Below are positions 1 to 64,000 of a stretch of 64,000 nt of DNA, piece by piece. A program made the position numbers and the translations under genes. The first letter of the stretch is position 1, and each line of letters starts with the position of its first letter. This DNA comes from a virus (taxonomy: Duplodnaviria; Heunggongvirae; Uroviricota; Caudoviricetes), in the IMG/VR virus record IMGVR_UViG_3300005437_000011. The stretch is one strand, 5' to 3'. Under the pieces are notes generated by a model that searched no databases, had not been told where the DNA came from, and saw nothing but the letters and a program-made list of their open reading frames with translations.

Positions 1-131
1 CACCTCCCCGTGGTCATTCCTACTGATGATCACTGCAGTCTTGATCGTCAACGGGTTAAGCGGGATCCGTGACCCTTTCGTCGTCTGCGACCAGAGCACG
101 GTCGCCCCGCATTGAGAGCATTTCCCAGTCG

Positions 132-557
132 TCACGTGACCGCCTTCCTTGCTTCGTTAGCCTCACCATATTTCGTGAGCGCATATTGCGCGGTCTCTTC
201 GTTCGAGAACGGCCCGATGCTCACGCCTGCCTCCGGGAACGCCCACAGCTCACCACCAACTAGCTCAACGTATCCGCGCCCACGAATCTGCACCAGTGGC
301 TCGGACCCGTCGTAGGCGCGCTGTATCGCCTCGAGAGCAGAAGCAAGCGGACCTGAGAGCGGCGCCCCTTGTGCTTGGAAGCGCCGCAGCTCCTGGATTG
401 CGCTAGCAATGTCCGCTTGGACGTTGCTGATGTCCGTCGGGCGTTGCTTTACACGGCATGTTCCGCAGAGCATGCCGAGCTCACGATGCTCCCCGCCGCA
501 GCCTGGGCAATCACTAGCCGGGTAGGTGCCCGGGAACAGATGGACGACCTCGGTCAT
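132..557 (-). CDS. hypothetical protein with CxxC...CxxC zinc-ribbon-like motifs
   Basis: 141-aa ORF. Cys pairs CPGCGG and CGTC. Part of the colinear minus-strand gene string 132-2680 with short overlaps. Confidence 0.4.
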   Translation of the reverse strand: MTEVVHLFPGTYPASDCPGCGGEHRELGMLCGTCRVKQRPTDISNVQADIASAIQELRRFQAQGAPLSGPLASALEAIQRAYDGSEPLVQIRGRGYVELVGGELWAFPEAGVSIGPFSNEETAQYALTKYGEANEARKAVT

Positions 558-895
558 TTAGGCAGCTCCACGATCGGCTGGACGCACAGAAATGCTCCGT
601 CAACTCGGTTGCCGCGTACGAGCAGCTCTAATGAGCGTCCGTCCTTAATCAGTAGGTAGCCCTCACCGTTACCGAGGTCTTTGTAGCGAATCTCGGTGGC
701 CCCACAGAATTCAGCAAGCCGTTCCATCTGAAGCGCGTGAAGCGGAATGGCCGCGTTCACGATCTTCGGCTTGACCTCGCGCAGGGCTGATTCGAGGGCG
801 GAGCGGACAACAGCCGTCTCGTCATCGACGGCCTGTCCCGCCCATTCGCTCAGCGTGTCTAGTGCCGCTAGCGCCTTTTGGAGCTGCGCGTTCAT
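554..895 (-). CDS. hypothetical protein
   Basis: 113-aa ORF. 4-bp overlap with the downstream gene (translational coupling pattern). Confidence 0.4.
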   Translation of the reverse strand: MNAQLQKALAALDTLSEWAGQAVDDETAVVRSALESALREVKPKIVNAAIPLHALQMERLAEFCGATEIRYKDLGNGEGYLLIKDGRSLELLVRGNRVDGAFLCVQPIVELPK

Positions 896-1122
896 GACCC
901 GCGCACCATCGCTTCCAGCTCGCGGGCTTCGAGCATGAGTGCGCGCGCGGTGGCGAGGTTTGTCTCGGCAAAACGCGACTGCTCGATCGCTGAGTCCAGG
1001 TTTCCGTCGTCGAGCTGGACCTGTACTTCGGCAAAATGGATCTCGGCGAGCGCCACGAACTCGGCGATGGAGTCCTGTAGTTCACCTGCCCCCGCTGGAG
1101 CTTGTAGCGCGAGGTTAGACAT
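892..1122 (-). CDS. hypothetical protein
   Basis: 76-aa ORF in the same operon. Confidence 0.3.
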   Translation of the reverse strand: MSNLALQAPAGAGELQDSIAEFVALAEIHFAEVQVQLDDGNLDSAIEQSRFAETNLATARALMLEARELEAMVRGS

Positions 1123-1124
1123 GG

Positions 1125-1511
1125 TCAGCCCTTCTTGGCGTAGTAGCTCGTCGCTCGCTTCTGGCCTTTGGTGGAGATCGACTTGTCCGCCACTAGCTTC
1201 TTGACGGGCAAGTTCAGCTCTTTGGTCGTAGTGGACATACCGATCGCGATCTTCTCGATGCGCTCCCCGGGGTGTTTCGAGATGTACGCGAGGAGGCGCG
1301 CAGTGAGGGCGTCCAGCTCGGCCGGGGTGCGCTTTGCGCCCTTCCCGCCAGCGGCGGCTTTCGGTGACTTACCCGGATTCTCCGAGACGACACCACCGTT
1401 GCCAACGAGCTCCGTCAAAGCATGGATGATGTCCGCTCGGATGAGCACGTCGAGCTTGGTGGCGAAGTCTTGGATCAGAGCTTGGATCTCGGCAGCGTTT
1501 TTGGATTTCAC
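1125..1511 (-). CDS. Lys/Ala-rich putative DNA-binding protein (histone H1-like / nucleoid-associated-like)
   Basis: 128 aa. Central KSPKAAAGGKGAKRTP tract and basic C-terminus TKGQKRATSYYAKKG. Composition-based call only. Confidence 0.4.
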   Translation of the reverse strand: MKSKNAAEIQALIQDFATKLDVLIRADIIHALTELVGNGGVVSENPGKSPKAAAGGKGAKRTPAELDALTARLLAYISKHPGERIEKIAIGMSTTTKELNLPVKKLVADKSISTKGQKRATSYYAKKG

Positions 1512-1543
1512 TGTGTCCCCTTGATTGGTGTTGATGGTTGGAA

Positions 1544-1951
1544 TCAGATCGAGTCTTGGTGGTCGTGGTGTCGCGTGTCCCGTTCACTGGTGGTGACCGG
1601 CTCGCGAGGGTTTACCGGAGGATGAGCGTGGTAGCGCTCACCAAGCAGCTTGCGAGCGAGTTGCATTGCGTCGGCGATCACTCGGTCGAGTACCGTGACA
1701 GGAACGCGGAGCACTGGCGGATCGACGGTTTGCATTCGGAAACTGCCAGGGCGCAGCCATGAGTCATCGCCACTGACTAGCCACCCCTCACTGTTTAGGT
1801 AGGCCCGCGTCACGAATTTGACGAAGCCCGAGCGTTCCCTGTGGAGCTCGCCGTAGCGGCTGCCCGCGTTACGAACGAACGTGTACCTGGAGGCGGTCAC
1901 TTGACCACCGCCTGGCGCCCGGAGAAGCCGAGCGATCGCCCAGACGACCAC
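1544..1951 (-). CDS. hypothetical protein
   Basis: 135-aa ORF in the operon string. Confidence 0.3.
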   Translation of the reverse strand: MVVWAIARLLRAPGGGQVTASRYTFVRNAGSRYGELHRERSGFVKFVTRAYLNSEGWLVSGDDSWLRPGSFRMQTVDPPVLRVPVTVLDRVIADAMQLARKLLGERYHAHPPVNPREPVTTSERDTRHHDHQDSI

Positions 1952-2154
1952 TCATCGCGAGTCTGCGCTACAGCAGGACGCCCGTAGCAGGTCTTGCTCG
2001 CGGCGAAGCGCTCAGCGTAGTCCCGGGAGCTCGTCCAGAATAGAGAGATCGCTCCGTTGCGTTTCGGCCCGTAGAACTTGACGAAGTAAGCGAACACGGT
2101 CTCCGTGGGACGTTGGTTCGAGCGGGTGATGGTGTAGCGCGGGGAGAGGCTCAT
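1897..2154 (-). CDS. hypothetical protein
   Basis: 85-aa ORF. Confidence 0.25.
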   Translation of the reverse strand: MSLSPRYTITRSNQRPTETVFAYFVKFYGPKRNGAISLFWTSSRDYAERFAASKTCYGRPAVAQTRDEWSSGRSLGFSGRQAVVK

Positions 2155-2576
2155 TTACCGATCTCCAGCAGCGCAGCGCGCGCCTTTGCCAGGTGACGCT
2201 CGAGCCGCGCGACGGCGACTACCCGCTCAATCTCGCCCAGCGGGCCAGGCTTATTGAGGTCGGCTGCGTCCTCTGCTGCCATTGCAAGCCAGTCACGGGC
2301 GCTAGCGGCGAGCTGCTCGTCGGTCGGCTTCTTGATTTCGACGGTGCCGCCGGGGAATTGCAGAAACTGCGCCTGCTCGACGGCATGATCGATCGTCGCC
2401 AGGGCGCGATCAAAGTCGGCAAGGTGCGCGGCTCGAGTCTCGGCCGCAACGGAGCTCCCAAGCAGGGCAGCATTGAGTTCGCTCATCGGCAGCTCGCCAC
2501 ACGTCGGAGAGGGAGAGGCGTGACCGTCGCAGACTGAGTCTTGCGCAGACTGGGACGGCTCAGCTCTTCTACGCAA
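2151..2576 (-). CDS. hypothetical protein
   Basis: 141-aa ORF. 4-bp overlap with 1897..2154. Confidence 0.4.
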   Translation of the reverse strand: MRRRAEPSQSAQDSVCDGHASPSPTCGELPMSELNAALLGSSVAAETRAAHLADFDRALATIDHAVEQAQFLQFPGGTVEIKKPTDEQLAASARDWLAMAAEDAADLNKPGPLGEIERVVAVARLERHLAKARAALLEIGK

Positions 2577-3180
2577 ACCCCGGTCGTCTCAATGACCCGG
2601 CGCGCAGCCGGGAATGGCGCGCTGCTCGGGGTAGATTCCTCGATTTGGATGGTCAGTTTAATGGTTGTATTACGGGTCATGGTGGTGCTCTCGATTTGCT
2701 GTGAAATCCCTCCAGAGTGTCCCTCGGGTCGGTCGTGAACCCGAGGCCAGCAACGGCGGCGGCATCTAGGGCCGTCTACTCATTGCCAGCCTCGGAGGCG
2801 CGACCTAGGCGGCGAGATTGAGGAATTTCAGGGCGAGGCGACCGGGGCGGTTCGCTTGCTGCGACATGAGTACTACCATACTCGCGAGTACGAGGGTACG
2901 CAATAGCCGCGGGCGCAAAATCGACATGGGGATCAAAAAAGATCCGTCGCACCCCAGACCACCTATCTATAGACGGGTGACTTATTGTCGTCAGTCCGTC
3001 GACTTTTGCGACTACGGTGGCCGACTACGTCCGAATGCGAATGTCGCCTTCCGAGACGGACGAGGGAACATGGGAATCAAGATTGCTCAATTGGGCGGAC
3101 AAAAGATCGCAATGGCGGAGTCGTCGGATCCGCTGCGGATCGCTATTTGCTCCGCAGCAATCGCCCGGGACGCGCTTCAG

Positions 3181-3636
3181 TTATTGCCCGAGTTGAGGCG
3201 GATGTTGGGCAGCGGGAGCGGCCAGTTTCGCCTGCTCGACCTGGAGCAGTCGGACCCAATATTCCCAACCGGGGTCCGACTCGAGCTCATTGTGGGCCAA
3301 GACGGCATCGATCGCGGCCCGCGGAAAGCCCATGACATAGGCCCCGAGAAGGACACGAGGCCGAGTGGGGTACAGCCCATCGCCAGAAAAGTTGATCGAC
3401 TCCGGAGTGGGAGTTCCGACCCCAAGTAGCAACCAATCAAGGGACACCCCCGCGGCCTTCGCCAGCTTAGCGAACGTTTTTGCATCACCGGAAACGCGCG
3501 AGGGGTCTTCGGACATCCGCCGCAACAATTTGTTGACGTTCGATGGCTCCTTGATCTCGGCTCTGCGGCACCATTCGCGCTCGGACCAATCATTGAGCTC
3601 CATGATGAAGCGCATCCGAGAAATTACCGTATCCAC
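3181..3636 (-). CDS. cI-like HTH (XRE-family) repressor
   Basis: 151 aa. HTH signature FAKLAKAAGVSLDWLLLG. Transcribed divergently from a Cro-like gene, as in a lambda-style switch. Confidence 0.65.
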   Translation of the reverse strand: MDTVISRMRFIMELNDWSEREWCRRAEIKEPSNVNKLLRRMSEDPSRVSGDAKTFAKLAKAAGVSLDWLLLGVGTPTPESINFSGDGLYPTRPRVLLGAYVMGFPRAAIDAVLAHNELESDPGWEYWVRLLQVEQAKLAAPAAQHPPQLGQ

Positions 3637-3728
3637 GAGCTGAATCCTAACAGGTCGCGTACCAGGATGCGCGGCCTCTGCGGTTTATAGTTGCGCATGT
3701 TGGTACCCGTGAGTATATGGGTACTCGG
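3637..3728. promoter_or_regulatory. divergent switch region between the cI-like and Cro-like genes, with repeated GGTAC/GAGTAT half-sites
   Basis: Half-sites GTACC at ~3672, GGTACC at 3703, GAGTAT at 3712 and GGGTAC at 3720. AT-rich ttatagtt lies between them. Confidence 0.45.
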
Positions 3729-4004
3729 ATGAAAACGCTTGCGGAGAGGCTCAGATGGGCGCGTGGTAAGACTGGCTTAAGCCAGAGGGGGCTTGCAAAG
3801 CTGGCGAAGCTCAAGTCCGAGCGGCATATCTGCCAGCTTGAGACCGGTGAGCGCCTCAATCCGGAGCTCAAGACGCTCACGGCCATTGCAGACACGCTTG
3901 GTCTCCGCGTCGGTTGGTTGGCTAGCGGAGAAGGCGATGCCCCCGAGGAGACCGAGATCCGAGCCGCCGTCGTAGCCAGGGAAGCCGCGAAGGGAGCCGC
4001 CTGA
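3717..4004 (+). CDS. Cro-like HTH (XRE-family) regulator
   Basis: HTH GLSQRGLAKLAKL...TLTAIADTLGLRVGWLASGEG. The true start may be the second ATG at 3729. Confidence 0.65.
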   Translation: MGTRMKTLAERLRWARGKTGLSQRGLAKLAKLKSERHICQLETGERLNPELKTLTAIADTLGLRVGWLASGEGDAPEETEIRAAVVAREAAKGAA

Positions 4005-4300
4005 TGTCCAGGGCGCTCCGCCTTCGGGCTCGTTCGGTTCTTGTCGAGTCGCTTTCGCGGGCGATGGCCGATACTGGGTCGACGCAACGCGCTGTCGCGG
4101 AGCAAGCGGAAGTCTCTCCCATCACGGTGCGTCGATGGCTTCATGGCGAGACGCCAATCAACGTCGAAGCGGTTCTTTCCTGTCCGGGCATTGGCGAAGC
4201 TTTTCGAGAGCACCTCTGCATTCATGTTCATGAGGCCCCTCGGTCTTTGCCGGTCATTCTGCGCGCCCCAAAACGGAAGACGAAGCGCGGTGCGCGGTGA
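4004..4300 (+). CDS. HTH DNA-binding protein
   Basis: STQRAVAEQAEVSPITVRRWLHGET is HTH-like. Confidence 0.45.
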   Translation: MSRALRLRARSVLVESLSRAMADTGSTQRAVAEQAEVSPITVRRWLHGETPINVEAVLSCPGIGEAFREHLCIHVHEAPRSLPVILRAPKRKTKRGAR

Positions 4301-4707
4301 TCGCTGGAGTCCGTCGCCCATGGCGAGCATCTTCGCAACAGAGTCTGTTACCCGCCAGATGCGCAGGCGTGCAGGTCAAAAGCGTCACGTTCGGTGATCC
4401 TGCGTCATCACCGAACAGCCTGACCATCGCGCAACAGCGATCAAGGCGCCAGGTTGCCACCCGGTTGCTCCGCATACGGGAGGCGTCAGGCCTTTCCCAA
4501 ACGGAGGTCGGCGAGCGCGTTGGCATCTCCAAGCGCGCAGTGGGCGGTCTAGAGCGAGCTGAGCACCGCATGACGGCGCTCGAAGCCTTCTTGTTCCTGT
4601 TCGACCGCGTCGTCGAGGAGCAGGGATTGGATGCGGCGCTGGCGGCGATCCTGCCCGACCACTTCAAACCAGCAGAGCAATCCGCACCGGCAAAACGGGC
4701 GGCGTAA
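4297..4707 (+). CDS. HTH XRE-family regulator
   Basis: LRIREASGLSQTEVGERVGISKRAVGGLERAE. The start is probably downstream of the ORF-track start. Confidence 0.45.
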   Translation: MIAGVRRPWRASSQQSLLPARCAGVQVKSVTFGDPASSPNSLTIAQQRSRRQVATRLLRIREASGLSQTEVGERVGISKRAVGGLERAEHRMTALEAFLFLFDRVVEEQGLDAALAAILPDHFKPAEQSAPAKRAA

Positions 4708-4733
4708 CGAGCACACACGAGGGACGAACAGTA

Positions 4734-5465
4734 ATGCCTAAATTGAATCAGATTCTTGCTATCGAGAAGCAAACCAAGGCCAGCGCATCGGCTGACCTGA
4801 CCGGCGTGTATCACCAACTCCAGAAGGAGGCGCTGCTCAATGGCGTTTCCCGGACGTATGCAGCCAAGGACGACGACGGCGAGCGCTTCCCGAGCGAGAG
4901 CCAGATCGTGCAACTCAATGTGGCCAAGCTGCTGGAGACGGTAGCGAAGTCGCTGACCCCGCTCTACAACGTCACCGCGCAGCGCGACATCGCGAACTGT
5001 TCAGCGCAGGCGGACGTTGTGGTCGATGGCGTTACGCTGCTCACGGGCGTACCGGCGACGCATCTTCTATGGCTCGAGAAGCAATTCATCGACCTGCACA
5101 CCTTGATCTCGAAGCTCCCTGCGCTTCCGCAGACCGAGACCTGGACGTACGACGCGGGACAGTCGTGCTGGAAGACAGCAGCCGTCGAGACGGCGAAGAC
5201 GAAGAAGATCCCGAAGGCGTTCGTGAAAGCGCCCGCCACCGTCGAGCATCCGGCTCAGGTCGACGTGGTGCACGAAGACGTGATCCAAGGCTACTGGACA
5301 ACGGTGAAGTTCTCCGGGGCACTGCCGAAGGACCGTATCCAGACTCTGCGGGAGCGCATCGAGAAGCTGCTCGCCGCCGTAAAATTCGCACGCGAACAAG
5401 CCAATCTAGTTGAGACGGTGAAGGTCGATACGGCCGGCCCGCTCTTCGGCTTCCTCTTCGCGTGA
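4734..5465 (+). CDS. hypothetical protein (243 aa)
   Basis: Long clean ORF with an ATG start. No motif recognised. Confidence 0.5.
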   Translation: MPKLNQILAIEKQTKASASADLTGVYHQLQKEALLNGVSRTYAAKDDDGERFPSESQIVQLNVAKLLETVAKSLTPLYNVTAQRDIANCSAQADVVVDGVTLLTGVPATHLLWLEKQFIDLHTLISKLPALPQTETWTYDAGQSCWKTAAVETAKTKKIPKAFVKAPATVEHPAQVDVVHEDVIQGYWTTVKFSGALPKDRIQTLRERIEKLLAAVKFAREQANLVETVKVDTAGPLFGFLFA

Positions 5466-5890
5466 GCAAAAGACCACCAATCTCATTTTCATTATGAAAC
5501 TGACGCCATTCACGTTGCGGGGTTCCGACCCCTGTGCTCGTTCGATCCGAGCCGTCCCGACCGCGCTCTGCGCGATCTCTATTCCGGGACGTAGCCCAAT
5601 TTGGCAGAGGCACAACGTGGCGGCAACTGAGTCTGAAGCTGTAGTGGAAGACTCATTACTAGAAGCGTCTCGCCAATCGAACGGTCGTTGCCAATTTTCC
5701 CAATACACCGGTTCAAATCCGGTGGTCCTCTCTGTGCTTCGTAGCTCGCTACGGATCGCTGAGAGGACCTCGTCTAGCGGTAGGACATTGGGGTTTAAAA
5801 GCTCAGCGACGATCTTAAATGCCGTGGCGGGAACTAAGCTGAATAACAACAGAGCCCGGGGAGACGGATATTCTCCTCGGGTTCGCCTAT

Positions 5891-5965
5891 TGCAGGATGG
5901 GGAAGCCCGGTTATCCCGTCGCGTTCATACCGCGAAGAGCGCTGGTTCAAATCCAGCTCCTGCAA
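5891..5965 (+). tRNA. tRNA-Met (anticodon CAT; could alternatively be a lysidine Ile2 type)
   Basis: Hand-folded cloverleaf. Acceptor TGCAGGA/TCCTGCA, D-stem GGGA/TCCC, anticodon stem TCGCG/CGCGA with loop TTCATAC, 5-nt variable loop, T-arm GCTGG-TTCAAAT-CCAGC, discriminator A, no encoded CCA. Confidence 0.55.
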
Positions 5966-6149
5966 CGAAGATTGGAGGCAGTCATGCGGCAACCTGGGAA
6001 AAGCCCCGGGGCGCGGAATACGCGCTGAGCCAACAACACCAAATTCTCTGTTCGAGTGGTGCCCATGGTGGGCTTGTAGGAACGCAAGTTACTAGGGCGC
6101 GTAGCGGAGCTGGGACGCCGGCATTGATGCGAAACGCCCGCAACGAAAG

Positions 6150-6229
6150 CACGGTGTGGCGTAGCCTGGTAGCGCGCCGCGGAAGCGCGAATTACGCGGA
6201 GGTCGCCGGTTCAAATCCGGTCACCGTGC
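6150..6229 (+). tRNA. tRNA-like gene with atypically extended anticodon arm
   Basis: Acceptor CACGGTG/CACCGTG, D-arm GCGT..GCGC, T-arm GCCGG-TTCAAAT-CCGGT and a 5-nt variable loop all fit a tRNA. The anticodon arm is CCGCG-(13 nt)-CGCGG, or an 8-bp stem with loop GCGCGAA. Confidence 0.35.
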
Positions 6230-6234
6230 CCATG

Positions 6235-6316
6235 AGGGGCGTGACGCAATTGGAGACGTGTCACGGGAGCGAGCTCGAGAACGTGATTGATGCCGGTTCG
6301 AATCCGGCCGCCTCTC
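6235..6316 (+). tRNA. tRNA-like gene with 16-nt anticodon loop region
   Basis: Acceptor AGGGGCG/CGCCTCT (one G-U), perfect T-arm GCCGG-TTCGAAT-CCGGC, anticodon stem TCACG/CGTGA enclosing 16 nt. Starts 5 nt after the previous tRNA-like gene. Confidence 0.35.
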
Positions 6317-6446
6317 CTCACCCAACGCAATTGAGCAAACGGGTACTTAGTGCACAGCCAAATGAGACCGCCACCCGGTTGGCGTCCATCGCCTTGAGCG
6401 TGATGGGAAGCGCTGCGGCGCGGCCGGATTCGATTCGAGGTGCAGC

Positions 6447-6689
6447 GTGAGCGCGCTTGGCATTCCTCGCCAGCCTCTACCGAGAGGAGCGCGCGCATTC
6501 GTTCTGCGCTTCGTCGCCTCCGGAGCATGGCGTTCTGAGCTGACCATCATTCGCCACTTTGCTAGGCGCTACACGCAGACGGTCGTCGAAGACACACTGT
6601 TTGAATTAGTGCTCGCGAAAAAAGTAGCCTGGTTTGGCGCTGAAGACCCCAACGGCCACCTCCCGCTTCGGTATCGGGTGACACCGTGA
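6447..6689 (+). CDS. hypothetical protein
   Basis: 80-aa ORF immediately upstream of the HNH gene. Confidence 0.25.
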   Translation: MSALGIPRQPLPRGARAFVLRFVASGAWRSELTIIRHFARRYTQTVVEDTLFELVLAKKVAWFGAEDPNGHLPLRYRVTP

Positions 6690-7291
6690 AGCGCTCACCC
6701 TTCAGGCCGAAGCCTTTCGACCCCAAGACGGGCGATCTCCGCTTCAGCACGTTCAAGCGTGCGCCACTGGACGCTGCTCGGGATGCGAGCGATCGCTCGA
6801 CGCTGAAACGGAAGACGCCGCTGCGTGCGAAGCCTCCCCTGCCGGCGTCGACCCCAATGGGGCTGGTGAGCACGATCAGACGTGTAGCCTTGAAGCGAGA
6901 TCATGAATCACTCCGCCGTTCGAAGGCCATGCGCCGGGCGCGGCTCGTCGCACGTATCAAGGTGCGCACCGTCGAACAGGGTGCGGATCTGGAATACCTG
7001 GCTTGGGTACGGACGAATCCCTGCTGTCGCTGTGGGGCCTCAGCGCCAAGCCACGCACATCACGAGATTCTGAACGGCCGAGGCAAATCGCAAAAGGCAC
7101 CGGATGCGCGGACTCTCCCGCTTTGCTTCCGGTGCCATGACGACTTCCATGCCGTCCGCGGGAGGTTCGCCGGCTTCACTCGCGAGCAGCGTCGCGACTT
7201 TCAAGAGGTAGAAATAACGCGGCTGCGCCAGGTGCATGCTGGGCTACTCGATCACGGCATCGCACAGGAACCACTTCCACGGGCTGTCTGA
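6686..7291 (+). CDS. HNH endonuclease
   Basis: CCRCG...HAHHEILNGRG...CFRCHDDFH, which is an HNH/zinc-finger motif pattern. Confidence 0.6.
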   Translation: MKRSPFRPKPFDPKTGDLRFSTFKRAPLDAARDASDRSTLKRKTPLRAKPPLPASTPMGLVSTIRRVALKRDHESLRRSKAMRRARLVARIKVRTVEQGADLEYLAWVRTNPCCRCGASAPSHAHHEILNGRGKSQKAPDARTLPLCFRCHDDFHAVRGRFAGFTREQRRDFQEVEITRLRQVHAGLLDHGIAQEPLPRAV

Positions 7292-7300
7292 GGTAATTTC

Positions 7301-7657
7301 ATGAACGACCATCAACCGACAATGATCCGGGTTCCCGAAGCGACCGTCGCTGGCCTGGCAAACGCCTTTTTCTCCTACCAGGCAAAGATCTGCACGGACC
7401 TGCGCGCGGCCTGCTCCATTCTCGATGGCCTCGACTCGTCGCTACCGACGTCTAGCTCAGCTGCCGCGCTGCACGAGCGGGCATCCATGATTCGAGCCCA
7501 AGCACGCCAGGCTATGGCATCCGCCGGCGAGCTGGCTGCTGTGGCCTCTTCTTACGAGACCTTGGCCGCGGTTCTGACCGACTCACTAGCGGTTCTACCA
7601 GTCGAGGTAGCGCAGGCGGCCAAAGCGACGAACTCGGCGAAACGCCGCAAAGCCTGA
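7301..7657 (+). CDS. hypothetical protein
   Basis: 118-aa Ala-rich ORF. Overlaps the 3' end of the minus-strand HTH gene, so it is uncertain. Confidence 0.25.
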   Translation: MNDHQPTMIRVPEATVAGLANAFFSYQAKICTDLRAACSILDGLDSSLPTSSSAAALHERASMIRAQARQAMASAGELAAVASSYETLAAVLTDSLAVLPVEVAQAAKATNSAKRRKA

Positions 7658-8039
7658 ACCCTTTACGAGCGAAAGCATGTTCGGAACCACGACCTGTCAT
7701 CAACCACTCGGCATCCACGTCGAGCGCTTCGGCTATTTGGAGCAGGAAGAATGCCGAGATGGCTACTCCTCGGCGGCCGGCAACGATGCCCGCCACTGCC
7801 CCTTTAGTTTTTCTCAGGTGGTCTTCGATGTCTCGGTAGGTGATTTGCCGCGACTTGCAGATCACCTCAATTCGAGACGCGACACCGTCACCCAGGTCGA
7901 GCGCCTCCTGACTGGCCGGGTTTCCGTCTGGGTTCCTGGAATATGCACTGATTGCCATCACACCGATGGTGGTCACGTGACCACCAGGAATCCAGCTGAG
8001 CGCGTGATCAGTGGAAGCGCGCTGCACTTTTCTCGGCAA
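7512..8039 (-). CDS. HTH XRE-family regulator
   Basis: ISAFFLLQIAEALDVDAEWLMTG is an HTH. The likely real start is the internal Met near 7958, which places the GGTCAcgTGACC palindrome (7969-7984) just upstream. Confidence 0.45.
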   Translation of the reverse strand: MPRKVQRASTDHALSWIPGGHVTTIGVMAISAYSRNPDGNPASQEALDLGDGVASRIEVICKSRQITYRDIEDHLRKTKGAVAGIVAGRRGVAISAFFLLQIAEALDVDAEWLMTGRGSEHAFARKGFRLCGVSPSSSLWPPALPRLVEPLVSRSEPRPRSRKKRPQQPARRRMP

Positions 8040-8658
8040 TTGCCGAACTTATCGAAGGAATTTCGTCATGACTGTGACTGAAAAGGCTGGCTGGTGGGTC
8101 GTGGTCATCCTGGTGGTGATCGCGCTGTCGATGGCGTTCTCGGCAGTGGTCAGTGCTGATGTGCCGACGCTGGCAGATCGCGTCGCTGCTTTAGTCCCGC
8201 GCTTCGGCTCCAAAAAGGTCGAGCTCGTGGACGCGCAGGAGTTCGGTGGGGCGGTTGATACAGCCTGCAAGCACGACCGCGAGTGCGCCGCACGGTTGGT
8301 TACTCAAGCAATCATGGAGTCCGGTCTCTCGGCTGCCGTGGCTCGGTCCGAATACACAGAGCATCAGGGCGACGCCTACACCGACAAGAACGGAGTTCGG
8401 CTACATCGCGCTTGGGGCCTGTTCCAAAACTGGAAAAACCTGCACAACGCCGACGTGTGGGGATCCGACGATCTCCTAGTGCAAGCTCGTGCGGCTCGGG
8501 CCATGCAGCTCGGTGCGATCGTCGAATGTCGCGCATTCCGCGAGGTGCAGCCCGAAGTCGGCATGTGGCGCATCCTTGCAGGCCGAGGCTGTACCGGAAT
8601 GTGGGATGGGGCAGAGAAGCGGATGCAACTTCTCGCGCGGATAAGGCGGGCTCTGTGA
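8011..8658 (+). CDS. membrane-anchored protein with lytic-transglycosylase-like ES...GLFQ motif
   Basis: TM helix AGWWVVVILVVIALSMAF. MESGLSAAVARSEY...RAWGLFQNW resembles the SLT catalytic motif. The start is probably the internal Met near 8068. Confidence 0.35.
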   Translation: MEARCTFLGNCRTYRRNFVMTVTEKAGWWVVVILVVIALSMAFSAVVSADVPTLADRVAALVPRFGSKKVELVDAQEFGGAVDTACKHDRECAARLVTQAIMESGLSAAVARSEYTEHQGDAYTDKNGVRLHRAWGLFQNWKNLHNADVWGSDDLLVQARAARAMQLGAIVECRAFREVQPEVGMWRILAGRGCTGMWDGAEKRMQLLARIRRAL

Positions 8659-8770
8659 CCCCCGGCGATCAGATCCGCTACTGGCGGCGCATGGCGGTGC
8701 AACTGGCCTTGTTCAACATCTTCACCGTTGCTGTGATGACGGCAGCCGTTGCCCTCGGAGCATTCAGCAA

Positions 8771-8962
8771 ATGAGCTCCAAACCCGGCGAAATAGCTGCC
8801 GCCATAAAAGCGGGCTACCGCATCGCAGTTCACAATCAGTTCTTCCCGTTCACTTCTCGCGCCCCGGAGGAGGGGATCGTTCACGCTGTTGTGGACCACG
8901 GAGCTCGGGCCATCTTCTGCTCGCAAGAGTGGAAGGACAAGCTCCCGAAGGGGGACGCCTAA
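8771..8962 (+). CDS. hypothetical protein
   Basis: 63-aa ORF. Its TAA stop overlaps the next ATG. Confidence 0.3.
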   Translation: MSSKPGEIAAAIKAGYRIAVHNQFFPFTSRAPEEGIVHAVVDHGARAIFCSQEWKDKLPKGDA

Positions 8963-9150
8963 TGCATCGAAATGAGTTCATCCTGTGGGTGCTTGGTTTG
9001 CTGCTCGGCGCGAGTCTTGTTGGCGGCGTCATCTACGTCGACTACCGGCATACAATTCGGAACGACGACACACGGCTTGTGTGCATGCAGCTACACGGCG
9101 ATTGGGTCAGGCAGGGCTCTGATTACGTGTGCGTGGGGCTCCAGCGATGA
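8962..9150 (+). CDS. small membrane protein
   Basis: MHRNEFILWVLGLLLGASLVGGVIYV contains a TM helix. Confidence 0.3.
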   Translation: MHRNEFILWVLGLLLGASLVGGVIYVDYRHTIRNDDTRLVCMQLHGDWVRQGSDYVCVGLQR

Positions 9151-9461
9151 CAACGCTTGAAGTCCTCCGCGGGGCGCGCGCGAAGATAGCGCAGGGCTGG
9201 TGCCAAGGAGCGTCTGCGCGCGACGCCGATGGTCAGCTGACGGGCGTGACACAACCGGATGCATGCTGCTGGTGCGCTATCGGAGCCGTCTATGCAGCTG
9301 CGCCTCTTGAACCTGATTCAGGTGACGCCGCGTTCGAATACTTAGCGAGAGTGACACCGGGGCACCTGATTGGCACGTGGAACGACGATCCGTCACGCAC
9401 TCAAGCAGAGGTGCTGGCGTTGTTCGACCGTGCAATCGCTCAACAAGAAAGGGCTGCGTGA
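9129..9461 (+). CDS. conserved phage protein (GWCQG...WCAIGA family); paralog of 52985..53388
   Basis: AKIAQGWCQGASARDADG...CCWCAIGAVYAA closely parallels RLVQGWHQGQYMARAADG...SWCLLGAVYAA in the later gene. Confidence 0.5.
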   Translation: MRGAPAMTTLEVLRGARAKIAQGWCQGASARDADGQLTGVTQPDACCWCAIGAVYAAAPLEPDSGDAAFEYLARVTPGHLIGTWNDDPSRTQAEVLALFDRAIAQQERAA

Positions 9462-10225
9462 TGGCTGGTGAAATTTGCGAGTGCGGATGTGGGTACGAGG
9501 CGGACAACGTGGTCGCGGCCATGTCGTCGACCGAGCTTGCTGGCGCTAGATACCGACTGGCGTGCGCAGACGGTAAGCTGTTCGGTCGCATCCGAGCGCG
9601 CCGGGCCACGATCAAGCAACCGCCCGTGCTCAAGTTCTACGGCATGCAGCCGGCTGTGCTTCCGGATACGCTGCCGAATGGCACCTTGCTTGTCGATGAA
9701 GGCGGAAAGCTCAGCGGCTGGAAGGTTAACGGCGCGAAGCTGGAGCATGGTCTTTATGTTGCTGAGCTCAACGAGTGCTCCGGCCCCATTTGCGGGCGAG
9801 CGCGCTTTGTTCCTTGTAGAATCGACTGGGCATCGGTGCCGGTTCAAGAGGGCGCAGACGTCACCCCTATCCGCACGCAGGCCGAAGCGAACGCGGTCTG
9901 GGGTGAGGGCTCGCCGATTGCGGAGCTGTGCGGCGCTGTTCTCGCGCCCCAGCCGGAGAAGACGGTCACCTGTCGCGACTGCGGTGCGCTGGCGACGCAC
10001 CCGCAGGAGTGCAGCCGAAAGCTCACTCTTTGCATATACTGCGCGCAGCGCGAACACGAGTCGACGCGCCGTGAGATGCCGGGTAACCCCCTCGAGAATA
10101 GGGCCGCCCGCTCCCGCATGCTCGACGCTGAGCGTCGTGAGGCGCCGCGGGTCACGAAACAGTCGCTGGAGGAAGCTAAGCCGCACCCGTGGGAAGCGTG
10201 GGCGAACCCTGGAGACGAATCGTGA
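9461..10225 (+). CDS. Cys-rich hypothetical protein
   Basis: ATG at 9461 overlaps the upstream TGA. Multiple CxxC pairs. Confidence 0.45.
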   Translation: MAGEICECGCGYEADNVVAAMSSTELAGARYRLACADGKLFGRIRARRATIKQPPVLKFYGMQPAVLPDTLPNGTLLVDEGGKLSGWKVNGAKLEHGLYVAELNECSGPICGRARFVPCRIDWASVPVQEGADVTPIRTQAEANAVWGEGSPIAELCGAVLAPQPEKTVTCRDCGALATHPQECSRKLTLCIYCAQREHESTRREMPGNPLENRAARSRMLDAERREAPRVTKQSLEEAKPHPWEAWANPGDES

Positions 10226-10455
10226 AAGCCACCGAACTCATCACTCAACTGAAGGCTCGAATCTCGGAGCTAGAGAGCGACCGGTACCACGTGTGGATGC
10301 GTGGATTTCAAGCGAGGGCACTTGGGGCCGCGCCGAGTTCGAACCCGTTCCCAGAGCCACCGATCACGGTCGGTCCGTTGTCCCTTCCAGCGGTCCCTAT
10401 CTTGGACCCAGGCCCGAGCAGGTATGACGTGGATCCAACGGAGCTGCCCGAATGA
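10222..10455 (+). CDS. hypothetical protein
   Basis: GTG start overlapping the upstream stop. Predicted coiled-coil N-terminus. Confidence 0.3.
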   Translation: MKATELITQLKARISELESDRYHVWMRGFQARALGAAPSSNPFPEPPITVGPLSLPAVPILDPGPSRYDVDPTELPE

Positions 10456-10946
10456 TCCGCGTCGTCGTAGAGTCGCCGTTTGGCCGAAACGTGGACGGCT
10501 CCAGCTGCACACCGGAGCAATACGCGCGCAACATCCGCTACCTGAACCGCGCCCTGCTGGATTCAATCAGAAGAGGCGACGAGGCACCCTATGCCTCGCA
10601 CCGGTTCTACCCTGGGCTACTCGACGACACGAACCCCGAGGATCGCAAGCTCGGGATGAAGTGCGGTCTGGTCTGGTCGGAACCCGCGCACCGCGTGGCG
10701 GTCTACCAGGACCATGGCGTCACGGAGGGCATGATGAAGGCGCTGGTTCAGCACCATGAGCGCGGCATCGAGATCGTTTTCCGCTCCATCGGAGCAGAGC
10801 CGGATCTTGCGCCGCTGGGCGCTGAGGTTAATGCGCTCGCTGAACTAGCCAAATCGCTATTCGCGACCAGCATCGCTGCTGGACGTTTAAGCAGGCCGTT
10901 ACTCGACGAGTTGATCGCTGCGGCTGTCGTGTTGAGGGATCGATGA
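10452..10946 (+). CDS. DUF1937-like (nucleoside 2-deoxyribosyltransferase-fold) protein
   Basis: VVVESPF...YARNIRYLNRALLDSIRRGDEAPYASH resembles the DUF1937 pattern recalled from memory. Confidence 0.4.
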   Translation: MIRVVVESPFGRNVDGSSCTPEQYARNIRYLNRALLDSIRRGDEAPYASHRFYPGLLDDTNPEDRKLGMKCGLVWSEPAHRVAVYQDHGVTEGMMKALVQHHERGIEIVFRSIGAEPDLAPLGAEVNALAELAKSLFATSIAAGRLSRPLLDELIAAAVVLRDR

Positions 10947-11332
10947 CCGGTCGGCGCGCTAAGCATGTGGGATTCGAAATCCCGATCGGACGCAAGGGCG
11001 CGCGCTTGATGGTGCATGGCGATCCGCTGATGAAACCGGAGACGAAAGCCGCCCTCACTCGGGTCTGCGAGGCGGCCTACGACAAGCTCGTCGGCACTCG
11101 GCAGCTGGGGCCTGTCGCGCGTGAGCTGTGGCGGGTGAAGGATTGCACGCTCGCCGAGCTCTACCACTGGAACCCGCGAACTCGGCGCTACGGCGTTCTC
11201 TCCCAAGAAGCCCGTCGCGTCATCAGCGATGCCCACACCAGCGTCACGGGCATGACCTGTAGCGTGAACGACTACTGGCTGGCGGAAGTCATGAGCGAAG
11301 CCATTGAAGCAGCAGAGGCGCTGAAGTTATGA
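10943..11332 (+). CDS. hypothetical protein
   Basis: 129-aa ORF, 4-bp overlaps on both sides. Confidence 0.4.
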   Translation: MTGRRAKHVGFEIPIGRKGARLMVHGDPLMKPETKAALTRVCEAAYDKLVGTRQLGPVARELWRVKDCTLAELYHWNPRTRRYGVLSQEARRVISDAHTSVTGMTCSVNDYWLAEVMSEAIEAAEALKL

Positions 11333-11598
11333 ACGCACCCATCGAGCGTCGACACCGCGAACTCGCCTTCGCTTCAGTCTGGACCTGCCCGCCATCCCCT
11401 AACGAGATGGAGTGGATCGCCACCGGTGAAGGTATTGGCGGGGGCCCGCTATTGAGGGGCGTTGCTCAGGCGTTGGCGGACCTGGAAGCAAGGACGGCGC
11501 GCCGATCTTGGGCTGAGGGCAACGGCAAGGCCGGCTGTTCATTCTGCGTCCCATCCCGAGACGAGCCAGAGAATCCCTACCCGGAGTTCGAGCCGTGA
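11329..11598 (+). CDS. hypothetical protein
   Basis: 89-aa ORF. Confidence 0.35.
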   Translation: MNAPIERRHRELAFASVWTCPPSPNEMEWIATGEGIGGGPLLRGVAQALADLEARTARRSWAEGNGKAGCSFCVPSRDEPENPYPEFEP

Positions 11599-11686
11599 AG
11601 CTCCTCACTCGCAAGGAAGCTACCGGATTTGTTCGCCTCTGGCGGCGTAGTTTTGCTGCTATCTTCACTGGCACGGAGACTTTGCC

Positions 11687-11956
11687 GTGAGGAAAGAGTC
11701 CGGTAAAATTCAGATGTCGAAGCTCGCGCTCATCGAGCAAGAGATCGCAGAACTCGATGCTCGTCGGGCGGAACTTTCCGCGAAGAAGGCAGGCATCTAC
11801 GCCGAACTAGCTGATGGGGCAAGCATCGATCACCGCACACTGCAACGGCCAAAGACGCCGCACCGGCCAAAGCTCGGCCCGGTATCAGAACTTGATCGGG
11901 CTAGAGCGCGCTCCATCTTGCGCGAAACTGACATCCGTCGGAGGGTTGGCCCGTGA
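11687..11956 (+). CDS. hypothetical protein (excisionase-position gene)
   Basis: 89 aa, immediately upstream of and overlapping int. No HTH recognised. Confidence 0.35.
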   Translation: MRKESGKIQMSKLALIEQEIAELDARRAELSAKKAGIYAELADGASIDHRTLQRPKTPHRPKLGPVSELDRARARSILRETDIRRRVGP

Positions 11957-13449
11957 CCAGGAACGAGCAAGGCAGCGGAACAATTCGAACGGTGCGGGAT
12001 CGCTCTTCTGGAGAAGTGCTCGGCTATCAAGCGCTGTTGCCGCGCGAATTCAGTAAGCCCCCGCCGGGGTGTAAGAACCCAGAGACATACCAGCAGCCAG
12101 TGGGGCCACGTTTGGATTTGCGTGAGGAAGCGCGCCGTCTACTTGATGCTGCCATCGGTGAGCGCCTGAGCGCAGGCTCGCTCGCGCTTGGCCTGCCGCT
12201 ATCAAGCTACCTTGCCAGCGAGATCAAGTCACGCTTGAGCGATGCCCGTCGCGAGTATCGTAACGACGCTCGAGCGAATAAGAATGTCTCGACCTGGAAC
12301 TCGATTAACCGAGTTTGGTTAAGCAAATCTCCGTTCTACCAGTATCCGCCATCCGCCATTGACGCTACCGAGCTGCAATCATGGTTCGATTGGCTGCGTG
12401 ATTCGGCGGAGAAAGCTAACGGCGATCCACTGTCCGGCAATTTCATCCGCAACATCGCGCAGTTTTTGCGAGCGACGTTCGATCGCGCGCGCATCAAACC
12501 AAACCCGGTCGATACACTCACGCTTCCAGATAAAAACCACGCGCGCTTCGTCCACCTGGAGATTGCAGCGCAGCGTGAATTCTTCGACTCACAGGTCGAT
12601 CTCGAAGACCGCACGATGGCCGGGTGCGGAATGGGTGGCGGACTGCGCGTCGGTGAGCTGCTCTCTCTCGAGCGGACCGACGTCTTCCTCGACGTGCCAG
12701 ACCCGCACCTCATCGTGCGCTATGGCGGCGATCATCGCGCCCCGCCCAAAGGGCGCCGCGTGCGCCGTGTCGAGCTTATCGAGCCCGGGCTCGGCTTCTT
12801 CGCGCTGTGGCTGGAGCGCTTCTATAAGGGCGGCGTGCGGCTGTTCGAAGGGCCGCAGGGCGGCTACCTCAAGGCCTGGCCGGAGCTCTTTCCAGCCTGG
12901 TCGGACATCGTAGGGAAGCAGATTACCTCACACGTCATGCGGCACAGCTACGCCGTTGCGATGCTATCGGGTACCTGGGGCTACGATCCGCAGTCGCTGG
13001 AATTCATCCAGCACCAGCTCGGCCACGCCGACCGGTCGACGACCGAGCGTTTCTATGGCGCGTACGAGAGCGGAACCTGGCAGCGGCATGCCCGCCACTT
13101 GGCAGGACGTGAGGCCAGGCCAGCGGCGCGTCGGCCACTGATGGCGCGCGAGCTCCTTGGGCTTGATGTGTCGAATGATGTGCCAGGTGGCTTTTTTCTC
13201 GATAAAATGAAGCATTCGGTTCGATCCCCGTCACTCACCCAAATTAGCAAAAAGTCCGACAGGCTCCCGCAAACTGATGCGCACACACATCAGTCCCTGC
13301 GGGAGCAAGCAGTCGGACTTCTCCAGGCCATAGAGACCGATGACCCGCAGGTCCACGCGAAGGCGATTTCCCTAGCGCGTTCAGTCTTGCTGGAAGACGC
13401 GCGGGGGACTGCGACCGTTTCGGTCGCAGTCATGGGGAGCGCCTCGTGA
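11953..13449 (+). CDS. int: tyrosine integrase/recombinase
   Basis: Catalytic residues in context: GLRVGELLSLER (Arg), HVMRHSYAVAML (H-x-x-R), LGHADRSTTERFY (His and Tyr). 498 aa, with roughly 130 aa of extra C-terminal sequence. Confidence 0.8.
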   Translation: MTRNEQGSGTIRTVRDRSSGEVLGYQALLPREFSKPPPGCKNPETYQQPVGPRLDLREEARRLLDAAIGERLSAGSLALGLPLSSYLASEIKSRLSDARREYRNDARANKNVSTWNSINRVWLSKSPFYQYPPSAIDATELQSWFDWLRDSAEKANGDPLSGNFIRNIAQFLRATFDRARIKPNPVDTLTLPDKNHARFVHLEIAAQREFFDSQVDLEDRTMAGCGMGGGLRVGELLSLERTDVFLDVPDPHLIVRYGGDHRAPPKGRRVRRVELIEPGLGFFALWLERFYKGGVRLFEGPQGGYLKAWPELFPAWSDIVGKQITSHVMRHSYAVAMLSGTWGYDPQSLEFIQHQLGHADRSTTERFYGAYESGTWQRHARHLAGREARPAARRPLMARELLGLDVSNDVPGGFFLDKMKHSVRSPSLTQISKKSDRLPQTDAHTHQSLREQAVGLLQAIETDDPQVHAKAISLARSVLLEDARGTATVSVAVMGSAS

Positions 13450-14090
13450 CCGCCGCGATGGAAGCTGTCGTCCGACCGGCACGCAAATCGCATAGCGTAC
13501 CCAGAAGCGTCGACACGCCTGCTCTCTCGTTTTTGGAGGACGTCCTGCCACGCCTGGTGCCAATGGCGGACTGGGATGTCATCGGTAGCCGCGTCTATTT
13601 TCTCGAGTGCGACTCGCGTTTCGTGAAAATCGGCTGGAGCCAGGATTTCCAGGAACGATTGATCGCCTTGCAATCGGCCAACGCCTTGCGCCTTCGGCCA
13701 GCGGCGATTCTGATCGCTGATCGCTCGATGGAGAAATCGCTGCATTCGCATTTCCAAGAACTTCACGTTCGTGGTGAATGGTTCGCGCTCCACGGTACGC
13801 TGAAAGAATTCCTATCGCACCCAACGGTTGAAGCGGCCCGCGGCCTGTCGCCTGAAATTATTGCGATGGAGCCGCAGAGCCAACCGGACTTGCTCGATAG
13901 CAAGATCACCATAACGGCGACTGGCCCGAGAATTTTCCTCGACTTGGATTCTGAAACCGAAGGCATGCGCGCCTTTCTAGATCTGGAAGCCGCGGAGCTG
14001 CACGTCGCGACCATGCAGCGGGCCATTGCTGCGGTCCGTGCTGCCAGTCCAAAAGTCGGCCCATTGACCACTTCGGAGCCACGCCCGTGA
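13446..14090 (+). CDS. T5orf172 / GIY-YIG-like domain protein
   Basis: VYFLECDSRFVKIGWSQDFQERLIALQS...HVRGEWFAL matches the T5orf172 (MUG113-like) motif pattern. Confidence 0.5.
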   Translation: MTAAMEAVVRPARKSHSVPRSVDTPALSFLEDVLPRLVPMADWDVIGSRVYFLECDSRFVKIGWSQDFQERLIALQSANALRLRPAAILIADRSMEKSLHSHFQELHVRGEWFALHGTLKEFLSHPTVEAARGLSPEIIAMEPQSQPDLLDSKITITATGPRIFLDLDSETEGMRAFLDLEAAELHVATMQRAIAAVRAASPKVGPLTTSEPRP

Positions 14091-14383
14091 CCCAGTCCGA
14101 GCTCCACGCCCTGCTTGGCTCCCGCTGGGCCCTCCCCATCCTCACTGCGCTTGTTGTCAGTGAGGATGGGGCCCTCCGGTTCGGCCAGCTGAAGGCTGCA
14201 ATTTCGGTCAGCGGGCGGATGCTGGCGCAGACGACACGCGCTCTGGCGGATGCCGGCCTGATGTCTCGCGTGGACGAGACCGCGCGCACCGGGGTCCACG
14301 CTGTCATCTACTCGCTCACTGCCCAAGGCCGGACCATCCTGGATTGGTCTGCTGAGTGGCCGAAAACCGAAGGCACGCCATGA
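14087..14383 (+). CDS. HxlR-family winged-helix transcriptional regulator
   Basis: LGSRWALPILTAL...RFGQL...SGRMLAQTTRALADAGL...YSLTAQG fits the HxlR signature. Confidence 0.55.
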   Translation: MTQSELHALLGSRWALPILTALVVSEDGALRFGQLKAAISVSGRMLAQTTRALADAGLMSRVDETARTGVHAVIYSLTAQGRTILDWSAEWPKTEGTP

Positions 14384-14659
14384 ACCCCCCCGCCTACACC
14401 CGCTCCCTCCGCCGCCACACCGTCCGCCCGCAGGCCTACTCCCTCCGGACCGGCCGCTCGGAGCTGACGATCTGGCTCTGGCGCCTGGAGATGGATTCCA
14501 GGGTTAGGGACTTGGGGCGGGACGGAGGTCGGTCGTGATTTGGCTTGCGATCTCGTTGGTTGGTCTGCTCATCCCAGGCAGCCACTGGGCGGACGTGTTT
14601 AGTGGCCTTTGCCTGGCCGCTGTTGCCTGCGGTTATGGGTTTGAGCGTGGAGGATCGAC

Positions 14660-14908
14660 ATGAGCCGCAAACTCCCCACGCTGGCCACGCTCAACAGCCC
14701 GGCGCAGGCAGCTCGCGCCATGCGCTGGGAGCTGGTCCACGCCGCCGGCTGCACGGAGCCCAACTGCGCCGCGAAGTTCTGGGTGCATGGCGATTCGGTT
14801 GCTTCGTACCTGGACGGGTACACGGGGCCACCGGTCTCGGTTCCCAGGAGCCTGCGACGCCTGTTTGGCGTCTCGATCATCCGCCCGGAAGCGGGGGGTC
14901 GGTCGTGA
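14660..14908 (+). CDS. hypothetical protein
   Basis: 82 aa. Ends in GGRS-cgtga, repeating the motif also found at 14525-14538. Confidence 0.3.
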   Translation: MSRKLPTLATLNSPAQAARAMRWELVHAAGCTEPNCAAKFWVHGDSVASYLDGYTGPPVSVPRSLRRLFGVSIIRPEAGGRS

Positions 14909-15198
14909 GTACCAAGCTTGGTCTGTCGCCGCTGGTTGAGCGGCTGTTTGTCGGCGCTTTCGTGGTACCGGAATCGCTCGAGAGCCTCATCGTTGCAGCC
15001 CAGGAGCGTGAGCTCGCGCTCATTCGTGAGCGTCAGGCGGCGGAGCTCGGGTGCGTGGTTTTTCGGGGCGCCATCATGACCCAGGAGGACGCGGACCGCG
15101 ATCGGCTGGGCCTGCCGCGGGAACCGATTGCCCCGAGGCTTGCCGCTCTCATTGCTGAGCTGTCCAAAGAGTGCCCGGAAGACGGAGTCTCGAAGTGA
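14905..15198 (+). CDS. hypothetical protein
   Basis: GTG start inside a GTGA overlap. The rest of ORF 14545..15198 upstream looks spurious. Confidence 0.3.
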   Translation: MSTKLGLSPLVERLFVGAFVVPESLESLIVAAQERELALIRERQAAELGCVVFRGAIMTQEDADRDRLGLPREPIAPRLAALIAELSKECPEDGVSK

Positions 15199-15647
15199 AA
15201 ATCCCTCCCAACGTACACGTGGTCCGACTGACCGGGCTCGGGCTCGCCATGCCGCCTCGTGGCTTCGATCGCGCCGAGCTCCGCGGCGACCCTCGATACT
15301 ACGCCGTGCGTAAGGGCTACCGGCTCGAGCGGTGCCCGCGGGAGAAGCCCCACCGGGAGATATTGGACTGCTCGACGTGCGGGCCGATGTGGGGCGTCAT
15401 AGCGGTCAAGATTCCAGAGGATGGGGCCGTTCTGCCCGAGTACCGGGCCAAGAGCTCGGGGCGCTTGGCTACCGACTTCGAACGCATGCACCGGGACCGC
15501 GTGCTCGCTGATGCTGCCGAGACCATGGAGGAAGCCCTGCCTGGGTTCAACAAGGCTTGGCGCCGGGCTACTCCCAGGGACGACCGTTCCATCCGCACCC
15601 GTCTCACCTCTGCTCGGGACGCTGGACTGATTGGGAGGAAGTCTTGA
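15171..15647 (+). CDS. hypothetical protein
   Basis: 158-aa ORF. A GTG start near 15195 is possible. Confidence 0.35.
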   Translation: MPGRRSLEVKIPPNVHVVRLTGLGLAMPPRGFDRAELRGDPRYYAVRKGYRLERCPREKPHREILDCSTCGPMWGVIAVKIPEDGAVLPEYRAKSSGRLATDFERMHRDRVLADAAETMEEALPGFNKAWRRATPRDDRSIRTRLTSARDAGLIGRKS

Positions 15648-15865
15648 GCTACTTGCTTATTGGAATCCCCTTCTGGTTCGCTGGGATTCTGTTTTCGGTC
15701 CATGAGGGTTGGTGGGGCAACGTGGCGGTCTACACGGTTCTGCTGGCATTAGACTTACTCCGCCTCCCATGTGCCGCCATTCGAGAAGAGAAAGAGGACG
15801 CACTGCGTCGTGCCGTGGATCGCAAGTGGGATGATGCCTTCGGGCGGAAGCGCGGTGGCCAGTGA
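15644..15865 (+). CDS. small membrane protein
   Basis: TTG start overlapping the upstream stop. LLIGIPFWFAGILFSV and a second TM helix. Confidence 0.3.
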   Translation: MSYLLIGIPFWFAGILFSVHEGWWGNVAVYTVLLALDLLRLPCAAIREEKEDALRRAVDRKWDDAFGRKRGGQ

Positions 15866-16068
15866 GCGGCCTATACCCGTCTGAGCGTGACTACACCTGG
15901 ATCTACTTCGCCGGGCTTGTCGCCTTTACGGCGCTCTTCCTTGCCTACCTAACCTGGTATCGCCAGCAGGAGCGCGATCGCTGTGAGGCCCGCGAGCACG
16001 GTGCGCTTTATGTTTGCCCAGACGGGTCGCAATGCTTGTGCTTGGCGAAGGGGACGGTTCTCCAGTGA
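15862..16068 (+). CDS. small membrane protein
   Basis: WIYFAGLVAFTALFLAYLTW is a TM helix. Confidence 0.3.
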   Translation: MSGLYPSERDYTWIYFAGLVAFTALFLAYLTWYRQQERDRCEAREHGALYVCPDGSQCLCLAKGTVLQ

Positions 16069-16448
16069 CCTATCGAGTAATCGTCACAGGCTGCAGGGAT
16101 TGGCGCGATGAGGACGCCGTCGATCGCGAGCTCCAAGCCCTGCTTGATGAGCACAGCTCCTTCACGCTCGTTCATGGGGCCTGCCCGACTGGAACCGACG
16201 AGTTCGCTCGCATCTGGGCCACGAGCCTTGACCTTCGCGACATTGTAATTGTCGAGGCGCATCCGGCAGATTGGAAGGCGCTCGGGAAAGGTGCCGGGCC
16301 TGCACGGAACCAGCTCATTGTGGGAGCTGGCGCTCACCTGTGCCTGGCATTTTGGGATGGGGTAAGTCGAGGAACCTACGACATGATCACGCGCGCCGTC
16401 AGGTACGGGATACCAGTGAAGATTATTCCGAAGGTGAAGCGTGTCTAA
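16065..16448 (+). CDS. DUF2493 (SLOG-superfamily) protein
   Basis: YRVIVTGCRDW...LVHGACPTGTDEFARIWA...GPARNQLIV...AFWDGVSRGTYDMI fits the DUF2493 pattern common in phages. Confidence 0.5.
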   Translation: MTYRVIVTGCRDWRDEDAVDRELQALLDEHSSFTLVHGACPTGTDEFARIWATSLDLRDIVIVEAHPADWKALGKGAGPARNQLIVGAGAHLCLAFWDGVSRGTYDMITRAVRYGIPVKIIPKVKRV

Positions 16449-16905
16449 GGAAGAAACAATGAACGGGCCGGTTTGCCGTTGGTGCGGTGAAACGCTGGAA
16501 CAGCACACCGAGTCACGGACACCGGATGCGCCGGTACCGCGATGCCCATGCGTCGGGCTGCGTTCTGGTTTCCTGGCGCGCGAAGCGAAGGATAAAATCG
16601 CGCCCCGTTTCTTCAGCCCTATCTTCGTCCACCACCGCGGGTCCTGGCACCATGCGCCGGAGACCTACTCCAACGGCGCCGACACCGCGTGTGGGCTGTC
16701 GCGTGTGCCGGGAGAGCTCATTGCGCTCGGCTATTTTGCTGGGGCCTGCTCCCTTGGTCGATTTCGCTCTGCTGTTGCCCAGGAGTTTAGCGCGGAGATA
16801 GCCAGAGCGCCGATGTGTTCGGGGTGCTTCCCTGGCCTCAGAGTCGCCAGGCTATCAGCCAATCTCGCCGACTTCGTAGCGCGCGGTGGTCAGGTGACCG
16901 CATGA
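16441..16905 (+). CDS. Cys-rich hypothetical protein
   Basis: 154 aa. CRWCGE...CPC. The GGTCAggTGACC palindrome overlaps its stop. Confidence 0.4.
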   Translation: MSKEETMNGPVCRWCGETLEQHTESRTPDAPVPRCPCVGLRSGFLAREAKDKIAPRFFSPIFVHHRGSWHHAPETYSNGADTACGLSRVPGELIALGYFAGACSLGRFRSAVAQEFSAEIARAPMCSGCFPGLRVARLSANLADFVARGGQVTA

Positions 16906-17231
16906 CCGGGCCCAGCTTTCACGCGCCCCATGCTCACGATCTGCTGATTTCCTTGGCCTGCTTTGCGCTAGGGATCACACTCGACCTGGCGGCATGCAGA
17001 CTGTTTCGGCGACCCCTTAGAACGCGACCGCTTCTACCATTCATCGCTGTCCTGCTCTTCTTTGACTGCACAGACGGTCGCTGGCTGCACCTAGCAGCGT
17101 TGCTTGTCTACATGTTTTACGACACGTTCCCCTGGGACCGGTGGCGGAAGAAGTTCGGCTCAAAGCTTTCAGCGCTCACTGACGTGGTGAAGGCGTCCCT
17201 GCGGCGACAGCAGACGGAGGCCTTCTCGTGA
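16902..17231 (+). CDS. membrane protein
   Basis: ATG inside an ATGA overlap. Two or three TM helices. Confidence 0.35.
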   Translation: MTGPSFHAPHAHDLLISLACFALGITLDLAACRLFRRPLRTRPLLPFIAVLLFFDCTDGRWLHLAALLVYMFYDTFPWDRWRKKFGSKLSALTDVVKASLRRQQTEAFS

Positions 17232-17515
17232 ACAATCTCCCCATCGTTCTAGTCCCCCACCCTCACGTCAGTGTGGACGCCAACGTGCTCGGCGGAAGCC
17301 CTTACGTCAGGGGGTCCCGAGTCCCGGTGCGGCGCATCTACGCTTTCTACCAAGCTGGCGCCTCGTTCGAAAAGCTCGCGAAGCGCTACCCGCAGCTCGG
17401 TCCGGCCAAGGTGCTCGACGCGCTCTCGTTCGCGCTCGACAACGAAGACGTCATCAAGGCGGACTGCGAACGCGAAGAGGCGTTTCTTGCGGGGCACGGC
17501 GTGAAGGCAAAGTGA
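17228..17515 (+). CDS. DUF433 domain protein
   Basis: GGSPYVRGSRVPVRRIYAFYQAGASFEKLAKRYPQLGPAKVLDALSFA matches the DUF433 motif (GxxxIRGTRIPV...YP.L). Confidence 0.5.
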   Translation: MNNLPIVLVPHPHVSVDANVLGGSPYVRGSRVPVRRIYAFYQAGASFEKLAKRYPQLGPAKVLDALSFALDNEDVIKADCEREEAFLAGHGVKAK

Positions 17516-18003
17516 TGGGCATCCGGTACTTAAACAAGAACGAGACCTTCGAGGTGGCAGAAAAGCCGCCACGGCGAAAAGCTGGCTACCAGGGTGGAGC
17601 GAAGAGATCGGGCTTCACGGAGGCGCAGATCGAAACCCTTCAGTTCTGGCGAGACTTTCAGAGCGCGCACGGTTTCCCGCCCAGCATCCGTGAAGCGGCG
17701 GAGCACTTCGGCGGCCTTTCATCATACGCAATCACTTGCCGATGCAAATACATCATCAAAAAGGGCGCCATGAAGATGGCGGGTAGCGAAGATCAATCAA
17801 GGAGGGTCTTGCTAACGAGCCTCGGTCGGTCGCTGACGCGCGGTAATGTCGCCGGCATTGCGCCTCGCCCGCTCTACATCCAGACAGCCCATGGCTTCGT
17901 TGGAGCTGTCACGCAGGAACGAAAGTGTGAATGCGGCCGGAGCTATTTCACCGACAACGCTCTGTGTGCCGAGTGCGCCCGTGGTAATGAGGCGGTCAAG
18001 TGA
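17512..18003 (+). CDS. LexA-type DNA-binding-domain protein (no peptidase domain) with C-terminal Cys cluster
   Basis: FTEAQIETLQFWRDFQSAHGFPPSIREAAEHFGGLSSYAITCRCKYIIKKGAM resembles the LexA N-terminal wHTH. Confidence 0.45.
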   Translation: MMGIRYLNKNETFEVAEKPPRRKAGYQGGAKRSGFTEAQIETLQFWRDFQSAHGFPPSIREAAEHFGGLSSYAITCRCKYIIKKGAMKMAGSEDQSRRVLLTSLGRSLTRGNVAGIAPRPLYIQTAHGFVGAVTQERKCECGRSYFTDNALCAECARGNEAVK

Positions 18004-18311
18004 CCACTCCGTTCAATCCAGAGCACTGCTCATGCGATGAATCCAAAGCCTGGAGAACGCGTGCTCTGGCGGCCGAGCTCTCCCTGCGCTACGCCCGAGG
18101 CCAGCTCCGCCGGCTGCTTGAGCATTTCGATCGGGTCCTGGACGAGATGCCGGGTGAGGACCTTGAAACGCCGGAAGGCGTACTCGGCGCGACGCATCGA
18201 GCGGACGAGCCGCTTCGAGACGCAGACAGCATCTGGAAACTCGGAAAAGTAGTCGATTGGATGCTGCTACGTGTCCGTGGCGACGGCTCGCCGAAATCGG
18301 AGCGACCTTGA
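18000..18311 (+). CDS. hypothetical protein
   Basis: GTG start. The GGTCAagTGACC palindrome spans the stop/start junction. Confidence 0.35.
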   Translation: MTTPFNPEHCSCDESKAWRTRALAAELSLRYARGQLRRLLEHFDRVLDEMPGEDLETPEGVLGATHRADEPLRDADSIWKLGKVVDWMLLRVRGDGSPKSERP

Positions 18312-18817
18312 GCACTAGAACTTTGGCGCTTGACCTGGACGGCGTGGTCAATAGCGCCGTCTGGTTCGAAAAGATGGACTGCGACGCGCTCAGCCGTCGG
18401 CCGATTCATCACATGATCGACCCTGATTGCGTCGAACGTCTCAACCGACTGCTCGAAATCAGCGGCGCGGACGTCGTGATCTCGTCGTCCTGGCGCATCC
18501 CTCACAGCGTGGAGGCGATCGACGCAGCCCTGACCTACAAGGGTTTTCGCGGCAACATCATCGGGGCGACGCCGCACAACATGCCGCCGCGGGGGCGCGA
18601 GATCCACCGGTTCATGATCGACCACGCACTAAGCGTCGATCACTTAGTGATCCTCGACGACGACTCGGACATGGGAGCGCTTGCCCATCGGCACGTCAAA
18701 ACGTCGTGGAGCGTAGGGCTCACGGATGCGGACGTGGAGAAGGCACTCCTGCTGTTCGGTGTGCCGCGGGCAACGACGGATTTTGTTGAAGTATTGCCGC
18801 CGGAGGAAATCGGATGA
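18257..18817 (+). CDS. HAD-superfamily phosphatase-like protein
   Basis: LALDLDGVVN is HAD motif I. The real start is probably near 18309. Confidence 0.4.
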   Translation: MDAATCPWRRLAEIGATLSTRTLALDLDGVVNSAVWFEKMDCDALSRRPIHHMIDPDCVERLNRLLEISGADVVISSSWRIPHSVEAIDAALTYKGFRGNIIGATPHNMPPRGREIHRFMIDHALSVDHLVILDDDSDMGALAHRHVKTSWSVGLTDADVEKALLLFGVPRATTDFVEVLPPEEIG

Positions 18818-19218
18818 GCGCCGTCACCCAGCTCTCGCGCGCCGAGGTTATGACGCTGCTCTACGACAAGGTGATGCTGATTCGCGGCGAGGCGGAGGAG
18901 ATTGAAGACGAACCGAAGCCGGCCAAGATCAGCGAGTACAAGGCTCGGCTCAAGCGGATCATGGTCGAGGCGAAGCGCGCAGCGTCACTGATCGATACCT
19001 ACGAACGCACGTGGAAAGTAGGGCATTGCCTGCACTGCGGGGAGACGTATGACGATCACGCCGAGTTTCACCAGGTTGGCCCGCTACCGCCGGGAGCGCC
19101 GCGGGTGAAGCCAAAGAACCTCGAGAACCCGCCGCCGCGCTGCAATGCGCTTCGCAAGTTCTTCGAGTCTGCTGAAATCGAGACCTACCAGGGCGTTCGA
19201 ATTGATGAGGTTGGGTGA
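18814..19218 (+). CDS. hypothetical protein
   Basis: 134-aa ORF. Confidence 0.4.
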   Translation: MSAVTQLSRAEVMTLLYDKVMLIRGEAEEIEDEPKPAKISEYKARLKRIMVEAKRAASLIDTYERTWKVGHCLHCGETYDDHAEFHQVGPLPPGAPRVKPKNLENPPPRCNALRKFFESAEIETYQGVRIDEVG

Positions 19219-20291
19219 TGGGAAAGAAGACGGAGATTTCGTGGACCGATGCTACCTGGAACCCGGTTCGCGGCTGCTCGCGGGTGAGCGCGGGCTGTGA
19301 CAATTGCTATGCGATGGGCGTCGCTCACCGATTCTCAAATAGAGCCGTCCAGGATCCGAGCGGAGATCGAAGCCTCGATAAGCCAGCAGGGCCGTACCAC
19401 GGGCTGACTACGATCCGTCGAGGCAAGGTCGACTGGGCCGGCGTGGCTCGGTTCATCCCCGAGCAGCTCGACGCGCCGCTTCGCTGGAGTAAACCGCGCC
19501 GCATCTTCGTGAACAGCATGAGCGACCTCTTCCACGAGTCGCTTTCGAATGAAGAGATCGCGGCTGTCTTCGGCGTCATGGCAGCGTGCCCACAGCACAC
19601 ATTTCAGGTGCTCACGAAGCGCCCGAAGCGTGCGACGGAGTGGTTCAAATGGATTTCTGCACGCGAAACGGACCTGATAACGGCTGCCGAGTTGTGCGGG
19701 CTGGATGCGCAAAACGAGGCCTACAGTGCCGATCTCGAACTTGGACCGCTGCAGCCAAAACTTCATGGCGCTCCGTGGCCTCTACCGAACGTCTGGCTGG
19801 GCGTGAGCGCCGAAGACCAAGATACCTACAACGCGCGCTTACCGATGCTCGTGCACCAATGCCCAGCGGCGGTGCATTTCGTGAGTCTGGAGCCGATGCT
19901 CGGGCCCATCAAGCTCCGTGGGACCGGGCACATTCACCTCGATTGGGTGATCATCGGGGGCGAGAGCGGCCCGGGTGCGCGGCCGTTCGATCTCAGTTGG
20001 GCTCGTTCACTAGTCGGCGAATGCGCCGAGAGCGCCATCCCGTGCTTCGTGAAACAGCTCGGCGCGAGGGCGATCGATTCCTCGCTGCGCGATGTGAACG
20101 GCTATGGCTACGTGCACTACACGGGAGCGCCTGGCGATGCACGCGTTCTCGAAGCCGAGAAGCGTCACGACTACCGGGTAACGCCCCACGATGTGACCCG
20201 CTTGCTGGCGCGCGATCGACGCAAAGGCGCGGACATGTCGGAGTGGGAACCGGCGCTGCGTATCCGCGAGTTCCCGGATGCACGCGCATGA
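19215..20291 (+). CDS. phage Gp37/Gp68-family protein
   Basis: N-terminus ISWTDATWNPVRGCSRVSAGCDNCYA is characteristic of the Gp37Gp68 family. Confidence 0.65.
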   Translation: MMGKKTEISWTDATWNPVRGCSRVSAGCDNCYAMGVAHRFSNRAVQDPSGDRSLDKPAGPYHGLTTIRRGKVDWAGVARFIPEQLDAPLRWSKPRRIFVNSMSDLFHESLSNEEIAAVFGVMAACPQHTFQVLTKRPKRATEWFKWISARETDLITAAELCGLDAQNEAYSADLELGPLQPKLHGAPWPLPNVWLGVSAEDQDTYNARLPMLVHQCPAAVHFVSLEPMLGPIKLRGTGHIHLDWVIIGGESGPGARPFDLSWARSLVGECAESAIPCFVKQLGARAIDSSLRDVNGYGYVHYTGAPGDARVLEAEKRHDYRVTPHDVTRLLARDRRKGADMSEWEPALRIREFPDARA

Positions 20292-20569
20292 ACCGCGCGT
20301 GCGTCACCACCCACATGAGCTCACCCGGCCGGGTAGCCACTGCTGCGGGCGATGGTGCGGGTTTCGTGGCCGCAATGATGCCCGTGGCGATTTTGGTGGT
20401 CAGTTGACCACTCGATCGCATACAAAGAACAGCCGCGCGACGCTTCGACTCGTCCGCGGCCATGGCCCGAGAAAGGGGCTCAAGTGAAATACCACAGAAC
20501 GTCAATCCCTGGTAACGCAATCGACCGCAGTAAATATGGCGGTCATGTGACCACCGACGGGGACATCTG

Positions 20570-21352
20570 ATGTCAAAGGCATCCAAAAAGCGCTATCAGG
20601 CGGCGCAACAGCCACTGAGGCGGTCTCAGGAGAGCACCGTTTGCGCGTTCCCAGCTGTAGCGGCGTACCTGTCATGGGTTACGAAGACGAGTGAAGAGGA
20701 CGCTCAGAAAACAGTGAACTTGATGGCCAAGTTCACTGATCCAGCGCGGGGAAAGGTTCAGTTCGACCGTTGCGAATCACCTGCGGAGCGCCTTTTCCTT
20801 CTTGGTGGGAATCTGAACAACGACCGCCAAGTGGGAATCCAGTTTGCAGATCCTGCCCGGTCCGAACTTGAAGCCAACGGTCGGACTGCCTGGCTTGTCG
20901 GTTCTCTTCTGGGCAGAGAAGACGAGAAGTTCGCTCTGTTCCAGCAGTTCGAGATCGAAGAATTTCGCGTCGACTTCTGCCTCCCGAAGGTTTTTCTAGC
21001 CATAGAAATTGATGGCCATGAATTTCACGAGAGGACCAAGGAGCAGGCGGCGGCAGACAAACAACGTGATCGCGTGTTGGTCCGGAACGGCTATCGGGTT
21101 CTGAGGTTCACGGGATCAGAGGTCTATAGTGATCCAGCCGAGGTCCTCGCTGAGGTTCTTGATATTGCGCTGGCTATTGAGGCGCTTCTCATCGAGGCTA
21201 GCTACCGCGATTTTTCTCGTGGCGTAGACCAGGGGTATGCTGACGGCTATGACTCGGCCGTAGAAGAATTAGGCGCCAAGGCTGCTGCTGACACCGATAG
21301 CTCGCAGCCGTTGCCTGCTCTGCCCGCTCACGCTTCGGAGGCTGCTGAGTGA
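20570..21352 (+). CDS. DUF559 / Vsr-like endonuclease-fold protein
   Basis: FRVDFCLPKVFLAIEIDGHEFHERTKEQAAADKQRDRVLVRNGYRVLRF fits the DUF559 pattern. Confidence 0.45.
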   Translation: MSKASKKRYQAAQQPLRRSQESTVCAFPAVAAYLSWVTKTSEEDAQKTVNLMAKFTDPARGKVQFDRCESPAERLFLLGGNLNNDRQVGIQFADPARSELEANGRTAWLVGSLLGREDEKFALFQQFEIEEFRVDFCLPKVFLAIEIDGHEFHERTKEQAAADKQRDRVLVRNGYRVLRFTGSEVYSDPAEVLAEVLDIALAIEALLIEASYRDFSRGVDQGYADGYDSAVEELGAKAAADTDSSQPLPALPAHASEAAE

Positions 21353-22389
21353 GAGCGTATGCCTATGTGGTTCCCACTTTCTGGACTCGTGGTAGCGGCA
21401 AGAAGCTGCGAGGCAACCCGGCCGCCCAAGCGCTCGCCCTGTACGTCATGACGGCTCCTAGCTCCAACATGGTCGGGCTGTACTACGTACCGCTGACGAC
21501 CATCGCTGCCGAGACTGGGATCCCGGCTGCTGAACTGCCTGGGGTCTTTTCGAAGATCTCAGAAATCGCCAAGTACGACTTCGAGAACGAAATCGTCTGG
21601 GTGCCCGAGGCCGCAGCGCACCAGATCGGCGAGACGATGAAGGGCACTGACAAGCGCCGCAGCCAGGTAATCCGGGACGTCGAGGCAATGGGGAGCCATC
21701 CGTTCGCCTTGGAATTCTTCGCAAAGTACTCGGCGGCTTACGGTCTCGATGCCCCGAAAACGGCGATCGAGACCAAGCCCCTTACTACGAAACCGGATGC
21801 CCCTTCGGAGGGCCTTCCTCCCGACCGGATGCCCCGATCCCCTGATCCTGTCCTGTCTTCTTCTGACGGATCAGATCGGGATCACGAACCAGATCACGAT
21901 CCATTTGCAGCCTCCCCCGGGGGCCTGACAGGTAGCGCGCGCGTGGGTGCCCCGGGATTGCCGGCGCCGGCCGAGAGGCACCTTGCGGCCATGGCGGAAA
22001 AAATGATCCGCAGCCGTGGCGCGTACATGGAGATTTTTGGCGATACTCCCAGTTGGCCAGAACTACAGCCCATCTTCATCGCCTTCCAGGAGACCTGGGG
22101 CCGCAATGGCGCGCCAGCGCACGGCGGAGACCCGAGGGCCCAGCTGATCCTCCAGCGCATCGTGGAAGGCATCCCCGTCGAGCGGTTGGCTATGGCCGTG
22201 CGCCGCTCGAAGTTCGCCGCCTATATCGTAGCTGACGAGAGCTACCAGACCCTGACGACGATCCTTCGTGACGCCGCCCAGGTCGACAAGTTCTGTGCGC
22301 TCACTGCCCTGCCCCGCAAGGCCGGCCAGTCGCGAGAGCCACAGACCGAGGGCGGCGACTGGAAGCCCACCGTGGAGAAACGCTCATGA
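21349..22389 (+). CDS. putative replication initiation / origin-binding protein (by position)
   Basis: 346 aa, immediately upstream of the DnaC-like and DnaB genes. No motif recognised. Confidence 0.35.
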   Translation: MRAYAYVVPTFWTRGSGKKLRGNPAAQALALYVMTAPSSNMVGLYYVPLTTIAAETGIPAAELPGVFSKISEIAKYDFENEIVWVPEAAAHQIGETMKGTDKRRSQVIRDVEAMGSHPFALEFFAKYSAAYGLDAPKTAIETKPLTTKPDAPSEGLPPDRMPRSPDPVLSSSDGSDRDHEPDHDPFAASPGGLTGSARVGAPGLPAPAERHLAAMAEKMIRSRGAYMEIFGDTPSWPELQPIFIAFQETWGRNGAPAHGGDPRAQLILQRIVEGIPVERLAMAVRRSKFAAYIVADESYQTLTTILRDAAQVDKFCALTALPRKAGQSREPQTEGGDWKPTVEKRS

Positions 22390-23186
22390 GCCAAGGCGAG
22401 ATGCTGACCGTCACCGAGTTCGCTTGCGGGGAAGCCGGCCTGGCGGACGACGCCAGGTTGTTCGCGCGCCGCGCGCGCTTTGCCGGCTGGGACGTTCGCC
22501 GGCTGGTCGATGAGCTCAAGGTCACCGGATTCAAGCAACGCTTCGATGAGGCGGTCGCCGTTGGCGTTGCGGCGGACCTGGGGCGCCGGGTCGACCGGTA
22601 CATGCGTGACGCGCTCCTGGGCGGTCCTAGCGCCCTGGCGCTATGTCCCGTGCCCGAGCTCGCGGCCATGGTCGCGCCGTCGCTGCGCCCGGAGGCGACG
22701 ACCTACAACCCCTTCCGAGAGGGCGGCCGCTTGGTCTGTGGGCCAACGGGGGTCGGCAAGTCGGTGGCCGGCATCGCCGCGCTGCGCCGCATGCACCCGC
22801 TCCGACCGGCCGACATGAACGCACTCTGGGACACCGGTGACATCAGGTGGAGCTGCACCTGGGTTCGAGCCTTTGACCTAGCGAAGGCGTCCCTCGAAAC
22901 GGCGCTCGGTGCGGGTGAGGCGGAGCTCGTCACCGAGGCGCGTGCGGCGCAGTTCCTTGTGCTCGACGATCTCGGGTGGGAGTCGAAGCGCGCCGGCGCC
23001 GACGACGCCGTGGCTGAGGTGATCGCGGCCCGCTACGACACTGGCCGGGTCACTTATGCGACCACCGGCATGCGGCTGCCCAAGTTCATCGACCGCTACG
23101 GCAGCGCCGTTGTTCGCCGTCTGGTCGAAGCCGGGAACCACAAAGGCAAAGTGGTCGACCTCTGGACCGATTCGGAGGCGCGATGA
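22386..23186 (+). CDS. DnaC/IstB-like helicase loader ATPase
   Basis: Walker A CGPTGVGKS. Walker B/sensor region FLVLDDLGWE. Positioned next to DnaB. Confidence 0.6.
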   Translation: MSQGEMLTVTEFACGEAGLADDARLFARRARFAGWDVRRLVDELKVTGFKQRFDEAVAVGVAADLGRRVDRYMRDALLGGPSALALCPVPELAAMVAPSLRPEATTYNPFREGGRLVCGPTGVGKSVAGIAALRRMHPLRPADMNALWDTGDIRWSCTWVRAFDLAKASLETALGAGEAELVTEARAAQFLVLDDLGWESKRAGADDAVAEVIAARYDTGRVTYATTGMRLPKFIDRYGSAVVRRLVEAGNHKGKVVDLWTDSEAR

Positions 23187-24625
23187 GCGGGGAGCTCGAG
23201 CCGCAACCGGGACGAGTTCCGCCAAGCGATCTGGATGCGGAGGCCGCCGTCCTGTCGGCGTGCATGCTCGACGTCGACAAGGTCGACATCGTGCGAGACA
23301 TTCTCGTCCCCGAGGACTTCTACGCCGACGCGAACAGAAGGATCCTGGAGGCGATCTACGGCCTTCAAGACGCGCAGAAGACGATCGATATCGTGCAAAT
23401 TGCCGGGTGGCTGCGCGACAATAACCGCCTCGACCAAATCGGCGGCTCGCCGTATCTGGCGCAGATTGTCGACGCCACGCCGTCCATCGCGCACGTCGCT
23501 GAGCACGCGACCCGCGTCAAGGAGAAGGCCAAACAGCGCGTCATGATCTCCGTGTGCCAGCGCGCCGCCGCCGAAGGCTATGGGGACGTTGGAGTCGTTT
23601 CTGAATGGCTCGAAGGCGTAGAGAAGAACGTCGCGCTCGCGGCACGGGAAGCGCGCGACAAGGAGATCACCTGGGCGACCTATGGCGAGGCCGCGCGCCA
23701 GACCTACAAGGACATCGCTGAGTCGGCCCGCACCGGCGCGACCATGGCGGGCTACCCGACCGGCTTCGAAGAGCTCGACAACCACGTGGGGGGGCTGGCT
23801 GATGGGGACTTCTGGATCGTTGGTGGCTACCCCGGCATCGGGAAGACTTCGTGGGTGAAACAGACGGCAGAGAACGTCGCTGTCCACAAGTCGAAGAAGG
23901 GATCCCGCGTTGGGGTCGTCTTCTTCACGCTGGAGATGAAGTACAAGCAGCTGACGATGCGAGGCCTGTCGCGTCGCTCGGGCGTCCCGTTCGCCAACAT
24001 CAGAATCGGGAGATTGGTCCCCAATCAGTGGGAATCGCTCGTCACTGAAGCGAAGGCAGCCGCTGACGTGGCGATGATCCTGGACGAATGCCGTGATTTG
24101 ACGCCGTTTCGTCTGCGCCGCGCGCTCCGTCGCCACCTGGCCAAGTTGCGCGAGGACTTTGGCAATGATGCCGAGCTTGGTCTCGTGTGCGTGGACTACA
24201 TCCAGCTCATGGGCGCCGACGTGCCAAACAAGAATCGTGCGGTGGAGATAGGCATGATCAGCAAGGAACTCAAGAGGATCGCCGGCGAGTTCAAGTGCGC
24301 CGTGATCGGGCTCTCGTCTCTGAACAGGCCCGAGCAGAAGACTCGACCGAAGCCGCCCGGGATGTCGGCCCTCCGCGAATCTGGAGCGCTCGAGTTCGAT
24401 GCTGACGTCATCCTGATGATCCATCGCGACGACGCCTTCAAAGAGAAGCACGAGCAACCCGACCACCTTGCGGATTTGAATGTCGTGAAGGGTCGCAACT
24501 CCGGCGCTTCGCACCACGAACTTCAGTTTGATGGGCGTTTTACGGCGTTCTACCCGCTGGGGCGTGAGCTGTTCCCGCGCGTCGAGGCGAACGTTTACGG
24601 GGATGATTGGAGAGATCCAGCATAA
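23183..24625 (+). CDS. dnaB: replicative DNA helicase DnaB
   Basis: N-terminal PPSDLDAEAAVLSACML. Walker A GGYPGIGKTSW. LGLVCVDYIQLM and SLNRPEQK fit the RecA-like fold H3/H4 motifs. Confidence 0.85.
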   Translation: MSGELEPQPGRVPPSDLDAEAAVLSACMLDVDKVDIVRDILVPEDFYADANRRILEAIYGLQDAQKTIDIVQIAGWLRDNNRLDQIGGSPYLAQIVDATPSIAHVAEHATRVKEKAKQRVMISVCQRAAAEGYGDVGVVSEWLEGVEKNVALAAREARDKEITWATYGEAARQTYKDIAESARTGATMAGYPTGFEELDNHVGGLADGDFWIVGGYPGIGKTSWVKQTAENVAVHKSKKGSRVGVVFFTLEMKYKQLTMRGLSRRSGVPFANIRIGRLVPNQWESLVTEAKAAADVAMILDECRDLTPFRLRRALRRHLAKLREDFGNDAELGLVCVDYIQLMGADVPNKNRAVEIGMISKELKRIAGEFKCAVIGLSSLNRPEQKTRPKPPGMSALRESGALEFDADVILMIHRDDAFKEKHEQPDHLADLNVVKGRNSGASHHELQFDGRFTAFYPLGRELFPRVEANVYGDDWRDPA

Positions 24626-24873
24626 TGGCACTCCTTGCCCAGCTCATCCCCGAGATGCGATCTCTGCGAATAGCCGAGATCGAGTTCGATCGCGCCGAAC
24701 AGGCGCTCATCGCGACCTACGAGCCGCGTCACGCCATGAAACGTTGGGCAGCGAGAGACCGATACCGAACCGCACAGCGCGCTCTTGATGGTGCGCTGGC
24801 TCGACTCGAAAAAAGAAAATGCGAACTAGCGGGGAGACGCCATCTGCGCGTAGCCTCGGCCGTTGTCACTTGA
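24625..24873 (+). CDS. hypothetical protein
   Basis: ATG overlaps the dnaB stop. Confidence 0.3.
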   Translation: MALLAQLIPEMRSLRIAEIEFDRAEQALIATYEPRHAMKRWAARDRYRTAQRALDGALARLEKRKCELAGRRHLRVASAVVT

Positions 24874-24903
24874 CCACCACGTCACGAGAGGAAACCAGAC
24901 ACC

Positions 24904-25413
24904 ATGACCGATGAATCACGAGAGACGTTCGACTTCCCGATCGAAGTTACGCTTACCCCGGAAGAGGTCGAAGAGAAGCTCGAGCGGAACGCCGACATCG
25001 ATCGCAAAATGATCGACATCAAGAACCAGAAGGCGGAGGCGAATTCCGGATTCAACGAAGACCTGAAGACGCTGCGCAAGGAGCAGGTGACGTTGCTCGA
25101 GATGATCAGTGTCGGCAAAGCGAAGGTCAGTGTCCAGTGCTACCACGAGCGGGACGAGCGGCGCGGCATCATGCTGACGATGCGCTGCGACAATGGGCAC
25201 ATCGTCGATGAGCGGGCTCTTACCGCTGATGAGCGCGGCGCAGTCGAGGATGAGCGTCAAGGCAACCTATTCGAAGGCGGCGCTCCAAGCGTCGACGCCG
25301 GAGCGGATGACGAAGACGAGCCTGCTGGCGACGCCGACAGCGAGGCGGCGCTGGATGAGTACCTGGCGCAATCGAGTGGAGTCGACGAGGCAACCGACCC
25401 GCTGGCGCACTGA
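24904..25413 (+). CDS. acidic hypothetical protein
   Basis: 169 aa. Asp/Glu-rich C-terminus. Confidence 0.4.
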   Translation: MTDESRETFDFPIEVTLTPEEVEEKLERNADIDRKMIDIKNQKAEANSGFNEDLKTLRKEQVTLLEMISVGKAKVSVQCYHERDERRGIMLTMRCDNGHIVDERALTADERGAVEDERQGNLFEGGAPSVDAGADDEDEPAGDADSEAALDEYLAQSSGVDEATDPLAH

Positions 25414-25428
25414 CCAGCTGAGAGATGA

Positions 25429-26214
25429 ATGATGTCCGACCGAATCTACTTCCACTGGCAAAACCTGAACGACAAGCCCGCTGGGCGCACGGGATCACCG
25501 TTGCGCCACGGTCGCGCTTGGCTCCGCCTGTTCGGTGGCTCGCTCAATTGGGAGTGGCTGCTCGGGCGTTTCAACAACCTCGGCTGGTACGTCGCTGCGC
25601 GCCAGGGCGACGGGATTGGCTTCGGTCTGCACTTCGCTGTGCCGTTCGTTAGCCTTTACTTCTCGATTGAAAGCTTCCGCCCCGTCGTAGCGGTCGTCAA
25701 ATGGCTGCTTCGTAACGCGCGCTATGAGGACCGCGAGATCTCATGGCGCGTCAACGACTGGGCGATTTGGTGGAGCGTTTGGCGGGACAGCTCGAGCTGG
25801 AGCTCGACGGTTCCCTATTGGCGGAATGGATCCTTTCACATCGACGACTTCGTGCTCGGCAAGGCCAAGTACTCCTCTCGTGTCTTGAGCGAGCAGGCCG
25901 TTAAAATCGCCATGCCGGAGGGCAGCTACGACGCGACGGTGAAGATTGAGGAGCGATCGTGGAAGCGTCCGCGATGGTTCGTGAAGCGCATCGTGGGTGC
26001 GGACGTGAAGATTCCAGCGGGCATCCCCTTCCCTGGCAAGGGCAATAACTCTTGGGACTGCGGGCAGGACGCGGTGTATGGGCAGAGCAGCCAAGCCTCT
26101 ACCGTAGAAGGTGCAGTGGCTGCTGTTGTCGAATCGGTGCTGAGGAGTCGGCGTCGCTATGGCGGGTCGGTTGATTGGGCACCGAGCGCTGAGCACGGAT
26201 CGGTGGCGTCATGA
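25429..26214 (+). CDS. hypothetical protein (Trp-rich)
   Basis: 261-aa ORF. Confidence 0.45.
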   Translation: MMSDRIYFHWQNLNDKPAGRTGSPLRHGRAWLRLFGGSLNWEWLLGRFNNLGWYVAARQGDGIGFGLHFAVPFVSLYFSIESFRPVVAVVKWLLRNARYEDREISWRVNDWAIWWSVWRDSSSWSSTVPYWRNGSFHIDDFVLGKAKYSSRVLSEQAVKIAMPEGSYDATVKIEERSWKRPRWFVKRIVGADVKIPAGIPFPGKGNNSWDCGQDAVYGQSSQASTVEGAVAAVVESVLRSRRRYGGSVDWAPSAEHGSVAS

Positions 26215-26573
26215 GCGAGCAGCTTGACGCGCCCGAACAGGTCGAGATCCGGGCGCTGGACATCGTCATCTACGAGCACGCGATCTGGTCCAGCATCGGA
26301 GACGGTAAGCCGTTTGCAAACACGATTGAGCACCGGGCCTGGTCCGAGGATGGTGCCCATATCTGGTTCATGCTCGGCACCCACAACTTCTACAAGGCTG
26401 AACCAGAAGAAATGGTGAGAGTGGTGCAGCTGGCACGAGGCGAACGGCGCGAGCCGAAGTCGCTGTTCGTTAGTGACCGCGGGGTTCAGTTCGACAGTGA
26501 AGTGTTTTTGGCGGCGAGGCCGAGGCACAAGATTCCGTGTGCCAGTTGCGGCGGGACCGGGGTCGCGAAGTGA
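26211..26573 (+). CDS. hypothetical protein with C-terminal CxxC motif
   Basis: 120 aa. CASCGGTG. Confidence 0.4.
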   Translation: MSEQLDAPEQVEIRALDIVIYEHAIWSSIGDGKPFANTIEHRAWSEDGAHIWFMLGTHNFYKAEPEEMVRVVQLARGERREPKSLFVSDRGVQFDSEVFLAARPRHKIPCASCGGTGVAK

Positions 26574-26761
26574 GCCAGCTACTGAAGGATCTCCGAGAAG
26601 TACGGGCGAGCGTAGCCAGCGGGGCGACGCTGAACAGCGTTCTACGCTCCAAGGCTGCTGCATGGAGCAAGGAGCGCGGGCTTCGTGTCTGCCGTGCGAT
26701 CGATGCTGTGGAAGAGGAACTCGCATTGCTGGACGCGGCTATCGCAAAGGCCAACCAATGA
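26569..26761 (+). CDS. hypothetical protein
   Basis: GTG in a GTGA overlap. Confidence 0.3.
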
Positions 26762-27087
26762 TGAAAGACGAATTCCAGATGCAGTTTCCAGGCGTGATCG
26801 AGTCCGTCGCGGAGGAGTTCGACTGCCGCCCGCGCGAACTCCTAGCCGGAGGCCGCCTCTCAAGCCGAAATCTTTCCGAGGCTCGAGCCGTCGCGGCTTG
26901 GGTCGCGTACCAGACTGGCACCGTCAGCTTCCCGGTTCTCGGTCGAATGCTCGGTATGAAGTACCCCGCGACCCGAGTTCGGGTGATGGCCGTAGCGCGG
27001 AGGCGGGAGCGTGAGCCGCGGTTCAATGAGCTCTGTGAGCGGCTTGCTGGTCGCCCGAAGGCCGGGAAACGGGCGGTGTCGGCGTGA
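26758..27087 (+). CDS. DnaA domain IV-like HTH protein
   Basis: LSSRNLSEARAVAAWVAYQTGTVSFPVLGRMLGMKYPATRV resembles the DnaA C-terminal DNA-binding domain. ORF 26473..27087 upstream of this start looks spurious. Confidence 0.4.
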   Translation: MMKDEFQMQFPGVIESVAEEFDCRPRELLAGGRLSSRNLSEARAVAAWVAYQTGTVSFPVLGRMLGMKYPATRVRVMAVARRREREPRFNELCERLAGRPKAGKRAVSA

Positions 27088-27662
27088 CCATCGGCATGGG
27101 CACGGACCCTGGCTATGCCAAGGCGGCGTTCGGAGTGGTACGGAACGAGGGCAACCGCCTGACGCTGCTCGACCGCGGACTCATCACGACGAAGCCCGAC
27201 CAACCGGAGGCCGTCCGTACCAAGCTCATCTGGTCACCAATCGCCGAAGCAATTCGCAAGTGGCATCCGTCGATGCTCGGCATTGAGGATCAGGCGCAGG
27301 TGTCGGCAGCCGCGCGCGGTCGAATGGCCGCGAACAAATTCGGAAAGAAAGCCAATGGCGCCGCTGGTTACAATGCCAGCAATGACCACGTGCTAGAAGT
27401 GGTCGGCTTGCTTCGCGGCTGCGCAATCGCCTACGGCGTTCGGTACAAGATGCTCAACGCACAGTCAATCAAGCGCGCCGTGCTCGGCAAGGGCGGCGGC
27501 GGCGGGGACAAGAAGCAGATGATCACTGCCATCAAAGCGATGTTCCCAGAGCTGCAGCTGCCTGGCGTCAAGCTGAGCGAACACGAAGCCGATGCAATAG
27601 CGATGGCGATTCTGGCGATGCGTGTGGACCTCGTTGGAGAAGTTGTAAGAAAGACCGCATGA
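27084..27662 (+). CDS. ruvC: RuvC-like Holliday junction resolvase
   Basis: IGMGTDPGYAKAAFGVV at the N-terminus. AVLGKGGGGGDKKQM and EHEADAIAMA follow the RuvC pattern. Confidence 0.65.
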   Translation: MTIGMGTDPGYAKAAFGVVRNEGNRLTLLDRGLITTKPDQPEAVRTKLIWSPIAEAIRKWHPSMLGIEDQAQVSAAARGRMAANKFGKKANGAAGYNASNDHVLEVVGLLRGCAIAYGVRYKMLNAQSIKRAVLGKGGGGGDKKQMITAIKAMFPELQLPGVKLSEHEADAIAMAILAMRVDLVGEVVRKTA

Positions 27663-28204
27663 ATAAGCCAACCGTACTGCTCGATGTCGACGGCGTCCTT
27701 GCTGACTTCGCCGGGGCGCTCCTGCGTTGGGCTGGGCCGAAATACACGCGCGAACAGCTCACGGAATGGGACCTGACGAAGGCCTTGGGACTCGGAGATC
27801 GCCAGCACCTGTTCGACGAGTACGCCAGCGAACCGGGCTTCTGCGAGTGGCTCCCGGTCATTGATGGCGCTCAGGACTTCGTCGAAGGACTCCGTTCTGT
27901 CGCCGACATCGTCATTGTTACGAGCCCCTACTCAGCGGCGCGCCTATGGACATTCGAGCGGCTGCGTTGGCTTGAGAGGCACTTCGGCATCTCGAAGTAC
28001 GACGTCATTTTCGCGAAGCGGAAGTACCTGGTGCGTGGCGACATCATGGTCGATGACGGTCCGCACAACATCGAAGAATTCGTGATGCGCGGCGGGCATG
28101 GGTTGCTGATCGAGCAGCCGTGGAATGCAGCAAGCTTGGTGCCCGGCGCCAGGCGTTGCCGGACGTTGGAGCAAGCTCTCGAAGCTGTCAGGGAGACGGT
28201 GTGA
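27659..28204 (+). CDS. 5'(3')-deoxyribonucleotidase (NT5C-type HAD)
   Basis: VLLDVDGVLADF is motif I. MVDDGPHNI is motif IV. Confidence 0.6.
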   Translation: MNKPTVLLDVDGVLADFAGALLRWAGPKYTREQLTEWDLTKALGLGDRQHLFDEYASEPGFCEWLPVIDGAQDFVEGLRSVADIVIVTSPYSAARLWTFERLRWLERHFGISKYDVIFAKRKYLVRGDIMVDDGPHNIEEFVMRGGHGLLIEQPWNAASLVPGARRCRTLEQALEAVRETV

Positions 28205-28875
28205 CCCGCCAGCATCCGACCACCGGCGCACTCGCCAACTTCGCTCCCTGGACATCCCGGGAAGACGCGACTCTCCGCACTTGCTACGCCCGTGGCGGCA
28301 TCAAGGAAGCGGTGGCCGCTATCCCAGCTCGGTCACAGGCAACGCTATTTCACCGAGCTCAGCGTATTGGGCTGAAGCGGCGCCTACGCTGGACAGAGGC
28401 GGACGACCAAAGAACTGCAAGCTCCTGCCTCGATCTGCAGGCGGGTGTCCACCACGCTACCGGTCGGGTCTCTTCTGCGCTTGCTGTGCCCAGCCAAAGC
28501 GAGTACAAACTGAGTGCACCCCGCGTCGCTGCTACACGACCGGGGCGCGTGGCCCGCGATCAACGGGCTCGGAATGGGTACCACGTGATTCGCGTCTACC
28601 GCTACCGACTTTACCCGACGCGCGCCCAAGAGGCGACGATGCACGGAGCGCTCGACATGCTGCGAGAGCTGTACAACGCGAGTTTGCAGGAACGCATTGC
28701 CGCGCACCGCGCTGGCATCAAGCTTTCCTGTTACTCGCAGCAAGCCGAGCTTCGAGAAGTCCGGGCTGTGCGCCCCGCTCTGGAGGTCGCTGCGGTCGTC
28801 GGGTCAAAGCAGGTAGAATGGCTGTTGGTGAATGGTTATCTGACGCCGTTGCCTGCAAAGGACGGCGCGTCGTGA
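28201..28875 (+). CDS. GcrA-like N-terminal HTH protein fused to or followed by a TnpB N-terminal-like segment (possibly a pseudogene remnant)
   Basis: WTSREDATLRTCYARGGIKEAVAAIPARSQATLFHRAQRIGL is GcrA-like. YRYRLYPTRAQEATMHGALDMLRELYNASLQER matches the conserved TnpB (IS605 OrfB) N-terminus. Confidence 0.4.
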   Translation: MTRQHPTTGALANFAPWTSREDATLRTCYARGGIKEAVAAIPARSQATLFHRAQRIGLKRRLRWTEADDQRTASSCLDLQAGVHHATGRVSSALAVPSQSEYKLSAPRVAATRPGRVARDQRARNGYHVIRVYRYRLYPTRAQEATMHGALDMLRELYNASLQERIAAHRAGIKLSCYSQQAELREVRAVRPALEVAAVVGSKQVEWLLVNGYLTPLPAKDGAS

Positions 28876-29648
28876 GGCTCGCATGGGTCACTGACCCGCA
28901 TCTCGATCATGCTGGGCACGGCAAAACGATCGACTTTGCGCAGAAGACGGCGGCTGTCTCGGACGCCTGCGTCATCACCGGAGACATAGGCACCGCGCGC
29001 ACGGTCGTGCGATTGCTCGAAGTCTTTCAGCGCAACTATCGAAAGCCGATTTGTTTCGTGCTGGGCAACCATGACTTCTACGGTGGTGAATTCGCCAGCG
29101 TTGCGCGCTCGGTTCGGAAAGCATTCGGTTGCTCGTATCTTGATTCCGGTGCGGTCTTCCGCCTCACTCCCGGTGTAGACCTTTGCGGCGTAGACGGATG
29201 GTATGACGCCCGGTTTGGATCCCCAGAAACCAGTAGCGTTCAGCTGAACGATTGGTCGGAGATTCAAGACCTTCGTGAGTGCGTTCAGTCGCGGACGTTG
29301 ATTCCTGCGCTACGCCTGATTGGTGACCACTTTCATCAAAAGGCATTGGAGACGCTCGCTCGCGCCACGGCGAAGCGAGTCATCTTCGCGACTCACGTCC
29401 CACCGTTTGCCGAATCGAGCACCTACAACGGCAAACAGAGCGACGCGAATTGGCTGCCTTGGTTCAGTTGCAAGGCGCTCGGGGACGCCCTTCGTGAATG
29501 GGCAGAGATGAACCCAGAACGCGAGATCGAGGTGGTCTGCGGTCATACTCATGGCCGGGCAACATTCCAGCCATTACCGAACCTGACCGTGCGCACTGGG
29601 TTTGCCGAATACGGGGCGCCGTGTGTCGAGATGATTCTCGACATTTAG
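28872..29648 (+). CDS. calcineurin-like metallophosphoesterase
   Basis: VTDPHLD, ITGDIG, VLGNHDFY and CGHTHG. GTG start in a GTGA overlap. The 507-aa ORF-track call is a composite. Confidence 0.6.
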   Translation: MRLAWVTDPHLDHAGHGKTIDFAQKTAAVSDACVITGDIGTARTVVRLLEVFQRNYRKPICFVLGNHDFYGGEFASVARSVRKAFGCSYLDSGAVFRLTPGVDLCGVDGWYDARFGSPETSSVQLNDWSEIQDLRECVQSRTLIPALRLIGDHFHQKALETLARATAKRVIFATHVPPFAESSTYNGKQSDANWLPWFSCKALGDALREWAEMNPEREIEVVCGHTHGRATFQPLPNLTVRTGFAEYGAPCVEMILDI

Positions 29649-29687
29649 TGGTCACATGACCGCCAACAGCGTGAAAGACTCGACACA

Positions 29688-30122
29688 GTGAACGAGAATA
29701 ATGAACAGGCTCTGAACTGCCGCCACGGGTGGCCACAAGCGTCGTGGCTTCCCTGCCCCTACTGCAAACCAGACGAGACCAAGGTGATCGAAGGCGCAGC
29801 CTCGTCGCCAGAGCAGGCCGCGGCAACCGCGCGCGCTCACACGTCGAATGCGTCGCTCGGCATCCAGAAGCCGTCACGGACGCTCGACCTCGCTGGGAAA
29901 ACGGTCGCTGGCTGCGCCGTTGACCGGCTAGCGGCAGACGCGACAGCTAACTCGCGTTTTCATTGCGTGATGTCGTGTGGGCACCAGCAGATCGTTGACG
30001 GTACCGTGCTGATGAGTGCGCAGCGCGCTGGTCAAAGATTGAAGTGCAAGGCATGCGCGAAGGCGGATGGTAGGCAGGCGCGCGAAGCCAAGCGCCTTGC
30101 GAAGCTGGAGAAGCGGCCATGA
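29688..30122 (+). CDS. hypothetical Cys-rich protein; tandem paralog of the next gene
   Basis: LAGKTVAGCAVDR...RFHCVMSCGHQQIVDGTVL...LKCKACAKA parallels the N-terminus of the next gene. Confidence 0.4.
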   Translation: MNENNEQALNCRHGWPQASWLPCPYCKPDETKVIEGAASSPEQAAATARAHTSNASLGIQKPSRTLDLAGKTVAGCAVDRLAADATANSRFHCVMSCGHQQIVDGTVLMSAQRAGQRLKCKACAKADGRQAREAKRLAKLEKRP

Positions 30123-31057
30123 GATGCGAACACGGCTTCGAGCCTGCCTCCGTTCTGTGCCCGCTTGGGTGCCATGGCAAACCAGCGGCGAAGGTCGAGT
30201 CGGAAACTGTTCCGACCACCAGCAAACGAGCCAATCTGGTCGACATGTCTGGTACAACCGTCGCTGGTTGCCGAGTCGAAGCCAGAGAGCCGAACGGTGA
30301 CGGTAACGCTCGCTGGCGATGCATCTGCGCCTGTGGGGAACACTTCGTGGACTTCGGTGTTGTTCTCCGTGAGAAGGAAAAGCGCGGCTACACGGCGTCG
30401 TGCGATGGCTGCAAAGCAAAGCGCAAGCTGGATCGGATTGGTAAGCCAAACCCCGCCCTGAAGGCCCACCCCATCCCACCGGAACACGCAGAGCCAGCGC
30501 CTGTACGGCGCATATTTCCCGAGCCTAACGTTGTCGTTGAGAGCCGAGTTCTCCGTTGGTGGCGGCTCGAACTCGACGCCAAGGGCAGCGTCATCAGCTG
30601 CACAGCGGTTGAGCACCGAGGCGAGGCTGGAGAGCGCCAGTTCCTATACGTCGAGGCTTACGATCAGAAGGAAGCTGGGCGTCTCGCGTGGAACGCCTAC
30701 TGCCGACTCGCGCAACAGCGGCACCGGGCCAAGCTGACACGGGAGGGCTGCTGCCCATGGTGTGGGCGTAAGCAGGACAGGAAGCCAGGCCTACGGTGCA
30801 ACACCTGCCTTGCTGGGGACCGAGAGCGAGCTGCTACGAACAAGGCGATCAAAGCCGGCCAGAACGTCCCCGCCCCCGACGCGCAGGTAACGCGCGCCAA
30901 CCGGCTGCGGTCCGAGCGCGCTGAGTACCGGCTGCAAATCCTCGGCGAAGTACGAAAGGTCGCGATAGAGCGGAACCCGCGCGAGTTCCTGCGCTGGCTT
31001 GACGAGGAGCTCGGTCTCGAAGGCGGGCAGCTGACCGCTAAGCAGGCGGCGTGCTGA
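30119..31057 (+). CDS. hypothetical Cys-rich protein
   Basis: MSGTTVAGCRVEA...RWRCICACGEHFVDFGVVL...ASCDGCKAK shares a domain with the previous gene. Confidence 0.45.
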   Translation: MRCEHGFEPASVLCPLGCHGKPAAKVESETVPTTSKRANLVDMSGTTVAGCRVEAREPNGDGNARWRCICACGEHFVDFGVVLREKEKRGYTASCDGCKAKRKLDRIGKPNPALKAHPIPPEHAEPAPVRRIFPEPNVVVESRVLRWWRLELDAKGSVISCTAVEHRGEAGERQFLYVEAYDQKEAGRLAWNAYCRLAQQRHRAKLTREGCCPWCGRKQDRKPGLRCNTCLAGDRERAATNKAIKAGQNVPAPDAQVTRANRLRSERAEYRLQILGEVRKVAIERNPREFLRWLDEELGLEGGQLTAKQAAC

Positions 31058-31272
31058 TGGGCTATCGTATCGAGCACGGTGATTGTCTAGACATCCTCTG
31101 GCGTGAACCGCCTTGCAGCGTTGACGCGCTCGTGACCGATCCGCCGTACCTACTCGTCAATTCCTCTGGTTCTGGTTTCATGGGTGCCGAATGGGACAGC
31201 TTGTCGATCGCCAATGCCATTGCGGGCGTGTTTTTCAGATTCAGCAGTCTCGACTTAAGCATGGCCGCGTGA
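31051..31272 (+). pseudogene. truncated N-terminus of an N6-adenine/N4-cytosine DNA methyltransferase (about 73 aa only)
   Basis: GYRIEHGDCLDILWREPPCSVDALVTDPPY carries MTase motif IV (DPPY). The frame terminates long before a catalytic domain would end. Confidence 0.45.
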
Positions 31273-31314
31273 ATCGCTGCGCACAGCCGATCCACCACGG
31301 CAGTTGGGGTTGTT

Positions 31315-31581
31315 TTGATGACTTACACACGCAACATCGACACTACGCCAATCCGCCTGGCCCACGCTTCACTCCAGAAGTGGTCACCGGATAGCGACTA
31401 CAAGGCTCAATGCCCTGCCTGTCCATCTGGGCTCCTCTTGGTGCGCCGTGACCAGCGGACGATGAAGCTCACCCGTGACGACCACTGCGTCTCATGCGGG
31501 CAGCGCGTCGTCTACACGGACGAGATGATTGGCGGAGAGCCGCTCAAACCACATACAAACGAGGGACACGATCATGGATGA
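31315..31581 (+). CDS. hypothetical protein with CxxC...CxxC
   Basis: 88-aa ORF. Confidence 0.3.
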   Translation: MMTYTRNIDTTPIRLAHASLQKWSPDSDYKAQCPACPSGLLLVRRDQRTMKLTRDDHCVSCGQRVVYTDEMIGGEPLKPHTNEGHDHG

Positions 31582-32476
31582 TTCTGACAAGGCGATTGTG
31601 AAATGGGCTGTGCGGGGCGCGGTCGTGCTGTTTTGCGCACTGGGCTTTATGGCTAGCTGCTCTCAGGTATCGAGCGGATCGGTCGGCGTCGTGCGCCACT
31701 TTGGCGCCGTTGATACGAGCCCGCTTCAGCCCGGCATTCACTTTACGCAGCCATGGCCGCTGGTCAGCGTCGAAGAAGTGAACACGCAGATCGGGACCAC
31801 CGAAGGCGAGGCGCTAGCGGCTAGCAAGGACCTTCAGAGCGTCAAAACAAAAGTAGCCATTCAGTGGGCGATCCTGCCGGCATCCGCGCCTCAGGTGATC
31901 CAAGGATTCGGCGATGAGAAGCGCATGGAAGAAGCGATCCTTGCCCCAGCGATCCAAGAAGTCGTGAAGGCAGTCTCCGCCCGCTATACCGCCGAAGAAC
32001 TGATCACCAAGCGAAACGAGGTAAAACTCGGCATCGAGCAAGAACTCGATCTATTTGTCCAGAAGACGCTACGCGAGAAGAACGCAGTGGGCGCTATAAA
32101 GCTTGCCAACGTGGCGGTGACCAACTTCGAGTTTTCGAAGGACTTCAACGATTCGATCGAAGCCAAGGTGAAGGCTGAGCAGGACTCGCTGCGTGCCAAA
32201 AACGAGATGAACACCCGCGTTACGCAAGCCGAGGCGAAGGCGAAAGAAGTGACGCTGGCGGCCGAAGCGGACGCGCAAAAGACCAAACTCGCTGCCGACG
32301 CTACCGCATACCAGACGGACGCCGAATCGAAGGCGCGCGCCGCAGCCATCACGCGCGAAGCGGCTGCGCTCCAGTCAAACCCAGGACTCGTCCAGCTCCG
32401 CATTGCCGAGCGCTGGAATGGCGCTCTCCCAACTTACACCGGCGGCGGCATCCCGCTGCTTCAGCTGCAGAAGTAA
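31529..32476 (+). CDS. SPFH/band-7 (prohibitin/HflC-like) protein
   Basis: N-terminal TM helix, then VVRHFGAV...LQPGIHFTQPW, then a long coiled-coil Ala/Lys/Glu tail. The start is probably the ATG near 31574. Confidence 0.65.
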   Translation: MAESRSNHIQTRDTIMDDSDKAIVKWAVRGAVVLFCALGFMASCSQVSSGSVGVVRHFGAVDTSPLQPGIHFTQPWPLVSVEEVNTQIGTTEGEALAASKDLQSVKTKVAIQWAILPASAPQVIQGFGDEKRMEEAILAPAIQEVVKAVSARYTAEELITKRNEVKLGIEQELDLFVQKTLREKNAVGAIKLANVAVTNFEFSKDFNDSIEAKVKAEQDSLRAKNEMNTRVTQAEAKAKEVTLAAEADAQKTKLAADATAYQTDAESKARAAAITREAAALQSNPGLVQLRIAERWNGALPTYTGGGIPLLQLQK

Positions 32477-32503
32477 GAACGACGCACCACAGGAGCACCA
32501 GAC

Positions 32504-33544
32504 ATGATCACAATTTCGGACCCCGGCGTCACGCTGAACTCGACGCAGCTCGAAGCGCTCACCGCCAAGGCGGTAGCCTACCCGTTCGACATTCACGTCG
32601 AGATCCAGACGCAATACGCGCTCTCCCGCGCGGCTTTCGAGCATCAGGTGGCCGGCTTCGTCACGCCCGGATCGCGCCTGCTATCCATCGGCGTCGACCC
32701 GCTTCACCACTACACGTTCGTCCATTCGAGCGGATCGCTCGGGGTCCCATCTGGCCCGCAGGTAGCCCAAGCCGGTAACGCGTTCTTCAAGGCGGGGAAC
32801 CTGGTGGATGGAATCGACGCCATTGCGGCCAAGGCCAATGACCTGAGGGTCGATCCGAGGCTGATGACGGCCGCCCCGCAGCCGGGCCGCGACGTGCGGG
32901 TCATCCAGAGTCAGACCGGCGTTCCCATCGTGATTCACGAACACCATACGGCCGCTGGCGTCTGGTGGGCCCTGGGCGGCGTCCTGGCGCTTTCGGTTGC
33001 GGTCGTGGCTTGGGCTGTATGGCGGGCACGCCGGCGCGAACGGCTGGCAGCAGAGGCCCAGGAAGCGCGTGACCTGGAGGCGGCCGAGCTCCGGTCCAGG
33101 AACATTGAGGAAGCAGGTTGGCACGATGAGATGGCAGCCAAGCGGCGCAGCTCTTTGGCCCCGGAAGCATCGCCAGCGTCAAGCCGATTGCCCGTCGGTC
33201 GCATCAGCTACGAGACATCACGCTACCTGCCGTCAGCGCCTCCGGTTGTCGTTCAGCCGTCCCAGCCGCCCGTCATCGTCAACCAGCAAGGCGGCGGACT
33301 GAGCGGCATCGACCTGCTGCTCGGCTACGAGCTCGGACGCGACAGCAATCGCCCTGCTCCAATCGTGGAACGGGAGGTTGTTGTCGAGCGCGACACGTCA
33401 TCATCTTCGACCTGGGAGAGTACGCCGGACCCTACGCCTGATACGTCGTCGAGTAGCTCTTGGGACGGCAGCAGTGACAGCTCGTCGTCAAGCAGTTTCG
33501 ATTCGGGTAGCAGCGGCGATTCCGGCGGGGGAAGCGACTGGTGA
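32504..33544 (+). CDS. TPM-domain-like membrane protein with Ser/Gly-rich tail (YgcG-like architecture)
   Basis: N-terminal domain, one TM helix (AAGVWWALGGVLALSVAVVAWAVW), and a C-terminal low-complexity SSSSS/GGG tail. Confidence 0.45.
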   Translation: MITISDPGVTLNSTQLEALTAKAVAYPFDIHVEIQTQYALSRAAFEHQVAGFVTPGSRLLSIGVDPLHHYTFVHSSGSLGVPSGPQVAQAGNAFFKAGNLVDGIDAIAAKANDLRVDPRLMTAAPQPGRDVRVIQSQTGVPIVIHEHHTAAGVWWALGGVLALSVAVVAWAVWRARRRERLAAEAQEARDLEAAELRSRNIEEAGWHDEMAAKRRSSLAPEASPASSRLPVGRISYETSRYLPSAPPVVVQPSQPPVIVNQQGGGLSGIDLLLGYELGRDSNRPAPIVEREVVVERDTSSSSTWESTPDPTPDTSSSSSWDGSSDSSSSSSFDSGSSGDSGGGSDW

Positions 33545-33823
33545 TTCTGGCTACTCACATTTGCCCCGTCTCTGGCCCGGTCGACATCTGGTCGTTGGGT
33601 ATCGCGGTTGTGCTGATCGTCGCTCTCGTGGTGGCAATGAGGTGGCCCTGATGCGACGAGCCACCATCATGCCGGGGGTTGTCCGGGTGACTGCCGGGCA
33701 GCGGCGTCGGCTTGTAGCGGCGGAGCCTGCGGGCCGAACGCCGCCCAAGACAATCCCGATCGGCTATACTTGGCCGGAACGCGGCGCCATTAACGAGCTA
33801 TTCAGAGCGGCGAGGAAATATCG

Positions 33824-35386
33824 ATGAACGACTCCCCCAGGTTTTACGGAACGCGACCCGAGATTCTCCCTGACGTGCCGCCAGCGGGGAGCGTCTACAA
33901 GGGCCGATACAGGCTGCTGGAGCCTGCGCGCGCCCACGCGATGGGTCAGGGGCGTTACGAGCACGTCGCGACGTTCGACATTGAGACCTGCCAAACGAAG
34001 TCGGCGGTGCCCGGCGCGGACTTCTGGGGCGCTGACGCCGATAGCGTCGATTGGGGTACCGTGCTGATTCCGAGTGCGAAGCAGCGCATTTGTCCGAGCC
34101 GGCATAACGACGGCTCGCTGTGCTGCCACGATGCAGGACACGCTGGTCACCACGAGTCGCAGTCCACCGGCAATCGATATGGTTGGAGCGACACGCGCAG
34201 CCCGAGCGGAAGTCAGATCATGGTAGCGATCGGCGCGGGTGACACGCCACAGGTGATCGCGGCGAACCTGGCGGGGAACATTTATTCCATTCGCCCCGAC
34301 CTGCGTGGCGTAACGCTCGGCGGCGTCACGGCGCCCGTGGCGGTCGATGCGCTGTGGGAGCCTCCGGAAATCCCACGACTCCCACAGATGGAGTTTAGTC
34401 TGCCAGCGCTGCCGCGCGTAATGCCACTGTCACAGCAAACTGGAGAACAACTCCGGGAGACGGCGAGACTCGTGGGCGTCGCTGTCAAGCCGGTCAGTCT
34501 CGGCGGTGCCCGGGCGCCCGCTTCGCCGTACGAATATGTTCACAAAATGATTACGGACAACGGCTACTTGATCCAAGGCACGCACACCACGAACGCCGCA
34601 GACATCCTCACCTTCACCAATTATGCGGAGGTCGTGGCTCATTTCGGAGAAAGTCACGCTCGGCAGTATCGCTACCTATTCCGGGACAACGGATGCGCTC
34701 CGGTCAAGATAGTCCAGGTGAAGGGCACGGGCGGTGGCAAGATCAAGTCAGCGCCGAAGTTCTACGGAACTCAGCCCGAGGTGTTGCCAGAGACTTTACC
34801 CGCGGGCACAGCGGCAAGCTGCGATGGCATTGTGTACAAGTCGATAGAGCCGACGCGCCTTGAGGCCCGCGGGTACGGCTGTTACGTATACGCTGGGGAA
34901 TGGGAGAGCGTGTCGAGCGGGCAACAAGACACGGCGGCGGTCATGTGGGAGAGCGACATCGACTGGTCGTCGGTATCTATGCGGAAGTCGAGGACGTCGG
35001 AGTCTGCGGTCAGCGGATTCGGCGTCACGACTCGCAGCGTCCCCGGCGACCCTGAGCCTACGAGCCCCTGTGAATGGTGCACGACGCCCGGCTGCACGGC
35101 AGGCCCGGGGAGCACCTGCCGCAGCTACAGACGCTGCCTGGGGGCGCGGCTGGCCACTGGCGGAGCGAACAACTGCGCAGAGGAGCGGGAGAGCGTGCGG
35201 CGCTGGCTCGACGCGCAGCAGGAGACGTGGCCCGAGAATCCATTCCGGAAGAAGCCGACGCTTTGCTCCGAGTGCAGTTGCGACCTGTCGCCGTTCATCG
35301 CGTATCAGGACATGGCCGGCAAACCGTACTGCCGGTATTGCTACGACAGCACGGGCGGGGGGGGCGGAGAGCCGATTGCTCCGTGA
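33824..35386 (+). CDS. large hypothetical protein with internal duplication
   Basis: Repeated segment PRFYGTRPEILPDVPPAGSVYKGRY / PKFYGTQPEVLPETLPAGTAAS. Cys-rich C-terminus. A G8 homopolymer sits at 35357-35364. Confidence 0.5.
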   Translation: MNDSPRFYGTRPEILPDVPPAGSVYKGRYRLLEPARAHAMGQGRYEHVATFDIETCQTKSAVPGADFWGADADSVDWGTVLIPSAKQRICPSRHNDGSLCCHDAGHAGHHESQSTGNRYGWSDTRSPSGSQIMVAIGAGDTPQVIAANLAGNIYSIRPDLRGVTLGGVTAPVAVDALWEPPEIPRLPQMEFSLPALPRVMPLSQQTGEQLRETARLVGVAVKPVSLGGARAPASPYEYVHKMITDNGYLIQGTHTTNAADILTFTNYAEVVAHFGESHARQYRYLFRDNGCAPVKIVQVKGTGGGKIKSAPKFYGTQPEVLPETLPAGTAASCDGIVYKSIEPTRLEARGYGCYVYAGEWESVSSGQQDTAAVMWESDIDWSSVSMRKSRTSESAVSGFGVTTRSVPGDPEPTSPCEWCTTPGCTAGPGSTCRSYRRCLGARLATGGANNCAEERESVRRWLDAQQETWPENPFRKKPTLCSECSCDLSPFIAYQDMAGKPYCRYCYDSTGGGGGEPIAP

Positions 35387-35545
35387 CCATAGGGTGAACG
35401 GAGCGACGTATGTCTTCCCCGCTCAATATAGGGCACAAGCTCGGATGCTTCGCGCTGAAGCCAGAGAGAAGCCACTCAGCACGGCTGCCTCGCGGGAGCT
35501 AGCGAAGGGGCACCCAAGCACGTGGCCGAGTCAGGATGGTGAGTC

Positions 35546-36259
35546 GTGAACGAAAGAGCGATGATGACCTACAGGCGGCTACAGCTCTCGTTCTCGGTCG
35601 TCGCTGACTTCGACAACCCGCATTGCGAGTTTGACGACTTCACGCGCATAGTCGTCAAGTCGGCGCACGACTCGGCGCTCCGCTGGCTGATTTCGGACAC
35701 GCCAGGCAATACGACACCGCGAAAACGCGGCGAGTGCCAGGTCGTGTCATATCGAAGCACCGGCGACGTCTGGCGCAAGGAGTTCATGGTCGAGTCGCTT
35801 GTCCCCATCGGCAAGGACGTGGACGAACTGATCGAGCAGATCCATGAGGAACTCGATGAGCATGATTGGGGCGTGGCCTGCTTCGAACGCGACTATCCGG
35901 CTGTGTTGCCAACGCCTCGAGACATGGGCTGCCCGCCGCTGACGGCGGTGCCCGACCAGACCGCTGGAGGCCGAGACCAGCTGCGCGCCTTCTCGGTCAC
36001 GATGGTCAGGCCCGCGGACAAGGGCAGCGTGAGCGGCGATAACATCCCCGTCACGGCGCGACTGTCTCGAGATGCTGACGGAAGAGGATGCATGTGGGAG
36101 ACAGCGGGCAACTGGCGAATGCCGCTCGGGCCGCGCGAGAGCTACGTCTGGCCGCGCACAGACCCAGCTGCGGAGCTCGTCCTTGAGCTGAGCCAGCCGC
36201 TCGTATCCGGCACCTTCCTCATCAACGGCAGCGTGCTGCGGATTGTGCAGAAGCCATGA
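35546..36259 (+). CDS. hypothetical protein
   Basis: 237-aa ORF. Confidence 0.45.
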   Translation: MNERAMMTYRRLQLSFSVVADFDNPHCEFDDFTRIVVKSAHDSALRWLISDTPGNTTPRKRGECQVVSYRSTGDVWRKEFMVESLVPIGKDVDELIEQIHEELDEHDWGVACFERDYPAVLPTPRDMGCPPLTAVPDQTAGGRDQLRAFSVTMVRPADKGSVSGDNIPVTARLSRDADGRGCMWETAGNWRMPLGPRESYVWPRTDPAAELVLELSQPLVSGTFLINGSVLRIVQKP

Positions 36260-36624
36260 CGGTGATGGAACCCGATGAGCTGCCTCGGCTCGCCGATTGC
36301 CTTCCGCCGCATCTTCTGCCGCTTCCGGAAAGCTACAAGGACTGCTTAGTGCGGGAGCTGTCGATCGACGAAGGGAACAGCGTGGGCGGCGTCTTCCACC
36401 GCGTCTGGTCGGAGCTCGATCGGTGCAAGTTGTTGAAGGCGGCGACCGCCGTGGCAGCGGTGATCGTCGACGATGCCGGCAACACATTCAGTGTCACGCG
36501 CACACTGCCAGCGGCATGGTCTCGGGTGCCGCTTGCTTTCGACGTGCGGACCCCGCCGTGGGGCACAACGAAGTCCTGGCTCGGCGGCTTTCTAAATACG
36601 CATGGCGTCAGGGTTGGTCGATGA
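36256..36624 (+). CDS. hypothetical protein
   Basis: 122-aa ORF. Confidence 0.4.
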   Translation: MTVMEPDELPRLADCLPPHLLPLPESYKDCLVRELSIDEGNSVGGVFHRVWSELDRCKLLKAATAVAAVIVDDAGNTFSVTRTLPAAWSRVPLAFDVRTPPWGTTKSWLGGFLNTHGVRVGR

Positions 36625-36947
36625 CCAGCAGCGATCGGAGAGTTCTCTTCGGCGATCTGCGGCGCGGAGACATGGTCGTCATCACCGAGCTGCCGCCGCC
36701 CGACCCGATGCAGATCCCGCAAGTCATCGGCAGGGTCGGCTCAGTCGAGCAGGTCGAGTCACTTGCTTGCGTGTACACCGATGGCTGGTTACGCCTATGC
36801 TTCGAGAGCGGGATCGGCGGCATGGGAGGGATCAAGTGCCGTGTGCGCATTATTGATAAGGTAGCCGGCGTGCTGACGCTGCGTTACTCGGGATGGGGGC
36901 CGGATGAGATCCCGCCCGACCTGCTTGACCTGGCGGCAGGGCAATGA
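36621..36947 (+). CDS. hypothetical protein
   Basis: ATG in an ATGA overlap. This is the in-frame tail of ORF 36297..36947. Confidence 0.35.
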   Translation: MTSSDRRVLFGDLRRGDMVVITELPPPDPMQIPQVIGRVGSVEQVESLACVYTDGWLRLCFESGIGGMGGIKCRVRIIDKVAGVLTLRYSGWGPDEIPPDLLDLAAGQ

Positions 36948-37363
36948 CAACGCATGCGCTCCCCGCGCTGCTGCTTCTCCTCCCGGTCGTTTGCTGGCCG
37001 TTAGTAGTCGTCGCTCGTCGATGGCTGGGGAAGCGAAGCGCTGCACGGGCGGAGATCGATCTTCAGGCCGCGCAAAATGCGGATAGGCAGTCCGCCCAGA
37101 TCCGCAAGTGGCAGGCAGAAAACGAAGAACGCAAATGGAAGATCCTCAACGAGCCGACTCGTGTGCGCCGTCAACTTGCTGCAGATCTGCTATTCCCTGG
37201 GCTCTACACGACTGAGGACGCAGCCTGTAAGATGCGCGCGGACGGCGTTTATGAATGGATCCTCACGGGAACGTACACACGGAACAACCCGCGCCACCTG
37301 CTGTTGAACTCGAAGGTCAAGGATCTTGAGGCACGAGAAAAGGCGGAATCGGAGAGCGAATGA
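36944..37363 (+). CDS. membrane-anchored hypothetical protein
   Basis: N-terminal TM LPALLLLLPVVCWPLVVVA. Confidence 0.4.
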   Translation: MTTHALPALLLLLPVVCWPLVVVARRWLGKRSAARAEIDLQAAQNADRQSAQIRKWQAENEERKWKILNEPTRVRRQLAADLLFPGLYTTEDAACKMRADGVYEWILTGTYTRNNPRHLLLNSKVKDLEAREKAESESE

Positions 37364-37761
37364 GCAATCAATCCATGATCGATCGGTACCTGCCAAAGCA
37401 GCCGCATCCAGAAACCGGTGAGCCTTTCCTGCCGAAGTTTGAGATCGACATCGACAGTGGGGATCAGCTCGTCGAGTTTTATGAGCGCGAACCGATGCCT
37501 CCAGAGCGCGAATACTCCGACGATGACGGGTGCCTGGTCGTGCGAACCGACGTAGAGATGCAGGAGCTGTTCGACAATTACGAGGCCACGCACGCTGAAT
37601 GGGTGAAGCGGGGCTCGCCACTTGGCCCGACGCTTCACGTGCTAAAAGGCGTCCTCACTACGATCGGAAAGTTCGTTACGGCGTCGGGTGCAAAGGCGGA
37701 AGGCGTGCTGCTCCCAGATGGTACCTGGCGGTTGACGAAGGTGGACTGGAGAAGCGCGTGA
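37360..37761 (+). CDS. hypothetical protein
   Basis: 133-aa ORF. Confidence 0.4.
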   Translation: MSNQSMIDRYLPKQPHPETGEPFLPKFEIDIDSGDQLVEFYEREPMPPEREYSDDDGCLVVRTDVEMQELFDNYEATHAEWVKRGSPLGPTLHVLKGVLTTIGKFVTASGAKAEGVLLPDGTWRLTKVDWRSA

Positions 37762-38048
37762 CCGCGATCGACTGGATTCTGTTCGCGCAAATCGTCGTCC
37801 TCGCGCTAGGCGTTCGCTGGTACCGCGCGGAGTGGAAGCGGGCGGATGACATCTGCCTTGAGCTGCGCCAAGCATTGCTCGACGCAAAGCGGTCAGCCGA
37901 CGAACGCGAGCAGCTGGCGGTTCGAGCAATGGAGGATGTGTTTAGACGCGGCAAGGAAGTCGGGGCAGGGCTATCGTTTGCGTCCGTCGAGATCGAAACG
38001 GCATGCGACTGCCCGCGATGTCGAGCGCAGAAATGGGCGACGAATTGA
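37758..38048 (+). CDS. membrane hypothetical protein
   Basis: GTG start. TM ILFAQIVVLALGV. Confidence 0.3.
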   Translation: MTAIDWILFAQIVVLALGVRWYRAEWKRADDICLELRQALLDAKRSADEREQLAVRAMEDVFRRGKEVGAGLSFASVEIETACDCPRCRAQKWATN

Positions 38049-38353
38049 CCGAGCGCGTGCACATCGCAGGTTTCCCACTCCGAGTCCGAAACAAGGCGCG
38101 CCAACTTTGCGCTTGGTGTGGCTTCGTGCTGATCGAAAACGACTACGAGAACATGGCGGCAGCGCCGAATGAGGACGGTACCGCGTACGACTGGAGCAGA
38201 GGCTTCTACGCGATGAATGCTCTCGTCGCGATCGATGGTCCCAACGGCGGCGTGACGGGTTCGTGGGTAGTTAAAGAGGACCCCGAGAATCCGAAGCTGC
38301 CATCGACGTGCTGCGCTTATAATCAACCCCGTCCTAAAGGGCGGAGCTTTTGA
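38003..38353 (+). CDS. hypothetical protein
   Basis: 116-aa ORF. Confidence 0.35.
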   Translation: MRLPAMSSAEMGDELTERVHIAGFPLRVRNKARQLCAWCGFVLIENDYENMAAAPNEDGTAYDWSRGFYAMNALVAIDGPNGGVTGSWVVKEDPENPKLPSTCCAYNQPRPKGRSF

Positions 38354-38522
38354 GAGGTGACCGCCGCGGCGTCCGCAGCTTCACCTTCGCTTTCCCGCTT
38401 CGTCCGGTCCCCTCGAGCAGGATCCCGTCCACGGTGCGAAGCGCACTGTCCCAACGAGCAAGTCGAGCCTGCTGCTCGACGGTTGGGTAGACGCGATATC
38501 GGAAAGATTTGTGGATGATCAT
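38334..38522 (-). pseudogene. remnant of an IS200/IS605-family tnpB (N-terminal about 30 codons only)
   Basis: KSFRYRVYPTVEQQARLARW matches the highly conserved TnpB N-terminal motif. Similarity is lost after about 30 aa. A hairpin GGCCTG-ttaacg-CAGGCC sits at 38540-38557 just 5' of it. Confidence 0.35.
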
Positions 38523-38620
38523 CTGATACGCTCGTCGTGGCCTGTTAACGCAGGCCCTGCGCCTCGAACGTGTGATAGCGTTGCGAGGCGCGTCTATTCT
38601 TTAGCATAAACGGTGGTCAA

Positions 38621-38866
38621 ATGACAGAAGACGGAAGCATGTCGTTCGAAGAACTGATCGAGAATCTCGTTTACTCCGCATCCGCCTCAGTGGCGGTCCC
38701 GAACCGTGAGGTGCCAGCCGCGCTTGCCTGGGCAGCGGGTCGATTGACTGAACGGTACGGAGAGTCCGCGTTCGCCTTGCTTCTCCGGCGGAGAGAACTG
38801 GAGCGCGCCCTGGCCAATCTCCGAGACAGTCTCACAGCAGCATTCGCTGGGCTGGGGCTGGCATGA
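38621..38866 (+). CDS. hypothetical protein
   Basis: The ATG lies inside the GGTCAaATGACA palindrome. Confidence 0.35.
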   Translation: MTEDGSMSFEELIENLVYSASASVAVPNREVPAALAWAAGRLTERYGESAFALLLRRRELERALANLRDSLTAAFAGLGLA

Positions 38867-39016
38867 CCCTCGGGGAGTTCCTCTTTCGAGAGCTGCGCAG
38901 TGGGGAGATTGAGCGCGAGCCGACCTACGAGCTGTGGGCATGCCTGCCGCAGAGGCGACGTGATGAGTACGAAGCGGCGGCGCTCGAAGTGATCGCTGAA
39001 GCGAAGCGGAGGGCGC

Positions 39017-39229
39017 ATGTGGGTGATTGAAGTGCCCGGCCCCAGGCCACTCGGAGGCGGCAACCCGCCCTGGGCGCGCCATGGGCGACTCAAGCCAGAG
39101 ACCCCGGAGGGCGACGTCCAGCACCACCTGGTCGAGCTGCTAGGGCTGCATACGGCCGCGCGCGCCACGCTGGGCGGTGTCGATCTGCGGATGACTCGAC
39201 GCGGGCGCTGCCGGATTGAGTACCTGTGA
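39017..39229 (+). CDS. hypothetical protein
   Basis: 70-aa ORF. Confidence 0.3.
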   Translation: MWVIEVPGPRPLGGGNPPWARHGRLKPETPEGDVQHHLVELLGLHTAARATLGGVDLRMTRRGRCRIEYL

Positions 39230-39591
39230 GCGTGCAGCTGTCAGCTCACGAGCTCTGCCTGCTGCTCGAGCGGTCGCTGCGCGGGCTCGGCGAGGAGTAT
39301 CGAGTGCAGGCGGCAATCGAGGCGCTGCTGAAGCGCGAGGGCATCCAGCATGTGCGGGAGTTCACGCTTTCACCGAAGGACCGCATCGACTTCCTTGTTG
39401 GAACCGTTGGCATTGAAGTAAAGGTCGCTGGTGGGATCGGCGCTGTCGTGCGGCAGCTTGAGCGATACGCTAAGCATGAGTGCATCCAGTCACTCGTGCT
39501 CGTGACCACCAAAAGTACATTGGCCAGAGTGCCGCTCGAGCTGAACGGAAAGCCGTTGCGGGCGGCCGTCATCCTTCCGGGGTTCTGTTGA
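39226..39591 (+). CDS. VRR-NUC / PD-(D/E)xK nuclease-like protein
   Basis: SPKDRIDFLVGTVGIEVKVAGG fits the PD...(D/E)xK core. Adjacent to an SNF2 helicase, which is a common phage pairing. Confidence 0.45.
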   Translation: MSVQLSAHELCLLLERSLRGLGEEYRVQAAIEALLKREGIQHVREFTLSPKDRIDFLVGTVGIEVKVAGGIGAVVRQLERYAKHECIQSLVLVTTKSTLARVPLELNGKPLRAAVILPGFC

Positions 39592-41294
39592 GCACCAAGT
39601 TTCTAGGCACCATCAAGTCGTTCAAAGGCAGCTGGATCGTCGAATGTGAGCCACACGTACTGATCCGTTTGCGCAGGGTGTTCCCGCGTATGTCCAGGCC
39701 GCGACCGCGCGCCGACGGAAAACGAGACGTGGTCTGCATTGCAAACACGCCTGAAGTCTGTCGGGATTTGGAATGGTTTGCAGGGCGATTCCCGCTGGAA
39801 CTCAGCAAGGACGATGAGTACCGACTGACGCAAAAAGCGAACGAGCATCGCGAAGGCGAACACATGGTTCAGCAATTGATCGCTAAGGAGATCAAGCCAG
39901 CTGAGTTCCGGATGGCGCTTCCGGCGCGCGATTATCAGAAAGTTGGCGCACAACTCTGTGTGTTGACAGGCGGAACAATTCTCGCGTTCGACATGGGACT
40001 AGGCAAGACGCCTACTGGTATCTACATGTTGATGGATCCTAAAACGCGGCCCGCTTTGGTGGTGACCATGACTCACTTGCCAAGGCAGTGGGAATCCGAG
40101 TTTAGGAAGTTCGCTCCACAGCTCCGAACGCACGTCATCGACTCGACTCGGCCGTACGACATTGCAAAGCGCTGCGGTGGCCAGATGCCGGACGCCATAA
40201 TCATCTCATATAGCAAACTCTCTGGATGGAAGGACGCGATTCGCGTTCGCTCTTTCATTATCGACGAAGCGCAGGAATTCCGGAACGGAACAGAGACGAA
40301 GAAAGGCGAAGCAGGAGCGGCAATTGCACGCGCTGCGTCGTATCGCTTGGCTTTAACCGGAACTCCTTTCGTAAATATGGGCGCCGAGATTTGGAACATT
40401 TACGAGATGGTTCGTCCAGGTGTCCTCGGCACATATCGTGAGTTCACTACCGAATGGTGCGTGGGTGATTCGGATAAACCAGGCAAAGTGAAAATCAAGG
40501 ATCCGGTCGCGTTCGGTTCGTATCTACGTCACGCCGGACTGATCGACCGCAAGACGAAGGCGGATGTCGGGCGTGAATTACCGAAATTGAACAAGGTCGT
40601 TCAGTTTGTCGATTATGACGTAGCTCACCTGCAGAGCGTCGAGCGCAAGGCAACGGCGCTAGCTGAGGTACTGCTGTCGAAAACCGAGCGCACGCGCGGC
40701 GCGAAGATGCAGGCGGCGGAAGAGTTGAGCAATCTCGTCAGGCAAGCGACGGGGGTCGCCAAGATGCCGTGGGTCGCGGACCTCGTGCGCATGCTGGTCG
40801 AAAGCGGGGAGCCGGTGCTCTGCTACCTGTGGCATCGGCAATGCTACGCTATCGTCAACGAGCGTCTCAAAGATCTGAATCCGGCGATGTACACTGGATC
40901 GGAGACTGAGAAGGAAAAGGCGGAATCGTTCCGACGGTTCACATCAGGCGAGACGGACGTGATGTTGATGAGTCTCCGCGCCGGACAGGGGCTCGATGGC
41001 TTGCAACACAGATGCTCGACAGTCGTCAATGGCGAGCTTGATTGGTCACCGGCAATCCACGATCAAGGGGTCGCGCGGGTATATCGCGATGGGCAAACGA
41101 AGCCAGTATTCGTTTATTTCCCGCTTGCTGACTCAGGCTCAGATCCGATCGTTTCGGATATTTTAGGAGTGAAGCGAGCGCAACTCGAAGGCGTCCGCGA
41201 TCTTTCGACCGGCACGGACATCCTACCGACAGCGGACACCGATCACATCAAGAAATTGGCTAAGGCGTACTTGTCCAAGAATGCTGTCAAGTGA
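39480..41294 (+). CDS. SNF2-family DNA helicase
   Basis: ILAFDMGLGKT (motif I), FIIDEAQEFRN (motif II), LALTGTPF (motif III), LMSLRAGQGLDGLQ (helicase C). The true start is probably TTG 39588, just after the VRR-NUC stop. Confidence 0.8.
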   Translation: MHPVTRARDHQKYIGQSAARAERKAVAGGRHPSGVLLSTKFLGTIKSFKGSWIVECEPHVLIRLRRVFPRMSRPRPRADGKRDVVCIANTPEVCRDLEWFAGRFPLELSKDDEYRLTQKANEHREGEHMVQQLIAKEIKPAEFRMALPARDYQKVGAQLCVLTGGTILAFDMGLGKTPTGIYMLMDPKTRPALVVTMTHLPRQWESEFRKFAPQLRTHVIDSTRPYDIAKRCGGQMPDAIIISYSKLSGWKDAIRVRSFIIDEAQEFRNGTETKKGEAGAAIARAASYRLALTGTPFVNMGAEIWNIYEMVRPGVLGTYREFTTEWCVGDSDKPGKVKIKDPVAFGSYLRHAGLIDRKTKADVGRELPKLNKVVQFVDYDVAHLQSVERKATALAEVLLSKTERTRGAKMQAAEELSNLVRQATGVAKMPWVADLVRMLVESGEPVLCYLWHRQCYAIVNERLKDLNPAMYTGSETEKEKAESFRRFTSGETDVMLMSLRAGQGLDGLQHRCSTVVNGELDWSPAIHDQGVARVYRDGQTKPVFVYFPLADSGSDPIVSDILGVKRAQLEGVRDLSTGTDILPTADTDHIKKLAKAYLSKNAVK

Positions 41295-41298
41295 CCGC

Positions 41299-42402
41299 TC
41301 AAAATTCGTGGTCGCGAATTACGATTGGTGCGTCATCGCGGCCCTTCCAATATGGTTCGATCCACTTGCGCGTGCGATCAGCATGCCCTGGTCCGCAAGC
41401 TTGATTGCGCCAATGCCCGCGCACAACCCATCGCACTTTGAATGCGCGGTTCACCTCGCCCGTTAGGAAGGCGTGCATCGCCGGGATCGCGTTCACCTTC
41501 ACTGGCGAGCCGAGCACATAGTCATTGTTCGCGCGCAGCCCGAACTTGCCCTTCGGTGCGCCCTTGCTACCCTCCCCTTTGACCTTGGTGATCCCGTGGT
41601 TCTCCATGGCCAGGATGACGTTGATCGCTAGGAGCTTCCCGAGTTCTACGGCGCGCGTCTCCAACACGTCCGGGGCCACGGTGCCACCATTAGGGCCCCA
41701 AGGATGAGAGACGGTAGCGCACAATTCATCGGCGGTCAGCGGCCCGCTCCAGAGCTGAACCGCGCCGACGTCTAGGCGTACTTGCCAGTAGGGCGCCGTG
41801 CGCGAGCGTCTGCCGGGCATTGGCACCTCGTCCCCGCGATAACTCATCACGGCGACGCACTGGCACCAGCTCTTACCGGTCGCGTCGATCGCACCTTCGA
41901 TAGGCTCGTCCGAGAGCACAACGGGGAATGATTCCGTTTCCAAGGTGATCGAAAATGCAGGCCACGGCGCGCGAAGGGCTTCGGCTTGTTCTGCGGTCAC
42001 GTCAGTCAGGCAAAACGCTGCGGCCTGTTGCGCGGTAATAAACAGGTTCGGCAGCCCCATCTCGAACCAGCGAGCAGACCAGATCAGCTGGTCGCCGAAC
42101 TTGCTGTCGATGCCGGGACCGAAGACGAACCCGCAAACGGCCGTGGCGATCATGTCGCTCTCGATCGACCGAGTGATGGTCGACAGGACGCGGCCGCACG
42201 CGGCAAGGCTGTAAGCGCTGATGCCGCTCGCGGCCATAACGCGAACGGGCGCCGCAAGATCGCGCGAAACTTTCGCCAGCGCCTTTGCGCCGATTCTCTC
42301 AAGCGCCAAGCGAATGGTACCGGACTCTTCCGGGTAGCGTTCGAAGAACTGGTCCATCGCCGCGGGGAATTCTTCAGCCTTCAGCACTTGAAAGTAGTTC
42401 AT
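41299..42402 (-). CDS. hypothetical protein 'Y1' (paralog of 55185..56279)
   Basis: C-terminus VRWVVRGHWRNQACGPGHADRTRKWIEPYWKGRDDAPIVIRDH aligns with VQYVVRGHWKNQVHGSGRAERKFIHIEPYWRGPEDAPIAVRSH. PWPAFSITLE/PWPAMMIRVPE also shared. Confidence 0.55.
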   Translation of the reverse strand: MNYFQVLKAEEFPAAMDQFFERYPEESGTIRLALERIGAKALAKVSRDLAAPVRVMAASGISAYSLAACGRVLSTITRSIESDMIATAVCGFVFGPGIDSKFGDQLIWSARWFEMGLPNLFITAQQAAAFCLTDVTAEQAEALRAPWPAFSITLETESFPVVLSDEPIEGAIDATGKSWCQCVAVMSYRGDEVPMPGRRSRTAPYWQVRLDVGAVQLWSGPLTADELCATVSHPWGPNGGTVAPDVLETRAVELGKLLAINVILAMENHGITKVKGEGSKGAPKGKFGLRANNDYVLGSPVKVNAIPAMHAFLTGEVNRAFKVRWVVRGHWRNQACGPGHADRTRKWIEPYWKGRDDAPIVIRDHEF

Positions 42403-43340
42403 ATTTCTTCGTGTTTCTTCGGTCGCAGACGGGTACCACCGGCCGCGCGATTCAATTTTTCCAACAAGTCCAATCGCCTGAACTCAAGGTGCAAGTTCCT
42501 GTTTTTGAACGCTCGAAAGCGAAAGAACTGCGTCTCACCAAACTCACCGCGTGGCGTGACCTTGATCGCGTCCGACAGCTCACTGTAGTGGCGCTTCGAT
42601 GTGTTTCCGAGCCCGGCAAGCGCGCTAAAAACGTTCTCCAGCGCTGTCAGTCGCTGCTCTGCCCAGTGACTGACGCGCATGCCAGGGCCGTGGAACGGAA
42701 GCTCGACAACGCCGCTGAGCACGACCTTGGCTGGGACTTCGAATTCAGAGTTCGTTTTGTATTCGCTGTTGTGCGGGCGGAGCCATTCGAATACCTCGTC
42801 GATCGCGGCTTCAATCATGCTAGGCAGCTGGTCTTGGAACTGCTTCACCATGGCGGCCACGTTGGCCTCGGTGATAGGTAGGACCTCACCTTTCTTGAGC
42901 TGTTCCTCAAGTTGCTCCCAGGCTTTGATCGACATGGCGCGACGTAGCTCCAGCCGTTCGACGAGCGTTTTCCAGATCGAACGTCGCAGCTCGGTGATCT
43001 CGTCCACCGGCTTCTCGAAGTTGATTTGGCGTCGCCACTCCCCAAAACAGATGCCTCTGTAGCTGTCGAGAGTGAAGGCGTCGTTCAGCGCATTCACGGC
43101 GCGCGCAATCATCTGGCAGCCCGTTGCGATCTCGCTTTCGCTTCGTTCATAGATGCTCACCAATTCGGAAACGGAGAGCCGTCCAGCGAGCTGATTCCCG
43201 GCCTCACTACGCGCGAACTCGCGGCAAGCTTCACACAGGCCGCCCTCGTCAGCCCCGATGGCCTTATAGCACTCGGAGCATTCAGGACGCTCGGAGTCAT
43301 CCTCTGCGTCAGATGTCGACGCGGGCAATAGCGCGGTCAC
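42399..43340 (-). CDS. hypothetical protein 'X1' (paralog of 49516..50388)
   Basis: LRRSIWKTLVERLELRRAMSIKAW...HNSEYKTNSEFEVP...NLHLEFRRLDLLEKLNRAAGGTRLRPK aligns with the corresponding blocks of X2. N-terminal CxxC...CxxC. Confidence 0.55.
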   Translation of the reverse strand: MTALLPASTSDAEDDSERPECSECYKAIGADEGGLCEACREFARSEAGNQLAGRLSVSELVSIYERSESEIATGCQMIARAVNALNDAFTLDSYRGICFGEWRRQINFEKPVDEITELRRSIWKTLVERLELRRAMSIKAWEQLEEQLKKGEVLPITEANVAAMVKQFQDQLPSMIEAAIDEVFEWLRPHNSEYKTNSEFEVPAKVVLSGVVELPFHGPGMRVSHWAEQRLTALENVFSALAGLGNTSKRHYSELSDAIKVTPRGEFGETQFFRFRAFKNRNLHLEFRRLDLLEKLNRAAGGTRLRPKKHEEI

Positions 43341-43552
43341 GCGGTGAGCTCCTCGGGACGCTCGACGACGACCGCGCTAGCGCAAGCCGCAAACGTAGTC
43401 GTGTGCCCAGCGCCTTCCCCGTCGAGTCTGGTCACGTGAACAAGGCCGCCATCGCCATGCCGATCGAGACGGTAGAGGTCGCCTCTGCTGTCGCGAAATG
43501 TCGAGCCGGCGCGAACCGTCTCTAGCTTCGGGTTGTCGCCCCAGTTGCTCAC
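43337..43552 (-). CDS. hypothetical protein
   Basis: 71-aa ORF. Confidence 0.3.
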   Translation of the reverse strand: MSNWGDNPKLETVRAGSTFRDSRGDLYRLDRHGDGGLVHVTRLDGEGAGHTTTFAACASAVVVERPEELTA

Positions 43553-43700
43553 GAGAACCGCCTTTCAATGCGCGAGTAACAATGCACCTTGAGCCGCTCC
43601 CGACCACCCATCCACCATGAAGCACGCCACCCGAACACGGTGTCGCGCACCTCCAGCTGCCAGGCGCGGGCGCGGCGCTTCTGCTGACGGCGCGCGCGGC

Positions 43701-44117
43701 TCATCGCTTGCTCACCATGGCGCCCAGTACGCCCTGAAACGTTATGCTCGGGTTCACCAAGCGCAGCACCTCATGGATCATGCGCTCACCTCCACCGTTG
43801 GCCAGTAGGCGAGCGTCGACTGGACCTGACGGCACGTCGACGTTATATCCTCGCGGGCAGCTCAGCCCCTCGACATGTCCGAACGCCCGGCAGATGAGCG
43901 GGCGCACCTCGTAGACGGAGCACTTCCCATCCAGATACAGCGGGCAGGTTATCCCCTGGTCCTTGGGCGTGATCTTGTGCTCGATCACATAGGCCACGAC
44001 GCGGTCAAACTCCGCCTGAGTGGCGGGAGCTGGCCCGCAACACTCGCCGCAACCGTCGTCACAGCGCATTGGCGGGAACTCGGGGGCCACGACGGGCAGG
44101 CGGCGCTTGCGCTTCAT
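43701..44117 (-). CDS. YkgJ-family cysteine-cluster protein
   Basis: CDDGCGECCG...CPLYLDGKCSVYEVRPLICRAF fits the CxxCxxCC ... CPFL ... C.IY..RP..CR.F pattern. Confidence 0.5.
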   Translation of the reverse strand: MKRKRRLPVVAPEFPPMRCDDGCGECCGPAPATQAEFDRVVAYVIEHKITPKDQGITCPLYLDGKCSVYEVRPLICRAFGHVEGLSCPRGYNVDVPSGPVDARLLANGGGERMIHEVLRLVNPSITFQGVLGAMVSKR

Positions 44118-44416
44118 TTGCTAGCCGCCTTCTTTTGCCTAGCCAGATTCCTGGCGCGTTCGACAGACGTCATAGCGAGCCAGTCCAGTGCTCCGCCTTT
44201 TCGCTCGAAGTCACTCATCTTCGCCCAAGTGCAACGGGCGCCGTGGAGATTGGTGTCAATCCGATCCATTCCATCGACGTAGTTCATTTTGGTGAGACCG
44301 ACGCCAACCACTGATCCATCCGGAAGTACATAGGTGCGCGGCGGAGTGGTTCTAGAGAGCTTCAGGGCGCGTTTCTCGGCAGTGGGACCCGTGAAGCCAA
44401 GGATTGGTTGTCTCAT
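44114..44416 (-). CDS. hypothetical protein
   Basis: The C-terminal part of ORF 44114..44596 is protein-like. Real start is probably Met at ~44416. Confidence 0.3.
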   Translation of the reverse strand: MRQPILGFTGPTAEKRALKLSRTTPPRTYVLPDGSVVGVGLTKMNYVDGMDRIDTNLHGARCTWAKMSDFERKGGALDWLAMTSVERARNLARQKKAASK

Positions 44417-44913
44417 CTGCGGCCTCGCGGCAATGTGTCCTGCAACGTCTCGTGTTGCTCGCCGTCTAGCTCGAAGTCCGCACTGATTCTGCCGCGCGCC
44501 ACAGCGAACCGGAGGCCCAGATTGTTCCCTGGCCCCAGCTGATTCGCAAGCCAGCCGACACACGGCTGCTCGCTGCCCACGGGCGACTCGTGGCATGCCA
44601 TCAAGCGAAGCGTCCCGCCAAGGTTGAGCGCGCCGGGCTCCGTGATCGTGTTGCTGAGCGCCGCGTGCTTATCCGCGCAGTAGCCGTTCGGGATCTGGTT
44701 CGGATCGGTGCTGACTTTCCAGGGGCACGCTTTGCACTGCTTGCGTGTCTTCGTCGCCTGCTTCGCTTGCTCGATGCCATCCGCGGCATCAAGGAGCTCA
44801 GCTCCAGGCCCATCACTATAATAGGCGCCCATCGACGCCGCTTCTGATGCGCGTTGAGTGCGGTGGTTTCGATTCAAGGGTCGAGTTTTCATTTGGATAG
44901 CTCCGTCGGGCAT
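44413..44913 (-). CDS. Cys-rich conserved hypothetical protein
   Basis: CKACPWKVS...NGYCADKHA...LRLMACHESP...QPCVGWLANQL. Confidence 0.45.
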   Translation of the reverse strand: MPDGAIQMKTRPLNRNHRTQRASEAASMGAYYSDGPGAELLDAADGIEQAKQATKTRKQCKACPWKVSTDPNQIPNGYCADKHAALSNTITEPGALNLGGTLRLMACHESPVGSEQPCVGWLANQLGPGNNLGLRFAVARGRISADFELDGEQHETLQDTLPRGRR

Positions 44914-45119
44914 TCGCGAACGAACCGACTACGGATGCAGCTAGGATTGCTCGTCTTGTGTCGGTCGTAACCAAGCTGCTTCAGTGCTGACACCTCAGCC
45001 GATGCTTGAGCCATGGGCGGAGTGGCGGTGACCACTACCGTTCTGGTTGATTTGTCAGGCATCAAGATCGTGCACTCCCATTCTTGGGTTTTCATTTCGC
45101 CATCTCCGCGCGGCACCAC
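44889..45119 (-). CDS. hypothetical protein
   Basis: 76-aa ORF. Confidence 0.3.
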   Translation of the reverse strand: MVPRGDGEMKTQEWECTILMPDKSTRTVVVTATPPMAQASAEVSALKQLGYDRHKTSNPSCIRSRFVRECPTELSK

Positions 45120-45509
45120 TTGGCGGCGGCATCCAGAGCCGTTTCGTAATACGCCGCACGAAAAGGCTTACCCGCCCCGACAGATACGAGCCACTCGCCG
45201 TTTTCTTGGCAGACGCGATAACCGAGCGAGTACTTCCCGCGCGCCGTCCATTTGTTGAGCGTCGCGATTGCCTCCGCTTCTCGCAACGCTGATTCGAGGG
45301 CTGAGCGGATCGTTTGCGCCCCCGTTACCGTAAGCTGCACGAGCCGACCGTGCTCGCACAAGTCCAGTACCCGTAGAGCCTCTTGCGCACTCACAGCGCC
45401 ACCTCGAAAAGCACACCGGTGAAGAAGCAGGCGGACAGTCGGCACCACGGGAACCAGAAGCCAGCAAACGCGAAGCCGGCGACGCTCAGCGCGTAGAAGG
45501 TCGTGCGCT

Positions 45510-45764
45510 TCACTGGCGACCTTCCCGCCGCTGTTCCTCGGCTCGCGCCGTGTGCCAAGCCTCGAATGCCTCCGTGTCTTCCCAGCGCGGACGGTGCTCT
45601 GGGTACGGTTTATCGGTGAGCCGCTCGCGAGCCGCCATGAGGTACTCAAGAGCCTCATTGGTCAAGGCGTCCGTCTCCGGGACTTCTTCGCGGGAGCCAT
45701 AGTTGAGCGCCGCGATTGCTTCGTTGATCGAAGTGAGTTCAGCGAGTTTTGGATCGATAGGCAT
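45510..45764 (-). CDS. hypothetical protein
   Basis: 84-aa ORF. Confidence 0.35.
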   Translation of the reverse strand: MPIDPKLAELTSINEAIAALNYGSREEVPETDALTNEALEYLMAARERLTDKPYPEHRPRWEDTEAFEAWHTARAEEQRREGRQ

Positions 45765-46111
45765 CAGGCTTCCTCTGTGGTTGGGGTGGGTTTACGTGAG
45801 CGTGCAGCGAGCATCTTGTCGGCTTGCTCATAGGCTTCCGCTGCGATCTTCTCTTCGGACGCTTCCAAGAAGTGAGGGTGCAACCAGATCGACTGCATCG
45901 CCTTCCCCGCCAGCTCGTCACGGAGGCCGCCGATCGCCTGCTCTTCCGAGATGACGTCGTAAGCAGTGACCTTTACGCCACTGTGACCGCGCTTGTGGGC
46001 GTTCATCTCGGCGCGGTCCTGCAGCTCTTCACATCCGAGCGAGCAGCGTACGGCTTCTAAGATAACCTCGGGTGATCCGCCGGTGACTTCGAGTTCGATC
46101 AAGACTTTCAT
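45764..46111 (-). CDS. hypothetical protein
   Basis: 115-aa ORF. Confidence 0.4.
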   Translation of the reverse strand: MKVLIELEVTGGSPEVILEAVRCSLGCEELQDRAEMNAHKRGHSGVKVTAYDVISEEQAIGGLRDELAGKAMQSIWLHPHFLEASEEKIAAEAYEQADKMLAARSRKPTPTTEEA

Positions 46112-46228
46112 GTTGTTCCCTTGGGCTGAGCCTTTCCTGTGACGAGGCCACTGGCGCGATGATCACGAAGGCGAAATAGACAGAAGTGACGACAAGCGTC
46201 GCAACGACTAGGGCGACAAGAACGAGCC

Positions 46229-46675
46229 TCACGGCTGCACCGCCCCGACGATGATCCGCAGACCGAGCACGCGCATGCGCTCACGGACCTGCGCAACGCG
46301 CTCCCGATGCACCCGCTCGAAGCAGCTACCCGGCTTTGCGTTGCTGGCGTCGCGCTCGTGTGACTCAATCTCATGCCCACAGCGCTCAATGGCAGCCCGG
46401 ATGCCGGCTTGCTGAAGCCGCTCGACTTCGGAAGCTGAGAGCTCGCGGACCACGAAGTCATCGCTCGGGGCGGCGGTGCGCACAGCGAAGAAGCGTTCCC
46501 CGCCTTGGTAGACGTCGCAGACGAATTCGACCGGACGAGCAAGACCATCGGAGCTCAGGGCCATCGCGCGCTTGACAGCGCTACGTTCGGCGCTGGACTT
46601 CGTCTGGTAGTAGACGGGGCGTGCGGGGCGGGAATCGTTCTCGGGCAACGGCAGGATGGAGATGGGGGCGCTCAT
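46229..46675 (-). CDS. hypothetical protein
   Basis: 148-aa ORF. Confidence 0.4.
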   Translation of the reverse strand: MSAPISILPLPENDSRPARPVYYQTKSSAERSAVKRAMALSSDGLARPVEFVCDVYQGGERFFAVRTAAPSDDFVVRELSASEVERLQQAGIRAAIERCGHEIESHERDASNAKPGSCFERVHRERVAQVRERMRVLGLRIIVGAVQP

Positions 46676-46678
46676 CGG

Positions 46679-46942
46679 TCAATCTCTCTGTTCGCTGGGC
46701 GGAAGCGCCCGGTTACGTGCCTCGTAGGCATCTTCGGCAGCTGCGGCGCAGACCTTCCGCGCATGGGCCGCGGACAGCTCAACGCATTTGAGGTGCTGAT
46801 CCAGTGCCCAGCCGCCCACGCCTCGCTTGACTGCGCTCTTCAGGTCGGCAGTGTTTTCGATCACGGTGGCGACAGCGTCGGCTGGCGTGCGATTGTCCGC
46901 GGTTCGAGCAGGGGTTCCCATGGTGTTCTCCTTGGCGGTCAA
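46679..46942 (-). CDS. hypothetical protein
   Basis: The start is preceded by an aaggaga RBS and the GGTCAatTGACC palindrome. Confidence 0.4.
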   Translation of the reverse strand: MTAKENTMGTPARTADNRTPADAVATVIENTADLKSAVKRGVGGWALDQHLKCVELSAAHARKVCAAAAEDAYEARNRALPPSEQRD

Positions 46943-46950
46943 TTGACCAC

Positions 46951-47247
46951 CTAGTAGCCGAGCCAGTCGCGTGCCGACCGCATGGTCGGGGCGATCGTTT
47001 CTTCAACCGATTGCCAGCCAGTGTCCACATGGTGGAGCTCGGTCCGGACGGTGATGGATGAGCCATCCTCAGCCACCCGGACGACTGTGGGGCGACCGCT
47101 AGCGACGTCGTGCTGGTTCAGGAAGGCGACGACGAGATCGATCGGACGGGAGACCAGCCTTCCAGCTCGGCCGCCGGGGAACACGTCGTGAGAGTTTGGG
47201 TCGTTGGATTGTATGGGGAAGGGCATAGTGTTCTCAGACGTGGTCAA
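46951..47247 (-). CDS. hypothetical protein
   Basis: The start is preceded by the GGTCAagTGACA palindrome. Confidence 0.4.
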   Translation of the reverse strand: MTTSENTMPFPIQSNDPNSHDVFPGGRAGRLVSRPIDLVVAFLNQHDVASGRPTVVRVAEDGSSITVRTELHHVDTGWQSVEETIAPTMRSARDWLGY

Positions 47248-47258
47248 GTGACAACTTC

Positions 47259-47864
47259 TTAAGCGTTACCGAGGAACAGCCCGGCCGTGGCGCACAGCTC
47301 GGCGAGCGTGGTGTCGCGAGCGATCCGGGCCTGCTCCACCCGGCGCGCGGACTCAGCGCGCTCCACGATCAGCTGCGCCAGGCGCTCGTCACAGGCAGCG
47401 ACGACGGCTTCCGCTTCGGCCACGACGGCGCGAGAGGCGACCATGTTACGTTCGATAGTCGCGGCACGGTCCGCCTTGATCGCTTCCGAGCTAAACGTGG
47501 CATGTCCGTAGAAACGAACGCAGAAGTAGTCGCTCTGGATGTCAGAGCGGTCGTAGTTGTACGCCTGGAGGACGCCTTCCAATGTTTCGAGCAAGGCCTT
47601 CGCCTCCGCGGTGTAACGGTCGCCTTCGAAATAGGCGTGCGGGTTGGACGCCACGTAGGCGTCGGTCTGGATCTGAACCGGGCACGCCGTAACGGCGACG
47701 TTGATCGAACGGCCACCCGAGTAGCGCTCGATGCGGACGGAACAAACCAAGCCGGCGATCTTCAGCGCCTTGATGTCAGCGCGGACCAGCTTCGCCACAG
47801 CGGCGACGTCCAGGTCGCGGGTCTCGGTGTACTTGCTGCCGTTGGTGTTGTTCGCGGTGTTCAT
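47259..47864 (-). CDS. hypothetical protein
   Basis: 201 aa. The GCTGATATCAGC palindrome lies 16 bp upstream of its start. Confidence 0.5.
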   Translation of the reverse strand: MNTANNTNGSKYTETRDLDVAAVAKLVRADIKALKIAGLVCSVRIERYSGGRSINVAVTACPVQIQTDAYVASNPHAYFEGDRYTAEAKALLETLEGVLQAYNYDRSDIQSDYFCVRFYGHATFSSEAIKADRAATIERNMVASRAVVAEAEAVVAACDERLAQLIVERAESARRVEQARIARDTTLAELCATAGLFLGNA

Positions 47865-47957
47865 AAAAGTAATGTATACGCTGATATCAGCTTAAGCAAA
47901 CTAAAAGTGCTCGGGGCATGTCGATTTGTCGGATCGGGTGTTTTCCTAGGAGGAGCA

Positions 47958-48311
47958 TCACCACTCCCCAGCCCGGAGTCCGCGCACCTTGCGGGATTCG
48001 TTCATTTGACGGGCGCGCGCCACGCGGCGGGCACGGTTGTCAGCCATGATCGCCTCGTGGTCGATCGCGGGCACGATGCGGAAAGGCGTGAACGTGCCGC
48101 GACGTGCAGCGCGGATCAGGCCGGGGATCTCCGCGTACGTGTAGAGGGTGATGTCCTCCCACACGGTCCACATCTTGGTCGGGTCCAGTTTCCCGCGGAA
48201 GAAGCTTTGCCGATCGCTGATCTCGCCGTTGGCGTGGAGTTGCACGCGCGCGCCGTCGAAGGTGTGACGGGTGCTGATGACTTCCGGATCGGTCTTGGTG
48301 GCGGTTTGCAT
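47958..48311 (-). CDS. hypothetical protein
   Basis: Real start Met (MQTATKTD...) at 48311. The upstream part of the ORF-track call is Arg/Pro-rich and looks spurious. Confidence 0.4.
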   Translation of the reverse strand: MQTATKTDPEVISTRHTFDGARVQLHANGEISDRQSFFRGKLDPTKMWTVWEDITLYTYAEIPGLIRAARRGTFTPFRIVPAIDHEAIMADNRARRVARARQMNESRKVRGLRAGEW

Positions 48312-48367
48312 AAGTGGACCTGCGAGGTGGTGGAGAGCGGGGCCCCGTAGGGCCCCCGGGTCTGGTC

Positions 48368-48700
48368 TCAGCGGACGACGCGAAAGGAGAGGTACATTCC
48401 GGTTTGGGTCTCGAAAATCTCGCGGAGCATGTCGGCATACACGTCGGAGCACTCGTAAACCTTGCGGAGGTTGATGCCGCGGCCCGCGTAGAATTCGACG
48501 GTGTAGGTGTCGGAAGGGTCGATCACAATGCGGCAAACAGTGACCTTCTTGCCATTGGTCCCAACCTTGAATTGCACGGAGTTTTCGTCACCGAGGAATT
48601 GCTTGCAGCCGCACATCATGGCGAGCGTTCCGGCTCCGCCGAGTTGGCTCAGGATGGTTTGGGCCACGGTCAGTTCGGTTTGTTGGGCGGCGCTGTTCAT
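48368..48700 (-). CDS. hypothetical protein
   Basis: Start MNSAAQQ at 48700. The GCTGATATCAGC palindrome is 17 bp upstream. Confidence 0.45.
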   Translation of the reverse strand: MNSAAQQTELTVAQTILSQLGGAGTLAMMCGCKQFLGDENSVQFKVGTNGKKVTVCRIVIDPSDTYTVEFYAGRGINLRKVYECSDVYADMLREIFETQTGMYLSFRVVR

Positions 48701-48716
48701 GCTGGATACACTACGC

Positions 48717-48787
48717 GCTGATATCAGCACGGTCAAGCGCGAAATGTTGTCGCTTATTCTTTTTGTTCGTGCCAGCCGATATCAGCT
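48717..48787. promoter_or_regulatory. divergent promoter/operator region with two CTGATATCAG-type palindromes
   Basis: gctgatatcagc at 48717-48728 and ccgatatcagct at 48776-48787, flanking an AT-rich tract cttattctttttgtt. The leftward and rightward blocks meet here. Confidence 0.5.
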
Positions 48788-48793
48788 GAGCTA

Positions 48794-49147
48794 TTGTCGG
48801 GGCACATGGTGAAAGTGACGCTAGCGAGAATCAAGAAACAGGCGGCCGCTGCCGCTGATGAGCGGCGAGAACCATCCGAGAGATTGATGTGGTCCACCGC
48901 ACTGGCGGAAGCCCACATTCCGGAATGGGTCCCGGAAACGAGAATCCGAGACTTCCAGAAGGCCTACGCTCTTCAGCTGGTGAAGCTGGGTTTCGCGAAG
49001 CCAGCTGGAAAGCCTGGTAAGGCGACGAAGCTACCGCGCCGACTTCTGACGGCGACGGAAGACCAGTTCGCCGACATGGATCGGCGCGTGACGGAATCCG
49101 GAATGATCTCGTGGTCAGCCTGGGCTCTGAAAAAACTTTTACGATGA
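48794..49147 (+). CDS. hypothetical protein (first gene of the rightward block)
   Basis: 117-aa ORF. The start may be the Met at 48806. Confidence 0.4.
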   Translation: MSGHMVKVTLARIKKQAAAAADERREPSERLMWSTALAEAHIPEWVPETRIRDFQKAYALQLVKLGFAKPAGKPGKATKLPRRLLTATEDQFADMDRRVTESGMISWSAWALKKLLR

Positions 49148-49198
49148 CCGGTCAATTCCTGATTGACTAAGCTGATATCAGCGCGCATTGTCCCTCTC

Positions 49199-49519
49199 AT
49201 GAACGCCGAAACGCTGCACACCCCGATGCTACTTGGCCGGATTGAGGGCGAGGAGATCCGTTCGCGCTATCTGACCAGCGAAACGCTCTGCGAGGTGTAC
49301 GGGCGCCTAGCTGACGGCTGTGCTTATAGCGTGATGGTCCGGCATGCTGGATCCGGTTTCGTGGTCCGTGTCAGCGACCAACGAAAAGTCCAGCAGCCGA
49401 CGCGCACGGGCCCGGACTACTACTGGAACAAGGCGAAGGTTTCTCGTCACTCGAGTGAGGCGGCCGCTGTGAAGGCAGCCGGCGGCCATCTCACGGCATT
49501 TCGGGAGCTAAGCCAATGA
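49199..49519 (+). CDS. hypothetical protein
   Basis: Start MNAETLHT at 49199, after the palindrome at 49171-49182. The N-terminal part of the ORF-track call (from 49163) is a translation of the palindrome. Confidence 0.4.
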   Translation: MNAETLHTPMLLGRIEGEEIRSRYLTSETLCEVYGRLADGCAYSVMVRHAGSGFVVRVSDQRKVQQPTRTGPDYYWNKAKVSRHSSEAAAVKAAGGHLTAFRELSQ

Positions 49520-50388
49520 TGGGCGCGCTCGGATTTCTAGCGCCGTCGGACTCAGGCGATCCGGAGGACGACGACGCAGCCACAAGGCGTCTCACCGTCC
49601 GCCTTAGCCCCGCCCAGCTCGTGGCTGTTTACCGTCAGGCAGAGCGCGACATCAAGCAAGGTTTCGCGCTGATTGACGGCGCGGAGGACGCGCTCAATGC
49701 GGCTTTCACGCTCGACGGGGTGAGCGGGGTTAGCGTCCAAGGCCACAGCAACACATACCTCGACTTCAGCAAACCTGAAACCCGCTTGAAAGAGGTTCGC
49801 CGTTCGCTCTGGCACACGATGGTGGAGCGGCTCGAGATCCGCCGGCTCATGTCGATCAAGGCTTGGAAAGAGCTGAACGAGCAGATCGACAAGGGTGAAG
49901 CCCCCGAGCTGACCGAAGAGGCAATCGCGGCGATGGTGAGGCAGTTTTCGGAGGCCGCCCCCGCCATGCTCGAGCAGGCGGTGTGCGAGGTTTTCGACTT
50001 CCTACGCCCGCCGAATAGCGAATACAAGCGCAACTCCGAGTACGAAGTCCCGCGCCGAGTCGCGCTGACTTGGGTGATCGATACCTGGTACATCAAGGCG
50101 TTTGCGAGCCAGGGCATGCGCCCGCGGCACGAATGCGAACAGCAGCTCTCCGCGCTCGAAAACGTCTTTTCATCACTCGACGGTCAGGGCTCCGTGTCCA
50201 AGGGGCACGTGAGCAATCTGTCGGAAGCTATTCGCAAGACGAAACGTGGAGAGCTCGGGAAGACTGAGTATTTCGCTTTTCGCGGGTTCAACAACGGGGC
50301 CTTGCATCTGGAATTCTTGCGGATCGACCTGTTGGGTAGATTCAATCGCATTGCCGGAGGCGCGCGCTTGCGGCCGAAGACAGGATGA
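49516..50388 (+). CDS. hypothetical protein 'X2' (paralog of 42399..43340)
   Basis: See X1. The conserved blocks are shared, but X2 lacks the N-terminal Cys cluster. Confidence 0.55.
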   Translation: MMGALGFLAPSDSGDPEDDDAATRRLTVRLSPAQLVAVYRQAERDIKQGFALIDGAEDALNAAFTLDGVSGVSVQGHSNTYLDFSKPETRLKEVRRSLWHTMVERLEIRRLMSIKAWKELNEQIDKGEAPELTEEAIAAMVRQFSEAAPAMLEQAVCEVFDFLRPPNSEYKRNSEYEVPRRVALTWVIDTWYIKAFASQGMRPRHECEQQLSALENVFSSLDGQGSVSKGHVSNLSEAIRKTKRGELGKTEYFAFRGFNNGALHLEFLRIDLLGRFNRIAGGARLRPKTG

Positions 50389-50554
50389 ACGAGCTCTACG
50401 TCAAATTCTTGCCTGCCGAGGACTGGGAGCAGTTCGCTCAGCTCATCGGCTATTCCGTGAGCGGAGCGGGCGATCTGAGTTGCGTCAGCGATGATGCCTA
50501 CTACGAGGTGGAGAAGCAGGCGGAAGCCATCGTCCCAACAGTGAAAGCTCCGAC

Positions 50555-52348
50555 ATGATCACAATTGACGACGCCCGCACGCGGGACATGGACGACGCCA
50601 TCGAGGTCGAAGAGACCACGGATGGCTGGATCGTTCGTGTCGCCATCGCCGACGCAAGCCGTCTCGTCACGCCGGGCAGCGAGCTGGACGTGGCGGCCCG
50701 CGCCCGGGGCAACACGCTGTACTTCGGGACCGGTAACAGTCCAATGCTGCCGCGTGAGATCGGCGAGTGGCAGCTATCGCTCTGGCCCGGTAAGACCAAG
50801 CACGCCATCACGGTCGAGATGCGCCTTTCCCAGAATTTGGGGCTGGATGAAACAACGCTCAGCCTCGGTAAGATCGTGAGCGCACACAAGGTCGCCTATG
50901 CTCAGGTTCCGTCGCTGCTCGCGGGCGCTCCCGCAGTAGAGGATCTCGGCCCGTTGCTCAATTCGGCGCGCAAGCTCGCGCTCGGTCTCCTCAAGAAACG
51001 CCGTGAGTCAGGCGCGCTCGTCTTCTATGATCTGAACAACGGTTGGGTGACGACTGAGGAAGGCTCGGTCAAGAAGCTCAAGGACCACACGGAGACGATC
51101 GGGTACATCATCGTTCAAGAGCTGATGGTTCTCGCGAACACCGCGGTGGCGCTGTACGCCATCGATCACAAGCTGCCGATGCTGTTCCGCAACCACGAGA
51201 CCAGGGGCGGCTCGGCGCCCGATCGCGAGGAGATCCAGGCGCTCATCGCTTCGGGCGCGGAGAACCCGGTCATTGACCTGGAATCGTTTCAGCACCGCAC
51301 CCACAAGCTGTTCAAAAAGGCTGAGTACGGATCGATGCTCACTGGGCACGCCGGCCTTAGCGTCCCGGCCTACCTGCACTTCACCTCACCCATTCGCCGC
51401 TACGCCGACCTGGTGGTCCATCAGCAGTTGCGATCTCACCTCAAAGGCGAGCCGCTTCCACACAGCGAGGAGGGCCTAGCGGCGGTTGCTGCCCATCTGA
51501 ATGAACTCGCGAAGAAGGATGTGGAAAGCAACCGAGCGCACTTCAAGGGCCGCGACGAGTCGCAGGCTAAGAAGCAGGTCGAAGCGCGCAAACTTGACGG
51601 CTTGAACGCCAAACAGTTCGAACGTGTGGTGAAGGTCGAGGTCCGCTCTGGGGAAAGCCCGTCAGAAGCACTGGTGGAGGCGTGGGAACGCCGGCTTGTC
51701 GATGGCAGCGTGCCGACCATCTGCATGACGACCGTGCTCATGCTGGGGATCGAGGTGGACGGAACCGGCCTGAAACGTGTACCGGTTGCTGACGGCTGGG
51801 ACGTGATCAAGACGCTGACGATCGGGTATCTCGCCGAGCACACGCCGGAAGCGATCTCGATCCTCGCCCAGGCTGGCGCACTCGGCTGGCCAGACGTCAG
51901 GATCGATATCGTCTCGACGGGTCCAGCACACGCGCCGCGGTGCACCGGTTCCGTCGCCATCAAGCTAGATGGCGGGTTGGTTAGGGGTATATCAGTCGGG
52001 AAAACGGTTAGAGTTGCAGAACAGCGCGCAGCAGTATGCTTGCTGGCAGAACTCGCGATGGTCGCTACCCCGCAGTTCGAAGCACTCGAGCCTCTACCGC
52101 CAGCACCGGTCATCGAAGCGAAGCCGCGCCTCGACCTCAACAAGCACCCCGTTTCCCAGCTCATGGAGCGAAGCCAAGCAGAGCGTCAACCGCCACCGAA
52201 GTTTGATTTCACCGTAAAGGGTGAGGCGCACCTCCCCGTCGTGACGTGCACAGCGAGCTTTCTGGGAACGACGGTTTCGGCGGTCGCAGCGTCGAAACAA
52301 GAGGCGAAGACGGCTGCGGCCAAGCTGCTACTGGAGAAGGTCGAATGA
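50555..52348 (+). CDS. RNase II/R-family (RNB domain) exoribonuclease with C-terminal dsRBD
   Basis: IDDARTRDMDDAI is RNB motif I. GHAGLSVPAYLHFTSPIRRYADLVVHQQL is motif IV. C-terminus VVTCTASFLGTTVSAVAASKQEAKTAAAKLLLEK is dsRBM-like. No cold-shock or S1 domain is evident. Confidence 0.7.
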   Translation: MITIDDARTRDMDDAIEVEETTDGWIVRVAIADASRLVTPGSELDVAARARGNTLYFGTGNSPMLPREIGEWQLSLWPGKTKHAITVEMRLSQNLGLDETTLSLGKIVSAHKVAYAQVPSLLAGAPAVEDLGPLLNSARKLALGLLKKRRESGALVFYDLNNGWVTTEEGSVKKLKDHTETIGYIIVQELMVLANTAVALYAIDHKLPMLFRNHETRGGSAPDREEIQALIASGAENPVIDLESFQHRTHKLFKKAEYGSMLTGHAGLSVPAYLHFTSPIRRYADLVVHQQLRSHLKGEPLPHSEEGLAAVAAHLNELAKKDVESNRAHFKGRDESQAKKQVEARKLDGLNAKQFERVVKVEVRSGESPSEALVEAWERRLVDGSVPTICMTTVLMLGIEVDGTGLKRVPVADGWDVIKTLTIGYLAEHTPEAISILAQAGALGWPDVRIDIVSTGPAHAPRCTGSVAIKLDGGLVRGISVGKTVRVAEQRAAVCLLAELAMVATPQFEALEPLPPAPVIEAKPRLDLNKHPVSQLMERSQAERQPPPKFDFTVKGEAHLPVVTCTASFLGTTVSAVAASKQEAKTAAAKLLLEKVE

Positions 52349-52367
52349 AAGCCAGAAAAACAAGCAA

Positions 52368-52778
52368 ATGACTCCACAAGAGTATGAGAACGGTCACAAC
52401 CGATGCTGCGATGTTCCCTGTTGCTGGGTAACAACGCCGCCCGCCGAGCTGCCACCGGTGTTGCCAGTAGGCACGCGCGTCATTTGCTGGGATGGAACAT
52501 TCAATACCGCTTTGAGCCCGGTGAAAATCAACAGAGGCGGCTGGTACAATGGCGTCTGGTCCGGCTATGCTGAAGGCCAGAATCCTAAGGACACATGCCC
52601 TTGGCCTGCCCATCGCATCGACTGGTCGAGCGTCCCGATTAACACTGATCCAGCGACGCTCACTGTGCAGCAACGCCGCTCCGGGCTGGTGATCGGCATG
52701 TCGCTGCCTGAGGCGCTCATCGGGGGCCTCGCGTGGCTGCGAAAGAGGGCGGACGCGGTGCGGAGGAGCGAGAGATGA
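52368..52778 (+). CDS. hypothetical protein
   Basis: 136-aa ORF. Confidence 0.4.
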   Translation: MTPQEYENGHNRCCDVPCCWVTTPPAELPPVLPVGTRVICWDGTFNTALSPVKINRGGWYNGVWSGYAEGQNPKDTCPWPAHRIDWSSVPINTDPATLTVQQRRSGLVIGMSLPEALIGGLAWLRKRADAVRRSER

Positions 52779-52984
52779 CACCTCGAGACATTATCGCGCC
52801 AGCGGTCGCATTCACGATCTGCATAGCGCTTGGTTGGCTGGTCGAGGCGAGGCGAAGCGCAAGGCTGCAGCAGGGGCGACGACTGTCGGGCGTCAACCCA
52901 ATCAGAAGGAAGCTGAACAAATCCAAGCGATCCAATATCTCCAAGAATTAGAAGAACGGAGGGAAACGCGGCGCTTGCTGAGAA

Positions 52985-53388
52985 TGTTTGAGGAAAAGCA
53001 AGAGGTGCGCGACCGGACCGCGGACATTCTCCGCGCTGCCAGAGCAAGACTAGTGCAGGGCTGGCATCAGGGCCAATACATGGCGCGCGCGGCTGACGGC
53101 AGCGAAGCTCGGCCCGAGTCACCGTCGGCAGTTAGCTGGTGCCTACTGGGCGCAGTATATGCCGCGTCCAACAACGATGCCGTCATCGCGGCTAGGCTAG
53201 CGCTCACCAACGCCGAGGCCGCGAACAAAGAAGAACGGGCGATAGTTGTTCGGATCTTGAATAGATTTACGAAGCCGCGAGCTAACGTGCCCAGCTTCTG
53301 CTGGAGTGAATGGCCAGAGGTTTCTAAGTCAGATGTGCTCGGTCTGTTCGATGAAGCGATTGCGTTAGCTGAGGGGGCTGCCAAATGA
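52985..53388 (+). CDS. conserved phage protein (GWCQG...WC..GA family); paralog of 9129..9461
   Basis: See 9129..9461. The start is probably the Met at ~52985 inside ORF 52834..53388. Confidence 0.45.
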
Positions 53389-53663
53389 CCAACCGACGAA
53401 GCCTGCTCAAGCTCTGGGCACTTGCACCTCCGTTGATGCTCATGTCGCGTGACATCGGAAGCTCAGCCATTGTCACGCTGGCCTGGTCGGCAGCGGCGAA
53501 GAAAGAAGCCAGAATCGCTGCGTTGAGCGAGCGCATCAAGTCGATGAGACTGCGCCCGCTTCTCTGCGAAGCCATGGCTCGGCACGACTTCCGGGACTTC
53601 GCGCGCGGCATGCACGCTTGGGAGCGTGAGGCGCGGGCTGCCATGTGCGCCGACCGGGTGTAG
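53385..53663 (+). CDS. hypothetical protein
   Basis: 92-aa ORF. Confidence 0.35.
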   Translation: MTNRRSLLKLWALAPPLMLMSRDIGSSAIVTLAWSAAAKKEARIAALSERIKSMRLRPLLCEAMARHDFRDFARGMHAWEREARAAMCADRV

Positions 53664-53943
53664 ATCCGGCGATCACCGACCATCGAACAGGATCAGCCGG
53701 CTTGCTCACCGTCTTTGCCCCCGGGATCCTGCGTGATCCCTGGTCTACGCGCGGATGTGATCGATTGGTTTCGTCCCGAGTTTTGCCTCAAGGCGCAGCG
53801 GTGGTCACTTGACAGCGCCACCCGGTGACCCCTAAATCGAAGGCGCCCCGGCATCCGCGTGAACGGACCCAGGGCATTGGCCAAACCTGTTCGAGAGGTC
53901 TGACGATGAGCAAGATACATGAGCCGCGCGCGAATGGCGACCA

Positions 53944-55188
53944 GTGAAGCTTCGCCCCTACCAAGCTCTCGCCGTCTCTGGCGTCAGGATGCATTGGGCG
54001 GCTGGGCGCCTTCGTGTCTGCGTTGTGGCGCCTACCGGCTCGGGTAAGACCGAGCTTGCCGTTGCGCTGCTCGGCACCGGGCGCGCGCTCTGGGTCGCTC
54101 ACACTCGTGACCTTGTGCTTCAAACTGCGAGGCGGCTGCGCGCACTACTGGGTCAGTCTGCAGTGGGCGTCATTCTCGCTGGCCATTACCCGGACAGCTC
54201 GGCACGAATCCAAGTCGGCACCGTACAGACGCTAGTCGCTCGCGGATTGCGGCCGGGCGCCGACGTGATCGTGCTCGACGAGGCGCATCACTATATGGCC
54301 GAGCACTGGCGGCAGCTTGCCGACGCTTATCCAGGTATCCCGTGCGTCGGTCTCACTGCGACGCCGCAGCGCGGTGATGGGGAGCCGCTCGGGGACATCT
54401 TTGACGAACTTGTGTCGACGGCTTCTTACTCGCAGCTGATCGCTGGAGGTTTCCTGGTGCCGGCGCGCGTGCTGCAGCCGCCGATGCAGCTTGGCAACGA
54501 TCTGGCGCAGGAGCCGGTAACAGCGTGGGAGAAGTACTCCGAAGGCTCGCGGACCTTTCTGTTCTGCCCGCGTGTCGAGATTGCCGAGTTCTACGCAAAG
54601 GCGTTTCGCGACCGAGGCATTCTCTTCGGCGTCATCGAGGCGAACACGCCGCGCGTTGAGCGAGAGGAGCTACTGGCGCGATTCCGCACAGGCGCGCTCC
54701 GTGGGCTGGCGAACGTCAACACGTTGACTGAAGGCATCGACGTCCCGGAGGCGCGTTGTGTCATGCTCGCGCGCGGCTTCGGACACGTCGGGGCTTACTT
54801 GCAGGCGGTCGGCCGTGTGCTTCGTCCAGCCAAGGACAAGGCAGACGCCATTGTTATTGACCTGTGCGGGGCGACGCTGCGCCACGGTTTACCGACACAG
54901 GATCGCGTCTATTCGCTGCAAGGTCGACCGATCAGCGGCGAGGCGCCGGAGCGCGAACAAGGGGAGCGTGACGCCTTCTCTCAGAATGTCCGCGGGCTCG
55001 ATCTGAAAATTGCGGCAGGCGCAGCGCCGATCCCTTTCGGGCTTCCGCCACCAGTCGACGACTCAGAACGCCGCGCGGAGTTCGAGCGTCTGCGCGCGTT
55101 GGCGCGGCAGCACCGGATGCGCGACGGATTCGCTGCGGCGAAATTCAAAGAGAAGTTCGGCGAGTGGCCGAAGGAGGAATGGACATGA
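53944..55188 (+). CDS. superfamily-2 DEAD/DEAH-box helicase (type III restriction res-like)
   Basis: LRPYQ (Q motif), APTGSGKT (I), VLDEAHH (II), LTATPQR (III) and QAVGRVLR (VI). Confidence 0.75.
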   Translation: MKLRPYQALAVSGVRMHWAAGRLRVCVVAPTGSGKTELAVALLGTGRALWVAHTRDLVLQTARRLRALLGQSAVGVILAGHYPDSSARIQVGTVQTLVARGLRPGADVIVLDEAHHYMAEHWRQLADAYPGIPCVGLTATPQRGDGEPLGDIFDELVSTASYSQLIAGGFLVPARVLQPPMQLGNDLAQEPVTAWEKYSEGSRTFLFCPRVEIAEFYAKAFRDRGILFGVIEANTPRVEREELLARFRTGALRGLANVNTLTEGIDVPEARCVMLARGFGHVGAYLQAVGRVLRPAKDKADAIVIDLCGATLRHGLPTQDRVYSLQGRPISGEAPEREQGERDAFSQNVRGLDLKIAAGAAPIPFGLPPPVDDSERRAEFERLRALARQHRMRDGFAAAKFKEKFGEWPKEEWT

Positions 55189-56279
55189 TTCGCAGAGAGT
55201 TTGCGTTTGCTAAACTTATCGGACCGCATTTCCGAGGAGTAGATCTGCGAGACGGACGAGCGATGGGTCTCGCACTTCAGAAGGCGTGCGAAGCGTTGCC
55301 CGAGCCTAACCGATCAATGCTGCATAGCAAGCTGGAGAATTATTTCAGGGACCCTAGCGATCTTGACGAACAAGAGGGCGTGAAGGGGATTACGTGGAGC
55401 GGGATTTGGGGGGCTTTCGGGATGCCGGTGGTCAACATACCAGAAGCGAAGATGGCGGCGTCGCTCTGCATGACGCGAATACCTAGTGAATACATCGACT
55501 CTGTCGTGCCGCCTTGGCCAGCGATGATGATTCGCGTTCCGGAAGATCTAGGGCTTGTGATCGATGGCGTGAGCGGCTTGAAAAATGGAGAGCAGGTCCC
55601 GTGCCGACTGATCAGTGTACGAAGGAGTTGGACGGTAAACTCAAGAGGCGAACCGTGGGAATCTTGGTATGTCCGCCTCAATGGCGTCTTGCTTGATGAC
55701 GGCACCGCCATGCTCAAGCGAGCTGCCGCCGATGCGCTGGCGCTTGGATTTACCGAAACGATGGTGATGGAGAACTATGGCAGGGACCTGGATCGAAGCC
55801 TCAATCATTCGATCACGGTTCCCATAGAACAGCTTTGCGAACCAAGCGAATGGGGCGGACCGACGGGACGATCGATGGAAATGGCCTGCCGTCTTGTCGC
55901 TGGTGCTTGCATGGCGTTTAGCTCAGGGATGGCGCGGCCGCAAAAGAGCACCGGCGGCGCGCTTAACAAGCGACAGGAGAAATTTCCAACCAGTAATCAA
56001 TACCTGCTGCGCGCGCCCATAAAGTTCAACGTGACGGCTGGCGTGAGGAATTACATCGCCAATGGCAAGAAGGGACGAGGCGGTCTGCAGTCGGTGCAGT
56101 ACGTTGTCCGCGGGCATTGGAAAAACCAAGTTCATGGGTCCGGCAGGGCCGAGCGCAAGTTCATTCACATCGAGCCCTATTGGCGCGGACCCGAAGACGC
56201 CCCGATCGCGGTGCGTTCACACATTCTGAAAGGAGCGATCAATGCACCTAGTGAAGAGTCACGAGAAACTGCTGAGTAA
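55185..56279 (+). CDS. hypothetical protein 'Y2' (paralog of 41299..42402)
   Basis: See Y1. The ATG overlaps the helicase stop. Confidence 0.55.
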   Translation: MIRREFAFAKLIGPHFRGVDLRDGRAMGLALQKACEALPEPNRSMLHSKLENYFRDPSDLDEQEGVKGITWSGIWGAFGMPVVNIPEAKMAASLCMTRIPSEYIDSVVPPWPAMMIRVPEDLGLVIDGVSGLKNGEQVPCRLISVRRSWTVNSRGEPWESWYVRLNGVLLDDGTAMLKRAAADALALGFTETMVMENYGRDLDRSLNHSITVPIEQLCEPSEWGGPTGRSMEMACRLVAGACMAFSSGMARPQKSTGGALNKRQEKFPTSNQYLLRAPIKFNVTAGVRNYIANGKKGRGGLQSVQYVVRGHWKNQVHGSGRAERKFIHIEPYWRGPEDAPIAVRSHILKGAINAPSEESRETAE

Positions 56280-56393
56280 CGGAAAGCGAATTTTCGTCAT
56301 GGAACATTGGCGCGAAGAAGCGCCAGCCGCTGAAGGAGCAAAATTCAAACGGACGCTGAGGCGGGCATCCAAGAAGAAAGCGCGAAGGTTGAA

Positions 56394-56771
56394 ATGAGCG
56401 ACGACGCGAGCAAGTGGACGCACTCTCATGCGTATGAGCAATTCAGAATCCTCTCCGTCGGAGCAAGCGCGCTGGCCGGGACGCGCGTGGTATTTTGGGA
56501 CGAAGGTCGTCGCAATGTGATGACGTACCCAGTGCTCGTTTGGGCGAACGTTCGGGTCCGATGGATGAACGTCGAGGTCAGAGGGAAAGAGAGGCGTTCG
56601 GTTCCGGATATCTGGGAGCGCGAGATCGTGGGGCTTGTCACTGGTGAATGCGGAAGCCTTAGCGTGGCCCGCGAATGCTCCAATTTCATTGGCTACGCCG
56701 CACCCGGAGAGTCGCTGTCTGCGTTTTACGCCGAAGGATTGGCTAAGTACGGCCCGGGAGCCTCGCGGTGA
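56394..56771 (+). CDS. hypothetical protein
   Basis: 125-aa ORF. Confidence 0.4.
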   Translation: MSDDASKWTHSHAYEQFRILSVGASALAGTRVVFWDEGRRNVMTYPVLVWANVRVRWMNVEVRGKERRSVPDIWEREIVGLVTGECGSLSVARECSNFIGYAAPGESLSAFYAEGLAKYGPGASR

Positions 56772-56959
56772 TGCGGTCGATTCCTGATGAGATCTATGCC
56801 GTGTTCATCAACGCCGAACCGTTCACTGGGTGTGAGGCGCTGAACACGTACTACCCGACCGCGGAGGAGGCGGAGGCCTGGGCGGCGAAGATACGAGACG
56901 TAGTCCCTCGCATCGAGACCACGGTCGTTCGCTTCGTTCGGGCGGACGCGCTCTCTTGA
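56768..56959 (+). CDS. hypothetical protein
   Basis: 63-aa ORF. Confidence 0.3.
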   Translation: MMRSIPDEIYAVFINAEPFTGCEALNTYYPTAEEAEAWAAKIRDVVPRIETTVVRFVRADALS

Positions 56960-56962
56960 CGC

Positions 56963-57304
56963 ATGATCGTTGTCCTCGGTCCAACGCACAGCACCTGTGA
57001 AGGGCGCTGGGCGTGGAACACCGCGATCGTCGGCGACATCTCGCCGCTCGGCGCGCAGCGCTTCCTGGGCAGCTACCACGCTGCCCCCGGTCCCTCCCCC
57101 GAAGCCTATGCCGCCAAGGTTGCGGCGCGCACCAATGGCTGTCGCGAGGTCGACGTGTACGACGGCGCGGGCTGGCGCATCGGGGTTCTGCGGCGGCGCA
57201 TCCGCGTGTCTGAGCAGTGGCTGGAGGACTACGGCGAGGCGGGCTACGCACGGGTGTGCGAGGAGATGCGGACTGGGGCGGCATTGATCGAGGTGATTCG
57301 CTGA
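56963..57304 (+). CDS. hypothetical protein
   Basis: 113-aa ORF. Confidence 0.4.
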   Translation: MIVVLGPTHSTCEGRWAWNTAIVGDISPLGAQRFLGSYHAAPGPSPEAYAAKVAARTNGCREVDVYDGAGWRIGVLRRRIRVSEQWLEDYGEAGYARVCEEMRTGAALIEVIR

Positions 57305-57413
57305 ATCGTGGCGGGCATCGCGGTCTCAGGGTGGCGTTTCGCCGCGTGGTCAGGTAATGTGGTGTCACTTGACCACGGTAGGCTTTTGCCCGTGGTCACC
57401 GGAGGATTCGCGA

Positions 57414-57769
57414 TGCCCGTCTCGTACGTCAGGAAGTCCCCGCCTACCCCGCTACCGAGCACCCTCGGAAGCGGTCAACTGACAACCATTGCCGAGAACC
57501 CCTACGTTCTTAGCGGGGAAGCCCGGCTGGTCGGGGATCTGTACTACGGGGAATGGCGCCGGGCAGAGGGCAAAGCCAGCACCTTCGTAGCGGCTCGCCT
57601 GGTCGATTGGGATCAGTGGCGCAGCGAGCGCGAGGTCGCGGAGGGGCTACTGGCGAAGAACCTGATCGAGGCGATAAATCCTCTGGGGTCCAGCATGCTT
57701 CTGACCGAGAAGCAGGCGCGAGAGGCCGAAGAAGACCCCGGCAAGCCGCTCGGGAAGGCGCTGTACTAA
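57414..57769 (+). CDS. hypothetical protein
   Basis: Start MPVSYVRK, placed after the palindrome at 57363-57374. Confidence 0.35.
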
Positions 57770-57862
57770 CAGGCTCCTGAAACGAAACCGGGACCAGCCG
57801 CCACAGCCAGTCCCGGTTAGCACTCCTGAACGTCGCCCAACGTTCCAAGGAGATGCTCAAAA

Positions 57863-58798
57863 ATGACCGAGATTGCAAGCGCGATCGAGCTGGACCCGAT
57901 CGCTAGTGAGTCAGTTGCCCCATCACCTACCCTGTCTCTCGTGCCGCCCGTAGCGGTCGAGATACGATGCGAGCTTCCAAAAGAGCGTCGACATCGCCCC
58001 GCCCGAGACGGCAACTATGATGAGCAGCTCGAGTGGCTGCTCCTTTGCGGTGACGCGGCGATGGGAGCGAGCGGCACGCTGGCCGGCGTGGTCTCCCAAA
58101 TCGAGCGCGGGTCGGTGGGCGGGACCGGGAACCTGGACGAGAACGGCTGCTACAAGCACCCATTTACCGACATGCAGCTCGGTGTCGGTGTCCTCGGAAT
58201 CGGGGAGGTTGAGCTCCACCGGCACCTGATGGCAGCCTGGCGCCTCGTCCCAGCCGCCACTCAGAACACCCTCTGCAAGCGGTACAGCGCGCCAAGAGCG
58301 CAGTACCGGGCAGACCAGGGGTTCGGCGCCAAGGACCGCTACGTCGAAGGCTCAGACGGCCGCGTGGGCCAGCACGACCCAACCCGGACGGGTAGCAACT
58401 CGAACACCAACGAGGGGCTCGGGGTGTACGCCGCCCTGGCCTTTGAGCTTTGCGACGACGCTGCCCAGCTGTTCATCGCCTGCGTCGAGCCCGCCCCGGT
58501 CCGAAAAGGCAAAATCAACCGGTCCGAGCAGACACGTCGGGCGAAGCTGGTTCGGGAGGCGCTGAACCGAGCTCACGCTGCGGACGCCGACGCCCATGAC
58601 ATCTGGTTTGCGGCCAAGCGCGCCGTGCCGGGCCTCAGGAGCTTCCAGGAGCGCACGGGACGCGCCCGCTGTCACTTGCCCACCGGAGCGCGCCAAGGCG
58701 GCCAGGGGCGGCGTGGCGGGGTCCTGATGCGGATGAGCGAGGCGGCCTTCGCTGAGGCGATGGAGCGCGGGATGGCGGCTGCCCAGGCGGCGGAATGA
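57863..58798 (+). CDS. hypothetical protein
   Basis: 311-aa ORF. Confidence 0.45.
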   Translation: MTEIASAIELDPIASESVAPSPTLSLVPPVAVEIRCELPKERRHRPARDGNYDEQLEWLLLCGDAAMGASGTLAGVVSQIERGSVGGTGNLDENGCYKHPFTDMQLGVGVLGIGEVELHRHLMAAWRLVPAATQNTLCKRYSAPRAQYRADQGFGAKDRYVEGSDGRVGQHDPTRTGSNSNTNEGLGVYAALAFELCDDAAQLFIACVEPAPVRKGKINRSEQTRRAKLVREALNRAHAADADAHDIWFAAKRAVPGLRSFQERTGRARCHLPTGARQGGQGRRGGVLMRMSEAAFAEAMERGMAAAQAAE

Positions 58799-59253
58799 CC
58801 CAGTTCAAACTCACCCGCCGGAACTGGCGCTGCGAAAAGCATCGGCCGCCGGGCTGCGAGGTCCTGCCGTCCGCGCATCTCGGGGTCGTTAACTGCCCCT
58901 GCGTCGTCTGCGGCGCGACGCCGACCGATCTGGTAGCGCGCGAACCCGAGCCGCCGAACTCAGCCGCCACGGACGTCGTGGGACAGCCGGTTGAGGTCAG
59001 AGAGTCCGGCCGAGCGCCCACAAACCTCCACGCCATCGACACCACCCGGTCGGAGTACTCGGCGGTCATCATCCAGCACCTCGAAGTCCTCCTGGAGCGG
59101 GCCAAGCGCGACGAGCTCCTGTGCCTGACCTGCGTGGTCGACGACGGCCAAAACTGGCAGGCGACATCGGCCGGGCGGCTGCGGAAATCGGACGCCCTGT
59201 ACGCGTTCGAGCTCTGGAAGCGGGACATCTGTTTTCCGGTGGGCGAGTCGTGA
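58795..59253 (+). CDS. hypothetical protein
   Basis: 152 aa. CPCVVCG. Confidence 0.4.
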   Translation: MTQFKLTRRNWRCEKHRPPGCEVLPSAHLGVVNCPCVVCGATPTDLVAREPEPPNSAATDVVGQPVEVRESGRAPTNLHAIDTTRSEYSAVIIQHLEVLLERAKRDELLCLTCVVDDGQNWQATSAGRLRKSDALYAFELWKRDICFPVGES

Positions 59254-59513
59254 ATCACGCTGAATGGCTGGCCGCACGCGAGGCGGAAATCGACGGGATG
59301 TGGGATTTGTTGGGAGCGACATTCGTTGACGAGCCGGAGGACGGGATAGAGACACCACCTGGTGCCATCGCGCCCTCAGATGTGGCCGAGATGCTCTACT
59401 GTCGAACAGGGATCCCCGGATGGCGCGTCTGGATCTCGCTCGAGGGTGAACTTGAGATTTTACCACCGCTGCGTGACCCGCTGGCGACTGACGGGACGGA
59501 GGGCGTGCTTTGA
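59250..59513 (+). CDS. hypothetical protein
   Basis: GTG start in a GTGA overlap. Confidence 0.3.
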   Translation: MNHAEWLAAREAEIDGMWDLLGATFVDEPEDGIETPPGAIAPSDVAEMLYCRTGIPGWRVWISLEGELEILPPLRDPLATDGTEGVL

Positions 59514-59884
59514 CTCCAGAGGATTTCTGTTTGCGGTTTGCGGGCATGGACGCGACGCAGCGCCGTCAAGTCGTTCGGAGTTGGTTCAGCCCGAGCACGG
59601 ATAGCGGATTTGTGCACGAAATAGTCAAGGACTTGGAGGCCGCATGGCCTGACGCAGGGTACGGCAAACGCCTCATGCTCGTGCAATTTGCCCGAGAGAC
59701 ATCAAACGGCGGAGTGGCTGGGAAGGTCGGGCATTGGGCAGCCAATCGACAGCGATCAGTAGAAAGCGGCGGCTTTATCACTGCGATGATGGCGACCCGT
59801 GAGCTGCATGGCGCAGCGCGTGGTGCTCTGCTGCGCGAATTGGGTTGGCATCCAGACAACTTCAGCAATTCAAGAGGCCGGTGA
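59510..59884 (+). CDS. hypothetical protein
   Basis: 124-aa ORF. Confidence 0.4.
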   Translation: MTPEDFCLRFAGMDATQRRQVVRSWFSPSTDSGFVHEIVKDLEAAWPDAGYGKRLMLVQFARETSNGGVAGKVGHWAANRQRSVESGGFITAMMATRELHGAARGALLRELGWHPDNFSNSRGR

Positions 59885-60285
59885 GGCCCCGCCGCGATCG
59901 TTGGTTCCTGCTCGTGGAACTCGCCAAGATTCTCGAGCCCAGCCACCCGAAGCTCGCCAGCATGACGCGCGCGACGCGCCGGAAGTACGTCTACCGCCTC
60001 CTCCGGTCGCTTGAGCGCAGGAACGCCACCACCTACGCGAAGCGGGTAGGGCGCGCGCTCTACGTGAGCAAGCGCGCCCTGGAGGATCTGTTGCCCCAAG
60101 AGACGCTCAAAGCGATCGACGACCTGGAGAAGAACACGATCGAAATCGGCCTAGAATGCAAGGACCTCCGCCGCCGTGTGAACGACCATGGTTCACGCAT
60201 CAGGATTCTTGAGCAGAAACAGAAACTTACCGCCACATTTATAGCCCAGATGGCGGAGCTCGACCGGGACGCGACTGGGACTTAA
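59881..60285 (+). CDS. hypothetical protein
   Basis: GTG start after the upstream stop. C-terminal coiled coil. Confidence 0.35.
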   Translation: MRPRRDRWFLLVELAKILEPSHPKLASMTRATRRKYVYRLLRSLERRNATTYAKRVGRALYVSKRALEDLLPQETLKAIDDLEKNTIEIGLECKDLRRRVNDHGSRIRILEQKQKLTATFIAQMAELDRDATGT

Positions 60286-60963
60286 CCGCCCATGGTTTCG
60301 TCGTGAACATTGAGAGCGCCGACGTAGGACGGTACGCTCCGAAGTGAGCGCGCAACGCGCGTCATGCCAGCCGAGCAGGGGAACCTGCCCATCAGCACAT
60401 ACCGCCGCCGCTTGGCTGAGCGCCGCGGACAATCTAATACGCATCGACGACGCCTTAGCGTGGGTTGACCGGTTCGAATCCGGTGCGATGCGCCTCACTC
60501 ACCTGAGCTGACGCACCCCTGCCCCGGCACTCTTCCGGTTCTGTCCCGGCACCGAGCGCTGAGCCCAGCCCCACGCTCCTGTCGTCGTCTGGATCCGCCG
60601 CATCCGGATAAAGGTCAGGTGCTCTGCAGTCCCCGCCCCAGCCGTCGGAGTCCCGAGGTGCTGGGTGTAGAAGTCGGCTAACGGTCGAGCTTTGGTTGTT
60701 TCCCTCATGAGGGGACGGCGTAAGCAATCCGCGGGCCAAGATGTCATCTGACCACTGACCACCACCTACCAGCCGCCACGATGAGCCCTAGCAAGCCGCA
60801 ACAGCGCCGCACTCGCACCCTGTACGCTGACCAGCACACCCCAGGTCAGCACCGCCCAGAACCCGCTCCAACCATGGGGTGGCCCACACTCAAGGCGAAG
60901 ATCGGGGAATTCGGGATTGCCCGGCAGATGCGCCGGAACGATGCCGAAGACAGGGCGAGCCGG

Positions 60964-61337
60964 TGAAGAAGTCGGGCAGGGAATTGAGGCGGGAGCGCTC
61001 TCGGCAATCCGCTGAGCAGAAGACGGGCAAAAGCCGCCCAACGTCGCCTCCGTCCCTGCAGGCTGCACCGCCGCCTGCGAAAGCCCTGTATTGCCGCCGC
61101 TGCGGGTCAACCTCGCACCTTGGATTCGGCTGCATGCCAACCCGAGCCGGCGGAATCGACTGGAAAGCCATCATGGCCTACCGAGTGAAGCCAGGCGTCG
61201 AGATGACGCTCGAGCAGATCGGCGAAATCGGTGGTGTCAGCCGAGAGCGTATTCGGCAGGTCGAGTTCGACGCACTGCGGAAGCTCGCCAGGCGCCCCTG
61301 CGTGAGGGCAGCGGTGAATGAGGCGCTGAGCTCGTAG
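60964..61337 (+). CDS. zinc-ribbon plus sigma-70 region-4-like HTH protein
   Basis: CRRCGSTSHLGFGC. MTLEQIGEIGGVSRERIRQVEFDALRKL resembles sigma-70 region 4. Confidence 0.4.
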
Positions 61338-61434
61338 GGGCCAAAACAGGACTCAGAGGCCGAGAGCTCGGTCATTTTTATGCTCAGTCGTCCACAGTGG
61401 GCCACGTTCTTGGCGCCTCGGCGCCGCAACATAG

Positions 61435-61959
61435 GTGCGCAAGCGCCACCCCCTCCACGCGACGCCAGCGGTTAATTGGGCGAATTGGGGCAGAGTGACA
61501 GAAGCAGAGCCCGCAAAGGCCAAGAGGCGTTCGGCACCAGCAAACGACGGTACCGTCAAGGCCCGTAAGAAGCTCAACAAGGTCGAGCGCATTGCCTACA
61601 TCGTGGGCATCATGGCCGAGAACCAGTGGGTCACCGGCATCACCGGCCCGCAGCTCGCGGCCAAGTGGAAGATCTCGATCGAGACGGTAGCGAAGGACGC
61701 CCAGGAGGCATCCCGTACCTTCAACGCCGACCCGACTGAACGCGCCGAGCTTCGAGCCCGTTGGTTCTCCAAGATTGAGTCGGCGCAGAAGAAGGCTCTC
61801 CGCAAGGGTCAGTTCATCGCCCTGGCCCAACTGCTCAAACTCGAAGGCGACCACCTCGGGGCATTCGATGTCACCGACAAGGGTGCGGCTACCAAGCACC
61901 GGGTCGAGGTGGTGTTCACCGACACCCAAGACCCTTCGGTTGGGTCGGCGCCGTCGTGA
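61435..61959 (+). CDS. candidate terminase small subunit (by position)
   Basis: 174 aa, directly upstream of and overlapping terL. Confidence 0.35.
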   Translation: MRKRHPLHATPAVNWANWGRVTEAEPAKAKRRSAPANDGTVKARKKLNKVERIAYIVGIMAENQWVTGITGPQLAAKWKISIETVAKDAQEASRTFNADPTERAELRARWFSKIESAQKKALRKGQFIALAQLLKLEGDHLGAFDVTDKGAATKHRVEVVFTDTQDPSVGSAPS

Positions 61960-63311
61960 GCGCCCGAATCGTTTTCAACCGACCGCAGTCGAAGGCGGCT
62001 CGGTTCGTCAAGCCAGGCCACACCGTCACGCTGGCCTTTGGTCGCGGGGTCGGCAAAAGCTACTTCATCCGGCGTCTCTGCTACCTGCTGCTCTCTCAAT
62101 GGGAGCACGTTGAACGGGTCACCAAAGACGGAACGATCCGCGGGATCCGGATCGTCTTCCTGCTGCCGACGTTCAAGCAGTTCAAGGACGTTCACGCCCG
62201 CGCGCTGATCAACGAGCTAGAAGGGGACTTCGCTTTCCTGGGCGCGGAGATCGACCGCACGACCTACACGGTCACCTTTCCAGGCGGGAGCTCGATTCAG
62301 GTCTTCCCAGCTACCGAACACGCCGGACAGCGAGCTCGCGGTATCCGTGCCGACGTTGCGGTGTTGGACGAGTGCGACGACATCGACATTAACCTGTACG
62401 ACGCCGTTGTCCGGCCATGGTTCACTGAACCTTGGTCACTCAAGATACGTCTGGCCAGCGGCACACCGAAGCGTGGTCGCCATGGGCTGCTCTACAAGCT
62501 TTTCCAGGCTGGGCAGCGCGGCGCGCGTGTCCGCAGCGGCGCTGAGCTTGATGTCAAAGGGCTTGAGATCGACGAGATCGCGGCTCTATCCGATTTCTAC
62601 TCGGTACATGCTACATGCCTCGACGCTCCCGAGAACGTCGACCAGCGTGAGGTCACAGCAGCTCGGTTGTCGATGCCGCTCGCGACCTTCGAGCGCGAAT
62701 ACCTTTGCAACTTCGACGCGGGCGAAGGCCTCGTCTATCCGTTCGAAGAATCGTTCCACGTCAAAGAGCCACCGCCGCTCTCCTCCTTCCGCGAGTTCCA
62801 TGTCGGGATGGATCACGGCTTCGTTGACCCAGGTGTCCTGCTTCTAGCAGGCATCCAAGGGCACGGAGAAGACGCCACGATCTGGTTCTTGGATGAGTCG
62901 TACGAGACTGCGGTGCCGAACCACATCTGGAACGAACGCGCCGCCGCGTGGCGCTACGCTCGCTTCTGGCCCGATCCATCGCGCCCTGATCGCATCAGCG
63001 ATCTCAAGGCTATGGGGCTCGACGTTGGCCAAGTCGACAACGACATCCTAGCCGGGATAGCACGCGTCGCCGAGCTCCTGTTCATCCGAACGGCTGAGAC
63101 CGGTGAGCGGTTCGCTCGCATGTACATCTCGCCTAAATGCGTGAATATGATTCGTGAGCTCGGCACATACCGCCGCAAGAAGCACACGGACGGCACGTTT
63201 GACGAGATGCCGGAGGACAAGTCGAACCATGCGATGGACAGCGCACGCTATCTCTGCGTGGGTCGCTTCGGGAGGGCTGAAAATTCACGAAACGTCGTCT
63301 CAGGCCGCTGA
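61956..63311 (+). CDS. terL: terminase large subunit
   Basis: Walker A FGRGVGKS. Walker B VAVLDECDD. C-terminal nuclease residues in MDHGFVDPG and DKSNHAMDSARY. Confidence 0.85.
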   Translation: MSARIVFNRPQSKAARFVKPGHTVTLAFGRGVGKSYFIRRLCYLLLSQWEHVERVTKDGTIRGIRIVFLLPTFKQFKDVHARALINELEGDFAFLGAEIDRTTYTVTFPGGSSIQVFPATEHAGQRARGIRADVAVLDECDDIDINLYDAVVRPWFTEPWSLKIRLASGTPKRGRHGLLYKLFQAGQRGARVRSGAELDVKGLEIDEIAALSDFYSVHATCLDAPENVDQREVTAARLSMPLATFEREYLCNFDAGEGLVYPFEESFHVKEPPPLSSFREFHVGMDHGFVDPGVLLLAGIQGHGEDATIWFLDESYETAVPNHIWNERAAAWRYARFWPDPSRPDRISDLKAMGLDVGQVDNDILAGIARVAELLFIRTAETGERFARMYISPKCVNMIRELGTYRRKKHTDGTFDEMPEDKSNHAMDSARYLCVGRFGRAENSRNVVSGR

Positions 63312-63317
63312 GTTCCA

Positions 63318-64000
63318 ATGCAAAACAACTCAGAACTTGCTGGCCTAGAGGAGGCGCGGAAGGCGTTCGAGGCCAATTGCTCGCGACGTTATACCGCGTT
63401 GGCAGCACTCGAAAGCTGGGTCGACGGGACACAGTACGCTGGCCGGAAGAGCTGGTGGGACGACTCGGTTCCGCTCTGGGAGCGTGCTCCCTGCGTTCGC
63501 TACCCAGTGGTCGAGATCGCGATCCAGTCGAACGTTGACCTTTGCCTGGGTGACTTCCGTTTCCCGACGTTCTCGGCTAAGCCGGGGGAGTCTGAGGCGA
63601 GCGAAGACAATGGCCTCGGCGAGGGCGACTCGGCTGCGGTCGATCGCTTCCTCACCGAATACCACAAGCTTTGCCAGTTTAGCTCTCACGTGAGTGAGGC
63701 TTATGCTGCGGCGCAGGGCTGCGGGACGGTGGTAGCGATCCACGGAGCTCGCAACGGGATCCCGTTCGCTGAGCTGTTCCCGGCAAAATCTTGCGAGCCA
63801 ACGCTGGGTGTCAATCGCGAAGTATTGGCTCTCGAGATCAAATACGCCTACCTGGAGGAGTACAAGCTCCCCGATGGGAAGTGGGCGGTTCGCGCGAAGC
63901 TCTACCGGCGCGTGATCAATGAGGCAACCGACACCACCTATCTGCCGGCAGACGCACAGATGAGCGGTGTCGAACCCAACTGGGTCCCCGATCCCAAGCA
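63318..64000 (+). CDS. probable portal protein, 5' partial (runs off the window end)
   Basis: ATG at 63318. The frame is open to position 64000 by manual translation. Position right after terL. Not in the ORF track because no stop lies within the window. Confidence 0.4.
   Translation, partial: MQNNSELAGLEEARKAFEANCSRRYTALAALESWVDGTQYAGRKSWWDDSVPLWERAPCVRYPVVEIAIQSNVDLCLGDFRFPTFSAKPGESEASEDNGLGEGDSAAVDRFLTEYHKLCQFSSHVSEAYAAAQGCGTVVAIHGARNGIPFAELFPAKSCEPTLGVNREVLALEIKYAYLEEYKLPDGKWAVRAKLYRRVINEATDTTYLPADAQMSGVEPNWVPDPK

What the first reader, a model, noticed from the sequence alone, without database searches (positions are those of the whole stretch)
5583..6316. Non-coding block with tandem tRNA-like genes, one canonical (Met-CAT) and two with grossly extended anticodon arms, mis-called as a 318-aa ORF
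ORF 5494..6450 translates through four GGTTC(A/G)AATCC T-loop signatures (the source of the repeated GSNP in its translation). Hand folding gives a canonical 75-nt tRNA-Met(CAT) at 5891-5965. Two further genes lie only 5 nt apart (6150-6229 and 6235-6316). Their acceptor, D and T arms are canonical, but the anticodon arm encloses 13 and 16 nt instead of 7. In both cases the insertion contains a short GC palindrome (gcgc, cgagctcg). A T-arm-plus-acceptor-3' fragment at ~5700-5733 has no partner 5' strand; instead its complement GAGAGGACC lies downstream at 5771-5779. Possible explanations are degenerate or pseudo tRNAs, tRNAs with small intervening sequences, decoys or substrates for a host anticodon nuclease, or remnants of an attP-like site built from tRNA 3' ends. 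A phage tRNA block with systematic anticodon-loop expansion would be unusual.
Basis: seen in the sequence. Interest (0 to 1): 0.6.

Follow-up and report, generated by a model that had tools for sequence, protein, structure and literature searches.

The report
Tandem tRNA-mimic RNA beside DUF7873
The "tRNA-like block" is mostly a previously undescribed, widely conserved ~420-nt structured RNA built from two circularly permuted tRNA look-alikes that always sits just after one unknown protein gene (DUF7873) in hundreds of soil bacteria and their phages, followed here by one normal tRNA-Met and two lineage-specific tRNA-shaped genes that cannot decode.

Summary
Infernal finds tRNA-Met at 5891-5965 and two tRNA-shaped genes at exactly 6150-6229 and 6235-6316. 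Their anticodon loops hold 13 and 16 nt. The 318-aa ORF is a false gene.

The main result lies upstream, at 5469-5889. The "orphan T-arm fragment" is half of a conserved structured RNA. This RNA has two permuted tRNA-like modules, each ordered T arm, closed acceptor hairpin, D arm. It also has CUSA motifs repeated every 6 nt, a near-invariant internal loop, and a kissing contact to the 3' hairpin. On 39 sequences, 87.6% of pair cells are paired (67% in shuffles) and 76 of 87 pairs change on both sides.

The RNA follows the DUF7873 gene in 175 of 186 loci, with a median gap of 39 nt. In a reverse test, 15 of 15 RNAs found by an RNA-only pattern had DUF7873 upstream. DUF7873 has no fold or family match.

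Rfam has no family for this RNA. Its modules resemble YrlA, the Ro60-bound Y RNA, but score far below threshold, and no Ro60 gene is nearby. I read it as a new tRNA-mimic ribonucleoprotein; its function is inferred, not shown.

The two long-loop tRNA-likes are missing from the closest relatives. They are most likely non-decoding remnants or decoys.

The parts
4734..5465 (+). DUF7873 gene (243 aa), the invariable upstream partner of the RNA
   Evidence: PF25283, E 8e-94. There are 2696 homologues. The AF2 model has pLDDT 91.8 with no fold match.
5469..5889 (+). DUF7873-associated structured RNA, whole unit
   Evidence: The family HMM hits window 5469-5898 at E 7.6e-64. Covariation supports the structure. 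Synteny holds in 175 of 186 loci.
5474..5477 (+). P1 5' strand (CCAC), pairs with GUGG at 5644-5647
   Evidence: The family P1 is GGAGYG/CRCUCC and covaries. The window version is a compensatory variant. This assignment was made by eye and is one register off.
5482..5503 (+). Four CUSA-type motifs at 6-nt spacing (CUCAuuUUCAuuAUGAaaCUGA)
   Evidence: The family columns give A-R-N-C-U-S four times, with A at 0.80-1.0, C at 0.58-0.94 (0.85-0.94 in the first two repeats) and U at 0.88-1.0. No covarying partner was found.
5505..5624 (+). Module 1, a permuted class-II-like tRNA mimic. Closing stem CACGUUG 5511-17 / CAACGUG 5613-19; variable-arm hairpin 5519-32; T arm 5536-52; acceptor hairpin CGUCCCG 5553-59 / CGGGACG 5585-91 followed by ACC; D arm 5594-5611
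   Evidence: The MFE fold reproduces this structure. The acceptor stem is 98% paired with all 7 pairs covarying. There is a partial YrlA hit at 5535-5611.
5627..5655 (+). Central CUSA-type repeats (CUGAguCUGAagCUGUagUGGAagaCUCA), containing the P1 3' strand
   Evidence: Period-6 column pattern in alignment columns 164-194.
5664..5840 (+). Domain 2. Outer stems 5664-75/5825-40 and 5683-91/5806-14; internal loop AAUCGAAC / CUUAAAUG; module 2 with closing stem 5699-5703/5788-92, T arm 5707-23, acceptor hairpin 5724-30/5763-69 and D arm 5772-86
   Evidence: Fold z-score -4.7. Helices 9-15 are 80-100% paired and all covary. The Levitt-type 15-48 pair covaries. The internal loop is near-invariant.
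5852..5884 (+). 3' terminal hairpin whose loop GGA (5866-68) kisses UCU (5731-33) of the module-2 acceptor loop
   Evidence: Alignment columns 268-384 give G-C 40, U-A 40, U-G 9 and A-U 3 of 93 sequences. Within the window's own clade L017 has GCC/GGC against UCY/GGA in the others.
5891..5965 (+). Canonical tRNA-Met (CAU)
   Evidence: RF00005 61.7 bits and ARAGORN. It is also present after the RNA in L016, L021 and L182 (in L016 and L021 the contig ends inside the tRNA).
6150..6232 (+). tRNA-like A: canonical acceptor, D and T arms, 5-bp anticodon stem, 13-nt loop GAAGCGCGAAUUA, encoded CCA
   Evidence: RF00005 47.1 bits. Its body is closest to an initiator-type tRNA-Met and to Pro tRNAs of related phage loci.
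6235..6316 (+). tRNA-like B: canonical arms, 16-nt loop GGAGCGAGCUCGAGAA
   Evidence: RF00005 36.2 bits. No close relative was found.
5494..6450 (+). Spurious 318-aa ORF running through all five RNA genes
   Evidence: ORF listed. It was called as a gene in a Logan assembly with no Pfam hit. The 108-aa ORF 6124-6450, its 3' part across A and B, has no homologues.

Best explanation
SHOWN.
- 5469-5889 encodes one member of a large, conserved family of structured RNAs that is physically coupled to the DUF7873 gene.
- The RNA has two domains. Each is a long irregular stem capped by a circularly permuted tRNA-like module, in the order T arm, acceptor-type stem closed into a hairpin, D arm. The features that make the tRNA elbow are kept: U8, A14, G18G19, the UUCRA T-loop and a covarying 15-48 pair.
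- Single-stranded CUSA motifs repeated every 6 nt flank module 1.
- A near-invariant internal loop (AUCRA / CUUAAAYGUG) sits in domain 2.
- The loop of the 3' hairpin base-pairs with the loop of the module-2 acceptor hairpin.

INFERRED.
- The RNA and DUF7873 form a ribonucleoprotein.
- The two tRNA elbows act as tRNA mimics that dock tRNA-recognising factors such as RNase P, modification enzymes, the CCA-adding enzyme or ribosome-associated factors. The repeats and the invariant loop are protein-binding platforms. This is the working logic of the Ro60-Y RNA (YrlA) particle, but with a different dedicated protein.
- Phages carry the pair inside or beside their tRNA gene clusters, presumably to manipulate or protect tRNA/RNA metabolism during infection.

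THE REST OF THE BLOCK.
- 5891-5965 is an ordinary tRNA-Met whose RNase P processing would also define the 3' end of the RNA.
- 6150-6232 and 6235-6316 are tRNA-shaped transcripts that cannot decode, because their loops hold 13 and 16 nt. They are lineage-specific. Most likely they are disabled descendants of the tRNA cluster that flanks DUF7873 in related phages, possibly retained as tRNA-shaped decoys or processing signals.
For: Structure:
- MFE folds give the permuted cloverleaves.
- Four close relatives give 31 compensatory pairs out of 122.
- 39 representatives give 87.6% of cells paired, against 67.4% in shuffles and 39-49% when partners are slid. 76 of 87 pairs change on both sides. 0 of 500 shuffles reach the observed values.
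- The 15-48 pair and the kissing pair covary.

Coupling to DUF7873:
- The RNA is downstream on the same strand in 175 of 186 loci. The median gap is 39 nt and 94% lie within 150 nt.
- All 15 full-length RNAs recovered by an RNA-only pattern have DUF7873 upstream, at 31-49% identity.
- Neighbouring genes otherwise vary.

tRNA-mimic logic:
- Both modules align full-length to YrlA RF02553 in the bacterial relative L038, and module 1 in L028 and L063, all below threshold.
- YrlA is a proven substrate of RNase P, the CCA-adding enzyme, TruB and DusA (PMC4201824).

The repeats are not coding:
- The bias is at the nucleotide level, some members break phase by 1 nt, and there is no start or stop codon.

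A and B:
- Infernal scores them as tRNA-shaped.
- They are absent from L017, L018 and L182.
- Related phages carry large tRNA clusters around DUF7873.
Against: - No expression, binding or processing data exist for any member.
- DUF7873 has a near-neutral pI and no recognisable RNA-binding fold. Complex formation rests on synteny alone.
- Covariation was measured on MAFFT and nhmmer alignments without a phylogeny-aware test.
- The closing stem of module 1 is poorly aligned (helices 3-5).
- In the window clade P1 is only 4 bp and was assigned by eye.
- For A and B there is no variation to test selection on. A third case in an intact, tightly spaced tRNA array (L152) argues that long-loop tRNA-likes may be functional rather than decaying.
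Confidence: 0.6

Rival explanations
1. The RNA is a true Y RNA of the YrlA type. It works with a Ro60/Rsr protein encoded elsewhere in the host or phage genome, and DUF7873 is an accessory or unrelated neighbour.
For: It has the same permuted topology as YrlA. Both modules give full-length sub-threshold RF02553 alignments in L038. The domain-2 5' strand motif AUCRANCG resembles the proposed Ro60 motif GNCGAAN0-1G (PMC4201824). The carrier taxa overlap with taxa known to have Rsr (PMC4201824).
Against: Scores are 14.6-28 bits against a gathering score of 69. Only 14 of 93 sequences match the strict motif. No TROVE domain was found among the window's ORFs or in the phage-locus flanks examined. 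Published YrlAs lie within 4 kb of Ro60, whereas this RNA tracks DUF7873 instead.
Confidence: 0.15
2. The two long-loop tRNA-likes A and B, and the L152 case, are functional decoys or sponges for tRNA-targeting enzymes such as host anticodon nucleases, or they serve as RNase P/Z punctuation signals. They are not decaying genes.
For: All four stems are perfect and only the loop is altered in both genes. They are spaced 5 nt apart as in an operon. A has an encoded CCA. An independent case sits in an intact tRNA array.
Against: They are not conserved in the nearest relatives. No homologues were found elsewhere. A decoy for an anticodon nuclease would be expected to keep the target loop. Fold energies are no better than shuffles.
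Confidence: 0.2
3. A and B are tRNAs with short intervening sequences that are removed to give decoding tRNAs.
For: The insertions lie in the anticodon loop, where tRNA introns sit. The last 7 loop nt of B (UCGAGAA) resemble a Leu(GAG) loop (for comparison).
Against: No bulge-helix-bulge motif and no group I intron core is present, since the inserts are only 6-9 nt. No U33 context is left in A. No splicing endonuclease or RNA ligase was found in the window.
Confidence: 0.05
4. The RNA is a tmRNA-like or aminoacylated molecule. Module 1 is opened by RNase P, CCA-tailed and charged, and the 6-nt repeats are read as alternating polar/Leu codons.
For: The acceptor stem is 7 bp. A occupies position 73 in 91% of sequences, followed by C or U. 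M. smegmatis YrlA is cut and CCA-tailed in vivo. The D arm looks Leu-like, and Leu anticodon loops occur in variant L102. The repeats read as (K/R/N/S)-(L/F/I/V).
Against: There is no start, resume or stop signal. L095 and L099 break phase by 1 nt. The constraint is A-R-N-C-U-S at the nucleotide level, with CGN and UCN codons almost absent. There is no G3-U70 pair. ARAGORN and Rfam tmRNA models do not hit. The acceptor loops are often only 5-9 nt.
Confidence: 0.05
5. The element is a cis-acting 3' UTR of the DUF7873 mRNA, acting as a stabiliser, terminator or autoregulatory site, and not a trans-acting RNA.
For: It lies a median of 39 nt after the stop codon on the same strand. It ends in a hairpin followed by a U-run in many members.
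Against: At 350-420 nt with two tRNA-like folds and tertiary contacts, it is far more than a terminator needs. A -10-like box lies 12-20 nt upstream in 38 of 92 members. In L071 it lies on the opposite strand.
Confidence: 0.1
6. The region 5494-6450 encodes the 318-aa protein.
For: It is an open frame with an ATG start, and one assembly pipeline called it as a gene.
Against: It runs through five Infernal- or covariation-supported RNA genes. GC3 is 0.59, lower than both flanking genes (0.79 upstream, 0.62 downstream) and among the lower values in the window. The Logan-called 318-aa ORF has no Pfam hit on record, and the 108-aa ORF 6124-6450 across A and B has no homologue. Relatives conserve base pairs, not codons.
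Confidence: 0.01

Closest known systems
YrlA / bacterial Y RNAs bound by Ro60 (Rsr); Rfam RF02553; Chen et al. 2014, PMC4201824
   Same: The tRNA-like domain is in permuted order: T arm, acceptor-type stem closed by a loop, D arm. The 5' and 3' strands form a long stem with internal loops. tRNA tertiary features are kept, including the Levitt pair. Members occur in Actinobacteria, Deinococci, Myxobacteria and in phages. Y RNAs often come in tandem (YrlA/YrlB).
   Different: This RNA is coupled to DUF7873, not to a TROVE protein. Two modules sit in one ~350-420-nt transcript. It has CUSA repeats with a 6-nt period, a different invariant internal loop and a loop-loop contact to the 3' hairpin. 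It scores far below the family threshold.
Two-piece (circularly permuted) tmRNA of alpha-proteobacteria and cyanobacteria
   Same: The gene order is permuted, with the T arm and 3' acceptor strand ahead of the 5' acceptor strand. A weak cyano_tmRNA hit falls on module 2 of L038.
   Different: There is no tag reading frame, no pseudoknot series, no alanine identity pair, and no detection by ARAGORN or the Rfam tmRNA models.
Circularly permuted tRNA genes of Cyanidioschyzon merolae and other algae/archaea (PMC3978253)
   Same: The 3' half of the tRNA is encoded upstream of the 5' half, joined through the acceptor region.
   Different: Those genes yield normal decoding tRNAs through a circular intermediate, a BHB motif and the splicing endonuclease. 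Here there is no anticodon loop at the junction, no BHB motif, and the setting is bacterial or phage.
Large phage-associated ncRNAs found next to tRNA genes (GOLLD, ROOL; PMC12286853)
   Same: They are big, ornate, of unknown function, frequent in phages and prophages, and adjacent to tRNA clusters.
   Different: There is no sequence or structure match in Rfam. This RNA is built from tRNA-like modules and has a dedicated protein gene.
Canonical tRNA (RF00005), for genes A and B
   Same: The acceptor, D, T and anticodon stems and the tertiary nucleotides are present, and scores are above the gathering threshold.
   Different: The loops hold 13 and 16 nt instead of 7. The only natural exception found in the review consulted is an 8-nt loop (PMC7609411); 9-nt loops are from my own recollection. 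The genes have no usable U33-anticodon-R37 context.

Membership tests
DUF7873-associated RNA (family defined here) | Significant match to the family profile built from relatives | tested here: met
   nhmmer hits window 5469-5898 over model positions 41-418, E 7.6e-64.
DUF7873-associated RNA (family defined here) | Location directly downstream of a DUF7873 gene on the same strand | tested here: met
   The gene ends at 5465 and the RNA starts at about 5469. The family-wide figure is 175 of 186 loci. The reverse test gave 15 of 15.
DUF7873-associated RNA (family defined here) | Two permuted tRNA-like modules, an internal loop AUCRA/CUUAAAYG, and a kissing 3' hairpin | tested here: met
   The window has AAUCGAAC / CUUAAAUG and UCU/GGA.
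YrlA / Y RNA (RF02553) | Score at or above the Rfam gathering threshold (69 bits) | tested here: not met
   The window gives 14.6 bits, partial, at E 9.8. Bacterial relatives give 24-28 bits.
YrlA / Y RNA (RF02553) | Encoded within about 4 kb of a Ro60/TROVE gene | tested here: not met
   No TROVE domain was found among the ORFs scanned in the 64-kb window or in the flanks of eight phage loci. A few dubious ORFs were not scanned.
YrlA / Y RNA (RF02553) | 5' motif GNCGAAN0-1G, the proposed Ro60 contact | tested here: inconclusive
   The related motif AUCRANCG is near-invariant, but only 14 of 93 members fit the strict pattern.
YrlA / Y RNA (RF02553) | Binding by Ro60/Rsr | not testable with these tools
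   Needs immunoprecipitation.
tRNA (RF00005), genes A and B | Covariance-model score above the gathering score of 29 | tested here: met
   47.1 and 36.2 bits. Both hits are lost with the default filters on the full window.
tRNA (RF00005), genes A and B | 7-nt anticodon loop with U33 and a readable anticodon | tested here: not met
   The loops hold 13 and 16 nt. ARAGORN forces an alternative fold for A and misses B.
tRNA (RF00005), genes A and B | Aminoacylation and decoding | not testable with these tools
   Needs tRNA-seq or acid-gel northern blots.
tmRNA (one- or two-piece) | Detection by tmRNA models, a tag ORF with a stop codon, and a G3-U70 pair | tested here: not met
   ARAGORN finds no tmRNA in the window. 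Rfam gives none. Acceptor position 3-70 is C-G in the consensus.
Circularly permuted tRNA gene (algal/archaeal type) | The junction forms an anticodon stem-loop with a BHB motif, so that a decoding tRNA results | tested here: not met
   The closing stems continue into long irregular helices with no 7-nt anticodon loop. Only the variant L102 shows anticodon-type loops between units.
DUF7873 (PF25283), protein 4734-5465 | Pfam gathering score | tested here: met
   314 bits against a cutoff of 27, full length.

The most novel reading that the evidence does not exclude
DUF7873 and its RNA form a previously unrecognised, Ro60-independent class of bacterial and phage ribonucleoprotein that descends from tandem tRNA-Leu-like genes. 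Two tRNA elbows, held in a fixed geometry by a kissing loop, present tRNA shapes to the tRNA-processing or translation machinery. A ladder of CUSA motifs (fossil or mimic Leu anticodon-loop sequences) binds a multimeric partner. Module 1, with its 7-bp acceptor stem and conserved A73, may be opened by RNase P and CCA-tailed as M. smegmatis YrlA is. Phages would use the particle, together with tRNA-shaped decoys such as A and B, to control tRNA-directed host defences or RNA decay.
Probability: 0.4. Interest if true: 0.85.

Novelty: new variant of a known kind. Interest (0 to 1): 0.75.

Why it matters
- A structured RNA of 350-420 nt with a dedicated partner gene appears to be unannotated. It gave 578 confirmed hits in the one-genome-per-species collection (Streptomyces, Nocardia, Myxococcus, Sorangium, Ktedonobacteria, Chloroflexia, Deinococcales, Armatimonadota) and also occurs in many soil and jumbo phages.
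- It has no Rfam family, and no paper in the searched library mentions DUF7873.
- It would be the second independent use of a permuted tRNA fold as an RNP module, after the Ro60-YrlA particle. It gives a concrete, testable handle on the function of DUF7873.
- There are practical annotation consequences. Gene callers put false ORFs across it (318 aa here). tRNA finders produce chimeric or odd calls such as 'tRNA-Leu(gag)', 'tRNA-Pro(cgg)' and 'tRNA-???'.
- The long-loop tRNA-likes add a small, unexplained class of non-decoding tRNA-shaped genes in phage tRNA clusters.

Tried and rejected
- **Exact DNA patterns.** Patterns from the window clade found nothing in IMG/VR or in the metagenome collection.
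- **Phage BLAST of the block.** Only the tRNA-Met region matched.
- **Family and sequence searches for DUF7873.** PDB sequence search, PHROGs, NCBIfam and PADLOC gave no hits.
- **Literature.** Searches for DUF7873, YrlA, permuted tRNA and tRNA-like ncRNAs found no prior description.
- **Coding or tmRNA-like reading of the 6-nt repeats.** Considered in detail and rejected.
- **Pairing of the 5' repeats with the central repeats.** Looked for by eye and with an all-against-all covariation scan. No consistent partner emerged. The first scan was too permissive to be useful.
- **Normal-register tRNA reading.** This would use the 5' acceptor strand of module 1 with the 3' strand of module 2 (RF00005 27.9 bits in L016). 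It works only in the window clade and is not conserved in the family.
- **Clade-specific hairpin GAGUCU/AGACUC.** RNAalifold proposed it on four sequences. The wider family does not support it.
- **Search for homologues of A and B through the overlapping ORF.** Found nothing.
- **RNA-only pattern scan.** Unspecific: 120+ hits. Filtering with the family profile was still informative.
Full report
**1. Check of the observation**

- With Infernal run on 5400-6600, RF00005 hits 5891-5965 (61.7 bits), 6150-6229 (47.1 bits) and 6235-6316 (36.2 bits). All exceed the gathering score of 29.
- The last two hits have 13 and 16 nt between the anticodon-stem strands, where a tRNA has 7.
- On the whole window with default filters only the Met gene survives.
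- ARAGORN reports Met. It also reports 6150-6232 as 'tRNA-Pro(cgg)' through an alternative fold, and it misses the third gene.
- Gene A is followed by an encoded CCA at 6230-6232.
- ORF 5494..6450 (318 aa) exists.

**2. What the 'fragment' really is**

By eye, the stretch after the stop codon of the upstream gene contains two units in the order T arm, acceptor-type stem closed by a loop, D arm. In each unit the flanking strands pair where a tRNA has its anticodon stem. Minimum-free-energy folding returns exactly these permuted cloverleaves.
- 5500-5630 folds with a class-II-type variable hairpin.
- 5678-5822 folds with z = -4.7, and 0 of 200 shuffles fold as well.
- The only Rfam family that touches the stretch is YrlA, the bacterial Y RNA, which has this same permuted layout. 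The hit is weak and partial: 5535-5611, 14.6 bits, E 9.8.

**3. Relatives and covariation**

The upstream gene 4734-5465 is a full-length DUF7873 (PF25283, E 8e-94).
- Contigs encoding its closest homologues (84-95% identity: L016, L017, L018, L021, L182) keep the about 420 nt after the stop codon. Their acceptor stems carry compensatory changes, for example CGUCCCG/CGGGACG against CCCGCGU/ACGCGGG against CUUCCCC/GGGGAAG.
- On four sequences RNAalifold predicts 122 pairs, and 31 of them change on both sides.
- A profile from these four sequences, iterated with nhmmer, finds the RNA after distant DUF7873 genes in IMG/VR contigs and bacterial genomes.
- I tested a hand-drawn structure of 87 pairs on a MAFFT alignment of 39 representatives below 80% identity. 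It is paired in 87.6% of cells, against 67.4% in column shuffles and 39-49% when partners are slid by 1-3 columns. 76 pairs show changes on both sides. None of 500 shuffles reaches the observed values.
- The two T arms, both acceptor hairpins, both D stems and four helices of domain 2 are 80-100% paired.
- The closing stem of module 1 is badly aligned and not well tested.

**4. Architecture of the family**

This is based on 93 non-redundant members.
- *5' helix P1.* GGAGYG pairs with CRCUCC about 140 nt downstream. It covaries: GGAGUG/CACUCC, GAAGUG/CACUUC, CGAGCG/CGCUCG, GGGUGAA/UUCAUCC.
- *5' repeats.* Four hexamers A-R-N-C-U-S lie between P1 and module 1. A is at 0.80-1.0, C at 0.58-0.94 and U at 0.88-1.0. 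In other words, a CUSA motif recurs every 6 nt.
- *Module 1.* The acceptor stem is 7 bp. It is followed by A in 91% of members and then by C or U.
- *Central repeats.* Several more CUSA-type repeats at 6-nt spacing contain the P1 3' strand.
- *Domain 2.* Two covarying outer helices enclose a near-invariant internal loop, AUCRANCG opposite CUUAAAYGUG. Then comes module 2, with a longer acceptor hairpin.
- *3' hairpin.* Its loop GGM pairs with the first three loop bases (K-C-Y) of the module-2 acceptor hairpin. For the covarying pair the counts are G-C 40, U-A 40, U-G 9 and A-U 3 of 93.
- *tRNA-like 3D fold.* In module 2 the positions equivalent to tRNA 15 and 48 covary (A-U 82, G-C 11). U8, A14, G18G19 and the UUCRA T-loop are conserved. 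The modules therefore very probably adopt the tRNA elbow.

The window RNA has all of these parts (coordinates in 'parts'). Its clade replaces P1 with a short CCAC/GUGG pairing and uses UCU/GGA for the kiss. L017, in the same clade, uses GCC/GGC.

**5. Coupling to DUF7873**

- Of 186 loci collected through the protein, from viral, genome and metagenome collections and from exact-protein look-ups, 175 have the RNA downstream on the same strand. The median distance is 39 nt and 94% lie within 150 nt.
- One locus has the RNA on the opposite strand. Seven contigs end too early to tell. Three lack the RNA despite having enough flank.
- In the reverse direction, an RNA-only pattern (T-loop plus CUUAAA plus AUCRA) pulled 120 viral stretches. 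Fifteen of these carry a long match to the family profile, and all fifteen have a DUF7873 gene (31-49% identity) directly upstream. The thirteen short matches are ordinary tRNA arms and have no DUF7873.
- Other neighbours vary. In bacteria they include P450, LysR and ribosomal protein L9 genes.
- In phages the pair sits inside or beside large tRNA clusters with homing HNH genes.
- A -10-like box lies 12-20 nt upstream of P1 in 38 of 92 members. In L071 the RNA is convergent with the gene. The coupling is therefore not merely co-transcription.

**6. The protein**

- It is strongly conserved, about 55% identity across phyla.
- AlphaFold gives a confident model (pLDDT 91.8, pTM 0.63) of long helical hairpins packed on beta sheets.
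- PDB sequences, PHROGs, NCBIfam and PADLOC give no match.
- Its pI is near neutral.
- Nothing therefore says directly that it binds RNA. That step is inferred from synteny.

**7. Not coding**

- The repeats read as alternating polar and hydrophobic codons, which at first suggested a tiny ORF or a tmRNA-like message.
- Against this, the constraint sits on nucleotides: A, then C-U. Polar positions use only ARN codons, with almost no CGN or UCN.
- L095 and L099 shift phase by one base.
- There is no conserved start, resume or stop codon.
- The long ORF through the block is an artefact of high GC content. Relatives conserve base pairs, not codons, and the 108-aa ORF 6124-6450 has no homologues.

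**8. Comparison with known families**

- *YrlA.* It shares the permuted tRNA-like domain, the terminal stem with internal loops, the taxa, the presence in phages and the tandem habit. [quoted passage not shown]
- *YrlA membership fails.* Scores are 14.6-28 bits against a threshold of 69. No TROVE gene was found in the window or the inspected flanks. The proposed Ro60 motif is matched strictly in only 14 of 93 members.
- *Other families.* Two-piece tmRNA and algal permuted tRNA genes share only the gene order.
- *Prior description.* Rfam 15 has no family for this RNA. The paper library has no mention of DUF7873 or of such an RNA.

**9. Origin**

- Phage versions of module 1 have a D arm of the GGUGGCGGAAYNGGYAGACGC kind. 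From my own knowledge, this is typical of bacterial tRNA-Leu.
- The window's module 1 has a class-II-type variable hairpin, and A73 is conserved.
- In the variant L102 (88% protein identity) successive units are joined by 5-bp stems with 7-nt loops CUCAGAU, CUGAGAA and CUUAAAC. These are the Leu anticodons CAG, GAG and UAA.
- The family motifs CUCAGACU, CUSA and CUUAAAYG may therefore be fossil or mimic Leu anticodon loops. The family probably arose from tandem tRNA-Leu-like genes. This is inference.

**10. The rest of the block**

- tRNA-Met follows the RNA in the window, and in L016, L021 and L182.
- A and B are absent from L182, where the Met gene is followed by a protein gene. They are also absent from L017 and L018, where the RNA is followed by protein genes.
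- The only other copies are the near-identical contigs L019 and L020.
- A's body is about 80% like an initiator-type tRNA-Met of L002 and like Pro tRNAs of related phages. B has no close relative.
- A custom scan of about 180 loci for tRNA shapes with non-7-nt loops found only one more good case, L152:3460-3547. It scores RF00005 41 bits, has a 24-nt loop, and lies 5 nt from the next canonical tRNA in a phage array beside DUF7873 and its RNA.
- Known natural tRNAs have loops of 7 nt, exceptionally 8 (the only exception I found in PMC7609411; 9-nt loops are from my own recollection). A and B therefore cannot decode.
- I favour disabled descendants of the tRNA cluster, possibly kept as tRNA-shaped decoys or processing signals. 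The perfect stems and the L152 case keep a functional reading alive.

**11. Limits**

- There are no expression or binding data.
- The covariation statistics are not phylogeny-corrected.
- Some window ORFs that looked spurious were not scanned.
- Co-occurrence with Ro60 could not be tested.
- The function of the particle is an analogy, not a result.

Noticed in passing
window 50555-52348 (+): A 597-aa RNB-domain 3'-5' exoribonuclease (RNase II/R-like), fused at its C-terminus to two double-stranded-RNA-binding motifs. This is an unusual phage nuclease.
   Followed up: partly
window 18257-18817 (+) and 28125-29648 (+): A HAD_SAK_2 domain protein ('Swiss Army Knife RNA repair'), and a 507-aa metallophosphoesterase with an unassigned 250-aa N-terminus. 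Both suggest RNA repair, but no RNA ligase was seen.
   Followed up: no
window 42399-43340 (-) and 49516-50388 (+): Two paralogous DUF4942 genes on opposite strands.
   Followed up: no
L102:1127-1462: A variant of the RNA in an 88%-identical DUF7873 relative. After module 1 come further T-arm/acceptor-hairpin/D-arm units, linked by 5-bp stems with 7-nt loops that carry the Leu anticodons CAG, GAG and UAA. ARAGORN calls one of them tRNA-Leu(gag). The contig ends before the array does.
   Followed up: partly
L152:3460-3547: A tRNA-shaped gene (RF00005 41 bits) with 24 nt in the anticodon loop. It sits inside a tight canonical tRNA array in a phage contig that also carries DUF7873 and its RNA.
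   Followed up: partly
L137:2096-2184, L154:881-968: ARAGORN reads the 5' hairpin, the repeats and the T arm of the RNA as 'tRNA-Leu(gag)' or 'tRNA-???'. These calls would appear as odd tRNAs in genome annotations.
   Followed up: partly
L009:5707-7436: A 393-kb phage contig carries two tRNA(UCA) suppressor-type genes and a tmRNA within 2.7 kb downstream of DUF7873 and its RNA.
   Followed up: no
L071:3779-4148 (- strand): The only locus where the RNA is convergent with DUF7873 instead of co-directional.
   Followed up: no
window 6183-6195 and 6266-6281: The oversized loops of A and B both begin GRAGCG (GAAGCG.., GGAGCG..). This is the same hexamer as the family's 5' P1 strand GGAGYG, which the window-clade RNA itself lacks. 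The last 7 nt of B's loop (UCGAGAA) resemble a Leu(GAG) anticodon loop.
   Followed up: no
L083, L056, L084, L089, L092, L065, L064, L082, L060, L073, L062, L057, L079: In about a dozen Streptomyces loci the profile matches only from model position ~95-108 onward. Their 5' domain (repeats plus module 1) is either very divergent or missing.
   Followed up: no
window 5966-6149 and 6317-6446: Two spacers of 184 and 130 nt around the tRNA-likes have no RNA-family hit, no promoter-like site and no relatives. The first folds somewhat better than shuffles, z = -1.9.
   Followed up: partly

Follow-up and report, generated by a model that had tools for sequence, protein, structure and literature searches.

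A dispersed palindrome at gene junctions of an uncultured soil phage, a probable operator of a dimeric regulator

A dyad of 16-18 bp, with (R)GYKGTCA-NN-TGACMRC(Y) as its conserved unit, occurs about once per 4 kb in the phage studied here and in its relatives. In the window (the whole 64-kb stretch of DNA that was analysed) the palindrome is strongly enriched and lies mostly at gene junctions; its positions are conserved among relatives, its distribution is lineage-restricted, and signatures of an RNA structure, a promoter or a terminator are absent from it. On these grounds the palindrome probably serves as operator for a sequence-specific DNA-binding regulator that acts as a dimer, and the most likely source of that regulator is the phage itself. 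The phages concerned are uncultured, come from soil, measure about 90-135 kb and probably infect Polyangiaceae, the host of the window phage being probably a myxobacterium.

An earlier note on this DNA had reported at least 13 copies of the palindrome, found by eye and nearly all at gene junctions, and had listed 14. Scanning the window recovered eight exact copies of GGTCANNTGACC where 0.05 are expected and 20 copies with at most one mismatch where 1.87 are expected, and neither count was matched in any shuffled sequence. For the extended 16-mer GYKGTCANNTGACMRC, 0.01 copies are expected and 13 are present. The pattern is stronger than had been reported. A weight matrix (PWM) scan gave 18 sites, all scoring at least 16.6 (Table 1); the best remaining score was 13.5, and Markov simulations yield 0.33 sites at a score of at least 14. 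All 14 listed copies exist, three of them shifted by 1-2 bp (correctly 20398, 29650 and 53803; listed as 20397, 29649 and 53801), but the copies at 1895 (exact) and at 57473, 130 and 58670 (good) had been overlooked. The half-site reported near 45025 is real, the GTG at 18000 and the ATG at 38621 are indeed embedded in sites, and the two copies ahead of the replication module are present with a spacing of 143 bp, not 144.

Table 1. Palindrome sites and associated features of the window, with counterparts in REL (a 137.6-kb relative) and L187 (a 133-kb relative)
Feature	Position	Strand	Context and conservation
Site CGTCACGTGACC, PWM 19.2	130..141		At called gene start, minus strand
Site GCGGTCACTTGACCAC, exact 16-mer, overlooked earlier	1893..1908		Stop/start junction of two minus-strand genes
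Site GTGGTCACGTGACCAC	7969..7984		Within 3' part of ORF 7677-8081; 29 nt before alternative GTG start 8011
Site 3 nt upstream of ATG 16902	16886..16901		Heads cassette of membrane protein, DUF433 and Cys4/LexA-wHTH protein
Site with TGA stop of 17515-18003 and GTG start of 18000-18311	17992..18007		Position kept at REL 3911
Conserved non-coding region before replication module	20292..20569	+	Sites 20396-20411 and 20539-20554, 143 bp apart; pair kept in REL (5719/5869), first site kept in L187 (13401)
Site between 82-aa gene (TGA stop in site) and 169-aa gene	24862..24877		Position kept in three phages (REL 9455, L187 17196)
Site in 39-bp gap before 29688-30122	29648..29663		Kept as REL 20527, beside 5-kb REL insertion
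Degenerate site, PWM 13.5	31025..31036		At position of strong REL site 21908
Site GGTCAAATGACA, contains ATG 38621	38615..38626		Counterpart REL 28944
Site at convergent junction after SNF2 helicase gene (TGA stop in site)	41283..41298		Kept as REL 33056
Isolated half-site GGCGG-TGACCAC	45021..45034		
Site ahead of minus-strand gene 46679-46921, 16 nt from its start	46935..46950		
Site ahead of minus-strand gene 46951-47226, 16 nt from its start	47240..47255		
Site in 325-bp gap before DEAD-box helicase gene	53801..53816		
Site in gap before 57413-57769	57363..57374		Rough counterpart REL 38057
Site within 5' part of 57413-57769, overlooked earlier	57471..57486		
Weaker site, PWM 16.6, within 3' end of 311-aa gene	58670..58681		Kept as REL 39308
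Site in long gap upstream of sigma-r4, terS and terL genes	60742..60753		
Weak candidate binder, DUF433 helix-turn-helix protein	17228..17515	+	
Speculative candidate binder, sigma-70 region 4.2 protein, about 88 aa	61071..61337	+	Called start 61134; start codon provisional

The dyad is symmetric at each conserved position. Its edges, G at -2 and C at +13, are almost invariant, and the TGAC core of the half-site nTGAC(C/A) is fully so. Elsewhere the left and right arms vary independently: at the pair 0/11 there are 12 T.C and 6 G.A combinations against a single T.A, and at -1/12 eight C.A against one C.G. This is what is expected of half-site degeneracy, not of a stem. The sole asymmetry is that T stands at position 0 in 14 upstream and five downstream half-sites, an orientation signal that is not significant. 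Could the palindrome nonetheless work as a hairpin, either in DNA or in RNA, where it might be a terminator, an mRNA-stabilising or processing element, or a device for sequestering start codons? Perfect copies do fold well (-13.8 kcal/mol, z = -3.6), sites lie at cistron junctions with the start codon sometimes inside, and the phage encodes an RNB + dsRBD ribonuclease. We nevertheless consider a hairpin function highly improbable: compensatory changes are absent and variants break the pairing, predicted energies range from -13.8 to -1.9 kcal/mol and so are not conserved, and several positionally conserved sites, including the one at 24864 that is kept in three phages, fold no better than shuffles. 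Moreover, the loop would be only 2-4 nt, the palindrome has no match in Rfam, a terminator-like flag falls on just one of the 18 sites and no terminator tail accompanies them. What is conserved at the palindrome is sequence, not structure.

Although 92.7% of the window is coding, 13 of the 18 sites have their centre no more than 30 bp from a gene boundary; in 5000 trials with random placement the average was 2.7 and the highest count 9, which bears out the junction bias described earlier. Only nine of the 30 intergenic gaps hold a site, and there is none in either divergent promoter region of the window. A site often overlaps both the stop codon of the gene before it and the start region of the gene after it. 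The distance from site edge to nearest start codon is not fixed (-6 to +175 nt, with most between -6 and +39 nt); one site occupies a convergent junction and three are inside genes. These positions bear on the notion that the sites are sigma-70-type promoters in which the half-site, similar to TTGACA, supplies the -35 hexamer. That notion is hardly credible: starts at -6 to +39 nt leave no room for a spacer, a -10 element and a leader, and no promoter would be expected at the convergent junction. In addition, the best -10 at 16-19 bp spacing scores no better at sites than at random positions (means of 3.10 and 2.85), and promoter consensus scans found nothing at any site.

The palindrome is confined to part of a mosaic group. 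In eight motif-bearing relatives 189 kb of sequence hold 50 sites; 24 motif-free relatives that share other modules with the window phage have a single site in 389 kb, and this disparity points to a lineage-specific trans factor. The earlier note had proposed comparing site positions with those in related phages; many are conserved between the window, REL and L187, despite flanking genes that are 35-90% identical or have been replaced. Two further relatives, L206 and L082, have sites in late-gene gaps as well. It is of course conceivable that the sites are module-boundary homologies for cassette exchange, so that their location at junctions reflects recombination history. Synteny breakpoints between the window and its relatives adjoin almost every site: DUF5131 and DUF559 genes, both absent in REL, flank the site pair before the replication module, the 5-kb REL insertion adjoins REL 20527, and five genes are replaced after REL 10762. 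These genomes are mosaic throughout, however, recombination needs no perfect dyad with a free NN centre, and sites persist where both flanks are conserved, as at 24864. We therefore judge cassette exchange to be a very unlikely explanation; it would not conflict with an operator role, because a cassette might carry its operator along.

The earlier note had also suggested a dimeric DNA-binding protein with many dispersed targets, and the dyad, its independently varying arms, the unconserved hairpins, the conserved positions and the confinement to one lineage together argue for such a protein. If the palindrome is its operator, each subunit would read one half-site, G-Y-K-G-T-C-A, and the sites would mark selected cistron or module junctions within long co-directional gene arrays. 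The bound protein would most likely repress, as a roadblock to RNA polymerase arriving from the preceding block or else by masking weak internal start sites. A single regulator could thus govern some 15-20 blocks of genes (replication, recombination, helicases, nucleotide metabolism and the region before the packaging genes), separately from the cI/Cro-like switch.

How does this compare with known systems? The stoperators of cluster A mycobacteriophages are present in more than 20 copies, in promoters and short intergenic spaces, and the L5 gp71-type repressor is thought to silence many transcription units through them, partly by stopping elongation (PMC9283540). Each stoperator is an asymmetric 13-mer to which a monomer binds with two domains, and its action depends on its orientation with respect to transcription (PMC9283540). 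The palindrome shares with them its dispersal (18 sites in 64 kb), its location in short gaps and its conserved positions among relatives. It differs in being a 16-18-bp dyad without a significant orientation signal, and the hosts differ too, that of cluster A being actinobacterial and ours probably myxobacterial. Scans of selected genes against Pfam, PHROG and NCBIfam recognised no gp71-like protein with an HTH and a 'stoperator' domain. The best reading is that the palindrome may be stoperator-like in function while standing outside the stoperator family. The comparison with stoperators and start-associated sequences made in the earlier note accordingly holds for placement alone: the palindrome is symmetric, shows no significant orientation signal and lies at no fixed distance from the start.

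Start-associated sequences of cluster K mycobacteriophages are a repeated asymmetric motif beside the start codons of a gene subset, at a short and nearly fixed distance. The palindrome, by contrast, lies at -6 to +175 nt and also at a convergent junction and inside genes. In anatomy the closest analogue appears to be the conserved inverted repeats (CIRs) of the temperate Streptomyces phage phiC31, a palindrome of about 17 bp that is present in many highly conserved intergenic copies and is bound by the phage repressor; the CIR sequence is not known to be related to ours. One CIR lies at the promoter of the repressor gene itself, and although such autoregulation is usual for repressors of this kind, no recognisable arrangement with a site at a repressor's own promoter was seen in the window phage, a difference from phiC31. 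P1 C1 operators, IncP KorB OB sites and N15 centromere repeats likewise involve one element-encoded protein that acts on many operons through 4-20 dispersed sites. Sites of the KorB and ParB type are likewise palindromic (13-16 bp); P1 operators are asymmetric, unlike the palindrome here.

Genome-wide operator sets served by one regulator have been detailed only in a few cultured phages (cluster A mycobacteriophages, P1 and phiC31). A comparable design, differing in its perfect dyad, would now extend to uncultured soil phages with a probable host in the Polyangiaceae, a family for which phage biology is almost nonexistent. The sites provide a map of putative regulatory units and a sequence tag for recognising members of the network in metagenomes. 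They also raise a well-defined problem for biochemistry, the identity of the protein that binds the 18-mer, for which there is a short list of candidates.

None of the predicted DNA-binding proteins compared tracks the motif cleanly, and comparative evidence disfavours all three binders named in the earlier note (the cI-like repressor, the LexA-DBD-like protein and the HxlR regulator). REL keeps the motif and yet its orthologue of the LexA-type protein lacks the LexA winged helix, and motif-bearing L187 has no homologue of this protein, which speaks against a LexA/SOS box. The HxlR regulator is not conserved in L187 or REL, both of which bear the motif. The cI/Cro divergent region (3000-4800) has no site, not even one with a PWM score of at least 8, and has GGTAC repeats of its own. 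The half-site is not a DnaA box either: the 9-mer TTWTNCACA, which is recognised by DnaA domain IV, needs T at position 4, where the half-site has an invariant A, and position 9 of the half-site is variable. The DnaA_C-like protein of the window (26758-27087) has no counterpart at any other motif-bearing locus. The 64-kb window, which covers all but about 25 kb of the genome, has no annotated ParB_N protein; in L206 a ParB_N gene is located 86 bp from that phage's strongest site.

Of the candidates, the one that attracts most interest is a small free-standing phage protein made up of sigma-70 region 4, whose helix for reading the -35 element is intact; its appeal is that each half-site contains the -35 core TGAC. 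Two copies of this protein might sit on the abutting inverted hexamers [GGTCAn][nTGACC] and act as a site-specific regulator or as a tether or competitor of RNA polymerase at -35-only sites. The protein matches Pfam Sigma70_r4 (E=6e-11). Its recognition helix (SRERIRQVE..ALRKL; GVSRERIRQVEFDALRKL) is almost identical to the helix with which primary sigma factors read the -35 element, its best PDB matches are region 4 of sigma-A/RpoD, and TGAC corresponds to positions -34 to -31 of TTGACA. An N-terminal Cys/His knuckle, found in the homologues and in the longer ORF of the window, could mediate dimerisation. The L206 contig has both the motif and a homologue (70-79% identical), and L001 and L002, the closest terminase relatives, lack both. 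Against this, the invariant positions -2 and +13, as well as position 12, lie beyond the bases that sigma region 4 has been shown to recognise, hexamer centres only about 5-6 bp apart would be unusual for two HTH domains, and the match to the -35 element is a 4-bp core noticed post hoc among several motifs tried. The fetched parts of REL, L187, L189, L200, L201 and lineage B, none of which reaches the terminase-proximal region, yielded no such ORF. A gene just upstream of terS would equally suit a late activator or packaging helper (PMC3753634). We therefore hold this protein to be a possible but unlikely binder. Slightly more doubtful is the fuller scenario in which the phage captured region 4 of the host primary sigma factor as a small zinc-knuckle protein whose dimer reads paired inverted -35-like hexamers without a -10, thereby gating modules or tethering or competing with RNA polymerase. 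Were the sigma region 4 mimic the true binder, it would be a new way for a phage to re-use the host promoter-recognition module, and a genome-wide set of such 'promoter-half' operators would amount to a principle of regulation that is not known from any phage.

The binder might instead be a host protein such as the chromosomal DUF433 protein of Polyangiaceae, with the phage exploiting a host regulon. DUF433 is the most conserved protein across motif-bearing relatives, and the phage version is 65-76% identical to chromosomal genes of Polyangiaceae and Myxococcales, with an invariant HTH region. This co-occurrence is partly circular, because L187, L189, L200 and L201 were found through DUF433. 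The protein also occurs in a motif-free phage, a contig with a 74% identical DUF433 and no site in 19 kb, as well as in host chromosomes, where no motif lies near the DUF433 loci; L203 (in a Polyangiaceae MAG) and L139-L150, probably from the same host clade, are likewise without the motif. A host binder is accordingly improbable, although the identical palindrome in unrelated phages would suit it. One unrelated phage lineage of 50-54% GC, with no protein detectably shared with the window, carries that palindrome. This counts against the main reading, and it calls for convergence, for a shared domain that escaped detection or for a factor supplied by the host. It is of note that in L019, an unrelated prophage, two copies lie 31 bp apart in a divergent region beside an Xre-type HTH gene, which is the classic layout of an operator.

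The dispersed palindrome that the earlier note picked out by eye is real, significant and biologically constrained. GGTCANNTGACC occurs eight times exactly in the window (0.05 expected) and 20 times with at most one mismatch (1.87 expected). Alignment of the good copies showed that the conserved unit is longer than this 12-mer, reading G-Y-K-G-T-C-A-N-N-T-G-A-C-M-R-C; the G at position -2 and the C at +13 are almost invariant, and a weaker R/Y symmetry lies one base farther out. The 16-mer is present in 13 copies in the window against 0.01 expected, and the 18-mer version of the dyad is GGTGGTCACGTGACCACC. A weight matrix separated 18 sites in the window, scoring at least 16.6, from a remainder at 13.5 or less. 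The coordinates first assigned to the copies were correct to within 2 bp, but four copies had been overlooked, namely an exact one at 1895 and those at 57473, 130 and 58670 (sites are named here by the start of the 12-bp core). A literature search with the motif string returned only papers on oestrogen-response elements.

The bias of the sites towards gene junctions is real as well. With gene boundaries taken from the metagenome gene calls, 13 of the 18 sites are no more than 30 bp from a boundary, whereas 5000 random trials gave a mean of 2.7 and a maximum of 9. The right half-site often supplies, with its TGA, the stop codon of the upstream gene, and about one in four of the sites known in the family has, as its central NTG, the start called for the next gene, so that the site is packed into the junction as tightly as it can be. 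A convergent junction holds one of the sites. The motif is not the general transcription signal of the phage, since only 9 of the 30 intergenic gaps of 20 bp or more have a site and neither of the divergent promoter regions (3637-3728 and 48701-48886) has one.

Are the positions conserved in other phages? A 16-mer scan of viral contigs retrieved two fragments of the 137.6-kb contig IMGVR_UViG_3300049929_000026, whose proteins are 50-92% identical to those of the window; about 43 kb of this contig (REL below) contains 16 sites, many of them at corresponding positions (Table). A homologue search with the DUF433 protein led to L187, a 133-kb contig in an NCBI MAG (JAWVHA010000389.1) with five sites, and to the shorter contigs L189, L200 and L201 with two to three each. 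The L187 proteins are only 50-66% identical to those of the window, yet L187 retains the site before the replication module as well as that which separates the homologues of 24625-24873 and 24904-25413. Ahead of the replication module, a non-coding stretch of about 250 bp can be aligned in the window, REL and L187; its first site is intact in all three phages and its second in two. This conservation reflects purifying selection acting on the sites as such.

Table. Features of the window, with the corresponding sites in REL.
Feature	Window	REL	Strand	Remark
Site	17994	3911		
Site pair	20398 / 20541	5719 / 5869		flanking DUF5131 and DUF559 absent in REL
Site	24864	9455		
Site	29650	20527		
Site, degenerate	31025	21908		
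Site	38615	28944		
Site	41285	33056		after SNF2 gene
Site	58670	39308		within coding region
cI/Cro-like divergent region	3181-4707			four Xre-type HTH genes
tRNA-Met (CAT), first of two tRNAs	5891-5966			
tRNA-Pro (CGG), second of two tRNAs	6150-6232			
Tyrosine recombinase				
Long gene array			plus	HxlR, DUF433, LexA-wHTH/Cys4 protein, DUF5131, replication module (DnaB, RuvC, phosphoesterases, SNF2 helicase)
HxlR gene	14087-14383			
Gene array	41.3-48.7 kb		minus	
RNB+dsRBD ribonuclease, DEAD-box helicase, sigma-70 region-4 protein, then terS/terL	terS/terL at the end			

Two further genomes bear the motif: a search with the sigma-70 region 4 protein discussed below gave L206, a 76-kb contig (SRR29078296_2253) with two sites, and L082, which has structural genes in common with L206, has two sites in late-gene gaps. 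Together the eight motif-bearing genomes contain 50 sites in 189 kb, against one marginal match in 389 kb across 24 other loci that share a terminase, the 261-aa protein, the 121-aa protein, the recombinase, the loader or DUF433 with the window. By these counts the motif is a property of one mosaic-phage network rather than of a particular gene module, and it is no common repeat. A metagenome scan with DnaB returned only homologues of about 30% identity, and none of the scans with the LexA-like protein, the 91-aa protein or the recombinase yielded a useful relative.

Similar palindromes occur elsewhere. An unrelated lineage, B (L057, L062, L065/L125, L077, L103, L118 and L123; for example contig IMGVR_UViG_3300032282_001003), with a GC content of 50-54%, has clusters of TGTGGTCAnnTGACCACA, with four to seven copies within 3-4 kb of small early-type genes; encoded between the copies is a conserved 127-aa protein with a weak BEN-domain match. 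A binder common to lineage B (L057, L062, L077, L103) and the window was sought by BLAST, Pfam and family HMMs, and no shared protein was found. In L019, an unrelated prophage fragment, two copies lie 31 bp apart between divergent genes, adjoining an Xre-type HTH gene, so the palindrome is able to occupy a classical operator context. The AT-rich contigs L031 and L092 of giant-virus MAGs have three tandem overlapping copies of (G/A)GTCACGTGACC within 50 bp, probably an unrelated CACGTG-type element.

A perfect dyad could act as a hairpin in RNA or DNA, but this reading is very unlikely because the variable positions vary independently between the two arms and stem stability is inconsistent. The pair 0/11 is G-C in 18 cases, T.C in 12, G.A in six and T-A in one, and the pair -1/12 is C.A in eight cases and C-G in one; predicted hairpin energies of the sites span -13.8 to -1.9 kcal/mol. 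Shuffled sequence folds as well as the site that three phages have kept, resemblance to a terminator is confined to one site, and an Rfam search of the sites gave no match. An ordinary promoter is likewise very unlikely. None of the consensus promoters found in scans coincides with a site, the best match to a -10 at a spacing of 16-19 bp, counted from each half-site in turn, does not surpass that at random positions, and 34 oriented sites have no conserved asymmetric flanking element at any position. Moreover, most start codons are too near the site for a promoter to fit, and one site is at the convergent junction.

A dyad that is degenerate by half-site, is placed selectively at junctions, keeps its positions and is restricted to one lineage points to a putative operator: the sites would be the many scattered targets of a dimeric DNA-binding regulator. 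Because many sites, such as the stop/start overlaps and that at the convergent junction, are where no promoter fits, we infer that they most likely play a stoperator-like role, in which the bound regulator would block read-through transcription, or occlude weak internal starts, at module boundaries. Phage phiC31 has conserved inverted repeats. These are nearer in anatomy to the motif than stoperators are, and the set of sites can also be likened to the sets of palindromic operators used by global plasmid regulators. Stoperators proper are asymmetric 13-mers recognized in an orientation-dependent manner by a monomeric two-domain repressor (PMC9283540), and by these criteria the motif falls outside their family. 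Inference supports the general interpretation in the earlier note, but not the family assignments or the binders (below) that it names. A dispersed operator regulon is a known design, found here in an unexplored phage group and with one unusual candidate for the binder.

The binders proposed were a cI-like repressor, a LexA-DBD-like protein and an HxlR regulator. The LexA-type protein (17515-18003) is rejected since L187 has no homologue and the REL orthologue (L138 3657-3920, 87 aa) keeps the N-terminal segment and the C-terminal Cys4 cluster but is missing the winged helix. This winged helix, of about 60 aa, is found in this phage only, within a small protein (N-terminal MGIRY..FEV..KPP, C-terminal Cys4), and looks like a recent domain insertion. 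The cI-like repressor is disfavoured because the cI/Cro-like divergent region has no site. This region, 3637-3728, separates the cI-like gene (3181-3636, minus strand) from three consecutive Xre-type HTH genes (3729-4707) and has GGTAC/GTACC repeats of its own in place of GGTCA-type sites, which implies a second, separate regulatory circuit. HxlR is disfavoured because it is not conserved, REL and L187 having an unrelated PadR-like gene instead. This encodes a winged-helix protein with an N-terminal hydrophobic segment (L138 274-624, L187 8335-8664) and is roughly at the position of HxlR in the window.

Of the other candidates, the DnaA_C-like protein (26758-27087) is rejected: no other motif-bearing locus has it, and the half-site departs from a DnaA box in bases that are essential there. 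The gene for a 109-aa protein (16902-17231) follows site 16888 and is found in motif-bearing genomes only, but its product is a small predicted membrane protein. Its homologues in REL, L187 and L201 adjoin DUF433 and conserve the amphipathic C-terminal tail PW..WKKKLGS.LS.LT.V.KA.L.RQ..EAF. No protein is better conserved among the relatives than DUF433 (76-88% identity; above DnaB in L187), but it does not discriminate, its HTH being invariant also in the DUF433-bearing phage L198, whose 19 kb contain no site, and in copies on host chromosomes, near which no motif was found.

A further lead is the protein at 61134-61337, a free-standing sigma-70 region 4(.2) encoded just upstream of terS/terL, with homologues in a few metagenomic contigs only. 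Its true start is probably farther upstream (61071-61337), which would add a CxxC..H..C knuckle as in the homologues. The recognition helix GVSRERIRQVEFDALRKL (SRERIRQVE..ALRKL) is nearly identical to that with which primary sigma factors read the -35 hexamer, and the invariant half-site core TGAC is identical to TTGACA at positions -34 to -31, so that the 12-mer amounts to a pair of abutting, inverted -35-like hexamers with no -10. L206 has both the protein and the motif, and the closest terminase relatives (L001, L002) have neither. However, region-4 contacts do not explain the invariant flanking bases, two HTH domains would fit awkwardly at this hexamer spacing, the -35-like match was noticed after the fact, and a position before terS would also fit a late activator (PMC3753634). 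We regard this protein as a candidate binder, though an improbable one.

The phage itself is tailed and uncultured and comes from a metagenome of soil or rhizosphere. The window (61% GC) overlaps contigs Ga0207692_10000041 and Ga0207692_10000026 of JGI sample 3300025898 and Logan run SRR5456975, and two of its proteins have 99-100% identical copies on an 89,685-bp JGI contig that is probably the whole genome. Among deposited phages there is no close DNA-level similarity to the window and no homologue of the region 4 or DUF433 proteins; the best terminase match has 42% identity. The phage DUF433 (17228-17515) is 65-76% identical to chromosomal genes in Polyangiaceae/Myxococcales MAGs, which suggests that it was captured from the host and points to the host clade. 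As the helicase-loader gene also has a distant relative in a Polyangiaceae MAG, the host is probably a myxobacterium of that family. The chromosomal DUF433 homologues (L190-L197) have a conserved housekeeping context of hisS, ruvX, mltG/yceG, DUF433 and pgm.

Some other genes in the window are of note. A 318-aa ORF (5494-6450) called in one assembly encloses both tRNA genes and is probably spurious; a 1-bp indel, somewhere in the interval from about 5.5 to 7.7 kb, distinguishes the window from Ga0207692_10000041. Two DUF4942 paralogues are encoded on opposite strands (42399-43340, minus; 49516-50388, plus), and the gene next to the former (41299-42402, minus) has a faint AcrVA2-like match. Finally, 50555-52348 encodes an RNase II/R-type exoribonuclease (RNB domain) with a double-stranded-RNA-binding motif fused to its C-terminus, which is unusual for a phage.

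Follow-up and report, generated by a model that had tools for sequence, protein, structure and literature searches.

The closest described relatives of the genes considered here are the anti-CRISPR AcrVA2 and the fertility inhibitor FinQ on one side, and proteins of the family DUF4942 on the other. AcrVA2, from a Moraxella bovoculi prophage (PDB 7CI1/7CI2) and the founding member of its superfamily, recognises nascent Cas12a by the LSKT peptide at the N-terminus and reduces the amount of cas12a mRNA, with H286, R288 and H291 as residues essential to its function (bioRxiv 10.1101/2022.11.29.518452). Most AcrVA2 homologs are found in hosts without Cas12a, and one of them, FinQ, shares a similar C-terminal domain, has a divergent N-terminus and lowers F-plasmid tra mRNA (bioRxiv 10.1101/2022.11.29.518452). 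FinQ, the F fertility inhibitor of the IncI1 plasmid R820a, thus provides a precedent for non-CRISPR targets. DUF4942 (PF13708) is carried by 1,398 plasmids, 1,287 of them conjugative. In pOXA-48 it takes the form of a stand-alone protein (WP_015059998), whose gene has antirestriction, ssb, Hha and JAB genes as neighbours in the leading region, and in gp78 of Tunturiibacter phage Tunturi_4 it is the C-terminal domain of an N6-adenine methyltransferase, fused downstream of methyltransferase motifs I and IV. Literature searches on PF13708/DUF4942, and on the AcrVA2-like superfamily PF26125, returned nothing functional.

Both families occur in the window, a 64,000-nucleotide stretch of a Caudoviricetes virus (IMG/VR record IMGVR_UViG_3300005437_000011). 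An initial annotation had described four genes, X1 and Y1 on the leftward arm and X2 and Y2 on the rightward one, as a conserved and duplicated two-gene module; all four open reading frames are found where it placed them. They and the neighbouring helicase genes are arranged as follows:

39480..41294 (+): SNF2-family helicase, convergent on Y1 (Pfam SNF2-rel_dom and Helicase_C; stop codons 4 bp apart)
41299..42402 (-): Y1, AcrVA2-like superfamily protein; 367 aa open reading frame, final gene of the leftward operon
41302..41433 (-): conserved C-terminal block of Y1, RWVVRGHWRNQACGPGHADRTRKWIEPYWKG..., with RGHW at 41410-41421 (from alignments and PHROG 15934)
41962..42069 (-): mid-domain block of Y1, W112...L-T-D...P146-W147, spaced as in AcrVA2; W112, P146 and W147 near-invariant
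42399..43340 (-): X1, zinc ribbon plus DUF4942 protein; 313 aa open reading frame, Pfam PF13708 E=2.6e-35, 122 bits
42438..42995 (-): DUF4942 domain of X1, residues 116-301 (Pfam envelope)
43224..43280 (-): N-terminal CxxC-x11-CxxC zinc ribbon of X1, residues 21-39, translation CSECYKAIGADEGGLCEAC
49516..50388 (+): X2, stand-alone DUF4942 protein without zinc ribbon; 290 aa, domain at 49789-50358, PF13708 E=4.2e-34
53944..55188 (+): ResIII/DEAD helicase directly upstream of Y2 (Pfam ResIII and Helicase_C)
55185..56279 (+): Y2, second, divergent AcrVA2-like protein; open reading frame with BLASTP match to Y1 at E=1e-21 and match to PHROG 15934; a GTG at 55164 is an alternative start

X1 and Y1 are the two final genes of the leftward early operon, next to the SNF2 gene, in a slot that related phages use for other cargo. 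The stop of X1 and the start of Y1 share 4 bp (ATGA), as annotated, and the Y2 ATG shares 4 bp with the stop of the ResIII helicase. Such overlaps are generic in this genome (20 of the 62 same-strand neighbour junctions within the window, or 32%), so the one between X1 and Y1 is no specific sign of functional coupling. X2 and Y2 are not adjacent: the 4.8 kb between them hold an RNB-dsRBD nuclease, a DUF6197 gene and the ResIII helicase. Among 50,697 phage records, megablast found no match to the 18-kb region, and predicted promoters and terminators between 40.8 and 50.6 kb are as numerous as expected from shuffled sequence.

Neither family had been assigned to a characterised domain in the initial annotation, yet both can be assigned. 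X1 and X2, as judged from their Pfam scores, belong to DUF4942, a catalogued but uncharacterised family: with the cutoff at 25 bits, they score 122.2 and 118.3, and the alignments cover positions 2-185 of the 190 in the profile. Like the pOXA-48 protein they are stand-alone, and all lie in early or accessory regions of mobile elements. Unlike gp78, X is not fused to a methyltransferase; neither tblastn nor a motif scan reveals a partner methyltransferase within the window, and none of the gp78 type was seen near X or Y homologs generally. The zinc ribbon, correctly annotated in X1 and absent from X2, is an addition to DUF4942 that is confined to a small X1-type subclade (P0049-P0054, P0072 and P0081) and missing from most homologs. 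An AF2 model of X1 has a pLDDT of 88. No solved structural relative of X1 or DUF4942 was found, and searches of PDB sequences with X1 and with the A2 profile gave noise only.

Y1 and Y2 are not AcrVA2 orthologs but most likely distant relatives of AcrVA2, members of the AcrVA2-like superfamily (PF26125). The precomputed PF26125 label is carried by 41 of 47 Y1 homologs and by all genuine AcrVA2 proteins; it is faint on Y1, reaches E<=1e-5 on homolog P0006 and is weak on P0012. Y gave no match in NCBIfam, PADLOC or a local Pfam release older than PF26125, while Y1 and Y2 both match PHROG 15934. Profile alignment with hhalign of the Y family (A3, 142 sequences) to the AcrVA2 clade (A4, 55 sequences) gives E=3.4e-4 and a probability of 38%, over 180 collinear columns that end RGHW to RGHW. 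The clade alignment improved on the Shewanella ORF43 sequence alone, for which the probability was 4.8%, too weak to use. Searches of PDB sequences with Y1 and with the A1 and A3 profiles yielded noise only, the HMM searches did not reach 7ci1, and Foldseek gave no match for Y. The predicted Y fold matches the AcrVA2 crystal structure 7CI1 and no replication protein; in the Y1 model the final 40 C-terminal residues are of low confidence. Altogether the sequence support for kinship between Y and AcrVA2, which are about 7% identical, is moderate.

The conserved residues bear on how far the likeness goes. V327, R328, G329, H330, R332, Q334, G337, P350, W352 and G354 of Y1 are invariant or nearly so in alignments of 36 and 142 sequences. 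The Y1 RGHW aligns with R289-G290-H291-W292 of AcrVA2, so that the essential H291 corresponds to Y1 H330 and to the H of the Y2 RGHW (at 56109-56120, followed by K where R is usual); this histidine is near-invariant in the 142 Y sequences and invariant in the 55 AcrVA2 sequences. Further downstream, G298 corresponds to Y1 G337 and P311 to P350. In the mid-domain, the spacings of W112...L-T-D...P146-W147 (20 and 35 residues) equal those of W79...L-P-D...P-D-W in AcrVA2; motif spacing suggests that W79 and W112 are equivalent, but the hhalign register differs by one residue. The other two essential residues differ: H286 falls on Y1 W325 (family consensus F) and R288 on the invariant V327, and the H-x-R that Y1 does contain, H330-W-R332, is shifted downstream by four residues from the AcrVA2 register. 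At the position of D89, which like W79 is conserved in AcrVA2, Y1 has I122, and the position is not conserved in Y. With aromatic, Val and Ile residues in place of H286, R288 and D89, Y chemistry may differ from that of AcrVA2; Y also has invariant features of its own, R332, Q334 and a WIEPxWKG block.

The paralogy claimed for the two arms is far above chance: X1 and X2 are 52% identical over 267 aa (E=5e-94) and Y1 and Y2 28% identical over 290 aa (E=1e-21), and the similar sequence blocks quoted in its favour are present. The idea of a duplicated module fares less well. The nearest relative of X2 is P0050, a protein of another element (74%), with X1 at only 52%; Y2 ranks 76th among the matches of Y1, and Y1 ranks 97th among those of Y2. 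On these rankings neither X1/X2 nor Y1/Y2 is a sister pair, and X2 and Y2 stand apart. Multiple paralogs per element are normal in the AcrVA2-like family.

Are X1 and Y1 then partners at all? They resemble two-gene toxin-antitoxin or defence/anti-defence operons in that both are small, lie side by side on a mobile element and overlap by 4 bp, and they could form a lineage-specific two-component system in which X is a sensor, adaptor or regulator, Y the effector, and the two are co-translated. The overlap would suit this, as would the presence of each family twice in the same genome and the recurrence of the X-then-Y order in one independent but closely related phage, L028 (X 53% and Y 61% identical). 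Adjacency, however, is not conserved across homologs. Among some 130 non-self loci, about 35 bearing X and about 95 bearing Y, L028 is the only one with both genes, and there the overlap is replaced by a gap of 205 nt. It accounts for the single Y relative among the X loci; the Y loci (1.58 Mb) had no X relative within about 10 kb, although the X model was broadened, its positive controls scored 4e-27 and 2e-23, and matches up to E<=1 were considered. In L026 and L132 the Y1 ortholog follows a DUF3560-methyltransferase, likewise with a 4-bp overlap, and in L027 the X ortholog precedes a GIY-YIG/AP2 homing endonuclease. These neighbours are not cryptic forms of X or Y, a candidate explanation that was dropped when neither the L026 protein nor the L027 protein matched the X or Y HMMs. 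Together with the 4.8 kb between X2 and Y2, the non-sister paralogs and the frequency of 4-bp overlaps, this makes a two-component system improbable. X1 and Y1 are probably two independent accessory genes, and the conserved module of the initial annotation, which would itself have been given up had homologs never been co-located, comes down to one locus. Toxin-antitoxin and defence-system readings were also rejected: none of the 5,027 defence-system models of PADLOC-DB matched X1, Y1, X2 or Y2 at E<=0.1, no toxin or antitoxin domain is present and the pairing is not conserved. It would be very improbable, too, that X and Y assist the neighbouring helicases as accessory factors, serving replication, recombination or DNA remodelling and not conflict. 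Y1 does abut the SNF2 helicase in the window, in L026, in L027-type phages and in L132 (the convergent arrangement recurs in L026, L027 and L132), Y2 overlaps the ResIII helicase, and an SNF2 homolog lies nearby at 8 of the 94 Y loci and at 4 of the 33 X loci. But over 90% of the Y loci and almost 90% of those with X have no such homolog close by, the convergent SNF2 gene is on a separate transcript, Y shares its fold with AcrVA2 and with no replication protein, and plasmid DUF4942 genes sit among antirestriction genes.

The account that we consider probable, with some reserve, is one of independent accessory genes, with Y1 and Y2 as AcrVA2/FinQ-type silencers, and with X1 and X2 as establishment or anti-restriction factors. 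By analogy with AcrVA2, Y1 and Y2 are most likely target-specific silencers. They are anciently diverged proteins in which a helical N-terminal region of variable sequence precedes an alpha/beta domain and a short C-terminal domain with the conserved RGHW. Each would bind one specific protein of host defence or of a rival element, possibly as a nascent chain; binding would lead to loss of the target mRNA or of its expression, and two paralogs would mean two targets. The closest relatives at the genome level belong to Polyangiaceae and Sorangium, and the host is likely a myxobacterium; as nothing there points to Cas12a, the target of Y presumably differs from that of AcrVA2. More tentatively, X1 and X2 might serve establishment or counteract restriction, working on or near DNA. 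The early guess of an accessory and possibly anti-defence role therefore holds, given an AcrVA2-like Y and the place of DUF4942 beside antirestriction genes in plasmid leading regions, whereas nothing supports its toxin/immunity variant. It is less likely, though worth some weight, that Y1 and Y2 are directed like FinQ at competing mobile elements and not at host immunity, in superinfection exclusion or fertility inhibition. The tra mRNA precedent, the prevalence of AcrVA2 homologs in hosts lacking Cas12a and the abundance of the Y branch on actinobacterial plasmids and prophages all agree with this; FinQ is likened to Y by description and not by sequence, it resides on an enterobacterial plasmid and Y on a phage, and the early-operon position fits anti-defence equally well. 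The identity of the target is the sole difference between this and the silencer account preferred here. A bolder proposal is that the variable slot at the operon end is an anti-defence island. DUF4942 would there serve as a new anti-restriction module directed at DNA, functionally interchangeable or partnered with an N6-adenine methyltransferase and cooperating with an AcrVA2-like silencer; lacking H286 and R288, Y would use other effector chemistry on a target other than Cas12a. Other phages have DUF4942 fused to a methyltransferase, and in this lineage the two alternate upstream of Y, which suggests possible interchange or partnership, but the full proposal is doubtful. X1-Y1 is probably a fairly ordinary pair of anti-defence genes and no new kind of system.

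Two formerly unassigned genes thereby gain a concrete, testable identity. For DUF4942, found on about 1,400 plasmids that include pOXA-48-type resistance plasmids, the alternation and fusion with methyltransferases offer a small functional clue. Y1 and Y2 are new members of a very large AcrVA2/FinQ branch without prior experimental study, and a branch that lacks two AcrVA2 essential residues, in hosts probably without Cas12a, could reveal how general the AcrVA2 mechanism is and which other targets it has. The Y profile matches 9,049 clusters at 50% identity.

The X1-Y1 gene pair is real, and known families largely account for it: rather than the new two-gene system proposed in the initial annotation, X and Y are new members of the DUF4942 family and the AcrVA2-like superfamily, and they occupy a variable accessory slot. 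The positions of all four ORFs are confirmed, as is the paralogy of X1 with X2 (BLASTP, 52% identity over 267 residues, E=5e-94) and of Y1 with Y2 (28% over 290 residues, E=1e-21). The window (GC about 61%) is a phage or prophage-like element that corresponds to JGI soil metagenome contig Ga0207692_10000026, and no close relative was found among 50,697 phage records. Its genes form two divergent arms with their junction near 48.75 kb; X1 and then Y1 close the leftward arm, and the rightward arm runs from X2 through a ribonuclease, a DUF6197 gene and a helicase to Y2. Among genomes, those with the nearest relatives of Y1 belong to Polyangium, Polyangiaceae and Sorangium, so the host may be a myxobacterium.

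Genes of the window
11953-13449, integrase
21349-22389, DnaD-like gene
39480-41294 (+), SNF2-family helicase, convergent on Y1
41299-42402 (-), Y1, 367-aa ORF
42399-43340 (-), X1, 313-aa ORF
43701-44117 (-), CxxCxxCC (PF03692) small accessory gene
44413-44913 (-), DUF6283 small accessory gene
47259-47864 (-), weak match to LPD29 (polyvalent-protein-associated domain)
49516-50388 (+), X2, 290-aa ORF
50555-52348 (+), RNB+dsRBD ribonuclease, directly after X2 and a 57-aa ORF
52834-53388 (+), DUF6197 small accessory gene
53944-55188 (+), ResIII/DEAD helicase, its stop overlapped by the Y2 ATG
55185-56279 (+), Y2 ORF, with an in-frame GTG at 55164
61956-63311, large terminase

The initial annotation had assigned neither family to a characterised domain. 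For X the answer is direct, as both proteins match Pfam DUF4942 (PF13708) end to end, X1 with 122 bits and X2 with 118, far over the cutoff of 25. PHROGs matches are solely to families of unknown function, and NCBIfam and PADLOC return none. By tblastn DUF4942 is common on mobile elements: 1,398 plasmid records carry it, and 1,287 of these plasmids are conjugative. The pOXA-48 copy, a stand-alone gene of 286 aa, lies in the leading region amid antirestriction, ssb, Hha and JAB genes. Phage copies lie mostly within genes annotated as DNA methyltransferases. Tunturiibacter phage Tunturi_4 gp78 (locus L134, 3071-4903) carries DUF4942 at residues 311-520, C-terminal to methyltransferase motifs I (FLEPSAGKG, residue 35) and IV (NPPF, residue 128); a methyltransferase of this type is absent from the window. 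A zinc ribbon, CxxC-x11-CxxC, is confirmed at X1 residues 21-39 and its absence from X2 likewise; it marks a small X1-type subclade. The closest relative of X2 (P0050, on a 1,123-bp JGI contig) joins an X1-like ribbon, CSECYKTIGADDGGLCEAC, to a body with 74% identity to X2 versus 52% to X1, a combination that may have arisen by recombination between the X1 and X2 types.

Y is more distant from its named relatives. Local Pfam, NCBIfam and PADLOC searches give no match, and a precomputed AcrVA2-like label (PF26125) sits on 41 of 47 Y1 relatives, faint on Y1 and solid on P0006, a homologous protein. The AcrVA2 sequence was reconstructed through Shewanella phage Y11 ORF43, a bridge that matches 7ci1_A at E=1.5e-72; the functional residues W79, D89, H286, R288 and H291 all fall in their exact places once a PDB chain offset of +1 is applied. 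The AcrVA2-clade profile holds 55 sequences, every one with the PF26125 label and several bearing the name "AcrVA2 family anti-CRISPR protein". Aligned to it by hhalign, a 142-sequence Y profile scores E=3.4e-4 (probability 38%) over 180 collinear columns, pairing AcrVA2 84-292 with Y1 118-331 so that RGHW meets RGHW at the end. Y1 R328-G329-H330-W331, G337 and P350 correspond to AcrVA2 R289-G290-H291-W292, G298 and P311, positions with little or no variation in either clade, and two spacings are identical (W...L[PT]D, 20 residues; W...PxW, 35 residues). In contrast, the essential H286 and R288 of AcrVA2, along with D89, become W325, V327 and I122 in Y1, and the Y branch has invariants of its own, R332, Q334 and a WIEPxWKG block. 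On this evidence Y belongs, as a distant member, to the AcrVA2-like fold superfamily and is not an AcrVA2 ortholog; this branch, lacking two of the essential residues, is modestly new. Clustered at 50%, it numbers 9,049 representatives at E<=1e-3 and 1,783 at E<=1e-30, carried by prophages, viral contigs and actinobacterial plasmids and always annotated as hypothetical. Y2 reads RGHWK at 56109-56123 (+) instead of the RGHWR found in at least 90% of family members, a conservative change at the near-invariant position R332 (Y1 numbering).

Are X and Y a conserved pair? Profile HMMs for X (A2) and Y (A1 and A3) were run on all ORFs of fetched loci with up to 10 kb of flank per side; some loci are near-duplicates, so independent samples are somewhat fewer than the counts. 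No X relative occurs in the Y-seeded loci (20 genome loci, 70 viral contigs, L003-L005, L026 and L132), and among the X-seeded loci (31 viral contigs, L027, L028, L130 and L131) a Y relative occurs in L028 alone, a locus reached solely through a phmmer search with the Y1 protein. It carries an X ortholog (53% identity), then a 205-nt gap, then a Y1 ortholog (61%) of which the contig end leaves just the first 99 residues. At E<=1 with filters off, an X model broadened with plasmid and methyltransferase-fused DUF4942 still finds no X in 1.58 Mb of Y flanks. Sensitivity is adequate, since the original model detects these distant domains at E=4e-27 and 2e-23. Among these loci X is independent of Y, and the proposed pairing recurs in L028 alone. 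The Y-type C-terminal motif is also present on 38 plasmids (e.g. NZ_CP084587.1, NC_014811.1), always in a hypothetical protein; these are mostly from Mycobacterium, Mycolicibacterium and other Actinomycetota, a range that scarcely overlaps that of DUF4942 plasmids because the latter are mostly enterobacterial.

Nor was a module duplicated as a unit. X2 and Y2 lie 4.8 kb apart, Y2 ranks 76th among the relatives of Y1 and Y1 97th among those of Y2, the true orthologs of Y1 share 64-66% identity, and X2 is nearer to P0050, on another element, than to X1.

Close orthologs (at least 50% identity) reveal that the slot convergent on SNF2 is filled by differing cargo among sister phages.

Content of the slot, by locus
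Window: X, then Y
L028: X, gap, Y
L026, L132: DUF3560+N6-adenine-methyltransferase protein (VLEPSAGTG...VVMNPPF), then Y
L027: X, GIY-YIG/AP2 homing endonuclease (10915-11928), SNF2; no Y
L130, L131: X, then unrelated small genes

X precedes two of four Y1 orthologs, and Y follows two of six X1 orthologs. The 4-bp overlap, an ATGA common to the X1 stop and Y1 start, is genuine. Of the 62 same-strand junctions in the window, 20 have such an overlap, so they reflect tight packing and not the specific translational coupling once read into this one. The methyltransferase gene and Y of L026 overlap by 4 bp too, as do X and the L027 endonuclease, which sits in the Y position. The DUF3560-methyltransferase gene replaces DUF4942 upstream of Y1 orthologs at L026 2150-4069 and L132 2-403. 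This alternation, with fusion of the two in other phages, is also modestly new; their fusion in one protein suggests that DUF4942 and N6-adenine methyltransferase are functionally linked. L027 also has a DUF6283 gene near its X ortholog.

The Y1 and SNF2 stops lie 4 bp apart (41294-41299), and the equivalent convergent stops overlap in L026 (5169-5172) and L027 (11921-11928), so the opposing units have no intergenic space for terminators; a consensus terminator scan of 40.8-50.6 kb gives counts equal to the shuffled expectation. The longest SNF2 ORF (604 aa) begins with GTG at 39480, the metagenome gene call (568 aa) starts 108 nt downstream, and the true start within 39480-39590 is uncertain.

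AcrVA2 acts by binding Cas12a at its nascent N-terminal peptide, which leads to loss of cas12a mRNA, and needs H286, R288 and H291; its homologs are widespread in settings without Cas12a, and one of them, FinQ, lowers F-plasmid tra mRNA (bioRxiv 10.1101/2022.11.29.518452). By analogy, Y1 and Y2 may have different targets, each a protein of host defence or of a rival element. Recognition would fall to their N-terminal and middle parts, which diverge (the alignment of the two begins only at Y1 residue 106), and the conserved C-terminal domain would shut off expression of the target. X1 and X2 would work apart from Y; the methyltransferase fusions, leading-region location and zinc ribbon suggest a part in establishment or anti-restriction, probably at or close to DNA.

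The RNB-dsRBD nuclease beside X2 is intriguing because AcrVA2-triggered mRNA loss has no known nuclease. In this fusion an RNB domain (RNase II/R catalytic) is followed by two dsRNA-binding motifs at the C-terminus, and Pfam gives no match to the usual cold-shock or S1 domains; about 130 X or Y loci contain no homolog, and no link to AcrVA2-type mRNA loss was found. Multiple divergent AcrVA2-like paralogs on one element are common, with two each on L060 and on L123/L124/L128. For four distinct AcrVA2-clade proteins (P0291, P0297, P0307, P0331) the listed longest contig is 43,860 bp in each case, and such identical figures suggest putative arrays of up to four paralogs on single elements. The pairs P0283/P0287, P0317/P0332 and P0294/P0330 likewise share a listed longest-contig value.
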